Of a DNA stretch of 64,000 bases, positions 1-64,000 are shown in pieces. Under the pieces are notes generated by a model. That model worked only from the letters and a program-made list of their open reading frames with translations, was not told the origin of the DNA and did not search any database. Each line of letters starts with the position of its first letter. Within the stretch, counting starts at the first letter, position 1. This stretch comes from Balanoglossus misakiensis. Taxonomy: Eukaryota > Animalia > Hemichordata. The position numbers and the translations under genes were made by a program. The stretch lies in contig CM082594.2 of NCBI GenBank assembly GCA_040954595.2, positions 6,964,840 to 7,028,839 on the forward strand, read 5' to 3'.

Positions 1-63
1 TTACCCAACATGATTTGTCATATTTTCTAGTCGCTACGAGGCAGTTAGTTTAATAACCCAGAT

Positions 64-69
64 TTTATT
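64..69 (-). terminator. Candidate polyadenylation signal of gene A
   Basis: AATAAA on the minus strand (plus TTTATT) about 720 nt after the stop at 789. Confidence 0.35.
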
Positions 70-788
70 CCATAATAAAAAAAAGAAGAAATGATGACAA
101 ATCAGGCAAAAACCGTATGTGAAATTAAATGGAAATTCATCTATTAGTGATACGGTACTTATCTATTCCACAACTGACACAGCGTTTTCGACAAATTACA
201 GATGTGGTTTGTTCAATGCAGTAATAACCTCTCTTAGACCACGCTTATGCTGTTAGGCTTTTCGTGAGCTGTGTAACGCTGGTCGTGCAAAATTAAATTG
301 ACTCTATGCGTAGTATCAGCATTTATGAAATGTCCTACTGTGTATAGTCAGAGAGAGAGAGGCAGTTATCACCCAATGATCGGGATTTTCAAAAGAAAAG
401 GGCAATCTGATCATTATGGTTGAAAATCAACAGAAAATTGGATTAAAGCTGTTGAAAGGGCGCCACCGAGAGCTTTCAAATCCGTAAGATGTGCACCGGA
501 TAAACTGAGCGACTGTTTAAGGGAACATCGCTCATTAGAGGTGAATGTTGACAGGCACCAAGTCGGTGTAATTTGCCTCTTCAATGGTTGGTAACACATC
601 TTCAAAAACGCTTAACTGCGGCAACGCGAAAAGTTGAGTCAATTTGGGGTGGCTGAAAAGTGTGCGAGTCTAATTTACTTCCAGTCCGGGGGAAAACGAG
701 ATGACAAAAATAAAAACTACAGTGTCGTGTTTGAGGGGCAAACGGCAAAAAACCTAGAAGACACTATTGCAAGCTGATGTGTGACGCG

Positions 789-937
789 TTAAAAGTTCTT
801 CAACATTGCTTCCTGGGAGTTTTCTTCGCCTGAATCCAGGGTGTAAGGCGGCGCTTGAAGATCGGCGAGTCTCTCGGCAACCATCCGGGCCACAGCTATT
901 TTAAAGAACTTTTCCCATGCCGATTTTTCTGAAACGT
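789..937 (-). CDS. Gene A, last coding exon (C-terminal pro-region DVSEKSAWEKFFKIAVARMVAERLADLQAPPYTLDSGEENSQEAMLKNF*)
   Basis: Acceptor TTTCCTGTTGTGTTACTTTGCAG|AC (AG at 939-938). Read in phase 1 to match the 7297 donor, it is open for 149 nt to TAA at 791-789 and encodes a protein-like amphipathic helix plus acidic tail. The join to the 7297 exon (about 6.36 kb intron) is inferred from phase and from the parallel with gene B. Confidence 0.75.
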
Positions 938-3900
938 CTGCAAAGTAACACAACAGGAAATCTAGTTGTAAGATCTTGTCACCATGAATTAAAAAACAAT
1001 GTCACGAAAGCCAGAATTCGTTTCCGTGGCAACTACAACTAATTCGCACAGGCTCAGCGGTAAGGGTAAAGACATGTACACAAATGTTCGCGCGTAATAT
1101 GTGTTATCGACTAATTTTGCTTTTGAAGATTGCGCGATCACGGGCGAAACCTTTCGTGTCGGAGACGAAAACAGCATCGCACTTTTAATTGTCGGCCACG
1201 CCAACTTATACAGATTATGTTTTTACACTCTCAGAATAAGCTTCGGCGCCAGTTTCCTGTTGAGCCCATCCGAATGATCATTGAACAGTAAATAGAAAAA
1301 ACATCTCGCGGTTTGTCATCATTCCCCGCAAATTATCGTCCTATTAACTAGACCTAAATTTCTCACCCGGCGTTACCCACTAGGATCTAACACAGTCACA
1401 ACGGCTTAATTTGGCTTGATCGATCGGCCAATCCGACACTGAATCTGATGCCAGCAATCACCGCCGGCAAAGTCAGTTTGGATAAGTAAAATAATTCTAA
1501 CTCTGATTCCAATCCTAGCTTCTGTAAAGTCCGCAGACCATTGCTCTCCTCTCTACTCCACTCTTTGGGGTGAGCGTCCCGCCGGTAAAATTTAACAAAA
1601 TCGGAAACGGATGTGTCGACTGGCAATATATCAATTTTGGTCAATATTTATACCATCGTACTTTTCGCTCAAAGGAAGCGTGCAGTAAATGTGTCGTTAC
1701 AAGTGAATGTTTCTTTGAATGTCAAGAAAGAGTTCCTTGGATACCCGATGTGTGAATGGTTTCTCGGCGCTGATAACACTCTTTCGAGTTTCAATTAATC
1801 AAATGCGGGACAGCATCAGGAAATATATCAAAACCAGAAAACACTATGCACATATTATTTTTATGCATCAAATATTGTTAAAGAAGGTGAACGGTCCATT
1901 TTAATACTGCCTGAATATCCTGCAATAAGAAAGTGTGGATTGGATCAATAAATTATACATAATTAAGCTCTGTTGCTAATGACTGCAGTTCGTAGTGATA
2001 TGCAAATAAGCAAAAGTCAGCAATAAAATATTCTACTTAGTGTGGCGTTATGTCCAAACTGTGTTTTCCTTGAAAATTATTTCACAACGTGTTCATATTG
2101 ATTTTGGATACTTTAAAGACTTTTAAAGTACCAAGTCACATGATGTGGCGAACGTGTGTTTTGGTTCAGGGTGTCCGCCTGTATAGAATAAAATTGTTTA
2201 TGAGATATTGTCACATTTCTGAACACTCATTAGCCATGGTGATTATTCTCATGTCGAGAACAGACTCTTGTGAAGTTTGCCGACCTGTTGATTATTTTAA
2301 CAGACACCGTTAAACAGCGGGTGACACATTTTGCATGTCGGTAGCTGTACCTGCCATAACTTTAGAGCGCGACGTGATTTTAACATTATCTTACAAATGA
2401 TCTGCAGTGTTGTCAACCTATGAAGGCATGAATATTTAACAAATTTTGGTCTGTTTTGTGATCTTAAGGTATGAAAGATTTTCTGACTTAAAGATATTTT
2501 TTCGTAATGGTATGGCTCTTCCATGAAACATCGATTCAGACAATCTTAACTTTAAAGGTAATTCATGTACCAGTACAGGTACTGCAAGAACGATAAATTG
2601 TAACATTGAAAAACCTTTGTACCGCCTAAGTGACATATAAGAACCCTCAATATTCAAATTTTCTTTCTTTTGAAATGGCATTTTCAATCCCAGAAAGGAG
2701 ATACATGTCAACATTTTATTATTACGCGTTAAAACCTTTTCATTTCGCACTTACATTGACGGTGTTCCTCTTATCTCTGATAATTTGGAGTGTTGATGAT
2801 ATAGGTTTATCTCTATGGTGACATATTTTGACGGGTTTTGGGCTATTCTCGAACTAAAACACACAAACTAGTTTTGTAATAGCTTGTCATATCTGCATTC
2901 AAATGAATGACCTGGCACCATGTTATTACTCGCAAATATCGTTCTTTCAACACGAACCGTAAATCTCAGTTTTCATAAAATGGCGGTTCCTTTCTCAATT
3001 GTTCCCTGTCAATGATTTCATCACACAGTTTTATCATCGATTTTTGTATTACAATTTCCTGAATGTCAAATGATAATTTTGGAAGCGTTCTGTTTAAGGT
3101 TTTACAATCACCTGAGAGTGTTTTATTGATTGTCAACTTTCAATCAGCCTTGTTTTGGCGCTATAAAATATCACATCATTACAATACGTCCTCATTAAAC
3201 GATTTTGAATAGTTGCACACACACACAACGTGCCACCATGAACTCAATTTTGTCAGACCTCACTCCTATCTTCTTGATCTTTGAGATAAGCTCTCTTAAA
3301 TAGATATGACTGGCTGAGAAAATGAATGAATGAATAAATGATTGAATGAAAAGGTTAGAGAAATGTATAGTAATATATAGGCTGATCGCGAAAAATGTCT
3401 TGTGTTATTGCAGCCTTTAGGGAGATGGGACATGACGTTATGATTTTAAGATTTTATAGTTTGCTCATCTCAACGCACCCATATTGGAAATTGATTGTCA
3501 TTTCAGCACAATTTTATAGAACCAGCGTTGCCAGGCAACATTCTGTAAGCGTTCCACTGCGCCCAGGGATATCTAAAAGGAAATAGCAATGGCATGCGTG
3601 ATAAAAAAAAAACATGGATTGAATTTAGCGCTATTACCAACGCCTTTTCTTTGTAAAATTGCACGGCCTGTGGGAGTTTGTTTGGATCATATTGATAATT
3701 ATCATATCTACGAAAGATCATAAGATCAATATAGCCTTGACAATATCTGTCATATCTCGTCCACATCTAAAATTGACGTCCACCCCTTTGAATTTACGTA
3801 ATGTGATTTTTCTCGCCATTTCCACATTCCGACAGCTGGTATAGCAATATGTTGAGGTCTCAGATTTGTACGAGCAAAGCTGTAATTGTTTCAGATGGAC

Positions 3901-4550
3901 TTGATAATAGCATTCATTATTCAATGTTAAAAATGTAGAACGCTGTGATGTAATAAAATATGGAATATCCAAAACTGAATGAATCATTTTAACGAAAAGC
4001 CCATTTTCCCTTAACAATGAATTATGCTGTGATATTCAGAAGATACCCAAAAGGAACTAAATGCAGAAGCCATTAAATTAGACCCTCAAACAACGGGCCT
4101 CTCGGGTGCATTAAGGCAAAGTATGGGCGCGTACGATTTGAGTGCCAACGGGGGAATACCCTGAAAATGCCAAGACCCACAGAACAGCTTGCATGAATGT
4201 TATCTCTGAGACCTAAGCTCGTCTGTTCAGGTAGATCTAGAAAACATACTAGATGAAGATACGGTGCCTTGCAAATTGTGATAACGGTTATTTCAGCGTA
4301 TTCAATTGAGTTATTTCCGACCCAAATCGTCCGATAAAGTGTCTGTGTGTCAGTCTGCTATCACTCATGATACAGTCGACTTCAAAGCGCATCGTTTTGA
4401 CAAAAAGTGGATATTTCCCCAATGAATACAAGCCATGTCGTATTTAAGAAACTTGTTGAACGATACGAATGTACACAGAGACAAAGTTATGATACACATA
4501 TACATGGGTAATACGTACACAAACATATAGACAGATATGTGGATAAAGGA

Positions 4551-4606
4551 TACATACATACATACATACATACATACATACATACATACATACATACATA
4601 CATACA

Positions 4607-4636
<30 letters not shown>
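4551..4636. repeat. (TACA)n microsatellite in gene A intron 2
   Basis: Perfect TACA array; it explains the MYVCMYVC pseudo-ORFs. Confidence 0.97.
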
Positions 4637-4637
<1 letters not shown>

Positions 4638-5725
4638 GAAATTGAATTCAACGAAAATATAAACTGTTTTAGGTTGGAGGGAAACGATATCAGATTACTG
4701 TATATTTAAAATGTCTCCCTGTCGAATATTGACTTCGTACCGTATTATTAATGATTTGCCAATGGTTCAATTTGTCGCGACTGCTTTTTTACTCGCAAGT
4801 AACCTCTTGAGGCAGTGACTAAAGAAAATTACATTTGACAAGATCCGATAGGAGACTATGTTTGGCTACTGAATCAAACATTTAAATGCTTGACAATGGT
4901 CTGATAACACAGGGAAAATGAGCTGGTTATCTTTTCTCAGCTATTATCACTGTTCCTGTACTTTTTTTGTTAAATGAAGCGCTCATGCTTATCCCGCTGG
5001 GTTTTAATAGATGTCCACTGTGTTCCCGTTTAAATTGAATCCAAAACCAGTAATTTGATCGTAAGTGCCAGTTATTAAATGTGAAAAGAGTAGAAATGAC
5101 ACCGTTGCGTAAATTATCGCTTCCGCTGACGCCGAACTTCATTTTCTTCAAATGCCACTATGAATTTTACGACAGCATTTAAAAAAAAAGAAAATCTCTG
5201 ATTGCTTTATTCTATTTTGTTACAGATACCAATCAAATCAATATAACACATTCTATTGATCTAATTCAGCACATTCCACAAAGCACAGTATTTTATGGCA
5301 TTTCTTCATTTAAACATTCTAAAATTCTAGTAGTATGTAGATCACAATTTTACTGAAAAGCTAGTGTCACTATTGGGTCAGCCACCAACCGTAGCCGGGC
5401 AATAACCATGTCAACAATAAGACAGTTTAGTGTTGCTTGAGTGTCGGTTTCAATTTCAAGAAATGTGAACACACCGCGACATCCTGTTGAGCGTTGAAAT
5501 TAAAGAAGTAATCACAGAGAGGCGATCGCCTATTCCCTTTTGATTGACCCATCATTTATTTCATTAGATAACCTTTGCCATGGTGATAAGTAAACCGCGA
5601 AGAAATTTGATATTTCTGATCACAGCTCATTGATTGTCTACCCATTAATGTTGATGTGAATGGAGTTCCGTCAATATATGGTAAAGTGAGACTAATAAAA
5701 CTTAATAAGGGTGTAATATTTCCTA

Positions 5726-6021
<296 letters not shown>

Positions 6022-7296
6022 TTAACAAAGAATATACTTAGGATTTCATTATCTGGAGCATGTGATAGCTAGCTGCCAGTTTAATTTTCATAATAGTCTC
6101 ATAAAGACTAGGCTTCGATCTTCCATGAATGGAATGATTTGAAAGACTTAATGTTTTGTAGAATCTCCACAAATTCAAAATGGTGTCTGTCGACTTAGTA
6201 ATATGTCATGAATTGAAGTATTTTTTCGACGAAAACTATGCAGAAAGTGGCAACAAATCTGAATAAATTGTTGGTAAGCGTTGATTTAGTCCAGTCACGT
6301 CTATTTCCTCTGTTTTCCTAAATTTATCATGGTATATCAAGTCTTCATAAACAGCCTGATCTTCTAATAAGTAACGTGACCTCCGATATGAATGTCCATC
6401 ATTCAAGTATTGACGTTTAATTTGGCAAATATTCCCAAGTTCAGGAACTGCGCTTCCTGTTCTTTCCATGGTGCATTGAACGTTAACTGGTCGTCTGCGT
6501 TTTTACTACCCTGTGATTTTAATCTCTTTCATTATACTGCCGCCCGAATCTCATCGTTTGTTCCTGATCATAAACTTATTGGTCGGAAAATGAAATGAGC
6601 GGCAAAGCGATTAACCTTCGGGTTTAGGCAGATCTTTGTGAAAGATTGGGTTTTATGAATTTGTGTGTCAAAAGAAAAAAAAATCGTCATGAGTGAATGT
6701 CAGATTTATTAAGCGACGTCCCTGTTCCCAGCACGTTAACTGGTCCCATAATCCACATTGACTGCATAATTGCCTTTTACGTTCCTTGTAATCATCTCAA
6801 AACAAACATTTTATAATACCGTTGTAATTTTTCATTTTCTCCCGAGACCATCTCTCACTGTGTTTGGGAACTTGTCTTTATGCCTGGTTGGTATGCACAT
6901 TAAAAGCAAATATCACTGAATATTAAAAATTGAAATGCCAGTATATTTTGCTTTATAATATCGTTTCAAGTAATACAGCACATTTATTACGTTTCCAATG
7001 CAAATATCTTGTATAATTATCTACATTTGTATCATGAACTATAGGTTTATGGCGCTCTAGTATGGAAATTCCCTGGTGAAATAATTGCATGTACAAGACA
7101 TTTTGTTTGACAATGACATGAAGACATTTACATGTCTCTTTGACGGCGTATAAAAAGAATAAGCGCCAACATGACGAAACGAACGGTGAATTGATTATCA
7201 AGAGCGCGAGACGGCAGTCGCGATCAGCAAATCTCTCCACACACACTTCAGTTCAGCCGCGGAACAAGCGGCAAGTACTCTGAAGCGATCGCTTAC

Positions 7297-7438
7297 CTGT
7301 CTTTTCTGCAGGTGCGCGTTTATATCCGGGTTTCCTGCCGCAGTACTCTGACCAGAAATCAAGACACGGGAGCCCACAATGCGAAACAGCCACTAGGGAC
7401 AGAAAGAGGAATAGTATAAACACTGCTTTGCTTTCCAT
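7297..7438 (-). CDS. Gene A, first coding exon: signal peptide + Cys-x7-Cys peptide GLPCLDFWSEYCGRKPGY + KR site (putative neuropeptide precursor)
   Basis: MESKAVFILFLFLSLVAVSHC has a basic n-region, a hydrophobic core and small residues at -3/-1, and is followed by a two-Cys peptide and KR. The acceptor is strong (long T run + GCAG, AG at 7484-7483; exon starts 7482, 44 nt before ATG). The donor is ACAG|GTAAGC (GT at 7296-7295) after 47 codons + 1 nt, so phase 1. Confidence 0.85.
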
Positions 7439-8069
7439 TATGAAGGTTTAATGATGGCGGCTATCGGCCCGTCGGAGGCAATCTGCAAAAAAAAAAAGAA
7501 CGCGGTTTTAATAGAATTCATTAAAAATCAATCACCTTAATATTGCTGCATTGATACCGGTTGATGCCTTCTCGGCACACTGTCAATGGTGATGCACGCA
7601 AGTTAAATTTCCAGACCGTCGGTTTTATTCTTAGCTACCTTAATCACAGTCAGGCTCTTAGTCTGCATGTGCAGTGAAGTACGCATCTCAGAAATGATCA
7701 TGTTCTTTAATGAATAAAACTGTTTCCTTGATTGTACTTCCTTTGCAACGGTTTTATTTCAATGGAGATATCACTTTACGTTACTATCAGCAAGATCTGG
7801 GAATGAAGGAGACAGCAAATGCTAGCATGTTTTGTGCTCCTTTTACACTCCTTTTCATGTCACCACGGACCAACATGTACCAGTATAAATGCCATCTGAA
7901 ACCAGATATTACTGCAGTGTGCATTTATAAAGTAATTTTTGTAGAAACTCGATTACGGATAAAAGAACCAAGAAAACCCATTTTTAAACATTATTGAAAT
8001 TCGAGAAATAGCTTCTGGTGCTAACATTTTATGGAAAAAAGTGAAACAGGATGAGGTGGGATCACTTAC

Positions 8070-8172
8070 CTCTCTTTTTTGACAAGTGGTTTTTTGTACT
8101 TCGTACTTCACACAGTATCCGCGTCTGGAAAGCAGCACTGGTTCAACTAAACTAATCTGCTTGTTTCAGCGT
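8070..8172 (-). other. Gene A, putative non-coding exon 1 (5' end approximate)
   Basis: Starts about 30 nt downstream of TATATAAA (8201-8194) and ends at the consensus donor GAG|GTAAGT (GT at 8069-8068). A 587-nt intron leads to the strong acceptor at 7483. Confidence 0.65.
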
Positions 8173-8193
8173 GGACCCTCTAGCTACTTACGC

Positions 8194-8370
8194 TTTATAT
8201 ATATGCGCACAGCGGAGAGGTACGGCAGAGAGACGCAGAGTCCTAAATGATGCGTGGGTAAAAGTCCCGTTTCCGCTAATATGTTTGTGTTGTGAGTCAG
8301 CACTCAGCCGACTTCCCATTGGCTGAGACGGCATTTCCTCACGCCTCGATGGGGAGTATTGGGTAATTGG
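8194..8370 (-). promoter_or_regulatory. Gene A core/proximal promoter: TATA box, AP-1 site, CCAAT boxes
   Basis: Minus-strand TATATAAA at 8201-8194, TGAGTCA (AP-1/TRE) at 8293-8299, and CCAAT (plus-strand ATTGG) at 8318-8322, 8358-8362 and 8366-8370, in a locally GC-richer segment. Confidence 0.6.
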
Positions 8371-10632
8371 CTAGGAGCTGCAAATAGGATGGCCGAGTGG
8401 CCGGCAGACATGAGCGTGCATTATTTCCTGCTAATACCATGATGATGATTATGATGTATGGAATTTAATATAAGTGGCATTTCTTTTTTTTTGTTGAAAA
8501 TTTATTTTATGCTGGCAAGTGCATGAGCAATTTCGACATAAATTTAGATAAGACACAGATGTGTATTTCGCACATCAGCGCACAAACTCAAATCCACGAC
8601 CGAAGAAAATACTGTTTTTCGACAATATTTCAAGTCAACAAATTTATTAAAAACGCGCATGGACTACCCACCATGTTTTGTTGTTCTTTGTGTTCTTTGA
8701 TGTATCCAACAGACCATGGTACTTCCTTCGCTGCCTCTACACACACCTACGCTTTCGGAATCTTCCTCTGACGTAGTTCTAATTGCCCTTAGCAACGTCA
8801 AAATCAGCCTGGAATCTACGTATCAACTGTAGTAGTTGCCCTAAGCATTAACAATTTCAATTGTTAAATTTGTTATTTTTTCAGTAAACAGAGTTTAAAG
8901 GCATTATCTTTTTTCAAGAGACGAGAGACCCTTGCAAGTTGCATCTTACATTTAAAGCGAGCTCCGGGACTCTCCCGCAGTTGTACGCCAAATGGGTACA
9001 CATACGTAACGAATATCGCCGACCGGACTATAAATTGACTTGTTTGCTGTTCAAATCAGTGCAATTAATTCCATTCGTAGACTGCTCCTAACGTTTCAAT
9101 CGTATAATCAATAAAATGAAGATTCTGTTAAAATTCCCCCTTAAAATATCCGCGTATAAATCGATATTGTATGAACTGCTGTGACGGAATGTAATTTTTA
9201 AAGGAAAGTGGCAACTGCCGGTGAATTGTCACTGACTTTGGATTTTTCAGTCTCCTGAGATTGCCACTTGCCACGTGATTGTTACCACGGATGGATGTTC
9301 TCTTGGAACAAGGTGACATTTCATGTGTGCGTGAATGTCGGACTGTGCCGGGATAAAAGCACACAAATGCCCTGACTCGTAAATATTTTACGACAATCAT
9401 ATTGCATCGCTGGATCGTACCTTGACCGTCAAATCTGCTGACGTTAAGGCCACTGGATTCGAAATTGTTCACTTTTCAATTCGAGGAGTTGCGCTTTCAG
9501 TAACCCGCGTGGAACCCGTCTCTTGGAAAGCGTCTGTCTCTCATCCTATTGTCCCCCCCAAGCGTCTGGAATAAAATTTGTTACCCGATCGTGAGTGTCT
9601 CCGAAGAACTCGATTTTATCTGAGCCAATAAACTGTTGTCACTATGCTGGTTCAATCAATAAACAGGAAAGCTAAGGAGAAAAATCAATGTGCAACGAAA
9701 ATTCCTGTGGCTACAATAATATTACCAGGCAATTTCTCACTAGTGAACATATGCATACATGTACATGTATCGCTGAACTGACAATATGGGCGTCCCAACC
9801 TTCACCGCGGATCGATTTACGCATGCGCCGCAGATACCACAAAAGTGGCCATTCAATGGAAGCAAAGAGTATAGTATATATGAAGACGATTAAAGGCTTG
9901 TCTGTCATATCATTAATGTAGATGTGTTCTAGCTCAAGCGTATTAACGTTTAGGTATCAAAAGTTCACAGTTTATTGTGACAGGATGTCTGAATGGGAGT
10001 TTGTCACAGAAGTTAAAATGTGGACATCAAAAGTTGTCATTCCTGCAGTGAATACTTATGTATAAAAATACAAGTACAGTAGCAACCTGACATTGTTTCA
10101 TTTGGAAGTCACCAATATGTTTACCTTGTGTTTCCAGTAAATGGCGGCCCGTTTGTGCGGGGAGAACGAATCTAAATGATTGATTAAGAACCTTAAAGGG
10201 GACAAGTGGCACGCCCTTTCTTTGGTAACCCGATATTTCGAGATTCGCGCTTTATAATGACCCAAACCGCATGGAAAATCGACTCCAAACAATGCAAAGT
10301 TGATTCATCAATTCCATTAGTTTGAACACACACTTGAAGTCATATTTGCAAAGAAAGTAAACGTCGGATGATTTGCTTCAACTTTTTCCGTGGATTTACT
10401 CAAATATATGCTTTATATACAAAGGTACTTGCTTAGTATCCCCCCTGCTGCCTGTGTCAAGGCTGAAAATGAGCCTCCCATTTATAAACATCATTCAACA
10501 CTAAAGCGCACGTCTGCTAATATTTGACTAATCTCATGTGTCGCGGGAACAGCGGAAAGTGGATATGACATGCACCTTTTTGAACATGAGCGCACTAATG
10601 ATGGCCACCGTCACGTTTACAAAGAGAACAAC

Positions 10633-10712
<80 letters not shown>

Positions 10713-10747
10713 GTCTGTCTATCTGCCTATCTATCTATCTGTCTATC
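10633..10747. repeat. (TCTA)n microsatellite with degenerate TCTG tail
   Basis: Direct reading; it explains the IYLSIYLS pseudo-ORFs. Confidence 0.96.
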
Positions 10748-13700
10748 CACCCGTCCATGTGAGACGACATAAAGAACCTGACAAGCCCCACTGTATGTGA
10801 ACATGTGCGCACGTCAGCCTACATGTACTATATTATATTGTGTAACGTTTACAAAAAATAAATTCCAATTGTTATGCCTGAATCAGAATTCACCAGGCAT
10901 TATTTAATTCATGTCGGAGCAGTTTTAAGGCTTGAACCTGCTTCGTCACCATTTAGAGGAAAACTGACTTTTGCCGTTTCCTTTATCCTCAGTGGGGACC
11001 ATGTATAGCTTCACATCACTACTGACTATACAGCAGACAACTTCTAACCAACTATTATCATATTGAATGGTGTTTCCCTATGGGCCTAAATGCTTTGAAA
11101 TTTCTTAATTCGAAATGATGGAAATGTATGGAAGTTATTAATTAGAAATGGCTGATGGTGGCGTTTTGAATGATAAAGTCCAATTTCTTTAGGTGCTACA
11201 AATCCGACATCATGTCTCGGTTGCAACAGTTCTAAATTGTATAAATAATCATTATTGTATCGTGCCGTTAAATTAATGATGAAATATAGGTTCTTTATAC
11301 TCTGGTTAATATGTGATAAGGTCCATAATTATGACGTGTATTTGCTTCAAAGTTTTTGTAGTTTATACATCGATGGCTTCTGGATGGTCGATCGCAGTAT
11401 TTGACAGCAGGCAAACAACTGCGCATGTGCAGTACTCAGGGATGCCCACCCACTGTGTCACACAGCGACTGTCAACTTTGTTACAGAAGGGCCACTCATC
11501 TTTACCCAGAATGGGAAAACATTAATTAAAGAGTTTACATTGTTGAAAGTGACCTCCATTTCTACCCGAGAATTATTTCCGGTCCTCAAACACAGCAGAA
11601 TCAAAGGGAATACAGTAATGGATTCCATACTGGATTCAAATGTTCCTTATATCGTACAATCCACCACTGGATTATCGCAGGATAGTGAAAAAATCCATCA
11701 TTAATTATTGCTGGGATTCTGCTGGATGCTATGCGAATCCATGAAAATCCGTTTTGGATTTAGGACTTTTCGCACAAACAAATATTTCTGCGTGATTCGG
11801 GTCATGTGACACCCAATGAAACGGATAGTGGATTCTGAGAGGTAAATTGGTTTTAATGGTCCCACAGCACTTTCTTCTAATTATATTCGCAAAATGTAGT
11901 TTAAACAACTAATGTCCATAACGTGCGCTTAAAATACTGTCGCGATACAATTTGTGGCCTTTGTCACACGCAAACACTGCTGTATGACGTGAGTGACCAC
12001 GTCATCTGGTCGACACTACGTAAAACGACGCACGTATTTTCACAATTCTGTTTCCAAAATTACGGAAGGAAGCTCATAAGTGTAGGTCCATGTTTGTGTT
12101 CCTCGCCTATTCAATCAAAATCGCCCCATTGTCTGAATATAGCTGGTATAACGACTCCATAACCAGGTCGGTTGTCATGCAGAACTATAAACACAAAAAG
12201 TCCAGTCTTGCTAATACTTTCTACCAGCCTGAGGGAAGTCTCACCCTTCGTACTTACAGTTGTATGGTGGTATGAGACAACGTTGGGGCTTCAAGAGGCC
12301 ACACTGGTTAAATTCCTGTGTACTGACTGACAGTCTGATAATATGCTCGTTTAAAGTTTGTTTAATATTGCTTCAATATTACCATTATGCGCCTATTTGT
12401 TAGAAAACATGAATTTATAAGACTTTATTGAAGTATAGCATTTCATACAGGCATGATAACACCTCTTGACATATGTCTACTAACAACTCCAATAGAAATG
12501 TAAAATATGTTTTGCTAAGTCAGAGGAAGGCAGTATCACTGGTGTGCTATTGAAAGCCTTAAAATACAATAATAAATTATTCAGGCCAATGTTCCAGGTT
12601 TCTGACCCATTTATGTAAATACAAGAGGTCAAGTGGCTGGTGGCATTTTAACTCATGTACATTTCAACAATCTGAGATGATTATTATCAAGACTCGAATG
12701 TATCCTGTCTATACTTATGTGTCGTGCCTTTTGTTTAACACTAAAACGTCGAGTTTAATGCCACCATTTAAGGAATTAACGTCAGTGTACTGTGCGTTAT
12801 TAATGTTCACATTTTTAAAGGAAATTAAATGTCTGTTGTCGGTTTGCACAGTGTAGCGAATGACGGCAATGCAAACCTGAAAACGCATTGAATGGATATA
12901 GTTTAAAGTTTCCGTTTCCTCGACTAATAGCATCAGGCAATTTCCCCGAGTCAAAGACAGATGCCATGAAGCCATTGAATCCTGGGAAGTATTACTTCAA
13001 ATCGAAAAAGCAAGAATTATTATAATATAAAAAAAAACCCAGAGGGTATTTCAATACCGTTTTTGTTGTTCATGCACATTACTTTTGCAAGCACCCCCCC
13101 CCCTCCCGTGTTCAGTGTTCAGAAAGTAGAAATCACGACATGATTATTTGCCCTCGATTCTCAAATCTGTAAATGCATTGTCAATGCAACTCCAAGTACT
13201 TAGTTCAGGTTAATTGCTCGGTACGGCATGCACTTTATAGTGAAATATATTTATAGCAGTAAATGGCAGAACTACATATTGGAAAGCGAAGTACGGGCCT
13301 CGTCGATAGAGGTTTCTCAACAATGTAGTGGGCTTCATTTTATCATAAAATTAATAGTACTTATTCTGCGTTATTGTGGATGGTCATGGTGTGTAATTAT
13401 GGCATACTTGATGTTCAGCAATGGTAAGACTCTTCCTCAGGGTAAATAATGGCCGCCAAATGCATACGTTAAGTCAATTGCAGTGTATATTTATAGCGTA
13501 TATTCACAAAACACGGTCACATATACGAGGTTTTGTGTTTGTGTGTGATTGGACAAGTGAAGACAGATTAATTATAACATTTACATTGAATTCTCAAAAG
13601 CAAATAGCTGAAGAAACATTTAAGGATACTTCACAACCACAAGTGGCAGTTTGTCCTCTCGAAAATACTAATATTTTAGTTAAACACACTGTGTTCTTTG

Positions 13701-14933
13701 CCAACCACGTCGTCGAAATGTGCTTTTGGCACAAAGTTCAAACTGAGTATGCAAGAACAACACCATGTGGGGGTCTGCCTCACACAGTGATAGGGGTCAT
13801 GTCGTCTGGTCGTGACATCCATAAGCTAGGTATTGCACTTTCGAGTGGGTTAATTCAATATTAACATATCAAATGGAATAATTGCAAATTTCGCATCAGA
13901 GAAAAGGAATCTGGAAAAGTACGAAATGTGTCATTGTATGACGTTATTTGTGACTTTTTAAATTCTATTAATTTCAGTGAATTTGAGAATTTATTTGGAT
14001 TAACATGTATTTGGTTTTGCCAAGTTCATCGAAATATACACAGTTCTATTCTTATTCTAATTTTAGGTCTAAATTGTGGATAACATTATTGTAGTATGCA
14101 ACTTCAATTCAGCTTTTTGTATTCTTCCAGACATTGTGATGACACCAATCATGTACTTATCGGTCAGTTCGAAAGGTCCCCGCATTTTTTATCATACCCA
14201 CCCCCTCGACGACTCGCGTAATCGAGGTGTCTCAGATGGGGAATTTTCACTTCAACGGTTATCATATGCTACACATACGTCATCATGCAATTTACCTAGA
14301 TTTTCGCATTAATTACAATGCTATCTTTGGACATGAATGTAAATTGATTGCCAGTGCTATCTTGGTAAATGGATGTTAATTGCTTTCTCGGCTCAGGTTT
14401 AGGCAGCTTATCGTCAGAACATGCGGCGCCGCCATGATCTGTTGAATATTCAGAGAAAAAACCCGCACCCGGATACCTCATGGGATGTAGTGCCTCGTTA
14501 AATGTTGTAATTAGCCTCATTAAAGCACGCCATTCTATTTTAAGCGTTGGCTTCTAATAACAATTGAATTAAGGTTCCTACGCGTTCATCTGACACTATG
14601 TATGATCTGGTTAATTATACACCCATGTCATCATTGTCATTGGCTCAAAACGCAGATCATCAAAACTGTATTTGCAATCGCTTCCTGTAATACATCAATC
14701 ATCCTTTGTCGATGTTATCACGGTAATTCTATCCCCACATGCATAGATTCTGGTGGTGGAAAATGTTATCTGTTACCAACAAACAATATCTAAATTGCGT
14801 TCTGTGTTTTCACTGCTTACCCATGCCTGAAGTTATACGTAACGACCATTCTGATGTACATATGATTAAAAGGTGTTTTTATGTCACGTTCTAGATAGTA
14901 GATCTATGCATTTGTAGTTAACTGTAGATCGAT

Positions 14934-15008
14934 AGGGGAGGGGAGAGGGGGAAGAGAGGGAGGGAGGCACAGCGATACAGAGAAAGACAGAAACAGAGAG
15001 AGAGAGAG
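14934..15008. repeat. Purine-rich (GA/GGA) low-complexity tract
   Basis: GGGGAGGGGAGAGGGGGAAGAGAGGGAGGGAGG...(GA)n. Confidence 0.8.
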
Positions 15009-15984
15009 CGCAGTCATTGCATTTAATCAATGCCACACAGAAGACTTGCGATGTTATAGTTGCATTGCTGATTCTCAACTTTTTAGATAGAAAATAATTA
15101 GTCAGGGCGCAATTGTGATGAGTTGGTTAATTTGGAAATTAATCCCTTATCAGTTATGTAAACCTGTGTGTATTGTTAGTGTTTAATTAATTTGGCCATT
15201 TTGATTCTTGTCGCAGAGTTGTAGGCAATTACAGTTCTTTCGTTTGGCAAAGAATCTATCGGTATATTGAACAGTAAGGACAATGTCGGCGCACTTTAGG
15301 ACAAACAGCAATTGATCAAAGTACATCCATGGGATGTCGAGCTAGCTGTCCTAGTAATCGATTTTCCCTCTCACAGACAAGAAAAGACACAGGCTATATT
15401 GAGCGAAGAAATTAATACCATCGCCTCATGTGGCTTTTTTCTGGGAAACCCCCTTTGCACTGATAGATGGTGATGATTAGTGGGAATTTTAAAGTGTGCC
15501 AGTTAATCCATATGAATCCCAGCGTGCGGCCGTGGCTTGGCGAAAGCACTAACAAATTTTCACCCGTTCGCCGTCGCTTCGCGGACTGCTGTGTAATTTG
15601 AGATATGATCTATCAATAACTCTCTGTGGCGTTTAATGAATCTTCTTCCTTGTCGGGGTGATATGGCCGACAGCGTCAATGTTGCAAAATAGGTGATAGC
15701 ACAGTAATGCGAAGTCAGTATAAACCGATACAAGATTTTCCTCTTACATGTGTCATACATAAGAGGCTTGCATCATTTTGATATCTAACTGTAATGTATT
15801 CTATTTAGTCAGAACCGATTATGAAGTTGCTGATAAATGACTTATTCTAAACATTAGCGATTTACGTCTGTTAACGAGACGTTTGACTCAAATTGCATAC
15901 GATTAGTTCAACTGAATTCTGACTGAATAATTAATTTATCGATATAATTTTGAATATGTCTGGGCAGAGACAGTAGTCATAGAT

Positions 15985-16068
15985 GAGAGCAGTGATAGAC
16001 GGAGAGAAAGGGGGGGGGTAGTGGGAGGGAGGGAGGGATGGCGAGAGAGAGAGAAAGAGAGAGATAGG
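15985..16068. repeat. Purine-rich G-run/(GGGA)/(GA)n tract
   Basis: G9 run followed by GGGAGGGAGGGAGGG and GA repeats. Confidence 0.8.
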
Positions 16069-19000
16069 GCATGTAGTTGGATTGCAATTCCAATTTTGAT
16101 ACATGGGCATGATATAATCTGAAGACATTAAAATGTAAGCTTTGCACTCTGATCATCTGACTCTCCAAGGAACCCTTTGTTGCGCAAACAAACTTTTTTC
16201 TCATGTACCAATTTTTCAAGTACTATTTCTATTTAAATAGGACGATACCCGTTTTATTCTGGTCAATATTTCTCTTGTTGAATCTGGGAATTTCATCCCA
16301 GTGGTAATTAGACTGGCACACCAAAGTCAAACATAATTTGATCAACTCCCATTGCTGGATGTGATATTTGTTCACGATTTGCGAGGGATTATATATCCAC
16401 ATTTTCTATGTGTTGTACATTTTTGATATCACAATTGTGGGATAACCACTGCACATGTAAGTGTCTCGGTTGTACTTTTAACTCACTACACCGGCAATCA
16501 GAATGCTCGATGATATATAATTTGTGCTCACAAGCGCCTGTGGTCACATTTCTATGATGCTGAATACAGGTTGGCCGTTCCTGAGAAAAGCTACTCTCCG
16601 AATAAATGCGCATTATGAGCGAAACGGCAAACACTATGTCATCATTAACGTCGATGCACATTGGCAGGAATTTAATATCACGAGACAAAAACATCGTTCC
16701 GCCGTATGAATTACAGCAACCATTAAATCACAATCGAAGGCATTTGACAATATTTTATCTCTTTCAATATACTGAACTGTATCATTTATGTCGGATTTAA
16801 TACAGACGGACGGAATGGCCATCGATCGCGACAAACCGCAACTGTCATGTCGTACAAAACACGCAGCATCAGGAACCACGAAGGAAGGGAAATGTGGTAG
16901 ACGAGATTAATTACGCGGCAAGAATTACTGAAATCAAATCAATGGGGGTTGATGATATGTTGATAATAACTAGAAGCATCGTCTCCTCCAATTTCGAATG
17001 ACTCACAGGACAAAGATAACGAATTCATCTGTAATTAGTAAAGTCTATGATAAACACACAAGTTCGCTTCCCATACGTAGTTTCAGAGACAGACAGGCAT
17101 CAGTCTTTCACAAATCACCTGTCCTTTTCAGTGGCCACCCTTTTTGATCTCGATCAATGTGAACAATAATTGCAACCATGCAACACATACAAGTTTAAGT
17201 ACGGTACTTTGAAAACTAAGCACATGGTCATTTAATATTTTTTGTCATTTTCATACGAAACATGGAACTATTTTCCGATCGCCGAAACTTGGGAACATTT
17301 GGACACATTAATTTGTTATCCTTCCCATCTATCGCCAGAAAAAATGTTAGTGTCGGTGCATTTGGGAACTTCAAAATCTGTTTTCGACTCGTATATTGCC
17401 GATGCGTTCTCCCGACCCTGAGCCAAACGATTTTGGCACTGACCTAATATGATTTCACTTTGTATAACAATAGTGGCCTAACAGTGATAGCAAGATAGCA
17501 TGGCCAATTTGAAACTTCAATTTCCGTCAGATCATAGGAAATATATGCAAGGATATCAATATAAGGGGACTAAAGGTATACTTTATTTATTTGAAAAACC
17601 GATAAGCATAAATATAGAGAAAAAAATTTACCGACAGAGGAGTACTGAAACAAACAAACCGCTAAAATGTAATAGATGAAGACCTTTATGCGTGATGTAC
17701 AAAACGACAAAGATGACCGCTGTCCATTCATATTGTATTCTAAGGAAAAATACCTCATTAGAAAATGACGTCATACGTAGATCTTAATGAGGCACCATCC
17801 CTCTAAATTCGGCAGATATAACAAGGTCGAAATTATCAAGTAATTGCCTCCGGTAGCATAAATGATCGGTTATGTTTAGTAATATTTTGGATGTCGTGAA
17901 GGCAATGTACTGGGTCTATAACAAGCAATCTATCTTCATGGGAATTGGTTGTTCGATTGAAATGGCATTTAGTAACCACCCAAGCTTACTGATCCATAAA
18001 ATCAGTGCTTTAGTGGGCAATACTGGCAAATTGAGCAATGTCGCCTACACCATATCACCCATGTATACTATCAATGTGATCCCGTGGTTAAAAATCATGA
18101 TTAGACATGTCTTTTCAACAACCGAAGCGGTGGGGATAAAATATCACAACTAAAAGGAACTGCCCGTGGAAAATTCTTAAGTGAGAAGCTTATCCTGCTG
18201 ATAGGCCAATACACATAGTTGCATTGTTTATGGGCAATAGTTCGAAATCATTTTTTCGTTGTTGCCAGGATCTCCCTGTGATTAAGTTAAATTAAGAATC
18301 AAAGTTCAAGCAAGATTAGGCATCATCTGTATTCGTTGTCACATCCATGAAACAATGTACCAAAGCATGTTAAGATCTCAAAGGAGAGATTCGGTCACTG
18401 TCCAAAACCAAGTTATTCATAGAAATTGAATTCATCTGTCAAAAGTATTCCATAAATATACATACAGAATGTATCTATGCTGCGAGGTCTAACAAATAAG
18501 TGCTTTTGATGTTTGATAACAATTTTTAGTTAGAATGACGTTTAATTATACAGTGTGTGATACTGAAGGGAAACATTAGATTCACCCATAAACACCCACA
18601 AGTTCTTTGCATACTCCTACATGTTTTTTTGGGGGGTGTCTACTGGAGTGTGAAGACAGACCAGCCTTATGTTAACTTTGATTTTGACTGTGGCGATTCA
18701 TAAGCAACTTGATGCAACTTGAAAGTGAAAAATGCAAATAACTCAATTATTAATCGGCTAATTTTTTGCGAAATTCGAACGTTTCAAGGTGGATATATAT
18801 GTGAGTGTTCATATCAAATTTATCGCTTTAATGCAGTTTCCCAAATGTTAAGTATATTGACATTTCTTGGGTAGTGAAGTATAATAATTGTCTAAGTGGC
18901 TAATGTGCGGGTATCGCCCCGTGGCCATTTTGGATCATTGAACGGACGTCGAGCGCTCGCTGTAAAGATTTTCTTGAGGGTTTTGAACACCAGCTTGAAG

Positions 19001-22000
19001 TCATAAAATTGTCTTTTACTGTGTAAACATCAATCTTTCGCATGAATTTCGATGAGCCTGAATCCTAAGTCATTTTAAAGTTGAATTAGTGTAACCATTA
19101 TGGAAAAAGTATATAATTGCCCGAGTGTATTACGGCATTAGTCTTTTCGTTGGCTGTTTATCACACCATGCTTATTGACACGCCTATATATTAATCTAGC
19201 GCGATTGACTGTTGATTGATAAATAGTTTAATACATCAACGTTCTGCTAATGAATCACTCCATACCACACCCTACGACGTAACCGTGACAACAGTAACAG
19301 GTGCTTTTGTAAACATCACAAACACGTCAATATTTGGATGCTGAGACATTTCATTTTCCGAAAAAATATCCACAGTCGCGCTTTGGAGTTATAAACTAGG
19401 TTGTTTCTGCTTCGCTTTCGAAGAACATTGTTTTTACATCCTGCTACAGAAGGAAAGTAATTAGATCAATGTACATTTCTTTTCAAACCGAATGCCTGTT
19501 AAAATGGCAAGTTTGTAAGAATATGAAATCTGACACTCGGATATAAGTAGGCATCGACTCAAAACAAACAAAACGAATCGTTGGCAGGAAATACGATATA
19601 ATTCTTGCATTTGACACTGCTTTTAATAAGAGTAATGTGATTTTTGTTTAAATTTACACCACAGACTATACCCGGTAGGTAGTTGATTTCTATGCATGTG
19701 GACTTCGATGCCAATGAATTTGCAGTGCGCATGTGTAGTTTTACTGGTAACAAAACTACAGGATTACGGCAAGGCTATCAAATGCTGAACACGTTTTTTT
19801 TTCGAGGACTGGTCAAGCAGGGTCAGAGAAGATACTCTCTATACAGTGATTTAATGCATGCATACAGAGCTTAGGGCGACTTTTAAGTAATCTTTATATA
19901 TTCCCATCGACGATATGAACGATGATGATGGCAAAGACAGTAAACTGTGCTTCATGACAGCCTGAGATGAGAAGTACTCTTGGATGAACACTCATCTTTT
20001 CTGGCGGGGTGTCAAGTACCATGGGATGTATCGTTCAGAAGACATACCCATGTTAACTTCTTACGTATCTCAAAAACATCATGGCTTGAAACACTGTCTC
20101 GTGAAATTGCTAAAGGAGTCATATAAGCCGTACCATTTACAACCAAGATAAAATATCAAGGGTCATTCGGAGCATTGTATGAATTACAGAACTGAAAGAT
20201 TGTCAATGTTTGAAATTCAAAATGGTCGCCAAAGGCAGTGTTTTGTATGGAAAAATTTGAAACAACCGCTTTCACTGAAAATGGGATGGTGAACACTTTA
20301 AAAGGAAATGTTACATTATTTTATCACCCAAACCGAAGAAATAGTGATATCGTTTTGAATTTAAACAAGCAATTATATTCGCACGTGTTTACGATCTTTC
20401 ATATTCAATTGTGTTAACAACGTCGACTCGCAGATCAATAAAAAAACGAAGAAAATGATTTCCATTGCCATTAACACAGCCAGTATAGTTGGATGTGGTT
20501 AGATTACTCGAAAATGGGCATGGTTGTCAAAAATATAGCGCAACAGAGGATTTATATGAGGGTTGACCTGGCCACCATGATGAAGAGTAATCCAGACTTT
20601 TTTGCCTTTTCATATTAAGCTCACAGGCAATGCATAAGAAAACACGCAAAAGAAATGCTTTATCGCTAATTACACAACTTTTTGATTTTTCACCTTTTCA
20701 GACGTCGACAAATCTGTCGTTTCTTGAATGGTGAATTGCGCGTTCCCATGACAACTGAGCAGCAATTCCGTCTCACATTATCCAGGGTTAAGCGTGCCAG
20801 GTATTACACCATTGAAATGTCGGCTTTGCATATCTATTTTGTTGCCATCCTGAAGGCGACATTCAGAAAAATATGATCGGCGTAACTAAGATTGACACTA
20901 CTCGCATTAAGCGTCGCTGCTGCACAACGACGCGGCTTACCCCTTCAACATTCTAATTACCCGCGGTGAAAGTTTTGGATAAAAAGAGTTGCAGAATTAG
21001 CCGATCGTAAGGTTTGCCATCTAATAATTTGACTGACCCAGCGTGAATTACTACACGACCTATGATTATCCTGCTCTCAAATTACCCTCCGTGCCATATT
21101 CATTTCTAAGGCATCTCTCGGCACATTGCTGATATTAGCGTATTTCGATTTGTTCCGTGTCACGGAAAATCCTAGGCGTTCTGAAACAAAGCGTGCTGGT
21201 TTGCCCTGCCGATTAACTTTCTGATTCAAAATTGCCAAATTAATCAGCACTTGTAACATTTTATTGCGCGCGTTATCAAATGGGACCTGTGGCTGTCTTT
21301 AATCGTCGGGCAAGCAACCGCACGTTTAGTGAATGGCATCGTTTGTCATCAGTTTGCGTGTACGTGTTGTATTCAACGATGACATGAACGTTATCTGTCT
21401 TTTCCTTAATTGCTTGAGAGAGTGGGTAGGTTGACGCCTATGGTTCAACATACAACCAATTTCAGGTTGGGAGTATGGGTATCTATGACGGGTTTCCCCA
21501 AGCTCTGATGATGAATTATTTGGTATATGTATTGAAATTCTGGCATACATGTATATCAAATTTTATATACGTGCAGAACACCCTAAGGCAAAGCAGCATG
21601 CACGAAGAGTGCATCTCCCACGCAAATATCCAAACACTAGAAATTTAAAAAAAAGTTATAAATTCCCACGCTACACCGTACCGCTTTTCCACGAATTACA
21701 TGAAATCAATGTAGAGAAAATAACAATGATAGAATTGTATTTTCCTAATTATTTTTCACTCCTATCGGATACATGATGTTGAGTACATTGCCACCCAAGA
21801 CATGATATTCTCACCAGTAAAACCAGGTGGAAAGACATCCTTGATAGAACAGTAATACATGTATCAGGAAAGAAACTTCATGATATATGCTCAGAAAAAT
21901 ATGAACATTGAAGATGAGACGAGTCTCTTGTATTTGATATTGGAAAAATATTAGCCTTTGGCAAGCCCATGAAATATTGGGTATAATTATGGAACATTTT

Positions 22001-22270
22001 TGAAAATCATAGCCTTCATAATATACTTATTAGACATGGTTATCAAGTATTTTACCCAAATTACGATCATTTTGTTATTATAGCTATTTAAGTATTGATC
22101 TCGCAATTACCATTTAGAAATAGAAATAGAATTTTTGAATGAGATTTTCAGAGTCAAACATCAGTTGAGATTTCAGCAGTAATGTTCATTGTACAAGTCA
22201 CAAGGTCGAATCAAGTATGATGATTATGAAAGATTTGCTTCTTACCAAAGCTTCAATAGGTCAGAGCACG

Positions 22271-22320
22271 AGTAAGTAAGTAAGTAAGTGAGTGAGTCAG
22301 TTAGTCAGCCAGTCAGTCAG
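22271..22320. repeat. Compound (AGTA)n(AGTG)n(AGTC)n microsatellite
   Basis: AGTAAGTAAGTAAGTAAGTGAGTGAGTCAGTTAGTCAGCCAGTCAGTCAG. Confidence 0.85.
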
Positions 22321-24681
22321 GTCATAATTCAATCAGTAAATAGCTTCGATCAGTTTTTATAACGACAGTAGTTATACATGAAATGGCCATATAATTTCAA
22401 CTAAGATTCCCGCTTCCTTTTTCTAAACACACAGTGTACAGAGAGAAACAGTTTTTGGATCATACATTTCTTTGTCATCCCCTCTCCCCGCTGTCTATGA
22501 TGCACTCACCGCATGTGACAACACCTTTGCTATTGCTGTAAGGTTCCCAATTCCTTTATTCGACCATCCTTATCAATTTGGATCTGCATGTGTCATTATT
22601 GGCGATCAACGTTAACGCTAATGATGTACTAGTATGTATTGTAGAATTATCTGTTTCCAATGGATGTTGGTGGGCGACAGATTGTCGTCAGTAGGTTAGT
22701 GGGCGGTGAGTTTTTTGAACACCGAGTTGCAGAATAAATGAACTTGTTTCTGATTTAGGGATTTCATTAAGGCTTTGACGGATTACCCGGTGATTGGAAG
22801 AATTCGGTTGATTTTTGAACCTCCACTGGTCACTGACATTTGGAGTTAGTCAGGACATATAGGTAGAGTGTATCATATTCCTTTATGTCTGACGGAAAGT
22901 TGTAAAATTACATCAAAGTGCTTACGTAAATAACACGTAATACGTAAATAATTAGTCCTGAAACTTTAAGATGGCAGAGGTAGGTAACGGAATACAAAGT
23001 AAGCTAACGTTCAGATGACTTACAATGTACGTTATTGCGCCATCTTTTTTTAGTTGAAATTTGCCTTCGTCTTAATACAATCACAAAATTATTAGACCAC
23101 AAGGTGGCGCTATGTAAAAGTAACTGTAATGTACGGGTACTTAAAGTAATCTTGAATGCAATATATAATCTCTAAAATTCAGCAACACGATTCGTTCAGG
23201 AGGTAAAAGGAAAGTACTAGTAAACTCCGAGTTTGGGTTTGAACAATACATAGTACAGGAATACGTAAATGACCCGTGTCAGTTATCACAAAATAATATC
23301 TTTTAAATGCATTATTTATCTTTTATGTTGTGCAGACGGCTTATTTGCCTTTTCATATCTTATAGTAATTTCTTCTCTAAGTATCCATTTCGACCTACTT
23401 ATCATCGTCTTGTCTGTGTCATCAGTGACCTGTCAATGACCTTTTTGCAACCTTCTCTCATTCCTCGTCCATGTTGGATGTTTTGAGAGCCCGGCGGTTG
23501 TGAAAAAACATGGCGCCAGTCTGACTGTTGGAATAAATCAATGGCAGTGTTTTGCCAGTATTCAAAATGTTCATACATTCATACGTACCCGCAACACCCT
23601 TCCTAGTCAGTTTGTCAGCCCGACTGTCTGACTCTCTTGTAATGCGGGTCATACGCCATTCATGAGCTCTGTCACTGTCGCCGCGTGCGCTCCCGGATAC
23701 AATAGAAGTTTAGGAAAACAGTATTCGTTATTTTGCATTTTTGTTTGCGTTGGTTTTTGTAACCATTTTCTAAAACTGCATGGAATCTTCCGCGAACGGG
23801 CTTCACAGCGTCTGATTGAAAATTATCTTTAATATGTGAGTCATGCAAGCAAACAAACCGAGGAAAATGATGCAACATTCATATGGGTAGTTCTCTTAAC
23901 ATCCAGGTTTTAATATTAGAAATGGGCACATTTTGATTCATATATTTCATTTAAGTTACATGAACTGAGGTCTTTACACACACTTGAATGCTGTTTGATA
24001 AAGTGTCAATCGATTGCAAAAGTGCTACATTTTATAGTGTCGGCTGCTAAAACCCTAGACTAGAGACCTTCGGGGAGCCTGTGAATGTACGTGTGAAATT
24101 GTCAAAGTGAACAAAATTGTCAACACCACCGTCTGTACCGTAGAAAATTATCTGGCATTAGCTCCATCTCATATTCGTGGCCACACTCATCTCAAGTGGC
24201 AAATTCAAACCGGCACGTATTAGCCAAAAGCCCTCCGGTTGACAATCACTTCCAAACAATCACGAACTAATGGCTGATTTATATGCACGCAAATTCCCAG
24301 ACACCGATCAAAATACTTGACAGCGTCTTTTCACGCGTACAAATACAAAATAGAACGCGACTTTCAAGTCTGCTGTGCCCAAACAACGCATCGCAGATCA
24401 AATGCAATCGACGATTAATTACGATGATGAAAAGTGGTGAACCCGAAGTCAAGAAATCAATTCAGTGTTTGTGAATACGTGCATAGAAATTTTTTAACAG
24501 AAAGTCGGTTGTTTACTTGGCAATTGGTTTTAATTCATAAGATGAGCCAATTATCGCTGTTGCAGACACGACAGAAGTTGTTGCCAATGGCAACTAAACA
24601 CAGAGTATCAGACATGTCCATAACACCGGTGACGACATGTTATACAGTCTAGAAGAACAATTTCCAGGTTGTGCGTCGGTC

Positions 24682-24717
24682 TCCATATTTTTAAAGGTGT
24701 CCATATTTTTAAAGGTG
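24682..24717. repeat. 18-bp perfect tandem duplication
   Basis: TCCATATTTTTAAAGGTG occurs twice head-to-tail. Confidence 0.9.
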
Positions 24718-25573
24718 ACTAACCTTTATAAGACGTAAAAGAGATAAAGCTCGCAATTATTTATGGATCATGCTTGGTTTTGCAATTGTTTTAAGGTGTT
24801 GTTTTACACTGAAGCCATGGAAAGACAGCCGAATCTATGTCAAAGATAGTAGTGATCATGTGCTTGTATGTTTCGAGGTAGTACGGTGCAATCTTCTCAA
24901 ATGTGGGTTTATAGTACTTTAGGTCAATACCGCCCTCTGTGGGTCTCAAGAGAAAAGCAGTGGAATATTCACTCTACTGAAATCGGCCATATCATGTGTA
25001 AACACTTATTTTAGAACTGACCGCGAACATGAAACAAAATCAGTTACGTCTCACCACAGGCTCCCTGGTGCCAATTAGCTGTGTCCTTAAACGCAGAGAA
25101 ACCCAAACGAAAAACACTGGCTTGCAGGAACAACTTGTCCCCGTTCGTCTACATAAAACTTATCACGGCCGCTGGGCTCGACAATTCTTGACGTTGAGTA
25201 TACTCTCAAGTTTCACTTTGGTTAGAGGTACGCTCCAATGTCAAAGAAATTTTTACCTTTTGAAGCTGTGTCATGTTACCGTCAGCTTGCAACGCTTGTC
25301 GAAGCACGCATCTCACATTAATGTTTACACAAACCTGGCACCTCAGTTCATTTCGTCATCCAGAGTCCAGACAGTCTAAAAGAATGGATGTGAACTTCAC
25401 CACACGACGTGTGTGAACTTCTTTTGACGTTTAAACCAATTGTATTTCATTAAGACAGCATTAATTTTCACACATTTTCAGCCTTTTGACGAACCATTCG
25501 ATCGGAACAGGATTAGCAGACTATCGAAGCAGACGCGATAGGATAATGTTCAATCTATCTCAAAACCATAACA

Positions 25574-25630
25574 CCCACCCACCCACCAACCAAAAAACCA
25601 ACCAACCAACCATCTATCCACCCAACCACC
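25574..25630. repeat. Degenerate (CCAC/CCAA/CCAT)n microsatellite
   Basis: CCCACCCACCCACCAACCAAAAAACCAACCAACCAACCATCTATCCACCCAACCACC. Confidence 0.8.
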
Positions 25631-28600
25631 TTGTATATTCACACTCTATCAGAAAGGTTCTAGCGAGAGTGACCTTATTCCTCTCCAACACTAATCCACA
25701 TTTTATCAATCATAAACCAATTACCCTCACATAAAAAGAACTCTTCCTAGAGGGAGGAAATCCATTTACCTCTTTGTACATCAGCGGCGGAGCGACTGAG
25801 ATAATAATATTTTTTTCAGTTATGACACATCTTGCCAGAGGCAATTCCCCCGAAGTTCATATGTGTCAGACTGACCTGTATATAGACATGATATTAAAAC
25901 ACACCCGCTATATTACATACCGTATGTATTGTATTAATATCATTCAGTATGGCACACAAACTTGTCTATAGATGGCTAATACAAAGTATTTATTATTATA
26001 GGCGATATAACAATGTTTAATATTGACAATAGATTAAATTGTGTTCGCTGTATGGAAAATAAATTAAGGGAATTTTCAGTTAATTAGAGCATGGACAACC
26101 ATCTTCAGTACTGTTCAGGAGAGATTTCTTAACTGTTGCGTCTACCTAGTATTGTACCATCAGGTTTATGTGAAAACTTCCTGCGACATTAACTCTTTTC
26201 ACAACAAGGTTTACTGGGGAACACTTTTAGCTCAATTCTTGCCACCACCCCTTCATAAGTACTGACACCTCCCTAAATATAAAATGACATAAACGAGGCC
26301 AACATATTAGCTCGTAAATGTTGTATAAAACAAGGTTATTATTTAGTCCAAGGTCTGGCATGTTGAAGAGAATTACCATATTAAAGAATATTATATTATT
26401 ACTTGAATCCTGCTCGCACAGATAGTACTTTTGCAAACGGCGAGGATGATGACTGTAACTGGAGACAACAGTACGTCACGCCGATAGGGAAACATGGTTT
26501 ACGCGATATTTGGGCGGGAGGAGGTATGACCGCCTTTCAGAAAATTCAGCGTGGCGCCAGTCATATTGTATCAAAACACAGTGTCAGATTACGCCCTGTT
26601 CACACTTTCAGGGCCGGTCAATCAGTTGTTTGTGACTTATTATGCGAGACCTGTTAACACTCCAAACAACAACCCTATCATATGAAGAGAGTCTTGCAGA
26701 TGTCGACCAGGGGTTGTGTTAGCCCTCGCAACTCATAAATAAACAAATACTTTGAAAATTTTCCATCTTCAATTCGATCACTAATGAGCAACATGTCTGT
26801 ATTGGCCAAGGTTTATTAAAACGTCTATTGTGTCTTAATATAATTATCATATGCCGCGTTCAGCTGTTCTGTACAGAGCCCCTCAATCACCAGGTTGATA
26901 TGAAGAAACTGTCACTAGAATATTCTCACTGCGCATGTGTAAGAAGGTTTCATTCAGGAACCGAAGTTGGTGGACAAACTTTTACAAAGCTGTCAAAGAA
27001 TTCACACCTTTGCATGATGGACAGTGAACGACTGAACCATGACCGAGTATCGACAAAGTATACTGCATACTTCGCGAGAAATATGAATGGTTTTCTCGTG
27101 TTTGTTTCATACGAGAAGCTGATTCTCATCGCCTGAGTAAATTACACCTAACATCGCACATCCCAGGAGAAATACAGTACATTTCAAAGGGCGACCCTTT
27201 TGCCCTGTCAGCTACCCATTGGGCATGTTTACATTTAAAAATCGAATGTTTCTCCCCTTCGATCGGCTAATGCGCGCCTTGATTACCGTGCCTTTTAATG
27301 TCTTCCAACAGTTTGAATATCATAGACACTGAGTCAGTTACAATGTTTGGCGCCAATTTAAACCGATGGGTGCATTCGTCGCCTATAGACTAACTCTAAC
27401 CTGTGAAAGTGTGGATTTGATAATAATTGGAAGCTAACGTACTATATTGACGTCATTAAGTCGCTCGGCCACAAACATGCTTTGTATCTTGCAATCACCC
27501 TGCGGGTCTCCGCCTGTGTATCTACTGGTGAAAACCTTGACCCTCCTGAACAGAATACAGCCCCTTTTCAATAATCACAGCGGGAGATCACATGTTTCTG
27601 ACACTCGCTGTGATCCGTATATGTGTTGCAGCACCCCCGGCTTGAAAGTATGATACAGCTATTTAATTACCGATACTGAAAGAAAGTATGTCAGCACCCT
27701 GTGTATAATATATATATGCCGTACTTCATGCCAGGTTGAAGCTGTCGTGGGGACCTATAGCCTAATTCGGCGATGCGTCTTGATGTTATCTTCCAGGAAT
27801 CGGTCAGTTGACAAAATACTGTCCTGTCCATGTATAGGGTTTGTCCACCTGATGTACCAGTATAATAGTAACCCCTATTATATTAACTCTTTTCACTGAC
27901 TCTGTAAACTTGCAAAGTAAATTTGGGAATCCCAAAATGTCTCTTGTAAGTGGTGTTCTGGTGCCAATAGTTGACTAGACACGGCGGTCTTATGTATCGC
28001 TGTGAAAGTTACATTATTTAATATATCTGTCACGTCTGAGTGGACTTACTTTAATCGAGGTCTTTTAATTAATACCAAAAATAATTGGTCTCTCGCTGGC
28101 CGTGACGTGCATAGTCTAGTTTGGCACATTCTTCGATTAGTAAATTTACTCGTCTTGGAGTAATTTAAAAGGATGTACGGTATACAGACAAAAATGTTTT
28201 TGTACGAAAAGTAAGGGAAACATATAGCAATCTGAAGTTAATTCAATATGGAGCGCATGTGTCAGATGGATGATTTGAATATACATAGGGATTTGTGTAC
28301 TGCGGTGATTAGCACAGTGTATATAAAATCGACATTGTGTTACACGACTTACGTAGCACCGACTAATAACTTATTCATAAATCCAGAAATTTCAATTTTC
28401 TTATGTAAGGATTTATTCTCTGCAGCTCGAATCAACTGTCCTACATGATGAGTCCTCATGAAGGATAAGCTTGACGTAAAAGGCACGTTTTAAGCAATCT
28501 ATAGCTTGCGTGTCACTCATTCAGCCCATAGTGGGGAGCTGGTCATTTGCACTGAGGGATTTGTCACTTCTTGTGCATTGAATTTGTCGTGTAGTACACA

Positions 28601-31600
28601 ATGCAATATTGGGAAGAATATGGAAGTGTTTGTGAAAGGATTTTCTTTCCAGCTTCCATATCGTTTAAGAGAAATTGCTTCTTGGAATTCTCCCCTTGCG
28701 CTCAATCATTTTCGCTGGGGTAACAGAAGAAGTAGGGTGCACTAGATACATGTGTAAGTCAGAAAATAGTCGCTTGCTGATTGTTCAAAGAAGGTATACT
28801 AAACAGCTCTTGACATGAAAGGTTCTAAACATAAATGTGTGTGTGTGTGCATGTACATGTACGGTATGTTTGCCTGTAATTAAGTTGCTAAATAATCACC
28901 CAAAGAAAAAGTTATGCACCATAACTTGCTTTTCAAAACAAAACTTTTAACCTGTGAGTTTTCGGGTGCATTTCTACGTATGCACAATATAAGCAAACGA
29001 TTGCTGACACAACTCAAGCATTGCTTCTGAAAAATGATTTCACTGGTGTGTGTTTACTGTTTTCAGACACTCAATTAAACCTTCGTTGGCAGTACAAGGA
29101 GTTTGCCCCTTGTAGCCAGAATCACTCAAGCTTGATGGTTTCTTTTGCAAAAGACTTCTGCGTACTAAAAAAACCCCGTAGCTTTAAGGATCATGCACGA
29201 ATCTCACCAGATTGGGATTACATTATCGGATAATCAGAAATAATCGCCACTAACGGCCAGCAAGCCACTGAAAAAGACCCTGCTCAGACTTAACAATGGT
29301 TGATCCCAAGGTGTATAATTTTGAAAGCAGCTTTCGTAATCATATAGCTTTTATGCAGAATTCTGCTTTAAACAACATTGCCATGAATAGTAAGTCCCCG
29401 TTCTGTCCCAGTATTGCCCATGATGCCAGACTGTTAAATATGTAAAGTCCGAATTGTGTTGGCGGTAAAACGATGGACATACACGTCTCAGAAGGGACAA
29501 TATTTCAGATCGACAAACGCTAATTCAAGTTGGAGCTGCTGGGAACAAAGTGAACTGATTTTTCAAGGAGACATAAAGGACACAGCTTTGTTGCCTCCAG
29601 TTGCTTATAGGCCTGAGGACTGTTTCAGTTTTGATCACAGGTGTACACGAGGTATATTGGAAGTGAAGGTAAAAATGACCCAAAGGGACAGATATATTCC
29701 ATGAGTCCGGATTTCAGGAAGTACGAATTAAAGGAAGGTAGAATTGACGTCGGAGACAGATTGTCTGAAGAATGAAATGCCCCCAAATCTTTTCTTGCTG
29801 TGTTTAAATAAAGTTTATGTGACTCCAGTGAAGGAGTACGGACGTTCAGCATCTCATTTTCAACTAAGTGAATAATTGAAAATCTCCTTGTGGGGTTAAC
29901 ATTTAAATTTTGCTCCATCTGAAGTAACTTGTATTTGTGAGTGTTGGGAAAATGGCCAAATTTGCCAAATGTTACATGTGGGATTTGTCTTTCTAATTTC
30001 AAGAAAATATCTAAATTCAGTAACTTTCATATGCCTTCAACAATATGATATGAAAATACCATTTAGTGTGACCTGATATGGTAAATAAGAAGGGGAGAAT
30101 CTTTCAGATTAGCAAAACCTGAATACTCGTGTTAACCGACCATACATGTAGTATATTGATATGCATTGATACATGCCGCCCTGTGTAGTACGAGTAGATA
30201 ATGTGATTGGAAATAAACCAGGTCCATATTTTTGCATGTTTCAAAAAGAATAATTAAGTAGTTCCATCACCGTCAATTGTGCAAGATATCATACACAATA
30301 TAAATGTGTAATGGTCTTGCGAATAGATTCATTAACTCAGTACATAACAGGTTTATTTCAAAGAACATCTCATGCTGTCAGTGCGGCCCGATGAGTTAAA
30401 AGGTGTCTAAAAATATCACATTTGTGATCTTGATATGCTTTCATGGTCTTCGCAGAATGTCGTAGCATGATTTATTCACGATCTTGCATTTGTCAAAGGA
30501 ACATAATGCCAGATTTCATCAGTTTTGCCGAAGAAAAGCAGTGAATATCTCGTTGACAGCCGCGGCTTTTGAAAATGTATGTGCATCGCAGCGGTGTCAC
30601 AGGCTCGGTAGAACTATGTTAAACTTGATGAATGCGCTCAGTATCACGGGCGGCTTATCACGGATGTCAACAAAGTCGGTCACATTTCTTCACAGCTTAA
30701 TCGTTGTATTTTGCGGAGAGATTTACGACGTTGTCCGGCTTACCGTCTCGCTGAAAAGCAATCGTGATTTGAGCTCGGATGATGGGATTTAAACAAATTG
30801 TTGTATTATCAATATTTTAAGAGATCACCCGGCGATCCGCGCAATCAAGATTTATTCCTATAAGGTGTGAAGAAACTAGTTTGGTCTAGCCGCGGTGAGA
30901 TGATTTAATTTAGAGAGTGCGTGGGCCCAGAAGTGATATATTTCGTATTCCTGACTGAGCAACCAATGAAAGCACCGAAGGGATAACTTATACATTATGC
31001 CGTACACGCACTAGTTATTAATCGACTGAGATAAAGATGCCGCAATAATAGCAAGAATATGAATACACCAGACTAGATTTTAACCTCTTTCTCGCACGGT
31101 CTCGAGGAGTTCGGACATGGGTCCATTAACTTTACCGACGGCATGTATGGAACAAGGGCATCGCCCAACTAAAAAAGAATCTAACCCAATGAACAAATTC
31201 CACTGCAGTGCACTATAGCCGTAAATCTTGAAAGTTTCTTGTTCATATACTGAGTTTTGAAACTGCTCACCGACAGAAACCTCGAGACAATTATGCCGAT
31301 ATCATCGTACAGAGACCTTGCGGATTATACAGTGCTCTCTCGATTGACGTTCATTTTATTGAATCTTTTGTACGGCAACCAAAATGGCAATGTTAATCCC
31401 GCGTCACAGGGAGATAGAATGTCATTTGCTCTTGCAAATGCCGGTGTAAATCCGTTTATTGATAACGGAATTACATATAGTTAACGATTTTGTTGAGCTG
31501 TTCCCCTTTTCATTAGAGCACAAAGACTATGTGTTGACGCTTCTCAAGTTGTTAAAAGTTGGTTTATGCGACCGATGTAATAACTGTCGGCTGTCAGGGA

Positions 31601-32361
31601 TGACGAAATGAAATTCATATTGTACGCGACAGACTTCGGACTAACCTTTTAAAGCTTTTTGCTATGATGCCAGAACACAAGGATATATATTCCGGTGACC
31701 AGTTCCCAATGCTAGGGCAAATGAATAATTACCCTTTCCAGTAAATTCCATTACTGCACTGGCATAACCATGCCATCGCTGTTCATTCTGTCAGAAAAGA
31801 CTGATGCTTAACCAAAAAGACATTCAACGCCCGTGGTATACTGATATCAAAATGCACATCCTGCAGGGACCGGGGCTTTTAAGGTCTGCCATAAATGTGG
31901 CATGCTGACTTCAACTGTCCGCCAGGACGAACAGCTGTTGACATCTTGTGGGTGCTTTTATCCATTCTCCGGAAACAAAAAACCCAAGGCAAATCCATCC
32001 GTGATATTCTCCCGTGGAGTCAAAGTCATACATATATGAGCGATCACAACAGAATGAATGATAATACCCATATGCCCGTGCTTAGGAAGTATAACATAGT
32101 ACTATTTTATTCATTGAACACACAAATCGTTGAGTTACATTTGACAGAAAATCAGTACCTCTAACCCAAATTAACAAAGCAATCAAATCAGGCTGCCCAA
32201 AACACAAAAATTAAGATCCTATGTAATTGTGTAAACTAGTGTAAACGTAATATCTATCGAAATGTCCAGTCAAAATACAACGCATAGTTTTTTTTCTTCT
32301 CTGCCATTGAATTGTTTTCCCTGTACACTATTTGTATAGTATATCATATTGGATATATAAT

Positions 32362-32367
32362 TTTATT
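32362..32367 (-). terminator. Candidate polyadenylation signal of gene B
   Basis: AATAAA on the minus strand about 690 nt after the stop at 33056, a similar distance to gene A. Confidence 0.35.
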
Positions 32368-33055
32368 GATATGATGAAGTCTGAACGTTGGTGACATAAC
32401 CACTTGAAAGTTCATCAAAACATAATTTCACGTTGTAGGTAGTAGTAAGCTTGGGGAAAAAAGAAAACATTAATTTCACAAATTCAGAAGTTTTTCATTT
32501 TATGTTCAGCCTGATGTATTATTCTAGATCTGTGTGTGAGAGTCAGTTGCTTTAGACTAATTGAGCCCAAGAGAAATTCTATAAGTGATGGTAACCCTGT
32601 TTCGAGACGTCTAAGCTTGTTGTTCCTGGCAAATGGAGGGGCTGACTGGAACCTAGCTGTAGCTTTCAGCAGACATATCTGAATGCAAAATTACCTGGGG
32701 GAAAAGATCAAACAAGTATATGTATTAGAAGTGACGTTTGAGTAGTAGTGACGGTGCATGCACACGGCCCGCAGACAATCGACAATCACCGTGTATCAGT
32801 AAAAGCGTATAGGTTCGTGCCAAGATTTGATTGACAGCGAACAAGGGATAATATCATTTGCATAATGGGTGACGTCTGTGCAGAAATGTCCTACGTCGGG
32901 TTGGAAAGCTGCGAGCCAGAGTGAGAATCTATAGCCGACGTCATCACTATCGTGCACGCAAATGCAAACGTCACGACTTAATGAGCAGGATGATGGAATA
33001 TGAGAATGGGCCAAGTAGAGACGTTAATACGCACCTATGATTAAACTGTGACTTC

Positions 33056-33204
33056 TTACTTATCCTCTGCAAATAAGCCTTTGTTTTCCTGTTGGTCGGG
33101 AGAGTTCGACAGTCTTGACATTTCTGAATCAAGAACTTGCAAGACATAAGGGAGAAGAAATTTCTGTAGTTCTGCGTTCCTTTCTGGTGATGTGGCCGAT
33201 TTGT
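33056..33204 (-). CDS. Gene B, last coding exon (DKSATSPERNAELQKFLLPYVLQVLDSEMSRLSNSPDQQENKGLFAEDK*)
   Basis: Acceptor TTCTCTGCAATTATTTTACAG|AC (AG at 33206-33205). The phase-1 frame is open for 149 nt to TAA at 33058-33056 and gives an amphipathic helix plus acidic tail like gene A. The intron of about 3.84 kb is inferred. Confidence 0.8.
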
Positions 33205-33283
33205 CTGTAAAATAATTGCAGAGAACATTAAGTGATCGGTATTATACTCCTTTCCCTTCTCTCCAACAACTTTGACTATGGCA

Positions 33284-33285
33284 TC

Positions 33286-33317
<32 letters not shown>

Positions 33318-33370
33318 CCAGTGCCTGCCCGCCTGTCTGTCTCTCACTCTCTCTCTCTCCCTCTCTCCCC
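33284..33370. repeat. (TCTG)n + (CT)n microsatellite near the 3' end of the gene B intron
   Basis: Direct reading. Confidence 0.9.
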
Positions 33371-36300
33371 TACCTCTCAGCAGCTTCGAATGTGACTTGA
33401 CTGCCGAAAGTCACTCTATTCTCTATCAAACTTTACATTATGTTACTTCATAGGTCAGTGCGTTACTGCACGTGACACTCCCTGGTTATTCAAACATCCG
33501 GGCATTCGTTTTTGCTCCTTGGCAGGGTAACTTCCTGTGCCTACTGCAACTGAAAGGCAGTCTTTTTGATACTTGCGCTGTTCGCTCTGAGTGCTTACAT
33601 GTACTTTCCGTACCCAGAGGCAAGACTGTGTTACAGTTTACTTCCCATCGATCAGCAGAATGGGTTCTTTTGATTAGTGGAATAACAATGCAGCTATTTC
33701 TAAATTAAAGCGTGATATTTAAAAAAATGTTTTTCAGAAAGAGTCCTGAGGAATATCAGCAGCTTTGGTACAGACTGATATTTACAGTGAGCACTTTGGA
33801 TCAGTAAAACCTAAAATACAGGAAAAAGAAATAAATAGCCGAACAGTTTAAATATTTACGTCTGTCTTTAGAATTTCTTGGCGACATTCAACCCATAATC
33901 CATAACCACAGATAGATAATGGGTGGGAAACTTTTAAGATTTTTCGCTCAGTCGAGAAAAATGTGGAATTTTTCCATTCCTTACATAAGAACTTTACTTC
34001 AGAGACTGGCGGCTAATACGTCTGACATTTGAAATCTTTACTGAAAAATTAGGAAGCTGAAATTTATTGTGCTTCTACCGTACATCATGATTAGTCTGTG
34101 ATTCAAGAGACGATAGATGCGTTCCATACAAAGATACCATTCAATGCATTTTCCTACTAACGCATGCATGCTGCCTCGACTTTTGACTTTATTTTGCTTA
34201 AATAACTGCAATTTTCGGCTGAAGATAACTATTTCGGAACAGACCTGAAATAACAGAAAGTCAATAGAAACGATGGAATTTGTACGATATTGTTAGAAAT
34301 GCCAAACGACGGCCCCGGAAGAGGTTTATTTTACCCCTTCCTTCTCAGAGAATAGCAATCTGATTTGTTGTCAAGCGGGCGGGCGTATAGCCGTAAAACG
34401 TATTCATAAAGAGCAAAGTTAGGGAGCTCAATCTTCTGAACCACTTACTGCACAGGGTCGTTAAGGAGTTAAACAGACCCACCATCTTTTGTCGCGTTAG
34501 AAGTCTGCAAATTTTGATTGTGTTCTGGTGTTGTCCATTCAAATTTCTGTCATTAATGTGTCATATTTTGGAATGAATCACTCTTTAAAAAGAAAGACAC
34601 GCCAATTTAGAAAAAGAAATCCGCACCAAGATTAATTAAGTTATAAACAGCTTACATTTCTGTCATCTCGTTTACCACATTTGCCGATGCATCATTAAAC
34701 AAGATAACTGTTGATTTAATGTTGTGAGCTTCCATTTTCAGAACATTAAAGTTTTCGAGTACATCAACTGGGCGATAAAAGAGTTAAATACTTTAGCTTG
34801 GAGCAATCACACCTCTGGGATATACATGTAAAATTGGTTGAGTTGAAACAGGCAACTCGAGATATAAATAGTTGTTCTTCGGAGTATATCACCGCATTTA
34901 CTTTCAAAGTACCGGTACAGTAGGCGATTACGTCGCGACTAAAACAACATTTAAAACCCTCGTTTTTTGAAAGTTTCGAAATCAGAAAGATAGCAGAGGT
35001 CAGAAAGGGAAATGGAGTTAGAGTGGATGTGAATATCACTTGGTGGTGTCTGATGGGGACGATCGTCTCCCTCTTAGTTTTAAAGACAATTGCTTGGATG
35101 TTTATGGAGTTTTGTCCGAATTAGGCGGGCGTGTTTCACGGCTGGCTCGCGGTGCTCACGTTAATCAGGAACCCGTGTTCGAAGAAACACTTTGTTGCGA
35201 CGGGCGCCTGTGATCACACCGTAAAAGGCAGGCTGTCTGATGAGCTTTTGAGAAGATAAATGAGCCTGTGTTAACTGTTTGCGAAGATTAATTAAGCCGG
35301 CGTGGTTGCTCGATTGATCACGTCCTCAATTCAGGAACACTAATCCCGACCAGCCACAGATAGTAATTGGTGGCGATTTGATATTATTGTACACACAAAA
35401 ATTACTACCTTTAGGTGATAGAATGGTAGGGAGGAAGCGTGATAAAATAGTGGTTTAAGAGCGTTAAGCTCCAAGAGATCCTCAGGAAATTATGCTGTAC
35501 CTACAATTTGAATGGGGTTTTGTTGCACATAGCGTCCTTAGAATAGTTAATTGGGAAGTGACGTAGATGCTACCGGATATGACGAACAAGAGTACAGATA
35601 AACTTATATGCAAGACGAGTCTGTCTATCACTTATGGACATTAAATAATGAAAGACGTAGCCTTAAAGTGTGTGTGTTTAAGTGAAAAACCATGAATGTT
35701 TAAAATCCCTCGCATTGATATGCTTGTAACATCTACTCGATCCCTGAGGGTGTTTGACACAGGATGATCCGGGACAACTTGTCACATTGACAGCACGTGG
35801 GCGCCGGAAACTCATCTTCTTCAGAAAGAACTTATTTGAGTGTCTACCATTCAAAAGGACGAAACTAATAAGTGAAAGTTTTTTTGTCTTGTCACACAAC
35901 TGTACTATGGAACCACGTTTTCAACAAAAGGCTACAGATGTTAACACTTTGAAAACTCTTACTTTTAAATAAGGGAGACTCTATGTCATGCAATGTAAAC
36001 TCCAAAGTACTTCAACAGGCCTATGAATAAATTTGGCCAGTTCATTGGCCGACGTACACAGGACACAACTGAAATGACACAAACATTCCCTTACAGTAAG
36101 CAGAAATTTATACAGAGGAAAAATTAATATATTCACCAAGGGAGAAAAACGGGTTGGGGTCACATACTGAGCAAATATGGCCACTGAAAAAGATTTGAAG
36201 CTACTTCGCCATGTTCTTTTGCAATATTGTAATTGAAAAAACCCACAGACTGATAACCAACGAAAAATATAGGGATTTTCCTCCTGCTTTCCCTATCCTG

Positions 36301-37043
36301 AGTTTGAAGTACCTGTATATTAGCCTGTTTTACAGCAATTACCATCTCCTGCACTGATTGAGTGTTTGAGTGCTCGCATAGGAAACGTGGCCTGTTCCGC
36401 TCCGGCAACGACAGAATGGCTTGGCGTTACGACAGAACGACTGTTTGAAATCTCCGTAATGGCATTTTTCTGTCGTACATGCAACGCCCTCTACACAAGA
36501 ACTGTAAACAGCAGATCTCGACTGATCGGAAATCACGATATAAGCCAGCGAACTACAACTCAAGAGCTAAAGGTTACAAATCTGAGAACGCCTCTGGCCT
36601 GTGTGTTCAGTAAAGTGGTATGGGGGCCGTGCCCGGAGACTAGTGCTTTCCTACTGCGAATGATTCTAAAAAAATACTCACGAAGCAGAAATTTATCAAT
36701 ATGGAACACACTGTGACGGCGGTGAACCCTGCGTGTCGTAACACTATCCCCTCCCGCCATTTTCTGGTAGCGATGGGAAATGATTCTCGTGTCTTCAGCA
36801 CACAAGAGATAGTTCTTGCGGCTACGTTTCAGTTCTTTAATGGTCACACCGTTGTTGGCGTCAAATACAAGCCAGTATTGTTTCCCCCCAAGAAGACCGT
36901 TGCGATGTACGTTTTAAAAATAAACCACGTCGTCGTGAGAGGGTTTGGGGGGTCAGATCTGGTGACATACATGTACAACCACAGCATGTCTATGCAACGC
37001 ACGACGGGAACGACAGCATTATGTAAATATCTTTGGTTATTAC

Positions 37044-37221
37044 CTGCCCTCTTTCCTATTCCTATATGGTGAAATTGGTTATATTTGAGTTTATGGTTTC
37101 CACGTTTGTCCTCGTCGTTGTCGTTGCCCGGCCTCCAGAAGATGTCCCTATTCGGTTGCGCGTTTATGCAAACGACAATAGCTATGAGAGCTACCATCAG
37201 ACCCAAAGTAGCCGTGTGCAT
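37044..37221 (-). CDS. Gene B, first coding exon: signal peptide + QPNRDIFWRPGNDNDED + KR + GNHKLKYNQFHHIGI-amide + GKR (putative neuropeptide precursor)
   Basis: ATG at 37221 in ACAACATG context. MHTATLGLMVALIAIVVCINA is a typical signal peptide, followed by KR and G-KR processing sites. Acceptor TTTCCCTTTATGTTTACAG (AG at 37272-37271, 49 nt before ATG). Donor GCAG|GTAATA (GT at 37043-37042) after 59 codons + 1 nt, so phase 1. Confidence 0.88.
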
Positions 37222-37335
37222 GTTGTAGTATTTGCCGTCTCTTCCTGTGGGCACGTTGTTCTTCCCTGTTCTGTAAACATAAAGGGAAATGGATTCAGTT
37301 GGACCATTTTGAAAATTAATGTACAGCAAGTTTGC

Positions 37336-37366
37336 TTTATATAACAACGCTAGAACCATGTGACGT
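37336..37366 (-). promoter_or_regulatory. Possible proximal promoter of gene B (TATA + half-CRE)
   Basis: Minus-strand TATATAAA at 37343-37336 and TGACGT at 37361-37366. This competes with the splice acceptor at 37271. Confidence 0.3.
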
Positions 37367-40300
37367 TTATGTTAGGAAACACAAAGCAAATTAAGACCAT
37401 GTTAAGCAGAAATGATCATCATTTGCAATGTAATTGAATAAGTCAGTACATGAGATTAGTTAAATTGGTGTTACGTAGAGTAGATAACAATTCTGTGGCT
37501 ATTTTCAAAAGAAAATGTTCAGAGATATCTCCACCACAACCACCATCATCTGTGTCGTCATTGCTCATCGTTGTCTTCACTGTCATCGTGACTATCTTCT
37601 TTCGTGAAGACATTATTATCAAAATCCCGTAGTATTGAGGTTAATCACAATGAGATTTTTCTCAATAGCACTCTGTCCAATTTAATTTCTAAATATCAGC
37701 GCGCAATAAGACTTAAAAATAATATCACACCATCTTAGGAAAAAAAATGAAATTGCTAGACCAATTTTTTTTTTTTTTAGAAATCGCAGATGTGTTTGAT
37801 CAGAAGTGTTTCTACAAGGTGCGTACTAAAACCGTCGTAATAGATTGTTTGCAGCATTATCGGCACAACAATGTGTTTGATTATCTTTAAGCCTGTTTCC
37901 ACGATGGAGCATTTGCGACTGAAGGATTAGGAAGTTCTCAAGCGAGCGTATATGTTCACATCACTACTACATTTAACGCATGCGCTGTCTTCAATCCATG
38001 CGGCGTGTGGATTAAAGTAAGCTTGTAATGGTTTCACGCATTGGTTCGGATAGAGAAATAAAATGTCTGCGCACTGTCATTGGCATAAGTTTCATATTAC
38101 ATTTATGTTTCTAGTTATCACCATCGTAATTGTGCCGAAGTTAAACCTATATTAACGTAGAGATTAGGAGACACGGATGAGAGTAAACCGATATGGGACT
38201 TGGAACTTTATTGGTTTATCGAGTATATCACTGTGCTGGGCTTAGCATCATTGAAAATTAAAATGCAGTCCCCAAGAGAACTCAGCGTGTACACTTTACG
38301 AGGAGACTTGAACTGTGTCGCGACACAATTCTGACGGAACGTTCCACAATATATTTTGTCTGTAGGTTTACTTATGATCTATGACCCCGGAGTTGAAAGC
38401 GTAGCACAGAATCCGAAAACAATTTCAAACGACCTTTTCATAATTTGACCGCATTTCTGGGAGCTTCTATGGATTAAATGTCACCTACTTGGCGTACTTT
38501 CTTAGTGTCTTCGGTCAGACTTTTCGAAAAATGTTTTCCTCATAAAACCATTACCGTGATTTTTATAAGACTTGTCTGATAATCGTACATTTTGCGCTCC
38601 ATCATAGTCGTCGCCAAATGAACTATGCTTTATTGTCATCTAAGTTTTTCATTACACCCACGAGATTCGCGTTTGCAGTTCGATCTTTCTCGAAGAATAA
38701 GGCTGATGAATCAGGAAACTAGTGCTGTTGGAATGACTTATCCAGAGCAAAACAAACTTATTCGACCCATTCTCGTAATTGTACGGTACAGAGTGGCAAC
38801 TTCTGTTACATGAAATCATGATTTCCAGGAAGTATACATTGCCTTTGTCGATGATTCAAACCCACGCTTCCTTATAGCTAAAGCATGAACATTTCAATTA
38901 GGTATTTTACAATCTGCGAAGTCATTCAGCAAATTCGGATAGGGATCAATTCATCTGATGAGGCATCATTGATCTATCATCGCGACGTAATCTTTTTTAG
39001 TTTGTAACCAAAATTGCGTCTTGGTTGACCACCTGCAACGCCTAGCAAGTATACGTAAATACTGGTTGTCATGGCAAAAATGACGTAAATACAATGTACC
39101 CCCATTCACTGTTCGCAAAACTGCGTGCTACCATGTAACTTTATGACATCACCGCTTTTAGCATCGAGGACCTGCAGTCTGTAGGGCTGGACTTGACTGG
39201 TCCATACGCGGAATCTGACTGCCGAATCATGTATCAGATGTCATAAAAGGCCGTAGATTTTCTGTTCATAAATGGAAAGTGTCTGTTTATTCCCCATTAG
39301 TCGATCAAAATGTGAACAATTACCCCAACACATGGAGGATCTGGGCAATGTCACAATTAGCTGTCGTCAACTGGCTTTCCACCCAAAAAAGTTAATTTTG
39401 ACTACATACTCAACAAAGACAAGACCTGACTACGACTTCCCAGTTCTCTAACTGGAAACACAATCGGTTCCTTTGTCGCAGGCATATCCACTTCTGCGCG
39501 GTAAATTTAATAATTGAATCAATGTGAGGGCGAATACTCGCTTCACTCGTAGTCTTTGTATGTTATCATTGCATCGTAGCTACAGGCCAGAGTCCCCTAT
39601 CACTAACATATCATCAGCTACATCTTCTGTTTGTGAAAATGTATGGGCTCATGTCATTTTAAAGAAACTCAACATAATCTCAGAGTCAACTTTTTACCAG
39701 CCTTAATTCATGTCCTGAGGTTTGATTTTCGTTTAATCAAAATATCACAGCCTACGCACACACTCGTGTCAGACTTTCTGAGAAGGCATCAAAAGTTAAT
39801 CATGAAGGATCAAGTCGAATGTGTCAACATTCCTCTTGTTAAACACATGGACATTTCTTACATTATAAAAAAAGTTAACAGATCCCCCCCCCCCACAAAA
39901 AAATGTCTATCCCTTAAGAATATTCTCTTTCTATGCGTGATCTACATATACATTGACACGCACAGCGTTAAAAGCGAAAAATCAAACTAATACCGTATAT
40001 CAACCGACGAGTTCCCTGCCAAATATGTCTATACAGAAATTCAGACTTTCCATAAATGGAAGAATTAGTTTTGTTTCGCCGTAGGTGTGCATATTCTGTA
40101 AAAACTAATTAAAAGTCAGTCCGTGGAGATTCGAAGCGCCGCTGAATGTGCCCTGATTCTGGAGTAATGGCATACACCTTTAGGCCCTGTCCATTCAACT
40201 ATACTATTCAATTATATTAATACAACAATAATCTTAAATATATGACAGGACAAATTACAATCAGAACACAATTCGATACCAATTTTTAATACATCCCGTC

Positions 40301-42849
40301 ACAGGTTTTAATTGGTTCTGGATTGCGAAGATTCATTTCGCGTCACAGATTTTGTACATTATTGTGCTGTGGCCATATTTGGAGAAAACAAAGTGACGGT
40401 AACAACCTAGTCTGTGAGTGCTTATTTGATACACAAAAGCTTAGGAGGCAATGGTAACTTCACTATAAACAGCAGTACACGTTGAACAAGAAAGTCAACC
40501 ACACACCAGTGAATGGTGTACACTCATCTCTCTCACTGAAGACAGAAGACTACATGTATTTCAAATACTGCCAGGGAGTTCAAAAACGTTCACTCAAAAC
40601 TGTTTCGTGCTCTTATTCTGGAGTACCACCGAGAGGGCAGACAGTTCATTATCTTGCGACATGTTTCTGAAACATTCGCGACATATGCCTCTTGCTGCTG
40701 GCCGCGCGTGTCATGATGCGCCGAAATTGGAAAATTGCTGTGATTACTTCTCTTCCCAGTGACGTTGTCTTGAAGGCTTTAACGCCTGTTGACCCGACGT
40801 TTTTGAAGCACGCCGTCTAATAAGAATTCACCGTGGGTGTCATAAATTATTAAATCAGGCGTCGTTTTAAGATTACAAAGTCATGGAGAGTGCTGACGTC
40901 ACCGATTCTGAAACCGTCCCTTGTTATATTCCTTTCATACTCTCGCCTATTCAAAAAGCTGACTTTACACAATGCATCGGCGCCTTTCAGCCTGTCAGCT
41001 TGCGATGAGACAATTTCGAACAATATTACTCATGCATTATAATGTCATAATTTGACCATCACAAAAACGTGTGCGACATTCGTTTCATATGATCTATTGT
41101 TGTTATGGGGGCGGCTCCTTCACGCTATACGGTGTTTGTTTGTGCGCATGCTTCGGATATTTCAAGGTACCCCACATGCCAGACAATGTCTGCTGAATCC
41201 TTGAAGTTTTAAGAAAGACCCCCTCTTTTCTCTTTTCACTTTCATTTGTCAGTTTCTCACAAACGCCTCATCATACGTCGGCTTCTGATTTGATTCACGA
41301 ACAACGAACGAGTCGAAAGGATTATCATACACCGTAACGGCGATAACAAATTGCGGCAAATTATGCCGAGGGATTATTTTCGTATTGATTGCGTTCTGCT
41401 TTATGTGTTCCGGGTCGTTGGACACAAAAGCTGTCACTGCCCTGATTGATACACCGCCTTCGTCAGTGATTATTATGTCGTACAGAAGATTTGCGTCAAT
41501 TTTCTATCTTATCTTCCTTCTTTTGTTGATCTTTCTGCTTATAATTGGAGACAAGCATGAAAGGGAATTAGTCATTTGTTTGAATTCTTGTACTTATATA
41601 TAAATACTAAGTTGCAAGATATGAGCATGTGGCATGGCAGCAGTATATACACGCTTGCTTAATTTGATCTGCAGGAAATCTGTTTTGGGTGGTTGATGCT
41701 TTGTGCCCAAGAAAATCTTCTTGTGATCATTTTAAAGGAAGTGTGCCCTTTTCATATAGAACCCATTGAATGGTGCTTGTTCCTTATGTAAGGAAACTTA
41801 TCGAACACAGCGAAACCAGCCCGCCATGCAAATTCAAAGTTTACTTACTGAGAAACTTGTTTGAAGTCTTGATAATTTATTGAGTGATCACACGAAAACT
41901 TTGAAGATGGTCAAAACGATTGATATGATGCATCCTATGAAAATCATACTTATAATGTACTCAGAATTTCCGCGTAAAGTTTAAGTTTCTGTTTGCTTTC
42001 ATACTAGATATCCCTTTTAAAAATGAAATGCAATAACAGTGACGTCAAGAGAGCATCTGGGTAAAAAAAGCTCTATCTTAACAATACAACTTGACTGTGG
42101 CAAATCACCATATCTGAGTTTTGACTTTGTAAAGAATGTCATCTAATATTTATGTACATCTTGTTCATAAGTTATGATGTGACAGTGACTTTTCAAGGCA
42201 AATTAGATTGCATAGCTTGTTGTCAATGGGTTGTTGTAGAGGACGATAATGAAAGACGACGTTTTTACGCGAACATACGAATATTTTTTTCATTCGCGTG
42301 CTCCTGTGTGTTATGTGGTTTTGTGCAAACAGAATAGAGTGTTTGTATTCCCAAACATCATCATGGCCACACGCCACACTTATTTTGGGGGGCAGGTAAT
42401 AAATAAATCAAACATTAGCCAAGTCTTCGAAGATAATTTGTACTTGCGCGAAAAAAAAGATTTTTCATGTAAGATGGACATATGTCGGTTGAGCATACTG
42501 TTCACTTGTGCGCAAGAAACCTTGCTATATCACAATCTCATATCTTCAACAGAACCCATCTGAGTGCCTTGTACAAATATTATCGAAATGTCATCTAACA
42601 CTCAAAGTCAACAAGCCACTATATGTCTAATAACTTCACACTTTACTATTTGTTCATCAGTCTTCAAGTACCTGAGTGCACATTTCGTTATCTAGCCCAC
42701 GTGACCAAAATCTTGTTAACATGACGTTTAATTAGAGCAGCTGTGATCGTAGAATGATGGTTTCATATGTATTTAATCCTAGAAGAGCAGGAATTAAGCT
42801 TACATCTTTGATGAATATAGATTTCCTTTATTTTCATACGTCAAAATGT

Positions 42850-43080
42850 GTTAGATGGATTTGGTTGGAAAAGTGAAAATTAGGTTGTTGGCAGAATGTG
42901 GTAGTTGGAATAGATGTCATTAGTATGGTGTAAATAAGTTGCACGTAGCTACAGTAAGTTCATTTAAGTAGGCTGATTAACTTTATACTGTCAAACAAAT
43001 AGGTAATAATTGGGTATGCAGCAAGGTATGTAAGTAAGCAGGGTGTAGTATTGGGAATAGTTAGGTATTAGTTAAAGGTA
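42850..43080. repeat. Highly decayed G/T-rich tetranucleotide-like repeat (TAGG/TAAG/TTGG units)
   Basis: C-poor strand skew with recurrent TAGG, TAAG, TAGT and TTGG units. Confidence 0.45.
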
Positions 43081-46000
43081 TACAGTCATCTCAAATTTAT
43101 CACTGAGTATTCCAAAGAACACGTGGTGACTCTCTACTGGTATGTTGTTGATGAATCAGGGGTTACAACAACACCAGTTAGGTTTAAGGAATAGCTCGTG
43201 GACGAGGATACTTCCGACGGACTATTCGCCATTTTGTTTTTTATCCCTAGTTCGCTAGCAGTGTCAAAAGCTGGTCGTTCTAGCTGTCGTGTTACGCTTA
43301 TATCTGTGTGCTGTCGACATGACATAGCATGTAATATGCCTCGTATAATTGCCACATATCGTAGACGTTCCTGAGTTCGACCCGAGGATAAAGCAAGATG
43401 CTTCGTTAGCTAGGCAGTCAGGAATGATTGCCCCTGCAGACTTCCGGTTCCGCACGCAGACATTTTAAAGCATACAAAATGCCATATATACTTTACCTAC
43501 CATACTGCAGGCCTAGTGGATACTTTGTTTACGAGACAATTCGCAGGAGAAGATTTACATTTTGTATTTTACAGTTGCTAATAATATCGCCTTATTGCCG
43601 CCAATAAAGTGTAAATCAAGAAAAATTCAATTATATTATTCCGCATCGTAAACCATGCACACATTTCAATAAATCTCCCCGCGATAGATTTGCCACGCTG
43701 AGCTAAGTCTGCCTATTTGCATTTCCCCGTGCAAGGATTGGTATGTTCGACAGGAAGACTCTGTCTCATTATCGAGTTGTTACGTGCTCCGTGCCACATG
43801 AGTTCCTCGTGTATTCTAAGTACTCTACTTCTCCAGTATTATCTTCCGAACGACAGTGGTATATATTTTCATCCATGAATTTTATCCGCACCATCCGGGG
43901 CGAACCCCGTCGCCCCAGTTTACGGAACCAGCAGTGTAAAAAGTCAAAATGTCTCTCAATGAGAGATGATCCCTGAAACCAAACTTTATCTCTGGACCGT
44001 CTACCCCAGTCACCATCAGCGTAAAAAAATACAAGTATAAAAAGCATCCAAAATTGGCTTCAAGAATACTAAAGCCTTACTAATTTACAGCACCATATTC
44101 AGTCATGAGGAAATTCCACAGCCATATCGACGTTTTAACTCACCGGTAGTCCTTCTTATTTATAATTATTTCCTGGGAATAATTCTACATGCGGACAAAG
44201 ATTAGCAGGTTCGCCGTGCCGTGTTTTATTAAATTAAATCTCAAACCTCTTCTGAGATAAAACGAATGTGACATTTCCCCCCTTACAGCTGTGAAAAGAA
44301 CACAAAGTGAACATAAAGGATAGTCATTAGCTTGGTAAAAGACGCTAATGTGTACAATGTGATGCCTTTGTAGGACTAGGGATCTGAAGCAATTTTCAAA
44401 CTACGAAAATCCGATTAAGAATCTTGGGGGCCTATTATTTTGTTTGGTTTTCGCGGGAGTGCATGTTTTCTCCGCGTGCTGCCGCATACTATCGAAAGTA
44501 CATTTAATTTGCTGTTCGGCGGAAAGGTACTTAGTTGCTGTATGTTCGGGACTTCTAATCTTGCTTAATTACACATATGATGGCCCATGGTCGAATTTGC
44601 TGTGAACCGTTTCTGGATATCAGACAGGCATTGCTTTCAACAATCGAACAAACGAAAACTCACATTTTGGCAACTTTGATAGTGCATTTTCATATATCCT
44701 TAATCGCTATCTTCTCTAAAGAGACTGATTTTCACTACATTGAGCCCATCTTTTAGCGAGCTTTAATACACAAATGCCATTAAAATACCGAAACGCTTTT
44801 ACCAAAAGCAGCAAATTTAAGGTCGCCAGCTATCTATATACACAAACTATACATAATAGCACCCTAACAACTATATTTTCTTTACAAGCAACTGAGTTGG
44901 GTTAAAAGATGTATATCTATTGGTTGCTTCTGGAGACTCATGGTCTTGGGATATAAAACTGGAGAAAAATTATGTTAACAGAATCCGAACAGAAAGCATT
45001 TTACAATACATTGCACCATCCAGAATGCACAAAGCATTGGCAAATTACTGTCTTCTATGTACCCTTCCTTGGAAACGACAAAAATCTGATAGCTGCATGT
45101 AAATGTTCTAGGACCGTTTCTATAGCAAAAGACGTCAAGGCAGCCAAAATCATGCTGGTATTATTTTGCCGCAGACAATTCGGGGAAAAAAGTATAACCA
45201 GTCAATGGCAACTCCTAAAGCCTAACACATTTCCATGACAACACCAGAGGAAACACTCTGTAGCCTTTATATAGCAGTGTGCCCATACACGTTGGGAGTT
45301 ATCAATAGAAATATGCCTGTTATTGAAAGGGTACTTCAATCATGGACAACTTTTCAAACTTCAGCTAGTAACGTAAAGCCGCCTTTTCCCCCACAGAAAG
45401 CGGGCGAGAAACGTTCCCGCTGCAATTGTAATTGCGTCTCGCCTTTCTCATCAGAATCTACATTGATGGTGAAAGCTCGGATGAAATGCCGTTATTCACG
45501 GGTACTTTATTCCCGCGATTTTATAGTCTACATACTGATCCGTTGATAATGCGTAGTCGCGAAATATGACACGTTGTACATTTCGTCTTGGCATGAAACA
45601 ATCTGCCTTAACTGTAAATACATTTCTTGAGGTGAATGGACACGCTGGGATATTTCTAGCGCATTAACCTTTTGATGTGACCATACTTAAATGGTTTTGA
45701 CAGCCTTGTTCTTTTATTTTTTCACGCTTATCGTTAATACTTATCTTCGTGAGCATCAAGAAGGGCTCGAGGATTTATGAAGACATCTTCAGCGCCCAGA
45801 ATGAATAACTAATAAAAGCATTACCATAGTGTCCCATTGCAGCTGCTTGATCTATTGAGCGCGGGAGAGGTGTTGTGTTACATCACCATCGGCTAACACC
45901 TTTGCAAGAATGTCGTGATGTTTTTTCATAGTTTACCCGCGTTATCCGAGACGCAGAGAAGGGGGGAACAATCGATATTTCAAATATGGTTAAGTCATAT

Positions 46001-49000
46001 TGCGGAGAGACCGGCTCGTCTATAGCTGGAAATAATGAAGGGCGGGCGATTCACGCGAGAGCCCGAAGAAGTCGACGACTCGCATTCGGGGGGCGTCTGA
46101 GTAAACCGAAAGCTGTGAGCGGGCAAATCGCGCTGATGTAGTTCGTGTGTGACCGAGAGCGTCTGCTTGTGACGTGAAAGCGCGTCGAGTGAACAACGAA
46201 GCCCCCCAGATAGAGGAATCTAAAGTTGAACCAGATGACATGCAACCGCGAAGGCACTTTCAGGATTGCACAAACCGGATGCTTCAATACTCCCGGGGAA
46301 AAAGTCATCTCGAATTTCGCGCTTCAACCACTTTGTCAGTGCCGCGAGTCGAAGGATCACTCCGTATCTTGTTTCATTGAAATCGAAGTTCTATTTCCAT
46401 ATCGTGTATACGTTTACTGTAAATATGGCGCCGTACAGTTTACCCTGTGGTTTTTTGTTTCTGTTATCTATTGTTTCGAAAATAAAATCTGGCTTTTTAA
46501 TCAAAGGAAAACAGACCCTCTGAAGCGTGCAGATTATGCCCGTTAATTTAATCAAGCTCAAAGTCTACTTTCCAATTCTGAAGTCCAATTTTAGGAAAAG
46601 TAACTTTCTTAAGGGACCTGCTCAAGACAGACATTACAGAGGTTAATCACATGACATTCTCTCCTCTCTCTATGCACACTTTAAGGTGTGCAACTTTCAC
46701 TTGGAAGGTGGTTATCATTTAGGAGATATGGAACTTTTACCTGCGCGCATGGTGCACACAATATTTGTACTCAGCATTGAACGTTCGATAACATTTACTT
46801 TCATAGCGATGACATTTTATCAGAAGAGCAAATTTGTTGTCATGGTGTGATTTCGTTAATTACACTGACCTTCTCTCTCGCGGTGTACTTGCAAATATCG
46901 CTGACCTTTCTCAAGCAGTTCTAAGTGCCTGAGTTGCGGCACACAACAACTATGTCCTAATGTAATCATATTTTGCGTTTATGACCAATTAGTTTTAAGT
47001 TGCATTTGATGAAAGTTAAACGTAAAATATACGCAATCACTTAACAGAGTAAGAATGCATTTGCTATTAGATTTAGATTTGAACTTTATAAATGAGGTTA
47101 CCTAATGTGTGTTTATTTAATCCCAAAATAATTAGTATATGATTACAGAAGCTATGTGTTCTGCTTGCACTAGGTGATTTTCGGAAGACTTGGTTTATTA
47201 GTTGTTGTGCCTTGGTAACATGGTCTTGTTTGTCTTGTGTCTCAGGAGCGAGTTCTAGTTTGGAGAAATGGTGATGTTCAGCCTCTGACGGCTCATTCTT
47301 CAGTGTGCGTTACGTTCGCCCGGGACGCTTTTCACACATGACATAACCGCATTGAGTGGCGCATCTCAGAGGACATAATATTGGCATTCACACAGTGCTT
47401 GTCTTGGTCACTGAGAGAGGAACATGTGACTTCCCCCGGAATGCTGCAAATCACGATGCGGTAATAATCAGTTGATCGTGTTCGATTCTGTGACTTCAGT
47501 GTTTGCGCGTTCCTTTGAATCGGCGCGATGATTACTCGCACTCACGCGCTGTCGTAAATATACTAAACACGATTGAGATTGGAAACGAGCTGCTGGTGTG
47601 TGCATGCATCTAAAGCTTGGCATTGTCCAGTGTTTTACAAGTTTGAGCGATTGTTATATCGTTGTCATTTACATTACATGATTTCTGACAATTTAAACCC
47701 GCAAGGCACAAGTGATCGACAGGTCAGTCAATAGGCGGATTACAATGGTACCCATTATGTATCTGAATATCTAAAACATTAACCGTTTTTTTTCATGTGC
47801 ACTCATTATATACTGATGGAGATGAAAGTATTGTTATCAAAGCACAAGCTTCGTTGGCCAATAGCAAGTTTAAATAGACGTCACCTTGGTAACGGTATCC
47901 GGAAAAATCAATGCACGGAAGTGTAGGAGTCATTAAGCATAGTACGGAATGCTCAATGGAAACATCGCAACTTCTCAAATTCACGGGAAATTTGAATCAG
48001 CTGGCTACGATTTCATTATGTCCTTAGGGAGAAACGGCAGAACTAGTTCCGGGAAAAGTTTCTTTAATGTGTAAAGAAGATATTTCAGCAGATAAAAAAT
48101 TAACGATAAGAGCTTGAGGTGGTCAATCTGAGCAAAATGCACGAAAACACGTAACTGAGCCACTTAATCACTATTTCGATAACTTGTATAAGTCAATGTT
48201 GGAATGAGGGAGATGAATACACATTTCGAATCTTTATAGCTGTAAAATAAATCCAGGAAGACATTTTATCTGATTGTGATGTCAGATATTAATCTGCATG
48301 TGAGAGAAAAATTGCAGACTTTAAGATAGTGAGTCAGTGACTCAATAAAAATAACGGCCCGGGATCAGACTGTGTGGTTGTTGCGTAGTTGATCGATGGT
48401 ATCGCGGCGATGTGACTGTCGTCAGTGGATTTAGATGTCCTCAACGATTGGATATATTGGGATCAAATGTCTCATGGTTTAGGTATATGACGATTGTTTT
48501 ATGGTAATATGTCATCATCAAATGACAGTATAGACTAACGACAAAGTGGTTTGTGGTCTGCCTGATGTCATCACCGCTGTTCAGTTTACATTCTGTGCAC
48601 GCGTCATCATAGTCCAAAGCTGGACCACATCGATTAGGGAATACCAAACATCCACTGTTACATGGTTTAAGGAACCTTTCAGTAAATTCTCTTTTCCAAA
48701 TTAAGCAATTTCTACAAACCATTAATATGAATCATGTACGTTTTAGGCAGAAAACTGTTATATTCTCTCATGAAATAATTTATACCCATAGTACTGGTGT
48801 ATAATGTATGGGCCTTATGTTATTATTTTCCTGCATAGCAGTTATTAATAGCATGCTTTTCACAAAAAAGCAGCGTGTCACAGATTTGACGGACAATTTT
48901 CATCTGTACCATTTACTCTGAAAGATAAGATATGAAAGCACCCTCAAAGCATGAGTAAATGTAAACTTGGCCACCACCGTGTAACACATTTAAGAAAGTG

Positions 49001-51621
49001 GTAAGAACACTGCTTTTAAAGAAACCTCAAGGCGATACAACGTTAGGTTCCCTGTAACAATCACCCGACCCCTGGGATGCTATCATTCTCCTTCGGAGGC
49101 GAAATTACGAATATCGCCACTTCCATCTTCAGTCGTCGGCCGTCAAAACCAAGAGAATCGACGAAAACTGTGCTCTGAGCATTTGTCAGCCAAAGTCTTT
49201 CACTATATATGGATGATTTTTTGCCCATTGCAAGATCTCGCGAGACTTGCTAAATTGCTGTTACGTATACAGCTGGCCAAGTTAAGACAAGCCAAGCTTT
49301 GTGTGAAGCTGAAATATGTACAGAGTACAAAATTTGTATATGTTGTGCCATTTAATTCTTACACGGGAATGACCCCCCCCCCCCATTCTCACCCTCGCAG
49401 GGTCTTATGAAGTACGAAAAGAGATCTATTCACACCCCAAGCACCGCCTGTCACGGAGCACTCTAATTACCCACACTTCCCTCACTCAACCCCTGTGAAT
49501 ATATTGTCCTAATTACGACTTGCCCTTTATTAGGCTATATGATTTAAACGTTTCTCTGCATTCGGGTGATATCGAAAAGGAGAACGCAAAAGAAAAACTA
49601 GAGATGTGTAAGCAGTTGTTTGCTTTGATAAACCCCACACGATCAGAGTCTAATGAATCTCTGGTACTTACTCAGCGATCTGATAAATGTGGTTCTATTC
49701 ACGCGCGAGGGCTGGCTGATCAACGAGTTGTCAAACTGTAACTGGGGCACCTACTTTTGCACTAGGTGTGACAATTACTTGTGCGGAGTGCGATTGAGGA
49801 ATGGTCCGGCTTTAGTTTCTTGTCCTCTGATTGGCATTAGCCAATTAACGTGCTGTTGTTGTTTTATTTGAAGGACGTACTAGTACTCAATTATTCTTTT
49901 ATGCCCTAAAATATCATTTTTTTCTGTACGACGTCGCGCAAATTCGAGTCGATCTGTGTAGACATGTCCTTGGAATAAACGAAGTCACAATTTTAAGATC
50001 GTTAAAACCGTCAATGCAGATGATGGCAAAAAGGGCATTGTCGACAAAAATCAATTTATGTACACGTACAATTGACCATTGGACTTTTGTCTTTGTCTTG
50101 TTGACACGGCGGGTCCCTGAAAATAATGATCAACTATCCATTATGCACCAATTCTATTATTTCTTCAAGTTCCGGGTAAACATTATCTGTAAATGCACAA
50201 AACTGTCGGCACATTTAAAGTGTTATAGCACAAAAGGCCGACAACTAAAGATATGCAGAGATCAGTTTTAACAATAAATGATTCAAATGTGTTATTTCAA
50301 ATCGATGATCATGTTGAACAAGCTTTGATTGGCATAAATGAGAAAGTGTACGGCCTGACATTATCGACTGCTTGCCGCAAAGTCATGTCAAATGTAAATA
50401 TTTTCCCATTTAAAAAATATTCTCGTAACTATATCCAGCAGTCTATTTTGTGGCTACTTTGTTTAAGTCCCTGTGCAATTTACATGTGCATTACTTGAAC
50501 TGTCTATAAAGGTCACTTTAGGAAATCCCTTGACTGGCCGGTATAGACAGGTTCGCCTGTACTTTCTTTGAAATAGGCCATCCAAGCAATCGGAACAGTT
50601 GCAGTGTCGTACCCTACAGCCCACCCCTGGTGAATATGGAAAGCTCCCTTGTGCAAATAGGCTTCTGATTACGACCGAGGGAAACGGGTAATTCATTAAA
50701 ATCAGACTCATCCGGAAATTAACATGATCAAACCCTAGCTCGTGTTTGGAGTGGACGGCCATCGATCCGTTGACGTCGCCAAAACAAAGTTCCGCGACAT
50801 CTGTCTGAAAAGCTGGCAAACATTCTGCCAGGTGCATGCGCTTGCGTAATTGTGGTCCAGACTCTATTTACACTGCCCATGAACTCACCACCGCTAATTT
50901 CCTTCAGTTCATTTAGGCTTCATTCCACGCATAACCGCGCTGCTCTGTCTATCATAGTTAATATCAGGTACGAATCTGTCCATCACTGGCAATTTTGCGT
51001 TTGAGACAGTGTAATACGTGTATAAGACATCAATATTTGCAACCCTCTTTCTTTGACTCTGCACACACGATAGATGTAAGCGTTTACCGATAGGGACTGT
51101 TTAAACTTTCAGCGATGTTATTCAAATATTGGCGCTCGTTTTAAACCGAAATATGCAAGTGATAATCTCACTGTCAAACAATGCGAACTTTCTCCTTCCA
51201 CCGGAACAAATGCGAATAGCATTTACTAAAATGGACGCGAATTATCATCGCCGGCGGTCTGTATGACCGGGTGATTACTCCCTATGGAATAGATTTCACC
51301 AGTGGCTATTTAGACTGCTTAATGCGCATACCTTGTTTCGTCTACCATTCATAAATAAATATGAGCGCGATATTCTAGCGTGAGAAGCTGCCCTAGCTCT
51401 AGGAGAAAAATGCTCTCTCGGAAGACGAACCCGCCAAAAGAACTCCCGCCGGGTGATTCAAACGCAACGTGAAGATAATCACATCTCACAGCATACAGAT
51501 AGTGTAATGACTTCAGTGGTTTGCAAAAGTGACACTGACAGGCTCAATTTATCCATGGGGTGGCGTATTTTATTCCAAGTATGAAAGATGTGTGTGAAGG
51601 ACAATAACCAAGAAGAAAAAT

Positions 51622-51642
51622 GTCTGTCTGATTATCTATATC

Positions 51643-51675
<33 letters not shown>

Positions 51676-51731
51676 GCTCTCTGTCGGTCTGTCTCTTTCT
51701 CTCTCTCTGACTCTGTCTCTTATTCTCTCTC
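51622..51731. repeat. (TCTG)n/(CT)n microsatellite
   Basis: Direct reading; it explains the RERERDRQ pseudo-ORF. Confidence 0.9.
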
Positions 51732-54700
51732 CTGCGTGAGAATATATTCATTTTAAACTCACCACCAAGACTACAACAATATGTATTTTTGAGGAGATTT
51801 TCATAATACATATTTAGTTTCCGTTGCAATGCGCAGATCTGATAATGGAATACGAATAACGATAGGAAAACTTTTGTGGCGAGCCGTTTGTTGCCTTGGT
51901 AACGCCGATCCCAAGTAAGGAGTATTGGCACATCTCTTCAGTCGAGCTGACACAAACCGACCACTCACTGAACAAAACTTGTTAAGTGTCAGGCTTTGAA
52001 ATTTTGAATGTAGCAACAAAAAAATTAAGTTCCTCGTCGAGCGAATTGAAAGAAACAGGTTTTTGATGGAACAGTGATTTCTCGGAACAGACATTTGCAC
52101 AGGCGAAAGATTTAAAATGCTGTTTCCCTTAAAAGTTGATAATTTTATCGTTAAATTTCATATGAGAAAAATGGAGCAATCTCCTTTTACATTTTAGAGA
52201 CTGTCGATTTAGTGTAATGCAAAATCAGCCACAATTACAGTGCATGGAAAGTGGAAATCAAACCAAGCACAGATTTCTGTTGGGTGTCTACACGATTAAA
52301 TGGCCTCACCACATGGCAGACTTTGACACACCCTTTTTACCATATTCAGTATGGGAATATATCATAAATAAGAGGCAGTTGTATACCGGTTTAGATATCG
52401 GAAAAGTAGACACAGTAAAGTGCTCCGACCCAGTCCTGATTTGGCCCGGATCATAGACTGTACAGTAGTCGACAGTCTATGCTCGGATACTCTCATGACT
52501 GTGTCGATGTGCTGAAAGTTTGGCATGTTGATCCCAGATGTAGCTTTGGTCATCATTCGCGCGTGTGTGTATTATTACTGTGGCGCGTAGATCGCGTAGT
52601 GAAGTGGCCACGCCAGCGCCCACGAACTGTGAGCAGCTCGTCAAGTGAGCAGTTTTTTAACGAGTCTCCATAATTGAATACCTGAGATATATATCAAGTA
52701 CTTGTCTCACAGCAGAGTAAAAAGCCACCTGGCTTCGAACTCTGTCATTTGGGAGAGGCACTCCAAGGAGTAATTGCCACCTTCGACGTTCACTCGCGGA
52801 CCGTCAAGATTCAAACAGCGATGCTGGAGTAGACACGTCTCTATCGAATATTGTAATGTATTTACACACTTGTACTTCAATAATGCGTCTGAAATTACAT
52901 CTTTCTGTCTCTGTATTTGCCTCCAGTAGGCTCACTGCTTGCCTGGCTGGCTGGCTGGCTACCCGAGTTGCATGCGGACAATTTAACAAAGTAACTTTCG
53001 GGTGCAGCTGTAGGGAAAACAATGGATCATATCCGTCCTATGAGGGAATTTCATGAGTCTATTGTCAAGCAAAATAATAGGAAAATGACAAAAAGTAGAC
53101 CAACAACATATTAGGGCACATTGCAGGCAAATCGCAGCAAGGGACGTACATACATGAGTATCGCGTATGAAATCTTGCTCAGAAAATTTGTCTGTGAATT
53201 CGTGGCGTAAACTGCCTTTTGAGGTATTTCACGGGAACGTAATTTCCTCGCGACCATTAAATAGGAGTATTGAGCTATAGTTGGTGATAATTCTTCTAGG
53301 TCTCGTGTGGAACTGGTTTATTTCAGGGTAGGGGGCTATAAACTTGGTGTTTACTGCCAATTCGATATAAATCGCCATTTGTTCCGTCGTTAAAGAATCA
53401 ACCCTAAACTTTGGGATTCCAAGATCCATGCCTCATCATACAGGCAGAGTTATTCGCAGATCGCTCATATACTCCGGTTTATACGCAGTCATCCCTTTTA
53501 TAGAAAAGACACTCGTTAAGCTGATTGTTTCTTGGCAGCCGGCAATTAAACAGACAACCCAAACACGGTTATAAGTTCACTAAAAGATTTAAAGAGGTTT
53601 AGAATTGTGATCTTAGGGAAAAAAACCACCGAGTCCCGCTGTGTACCAGTAAGTGACAATGGTCAAGGCAGTATAAAGAGAAATGGTGACTTGTACACGA
53701 GAATGAATTTCAACAACCGAAAGCTCTTTATAAATTTGGCGTTTCTGATAGACAAGAAATATGCAGATTAGGGGAGAGACTTAACCAATCAGGATCGGCA
53801 CTTAAGAGGGATAGTTCATACACAAAAGAAGTGGTCAAATACTGTCATCTCATATGACAGAGACGTGCGGAAAGATACGCGTGGATGGTCGTTGGGGATA
53901 TTATGAGACTGCGAAACCCCTTAAAGCTTTTACACTAGTCTCTTTAAATTGAAATCTAACATCGCGGGCGGGGGAATTGTCATTCGCTTGGGACTATACC
54001 CAGAAACCACGAAGGCGTACTTTGGTTTGAAAACACACACAATAGCGCTATTTGAGCTGCTGTCATCGCGCGGTTCATCGCATCGTTTTTTAAAGCGTCA
54101 CACTTTACTCGTTTCTGACGACCCGGGTCAAGATTTCATGTACTGCCGTCGCTAGTTGTTTCAAAAGCCAAGCACGGTTGCCCCGTTGACGCGTCGGCAC
54201 GAAGATCGCCTCCCTGTAGTCGTACACCACTTTGTCCGCATTCAATCCGTCACCGCCCATCCCGTCACCAAGCCCATTACTGTCTAGTGCGTTTCGCACT
54301 TCGGCGATTGCCTGTCAACGCCCAGAAAAGTCCCAAGCGACGGCGTTTCTCCTTTAAATTGCAGAGGCATTCTAGTCTATAATGGTCGTGTAAACATCGT
54401 AGTCGATTACAGAAACAAGACATTACACTAGCATTGTCAAGAACCCGCGCGGCGAGATTCTCACTCATCTGGTTTAGATCCGAGAAATATGTTAATCAAA
54501 TCCGTGCACGAACTACTCGGATTCCATCCATAACGCCCATTAGTCTATACCTTTACGATCACTATCAAACCTAACTACCAGTACTAGAAGTGAAATACCA
54601 TATCAACCAAACAGTATTTTTAAAACAGCATTTTCCGAGTCGATGCGCATTAGTGATGTTCGCGTGATGAATCATAAATCGCGATTCAATACACTTTTCT

Positions 54701-55126
54701 ATCGATCCTGCAGCCGATAACAGACTTTGAATCAAACATTCAGTGTGTAAAATCCAACACAGCAAACTTTGCAGATTTTATCACCGGATATGGCTACACA
54801 GTTAGCAATCCGAAGCTCCATACAGAAATAAGCAAGTTTTATGCCGTCTTCACTTTCTGCGTCTGTCAGTGAGTCTGGCTGCCTGCATGCCTGTCCATCT
54901 TTTACCGACAAATTAGTGATATGTAGGATGATGATTCAAAAACCTTTCAGTCTTGTTTTGTGCCTTTCAAATGCTGTTTTAAACTTCAAGCGACTTTTTT
55001 CCAATGGTGCAATTACGCTGAAACATAATTTTCCATAACAAAAGAAGCGCTAATCCAGCACAGTTAGACGTTAGGACGTTAAAATGTTGGTTCAAAGCTG
55101 GTAAAAGTGCATGAGACGTGTCTTAC

Positions 55127-55266
55127 CTTGGCCGATATGCAGGTTTGATATCGCACGGCAAGTATTCCTAATATTCCAAGCTGTTGACGGGTGCGCACAC
55201 TGACTGGCTACGCTCTTCTCCCAACGTGCATTATACGCTGTGGACTGAATGGTTAAGGTTTATATA
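55127..55266 (-). promoter_or_regulatory. TATA box + putative non-coding first exon (about 55239-55127)
   Basis: Minus-strand TATATAAA at 55266-55259, a GC/CpG-rich upstream segment (about 55320-55560), and the consensus donor CAAG|GTAAGA (GT at 55126-55125) about 110 nt after the predicted start. Same layout as gene A exon 1. Confidence 0.55.
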
Positions 55267-55995
55267 GACCCGTGCATCTGCCCACACATGACTACAAAAA
55301 AAACTGTTAATAAAAGCTGCTTGGAAACCGGGGAGTGGGAAACAGCGCCATATATGGGCTGGCCATTAGCATAATCGCCTGAGAAGTGCCTGAGCGTGCG
55401 CGTCGTTAATGCTTGTTCAGGTGGTGGTGATGCGGACGAGGCCAAAAGCCTCTTTCGTAGGAGGTCCCGGCGACTACTGGTTTTGGCAACAACCGGTAGC
55501 GGTGGCAGAGGCCCTGCGGGAAATTTGCACGCAGACAATAATCTTCCGTATCGAAGAGTGGAGAAGTAATGAACTGCCTAACTTAACGCGGGCTAATAAG
55601 CCGTCGATGATGCCTCAAAGGTGCTGCTTATACAGGGCTCACAATTTAAGCATCTACAGCAGGTGGTTCTCTGCTCCATCTGATGTTTGAAAACTTTAAG
55701 AACAAAACCCATCTCCCCCGAGTTCTTATCCCCAACTCATTATCTTCAAAGTGTTGAAATATTCAAGATTTCATCATCAGTTGATAAAATAAACTGATAA
55801 ATACTAAATTAGTTGTAATCTCCCGAAGGAAAAAGGATAACGCTTTTCGGAATGGCTTTGCAACATTATTACTAGGGGGTCGAAGATGATAGAATATTGC
55901 AGATATTATTTTCCAGAGTAAAATTACATGATTAATGCTTCGATACAGGTACACTTGTAAAATCACTACCCCATGGCAAAATGGTGGCCTGCTCA

Positions 55996-56197
55996 TTAAT
56001 GTAATATCAGCAAATATAAAATGCTTGGAAACAAATCGATGGCGCTTGTATACAATTATTTTATTGTCAGTCTTTAATTGTCAAAATGGAAGCCATCTCG
56101 TTAATGTAATATCAGCAAATATAAAATGCTTGGAAACAAATCGATGGCGCTTGTATACAATTATTTTATTGTCAGTCTTTAATTGGCAAAATGGAAG
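55996..56197. repeat. 105-bp-period tandem duplication (97-bp core, 1 mismatch)
   Basis: 55996-56092 and 56101-56197 are identical except T/G at 56081/56186. A partial preceding unit (GGCAAAATGG) lies at about 55975. Confidence 0.95.
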
Positions 56198-59100
56198 ACT
56201 TCTCTACAATAGGCAAGGGACTATTTGCATAATATTCTAATTAATTTGATGTTTGGCAAACATCCAAGCATGTTAGTAGATATCAACAGAAGAAGCTGAG
56301 TCTTTATTAAGGAGATTAAGTGCAAATTAATGTTCTCAGTTAAATGAATCGCAATAAAAGGATTGGTTTGTGCGTGCAAAACACGCTTGTGCTCATAGAC
56401 AAGGACGGAATGGTCCATTTTTCACCTTTCACCCTTTCTTGAATCACCAAAAATCAATCATGACGATTAGTGTTACCCCATAAAATTGTGAATATCGTCT
56501 GCTGATTGGCTGCTTAGAAAGTGTCATCACTGAATGGTTTCCGATGACGTCACTCGAAAACCGGCGGTCACTAAAATAAGAATCTTGTTTGCGCTCCAGT
56601 GCGGTCGTTCTATACCAATTACAAGTTGAATAGTACAGTATGTTGGAGTCGGCTGTATACCTGTTTGTACTATGTTATTTAGCTTTAATAACCTCGATGG
56701 TTGCATGTTCATTTAGTGAAAATATATTAATTGATGACCTCTTGACTGATAATTTCAAAATTTGTTATTTTTCGAGTGATGAAATGAAGAATCACGCATG
56801 GGGGAATCGAATGAAATTGTTTTGCAGGAAACTTTGACACAGATACTGGACAAGAAGCCACTTTTTATTCTGTGGCGAATAAACACTGTTTATTGCGAAT
56901 CGCTGTACAATAGTTTCACCCATCTATACTGAAGCCAAGTTTTATTGATCATAAACGTTGAAACGAACGGTCACATGTCAGTTTGTTCGGAAATGACTAT
57001 TAAAACGCTAAATACGCAGTAATAGCCTGTGCGCTGAATAAGGGCAATCAGGAATCACCACCAAAGTGCGCTTTAGAAAATACTGTCAATGGGGTTTGCA
57101 ACGTTTAACTTTAGAAGACTTGCAAGTGTTGTTTTCTGATCGATTATCGCTTGTTTCCTGTGTCGTGGGGACATTTTCATTCGTAAATTATGAATGCGAC
57201 AGGTGAGGGGACGACGAACAGGAAAGGAATGTATGGTCCGCTGTGAAAACGGCTCTGAAGGATTGATAGGCCGCTCGCCTCAATTGAGGGTAAACAGAGT
57301 GTAATGTGTTTTCCCCAGGAAGTGCTTATGACGAGGTTTGCAAATCTTTGCCATGTCGGGTCAACAGGTCGCCATGTCGGAATACAGATATTGATTAATG
57401 CCGACACGTAAGATCACTTCGCATGTATCTTCAGCGCAATATTTGTAGGAAATATATCGCGAGGAGTGTTTCTTAGACGCCTTAGAGTTTGTAGAGCTTT
57501 AGCAAGAGGCATTCAGAATGCTAATTACACGTACTGCTTCCATGTACCTGATCACATCCTCTCTCAGTACACTTGTCGACCAAGAACCATTTACATTGCC
57601 ATCCACTTAAGTTCAAGTCATTCCACTCAAACACTATTCGACAAAACAACAACAGCTACTCTCGTTTTACGAGTCCCGTATACCCAGCGGCGAATTTGTG
57701 TGTGAGGGGTTACCCATTTAGTCGTTCGTTAAGGCACGCCATTAATTTACTTTATTATCTAAAAACATCTTCAAGGTTGAAATAAAAACCTACACTTATG
57801 ATTTATACAGCGCGTTAAAAATATTTAAATATTTTCGACGAAAGTCTCAATTAAATCTAAAAACACCTTTAAGAAGACGCAAAGTGATTGTTAGTTAAAA
57901 TCGAGTCCAAAATTGAGCTGTAATTTCAGGAATTGCCTGAAATTAAATGTTTCTTTGAAGTAGAAATTTTTGCCGTCGGAGAAGAGAGGGTAGGAAAAGT
58001 CTTTGTCACTGATTGGATTAATGGATTGTTTTAGAGACTGTAAAGAAGTCGCCTTTTTCATTTAGGTATTTTATGACCATTAATTTTATCTCTCGGACTT
58101 AATAGAAGCACCGTGCACTTAATAAACTTTACTGACTCAGAGACGGGAGATAAGGGTTCAAGAACATTTTAAAGAAAGCACTCTCATCTTTGTTGTGATA
58201 ACTGACCTTTTGCGCTTTTGAAAAACAAACACACAAGCTAACTTGTTTGACACAGTGCAAAACTGGCGATTTGCACTTATTTTCAGAATCACAAATACCT
58301 ACTGTTTAAATTCGTCTCGTGTACACAAGGACGATTCAAACTCACAACATGCCATGTAGTGTGGTTAAAATTGGGGAAAGGTACATTGTGGAAATCCCTA
58401 ATTGAAATTTGTGTGACATTCTTCAGTGCAAATTGACAGGAAAATGTGACATGAGATGTTTCCCATTTGCGAGCGATACATAAATTCACCTGGGTTTTCA
58501 TATATTCAATAAAACACAATTACGGAAACATTAGGAAATTGGCATCGTGATAAGGTAGTTCTCGTGCCCATACGCAAATAGTGTCTGAAATACTGACAAG
58601 CGATTATAGATCAACCAGCAACCGCCATGAACAACTGTCTTTGAACAATATTGAGTAGATGAATTAATATCATTCGGTGTAAAAGTTCTAAAACCAATAT
58701 TTGCACCGACACAACACTCTGCTTCTTAAAATATTTCATTTCATTTTTTTCCTCTGTGAATGTGAACGGTAAATTATCCGACTGACACATTCCAAACCGC
58801 TCACATAGTCACTACAAACACGCGCGTATGTACATCGAACGTCACGCGCGAATAAAAAATTAAACATCCGCAATCAGTGGCCAGGGACACGCGTCACTAT
58901 AATTAATCTCCTTCGAACAATTTCCAGCTTCTTCAAAAAGGAGTGTCTCACTAATTCCCACAAGAGGTATTTTCTGTCAAATCTCTATCGAGACCTCTTG
59001 AAACGAGAAAAAAAAATCTCGTTATAGTATTGGCGCTGGATAATACCTACTTCATATTGATCGATTGGGCGGAGCATGGCTTCCACTATAGCTCCGCTGC

Positions 59101-62100
59101 AAGATGTGAAAATCACGGTATCCGTTTCAAAAAACCACACACACGAGAGAGAATTCTTCGTCATGAATGACGTAAAAAAACGGATCTGGGGATTTACCGG
59201 TTCCATGAGAGCATGTCGAAAAAATACATGTTGAGTCGACAATTTATTGTAAATTGTGCTGTCGTCTGGACTAACAGTATCGTAATGCACACGATTAGTT
59301 ATTAATGTGAAAGAGAGCGTACAACCACCCATGGACTTCACTGTCATGTCGGGGCTGTGAGTTAGTTTTTAGAGTTGCTAAATGATAGAAATGTGAAGTC
59401 ATATCTACCAGCTAATATCATTAGGAACATACTAGTATCCATTTATTGGACTCAGAAATTGTAATAGCAAAACGATAATGAGATAAACATCATTTAAGGT
59501 TTTCTGCTTTCAAATCAGGCAAGCTTCTGGAATATAACACTTGATGATTTTGGTTTTGATTCTGGATGATTACTAGTATAATGAATTCGATGGCTCGAGG
59601 ATGAAAATACAATTTTGCGATCATAATATCGATCGTCGGTGGCCAAAAAAAGGGAAGCTATTTCGAATACATCCTGTGTGTTACGTCATGCATGTTGACT
59701 GTCACTATGGCAATCTCAGACATGTTTAAGGAGGGACGCTACTTAAGAGAAATGCATACATGAATTTCCTGATGCTTATTGCATATATTGATGTAGGCGT
59801 GTAACAGAAATTTGGGTGCCCACGTGGTTTTTTCGACTAGCCTGTGCAGCCAAAGCGCTGTAAGTGAACAAAATTTCATAATTAATTGCGCACATACACA
59901 AACACAAAGACATGAAATTCCGAGAGACACATACGTTGGTGACTTGATATCTTGAACATTGACTTGACTTTCAAACAACCAACACCTTGATTTTCATTAG
60001 GATGCGTGTCATTATTGTAATTCTGTGTAGTTTTTAAAAGAGTTAATGAACAGCCTGATTTCTCAAGAGATTTTCATTAAAAGTCACACTTGAAAAAAAA
60101 TGACGTTTCTCGGTAGCATTTCCTCAAATGCATGACTAATGCGAAGTATCAATCAGTCTCGTGGCTGAATGGCGCGAAAAGAGTTATGATTCAATTGACA
60201 CGGGTATTTTCCTAATCTTCTTTACCCATAACCTTTGCAAGCCGGAGTTGAAATTAATGGCGCAGCTTTGTTTTATTGCTGTGAAGACATCAGTAGAGCT
60301 CTGTTAAGTACCCTACGCAATCAGAATAAAGAATAATGGGGAGAAACTTGAAGTGGACACACAGTTTCTCGCAAAGAGACCAGGCATTTAACCAAGGGGT
60401 GCGTTGTTAAATGATTTTTCAAAACAAATATATATATAGGCTAACGTTGATTTGCTGCAGCAAGGATGCAGTGGTAGGGGACTGACTTGGAGAATAGAAA
60501 TGGCTTCACTTTGCAGTTTTCCTACAGTGTTAGCGAATGTGAATCATGACTGTGTAGATCAGAAAATAAGATAGCAATTCATCCAAAACGCATCTCTTCA
60601 GTTTTCCACAGCAGCGACCGATACTTCATCCAAACTGTGTGACGCAAACGGCCGAGGAGTCCACGGTCGCGGCGTGTGTTCTACCGTAATTAAATTTCTC
60701 AAGGTAATTTCATTTGCTGTCTAATCGCCACAGGGCCTGTCGTCTCCCATTTTGGGGCTCATCGTCTTTCCGGCGGAAAGGCTTATGGACCGTGAACGCA
60801 AACCCCGAACCACGTCACAGTCAGAGACACAGTAATCTCTTTCCGATCATGAGTTAACGCGAGGCGCACTGAACTTATAACCGAATTCCACAAACGCGAT
60901 TGACGTGCCAAGTTTCTATTGTCAGGGCGTTTAATGGTCATTGGCCCAAAATCCGATCAGATTTTGAGGTTTTATGTCGAAAAACACCCACAATTTTAAA
61001 GTGGTTGTGAAAAAGCTAACCTCGTGTGTCTGCTCCAGTCCTCTATTTCGAAATGAAAGCGGGATATGACGTCACGGATATCAAACACGACAAAACACGT
61101 ACGGTAGTCTTCACTCAGATTATTTCCGTCTCTTCTTTCAGAAGAAATCAAGAATGTCAATGTAAATTAAAACTGTCAAAAAAGTAATAATTTCTTTAAC
61201 TTCACTCTATCAAGTCTGCAAGATGACCACTGTATCGCGCCAGCGACTTTTGAAACAACAATCTTAAAATCATTGTAACCTTAATTGTAAAATACACATT
61301 AATACATGTAGGTAAGCTTAGAAATATTGCACGTTGTTTCTTTTTTTGAAAAAGAAGTGTGAAAATTGGTCGTTGTCGGTGTCGTTTGCTCGTACTAAAC
61401 ATTAATTTCTTACTGTTGTAGATTGTCACGAAATGTAATTACACAAATCGACGTTTTGTCGCGACGTACGTGACGCATGTTGTTTGTGTAAGGACTTGGT
61501 ATTTAATTTGATATTGAGTGTTGGCATCCAATTAAACAGGTGTAGTTGATGACGTCACGATTCAATTCATAGAGGGTCCCATGTCAGTAGTTCAGGCCGG
61601 CCACACTTTAGACCACGCAGTATCTGCATGTGCTAGACAAACGCAATCAGTTGAAATGTGCACGCACCACAGACACATTCTTCAATTCACGGTTGATCTG
61701 AAGACGTCTCGTGTAATTTGAAATCTGATACCTATAAACTATTCACACATTCAATTTTAATTTATGAATTGCAGCTCTTATATTACACAACGCTAAATTT
61801 TTTAAGGATGCCAATGGGATAAAGACAATCCGAATTATGTATAGTTTATGACAAATTGCTTATGGAAATGAATGAATGCCACTGAACTGGAAAGGAGAAA
61901 TGAACTTTGGGTGAAAATTGTGCGATGAATTTTTCACGTAGCCCTGGCTCTGCAAGGATCGCCACCCTCAGCTTATAACTTCCCGGTCAAATGAATGCTG
62001 CTTTACACACATGTCCTTCTGGTAACCATAGCCTGCGGCTTCGGTAAATATTTGATGGCGTTAAAGGGAGATTTGAGAGCTAATATTCCTTCGGAGACAT

Positions 62101-64000
62101 CCTCTCGCCGAGGAAACAAATCCCAGCATCAATTATTTCTGAAAATGGCTATCTCTGTCTGTCTGCTGCGTATTGTCCCATTGAAGACAAAGGGGGTTTA
62201 CAAGTAAAATGATTGCATTAAATGTTGTCAAAGTTTTGAATTAACGATGTCAGGGCTTCCCCCAGGTGATCGTGTCATTTCCGTCGTGTTTGTACTGAAG
62301 AAAAAACATAGTCCCTTTCGTTGCTGTGCTTCAAAAGAGGGTACGGGTATTAAAATTTTCAATTATCGGTGTAACTGAAAAGACGCGCGTCTTAAAGAAA
62401 ATGCTCTTCAGACAAATTTCCTACTAAGTCCAAATCGCCAGTTCGTTTAGTGTTAATATATATACCCACAGCGGATTACATTGACAGAGCTAGTGCGCGG
62501 AGTGCCGGGCGTATTACCTGTAGGTCGTTAGACTTGTTCCCGGGAGAGACATAATCACAAACACCGAATCCTTGGTATTACATGCCAATTAATTTTGTCC
62601 GTATATGGCATCTAGACACCCAAACGCGGTTCAAAAACATTTTTTGACTAAATTTGAGGATGCAATAACACGAGCAACGAACTAATAAACACAGGCGATG
62701 TGTTATCGTCAATTAATATGCCAATGTGGGTTATAAATTGTAAATAATAGGATTCTCTCAAGATGTAAACACCATGAATTCAAGCAATTCTCTTGAATGT
62801 TAATAACGTGCTATATCAACTATGAGATGTCATAGAATGGATGATATATTACTAATAAATGTCCCATGCACGTGTGCATGTATGTTGATTATGAAAGGTA
62901 AACTTATGCTTAGAATTTGTTATCGTTGTTAGTTGGTGTTTTGGGTCTTGGTGACATTTGCAGTTAACATACACTTTAGATAATTTCCGATGTGAAAATT
63001 CGGTCAATGAAACGAAATAACGACAGAGGAAGTGATCTAATTGATGAACCATGTTAACATACAAGAGCTGTCCGCCGTGAACTTGTTCTTTATACTGTTC
63101 AGGTACAGTCTGCTTCATCGGTTTTGTGGGTTACAGCAAGATATTTACCCTACATCTCTGTGCACATTCCGTCATTAATGTTAGTGAACTTCCTGAATTT
63201 GTTAAAACACCCTTCTTGAAAGAGATAATTTGTAGATGATTTGCCATAACCGACTCAGAAGGAAATGTAGACATTCTACTTTCTACGATACTCTGCTTTG
63301 AGGTGTCGTACGCCGCCGTCCAACAATTCTTTAAAAACAAACCTTTTCACCTACTTCCGATACTGAGGCGTATGTTTGTCGGCAGCAAAATTTTCAATTT
63401 CAGAAAAAGCATAACTAAAGGAGGTTATCTCACATGTTCATGTGTTTGGATATACATGTATATAGCGTTGGTGTGTATAGCTACGTACTATGTGTTTTCT
63501 CTACGTGCAAATCATTTTACAGATATTATATCCAGAGAAAATTTAAGAATTGTTGCGTACTTTGATGAAATGGTCTGACGGTCAGAGAGTCCTTGCTCCA
63601 TGAAAATGAATGTTTATAAGTTCTTATAGACATCTACTGTCTATGGTTCAGGCAACATAAAACAAATAAACAGGACATATACAAGACAATACAATGTACA
63701 TGTATTCCAATCAGTGAATCATACACTGTAATGTCATGCATTCATCTAATTGGGGCGAGCAGGAACTGCGTCATCTATACACCGACGCTATTTGCTTCTT
63801 GGGGAACAATCACGTTTGGATTTTTCACACGTCTGCAAGGCCTGTGCATAATTAATGCACTTGAAAATAACTTGTGTATATTGGACGGGGGAAGGCCCCC
63901 GAGCGCGATTGAAAAGGGGGCGAGGCTATTGTATCCTGTAAATATCTCTACAAAATCTTTCAGATATTACTTCGCGTGAAGTGGGGTTTTTATGAAAATT

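What the first reader, a model, noticed from the sequence alone, without database searches (positions are those of the whole stretch)
789..37221. Tandem pair of likely paralogous, unassigned neuropeptide-precursor genes sharing one exon blueprint but carrying very different mature peptides
Seen in sequence: both genes are on the minus strand, with acceptors 44 and 49 nt before the ATG and 21-aa signal peptides. Each peptide directly after the signal contains P..D-(I)-F-W (GLPCLDFWSEYC vs QPNRDIFWRPG) and is followed by a dibasic site. Both have a phase-1 intron completing an Asp codon (G|AC), a last exon of exactly 149 coding nt, and AATAAA about 0.7 kb past the stop. Established: intron position/phase and tandem linkage are standard evidence of neuropeptide homology when peptides have diverged. 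Inference: an old tandem duplication gave one disulfide-looped peptide and one linear amidated peptide, i.e. a candidate undescribed peptide-signalling family. The ORF track shows neither complete protein because the last exons are under 60 aa and 4-6 kb away.
Basis: partly seen in the sequence, partly recalled or inferred. Interest (0 to 1): 0.88.

Follow-up and report, generated by a model that had tools for sequence, protein, structure and literature searches.

The report
Two unassigned acorn-worm peptide-hormone genes
Two neighbouring small genes, likely from an acorn worm, are predicted to make secreted signalling peptides (one ring-shaped, one amidated) that matched no described family in our searches; one gene is conserved in another acorn worm, but whether the two are old duplicates is only about even odds.

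Summary
The sequence features are as reported: two minus-strand, spliced precursor frames (A 96 aa, B 108 aa) with predicted 21-aa signal peptides, phase-1 G|AC junctions and 149-nt last exons. B is a real conserved gene: an uncharacterised Glandiceps talaboti protein (XP_077993988.1) matches both of its coding exons (58 of 108 residues identical). So the window is likely an enteropneust hemichordate and B's junction is supported. The conserved peptide is the second one, GNHKLKYNQFHHIGI-amide (12 of 16). A has strong gene signals but no relative was found; its A-side searches were insensitive. Paralogy is unproven. A and B show no significant similarity after the signal peptide, and the intron sits differently against the peptides. 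Adjacency, a matching three-exon layout and a P-x-x-D-(F/L)-W match between A and the orthologue's first segment keep it at about even odds. No known family's defining features were met. Papers read state that hemichordate bombesin-, tachykinin- and elevenin-type receptors lack known ligands, so both peptides are ready candidates. No transcript or peptide evidence was obtained.

The parts
8196..8203 (-). Gene A TATA box (CCAAT-type words at 8322, 8362, 8370 upstream)
8070..8172 (-). Gene A predicted non-coding exon 1 (5' end approximate), donor G|GTAAGT at 8069; intron 1 of 587 nt
   Evidence: no transcript
7297..7482 (-). Gene A exon 2: 44 nt UTR, ATG 7438, 142 coding nt; its acceptor is the strongest of 6706 AG sites in the window; donor G|GTAAGC
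7376..7438 (-). Gene A predicted signal peptide, residues 1-21
   Evidence: hydrophobicity scan; SignalP not run
7322..7375 (-). Gene A predicted peptide GLPCLDFWSEYCGRKPGY (two Cys, 7 residues between), closed by KR at 7316-7321; alternative 12-residue amide (7340-7375) if cut at RK
   Evidence: processing inferred
938..7296 (-). Gene A intron 2, phase 1, 6359 nt (predicted)
789..937 (-). Gene A last coding exon, 149 nt, acidic C-terminal pro-region
   Evidence: rank 1 of 356 candidate acceptors
64..69 (-). Gene A candidate poly(A) signal AATAAA (ATTAAA also at 49-54)
   Evidence: near chance level
55259..55266 (-). Gene B candidate TATA box
   Evidence: tentative: such TATA+donor pairs average 1.3 per simulated window
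55127..55236 (-). Gene B candidate non-coding exon 1 (5' end approximate), donor AAG|GTAAGA at 55126; intron 1 would be 17,856 nt
   Evidence: tentative
37044..37270 (-). Gene B exon 2: 49 nt UTR, ATG 37221, 178 coding nt
   Evidence: 55% identity to P0001 over 58 aa, E 1e-18
37159..37221 (-). Gene B predicted signal peptide, residues 1-21 (11 of 21 identical in the orthologue)
37108..37158 (-). Gene B segment 1, QPNRDIFWRPGNDNDED: likely a spacer or weakly constrained peptide, not amidated; P, D, W, R and the last D kept in the orthologue (5 of 17); closed by KR at 37102-37107
37054..37101 (-). Gene B predicted mature peptide GNHKLKYNQFHHIGI plus amide-donor Gly; closed by KR at 37048-37053; 12 of 16 identical in the orthologue
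33205..37043 (-). Gene B intron 2, phase 1, 3839 nt
   Evidence: (the orthologue is colinear across the junction)
33056..33204 (-). Gene B last coding exon, 149 nt, conserved C-terminal pro-region predicted helical
   Evidence: 52% identity over 46 aa, E 6e-10; helix 61-90 in a low-confidence model of the orthologue
32362..32367 (-). Gene B candidate poly(A) signal AATAAA

Best explanation
Gene B is a spliced gene conserved in another acorn worm and gene A a likely real neighbour; each is predicted to encode a secreted precursor that would be cut at basic pairs into a signalling peptide of no family we could assign, likely acting on G-protein-coupled receptors, and the two may (about even odds) be old tandem duplicates. 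Steps: (1) shown: open spliced frames, splice signals, B's orthologue. (2) Inferred from standard neuropeptide processing: the signal peptide is removed; prohormone convertases cut B at KR39-40 and KR57-58, carboxypeptidase trims, and PAM turns Gly56 into an amide, giving GNHKLKYNQFHHIGI-NH2. The conserved C-terminal helix probably serves sorting or folding. (3) Inferred: A gives a disulfide-looped peptide (Cys25-Cys33), most likely the non-amidated 18-mer GLPCLDFWSEYCGRKPGY cut at KR40-41. The RK35-36 site is followed by Pro, which usually blocks convertases (own knowledge), so the 12-residue amide is the second option. (4) Untested: release from neurons or endocrine cells and the receptor. 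If paralogous, the shared relic is the P-x-x-D-(F/L)-W segment after the signal peptide, cyclised in A and decayed towards a spacer in B, whose active peptide is then a separate unit.
For: B exon 2 finds P0001 at E 7.5e-12 among 1.84 billion representatives = XP_077993988.1, 'uncharacterized protein LOC144447780 [Glandiceps talaboti]'. P0001 matches both B exons in the window and nothing else below E 1.8. Both KR sites and the amide Gly are kept; the second peptide is 12 of 16 identical against 5 of 17 for segment 1 and 11 of 21 for the signal peptide. Gene A: TATA, CCAAT words, a strong exon-1 donor, the window's best acceptor, a strong coding donor; it is one of only two strict exon candidates with a signal peptide in 64 kb; its last exon ranks 1 of 356 by a score that ranks B's supported exon 1 of 1473. 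No family match in Pfam or PDB sequences; the ESM Atlas gives only sub-0.9 leads, for B mostly assorted neuropeptide precursors. The hemichordate S. kowalevskii expresses the processing enzymes PC2, GPC and PAM (PMC10508912, passages). No other gene between or beside them reached a Pfam cut-off (150 of 205 frames of 65 aa or more scanned).
Against: No transcript, peptide or receptor evidence was obtained. No homologue of A in two word-based searches. The hemichordate neuropeptide catalogues most likely to name these genes could not be read (PMC3666674 not held; Mirabeau and Joly 2013 not tried), so 'unassigned' may be wrong.
Confidence: 0.65

Rival explanations
1. One reading: A and B are tandem paralogues whose homologous mature peptides are the P..D..FW segments, one cyclic and one linear and amidated.
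For: Adjacent, same strand, same three-exon layout with TATA-to-donor distances of 134 and 140 nt, same intron phase, 149-nt last exons; the orthologue's first segment (IPLEDLW) matches A's LPCLDFW without a gap, p 0.0008 signal-anchored. Doubtful hit P0002 also has FW there.
Against: B's first segment has no amidation signal and keeps neither Gln1 nor RPG in the orthologue (5 of 17). B's own segment against A gives p 0.25. The best A-B alignment (KR-anchored, p 0.055) offsets the introns by 5 codons. The orthologue has 48, not 49, residues from the matching Asp.
Confidence: 0.12
2. A and B are unrelated peptide genes that happen to be neighbours; the shared layout is the common build of small neuropeptide genes and the 149-nt match is coincidence.
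For: No significant similarity at protein level or DNA level (best blastn E 0.2). P0001 does not detect A by tblastn. Phase-1 G|A(C/T) and AATAAA at 0.7 kb are common. Exon 2 coding lengths differ (142 vs 178 nt).
Against: Several independent coincidences (adjacency, exon sizes, P-x-x-D-(F/L)-W, poly(A) distances within 31 nt at 2.7%) are easier under old duplication. Tandem origin is documented for diverged peptide genes such as SS/UII (PMC7536072, passage). This rival is compatible with the rest of the best explanation; its weight is the complement of the paralogy odds.
Confidence: 0.45
3. One or both are divergent members of described families whose hemichordate precursors are missing or named in sources we could not read (bombesin-, tachykinin-, allatostatin-A/galanin-type for B; elevenin/CCHamide-type for A).
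For: Hemichordate BN-type (PMC12002301), TK-type (PMC6880623) and elevenin-like receptors (PMC10175484) are stated to lack identified precursors; AstA-type receptors reach hemichordates (PMC9263205). B has N-Q-F...H-(I/L), reminiscent of bombesin's N-Q-W...H-L-M (sequence in PMC12002301). A has a two-Cys loop next to the signal peptide, like CCHamide-1 (10.1101/129783 section 7).
Against: Defining motifs, cysteine spacing and intron positions are not met (see membership test). No Pfam or PDB hit to those families at E up to 10, though HMMER filters drop weak matches.
Confidence: 0.3
4. Gene A is not an expressed peptide gene (chance signal-peptide frame, pseudogene, or a secreted non-neural peptide such as a defence peptide).
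For: No homologue found; no transcript seen.
Against: Promoter, three exons, best acceptor of 6706, intact frame and top-ranked last exon co-occur; the searches were insensitive (one search missed P0001).
Confidence: 0.15

Closest known systems
XP_077993988.1, uncharacterized protein LOC144447780 [Glandiceps talaboti] (P0001)
   Same: Likely orthologue of B: 58 of 108 residues identical, both KR sites, amide Gly, second peptide 12 of 16, C-terminal helix.
   Different: Segment 1 diverged (5 of 17; no N-terminal Gln, no RPG); 106 aa; annotated only as uncharacterised; its gene structure and neighbours could not be seen.
Bombesin/GRP/NMB-type precursors (chordates, echinoderms; PMC12002301, parts 1-2 of 9 and passages)
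   Same: About 100-aa precursor, one amidated linear peptide of 13-15 residues, a phase-1 intron; B's N-Q-F...H-(I/L) loosely echoes N-Q-W...H-L-M.
   Different: BN peptides lie next to the signal peptide and are split by the phase-1 intron, with further C-terminal introns; B's peptide is second, unsplit, and lacks PRXN, GXLM and RIFGPXX motifs.
Elevenin and CCHamide/EP-type cyclic peptides (PMC10175484 passages; 10.1101/129783 section 7)
   Same: A single two-Cys peptide closed by a basic site; CCHamide-1 sits directly after the signal peptide as in A; elevenin is non-amidated with a short tail after the second Cys, like A's 18-mer.
   Different: Elevenins have 8 residues between the Cys and conserved D, F, P, R-G; A has 7, no inner Pro and G-R. 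CCHamides end in His-amide; A does not.
Echinoderm somatostatin-2 (ArSS2; PMC7536072 passages)
   Same: D-F-W inside a disulfide loop, as in A.
   Different: SS2 lies at the C-terminus of its precursor, has the FWK core, a 12-residue loop and a phase-0 intron; A's peptide is N-terminal with FWS, a 7-residue loop and a phase-1 intron.
GnRH/corazonin-type precursors (PMC4772807 section 21; PMC4923880 passages)
   Same: B's segment 1 follows the signal peptide, starts with Gln and contains W-x-P-G, as in starfish GnRH.
   Different: No G-KR after it; Gln, Pro-Gly not kept in the orthologue; conservation lies in a second peptide.

Membership tests
Neuropeptide/peptide-hormone precursor (general class) | N-terminal signal peptide | tested here: met
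   Hydrophobic core and -3/-1 residues in A and B; helix 3-21 in the orthologue model; SignalP not available
Neuropeptide/peptide-hormone precursor (general class) | Peptide bounded by basic cleavage sites and more conserved than its flanks | tested here: met
   B: KR-peptide-GKR, 12 of 16 against 5 of 17. A: basic sites present, conservation untested for lack of an orthologue
Neuropeptide/peptide-hormone precursor (general class) | Expression in neurons or endocrine cells; mature peptide detected; receptor activated | not testable with these tools
   No RNA run was listed; needs in situ, mass spectrometry, receptor assays
GnRH/corazonin (B segment 1) | Single peptide after the signal peptide ending in Gly plus a dibasic site (amidated) | tested here: not met
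   WRPG is followed by NDNDED-KR; feature from PMC4772807 section 21
GnRH/corazonin (B segment 1) | pGlu and W-x-P-G conserved among orthologues | tested here: not met
   The orthologue has IPLEDLWRQ; no Pfam GnRH hit
Bombesin-type (B peptide 2) | Peptide adjacent to the signal peptide and interrupted by a phase-1 intron | tested here: not met
   Peptide is second; the phase-1 intron lies after the closing KR; feature from PMC12002301
Bombesin-type (B peptide 2) | PRXN and GXLM-amide or RIFGPXX-amide motifs | tested here: not met
   Absent in B and P0001; motifs
Bombesin-type (B peptide 2) | Activates a BN-type receptor | not testable with these tools
   SkowBNR1/2 are stated to lack an identified precursor
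Tachykinin (B peptide 2) | FXGLM-amide (deuterostome), FXGXR-amide, or echinoderm XXG(L/I)F-amide C-terminus | tested here: not met
   Ends F-H-H-(I/L)-G-I-amide; motifs from PMC6880623 (abstract, 80 passages)
Allatostatin-A/buccalin/galanin group (B peptide 2) | Y/FXFGL-amide or L-amide C-terminus | tested here: inconclusive
   Only (I/L)-G-I-amide resembles it, and canonical Y/FXFGL is restricted to panarthropods (PMC9263205 passages); no Pfam galanin or spexin hit, spexin only at 0.82 in the Atlas; a likeness of layout to preprogalanin is recalled, not tested
Luqin (B) | RW-amide peptide and two C-terminal Cys 10 residues apart | tested here: not met
   No Cys after the signal peptide in B or P0001; feature from PMC4772807 section 27
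Elevenin (A) | Two Cys with 8 residues between; conserved D, F, P, R-G | tested here: not met
   7 residues between, no inner Pro, G-R instead of R-G; feature from PMC10175484
CCHamide/EP (A) | Cyclic peptide, amidated, His-amide end in CCHamides | tested here: inconclusive
   Position after the signal peptide fits CCHamide-1; no His-amide; echinoderm and lophotrochozoan forms also lack the His, so not excluded
Somatostatin/AstC, MCH, urotensin II (A) | Cyclic peptide at the C-terminus of the precursor; phase-0 N-terminal intron (SS/AstC) | tested here: not met
   A's peptide is N-terminal and the intron is phase 1 after it; features from PMC7536072 and PMC4772807 section 12; C-terminal position of UII is recalled
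Vasotocin / NG peptide-CCAP (A) | Neurophysin domain in deuterostome invertebrate precursors; NG motif or 4-residue loop | tested here: not met
   No Cys after residue 33 in A; features from PMC4772807 section 20 and PMC10175484
A and B as one paralogous family | Significant sequence similarity | tested here: not met
   (after-signal p 0.055-0.34; only the signal-anchored orthologue test gives p 0.0008)
A and B as one paralogous family | Intron at a homologous position and phase | tested here: inconclusive
   Same phase and same distance to the stop, but different position against the peptides and the best alignment
A and B as one paralogous family | Conserved linkage in related genomes | not testable with these tools
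   No eukaryote genomes are served; no A orthologue found

The most novel reading that the evidence does not exclude
A is the missing deuterostome ligand of the elevenin/CCHamide/endothelin receptor group and B the missing hemichordate bombesin-type ligand. The tandem pair would be a relic of the duplication that split cyclic from linear amidated ligands of that receptor clade, with B's active peptide moved to a second slot.
Probability: 0.08. Interest if true: 0.8.

Novelty: new member of a known kind. Interest (0 to 1): 0.5.

Why it matters
Hemichordates sit between echinoderms and chordates. Papers read here state that their bombesin-type, tachykinin-type and elevenin-like receptors have no identified precursors (PMC12002301, PMC6880623, PMC10175484; passages). 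This locus supplies two short peptides that can be synthesised and put on those receptors, with the active part of B pinned down by an orthologue. If one fits, a gap in neuropeptide evolution closes; if none does, it is a hemichordate-restricted signalling system. If paralogy holds, it is a case of a peptide gene swapping which segment is the ligand. Without those tests it is an ordinary kind of gene, one of many unassigned precursors in marine invertebrates.

Tried and rejected
No whole genome is held for the window. RNA runs for window 1-8200: none was listed, which is no evidence either way, so no reads were laid. Word-based protein searches: B exon 2 and A exon 2 among longer proteins, and both A exons among proteins of 24-107 aa: nothing scored; one search missed P0001, so these blanks are weak. 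P0002 (E 1.9e-4) resembles B's first 50 residues but was set aside as a probable chance hit: no G-KR, and a 97-residue tail rich in Gly/Ala/Arg/Pro (0.36 against 0.19 for window frames) that an AT-rich intron would rarely give; not excluded as a homologue. Metagenome scan with A: 1 of 595+ pattern matches passed, L001, a bacterial mobile-element ORF sharing GLPCLDFW by chance; rejected. PDB: thioredoxin (E 0.5) and multicilin (E 0.2), chance. ESM Atlas: best 0.88 for B, 0.78 for A, leads only. AlphaFold model of the orthologue: mean pLDDT 56, only signal and C-terminal helices; no fold search run. Rfam and tRNA scans: none. Splicing of B's last exon onward through the AA|GTAAGA site at its stop codon was rejected as the main form, because the orthologue ends at the same residue. 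Full-text searches for the peptide words and the LOC number found nothing relevant. Supplements of PMC6188537, PMC10508912 and PMC4772807 held none of the words searched; sequences shown as figures would be missed, bioRxiv supplements are closed, and PMC3666674 is not held. Earlier findings of this scan: nothing on this genome or sequence; eight unrelated notes.


Full report
Observation. Reading the four regions and translating the proposed junctions gives two open frames on the minus strand: A, 96 aa (7438-7297 joined to 937-789), and B, 108 aa (37221-37044 joined to 33204-33056). Acceptors lie 44 and 49 nt before the ATGs, both coding introns are phase 1 with G|AC, both last exons have 149 coding nt, and the first AATAAA lies 719 and 688 nt after the stops. 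One detail is wrong. In B the motif QPNRDIFWRPG is followed by NDNDED and only then by KR (39-40).

Are they genes? A strict acceptor-donor scan of both strands returned three exon candidates in 64 kb: B exon 2, B's last exon and a sub-exon of A exon 2. A signal-peptide scan listed 23 ATGs, of which those of A and B stand out by hydrophobicity plus basic pairs. A has a TATA box at 8203, CCAAT-type words at 8322-8370, a donor at 8069 and the strongest acceptor of 6706 AG sites, so a non-coding first exon is likely. B has a candidate TATA and donor at 55266/55126. This is tentative, since 3 such pairs were seen against 1.27 on average in 60 simulated windows (P 0.15). On acceptor strength alone the last exons rank 4 of 357 (A) and 44 of 1473 (B). 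With a coding term added they rank 1 of 356 and 1 of 1473, and B's choice is independently supported by an orthologue, which validates the score for A. No other gene reached a Pfam cut-off among the 150 longest of 205 stop-to-stop frames of 65 aa or more (one sub-threshold hit); shorter exons were not scanned. No Rfam or tRNA gene was found.

Relatives. HMMER over 1.84 billion representatives with B exon 2 gave two hits. P0001 (E 7.5e-12) is XP_077993988.1, 'uncharacterized protein LOC144447780 [Glandiceps talaboti]'. It matches B exon 2 (55% over 58 aa, E 1e-18) and B's last exon (52% over 46 aa, E 6e-10), and nothing else in the window below E 1.8. The window is therefore likely an enteropneust hemichordate other than G. 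talaboti (inference from one hit), and B's junction and stop are supported. Identity by region: signal peptide 11 of 21, segment 1 5 of 17, both KR 2 of 2, second peptide with Gly 12 of 16, C-terminal part 26 of 50. The second peptide is the most constrained part, as expected of the ligand. P0002 (E 1.9e-4) was left out of the counts as a probable chance hit. For A, two word-based searches, the Atlas and a metagenome scan found nothing real. The word-based tool also missed P0001, so this says little.

Paralogy. Against: BLASTP finds no alignment between the exons. Local alignment of the spliced proteins gives p about 0.055, and the last exons share 4 of 49 residues and 49 of 149 bases in register. 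The global full-length score is significant (p 0.001) but includes the two signal peptides; without them p is 0.03. A B+orthologue profile against A gives p 0.18-0.34. The best alignment is anchored on KR-A and puts the introns 5 codons apart, so it cannot be added to the 149-nt match as evidence. The orthologue has 48 residues from the matching Asp, so that length drifts even between orthologues (its intron position is assumed, not seen). Asp at a phase-1 G| junction is about a 1-in-8 event and an AATAAA within 720 nt a 46% event. For: the genes are neighbours on one strand with 24 kb between B's poly(A) signal and A's TATA. They seem to share a three-exon layout (TATA-to-donor 134 and 140 nt), and the poly(A) distances agree within 31 nt (2.7% by chance, one of many features compared). 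The orthologue's segment 1 reads P-x-x-D-L-W, matching A's P-x-x-D-F-W without a gap (p 0.0008 in a signal-anchored shuffle test; B itself 0.25). That test is not independent, because the W was already seen in B. I put paralogy at about one half.

Mechanism. By standard processing (established knowledge; PC2, GPC and PAM are expressed in S. kowalevskii, PMC10508912 passages), B would release GNHKLKYNQFHHIGI-NH2, a non-amidated segment-1 peptide and a C-terminal piece that the orthologue model shows as a helix (pLDDT 60-75 there, mean 56). A would release a Cys25-Cys33 loop, most likely the 18-mer ending PGY, because the nearer RK is followed by Pro; the 12-residue amide is the alternative. Action through GPCRs is inferred from the class. 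Seven perfect TGACGTCA sites against 1.17 expected (0 of 100 shuffles) fit activity-regulated transcription, but no genome-wide background was available.

Known families. No Pfam family or PDB chain matches. GnRH/corazonin fails on amidation and conservation (features from PMC4772807 section 21; PMC4923880 passages). Bombesin fails on peptide position, intron and motifs (PMC12002301 parts 1-2 of 9 and passages). Tachykinin (PMC6880623 passages) and luqin (PMC4772807 section 27) fail on C-terminal motifs. The allatostatin-A/galanin group is inconclusive (PMC9263205 passages). For A, elevenin fails on Cys spacing (PMC10175484 passages); somatostatin-2 shares DFW but differs in position, core and intron phase (PMC7536072 passages); MCH and NG/vasotocin fail on precursor layout; CCHamide/EP is not excluded (10.1101/129783 section 7). 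The unassigned starfish precursor Arnp21 has a similar size and two basic sites, but two amidated peptides (PMC4772807 section 34 part 2); its sequence was not seen. Other papers were read only as passages or outlines and added nothing specific (PMC6188537, PMC5818035, PMC6586643, PMC11521371, PMC8557429, PMC9400282).

Novelty. Full-text searches for the peptide words and the LOC number found nothing relevant, and topic searches listed no hemichordate-wide precursor catalogue (listings only). Three supplements held none of the words. The 2013 catalogues were not seen, and sequences printed in figures are invisible to these searches, so a described S. kowalevskii counterpart is possible (my estimate: one in four). 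Verdict: real locus, new members of a known kind, family unassigned, B's ligand corrected, paralogy open. Interest 0.5, because the peptides make stated gaps in hemichordate receptor-ligand pairing directly testable, while unassigned precursors as such are common.

Noticed in passing
window 17766, 27448, 40894, 42040, 56545, 61067, 61550: Seven perfect TGACGTCA (CRE-type) palindromes against 1.17 expected; 0 of 100 shuffles reach 7. Three lie upstream of B's candidate promoter, two in its first intron, two between the genes. No genome-wide background.
   Followed up: partly
window 33054-33062 (minus strand): A donor-like AA|GTAAGA overlaps B's stop codon; an alternative splice here would change B's C-terminus. 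The orthologue ends at the same residue.
   Followed up: partly
window 55974-56204: A 105-nt tandem repeat, 2.2 copies, 92% matches, about 0.7 kb upstream of B's candidate TATA box.
   Followed up: no
window 4550-4636, 5804-5923, 10633-10747, 33286-33316, 51648-51717: Tetranucleotide and CT-rich microsatellites (ATAC, TACA/GACA, ATCT).
   Followed up: no
window about 55231 (minus strand): A short upstream ATG frame (7 codons) at the 5' edge of B's candidate first exon; it depends on where transcription starts.
   Followed up: no
P0002 residues 10-52: An unnamed protein with signal peptide, P...FW, D-K-R and K-L-N...H-L-G in the order of B (E 1.9e-4); probably chance, but a distant relative read into an intron is not excluded.
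   Followed up: partly
L001 248-7302: Bacterial element with ORFs that look like an integrase, a Fic-type protein, an excisionase-like protein and a toxin-antitoxin-like pair (by eye); unrelated to the finding.
   Followed up: no
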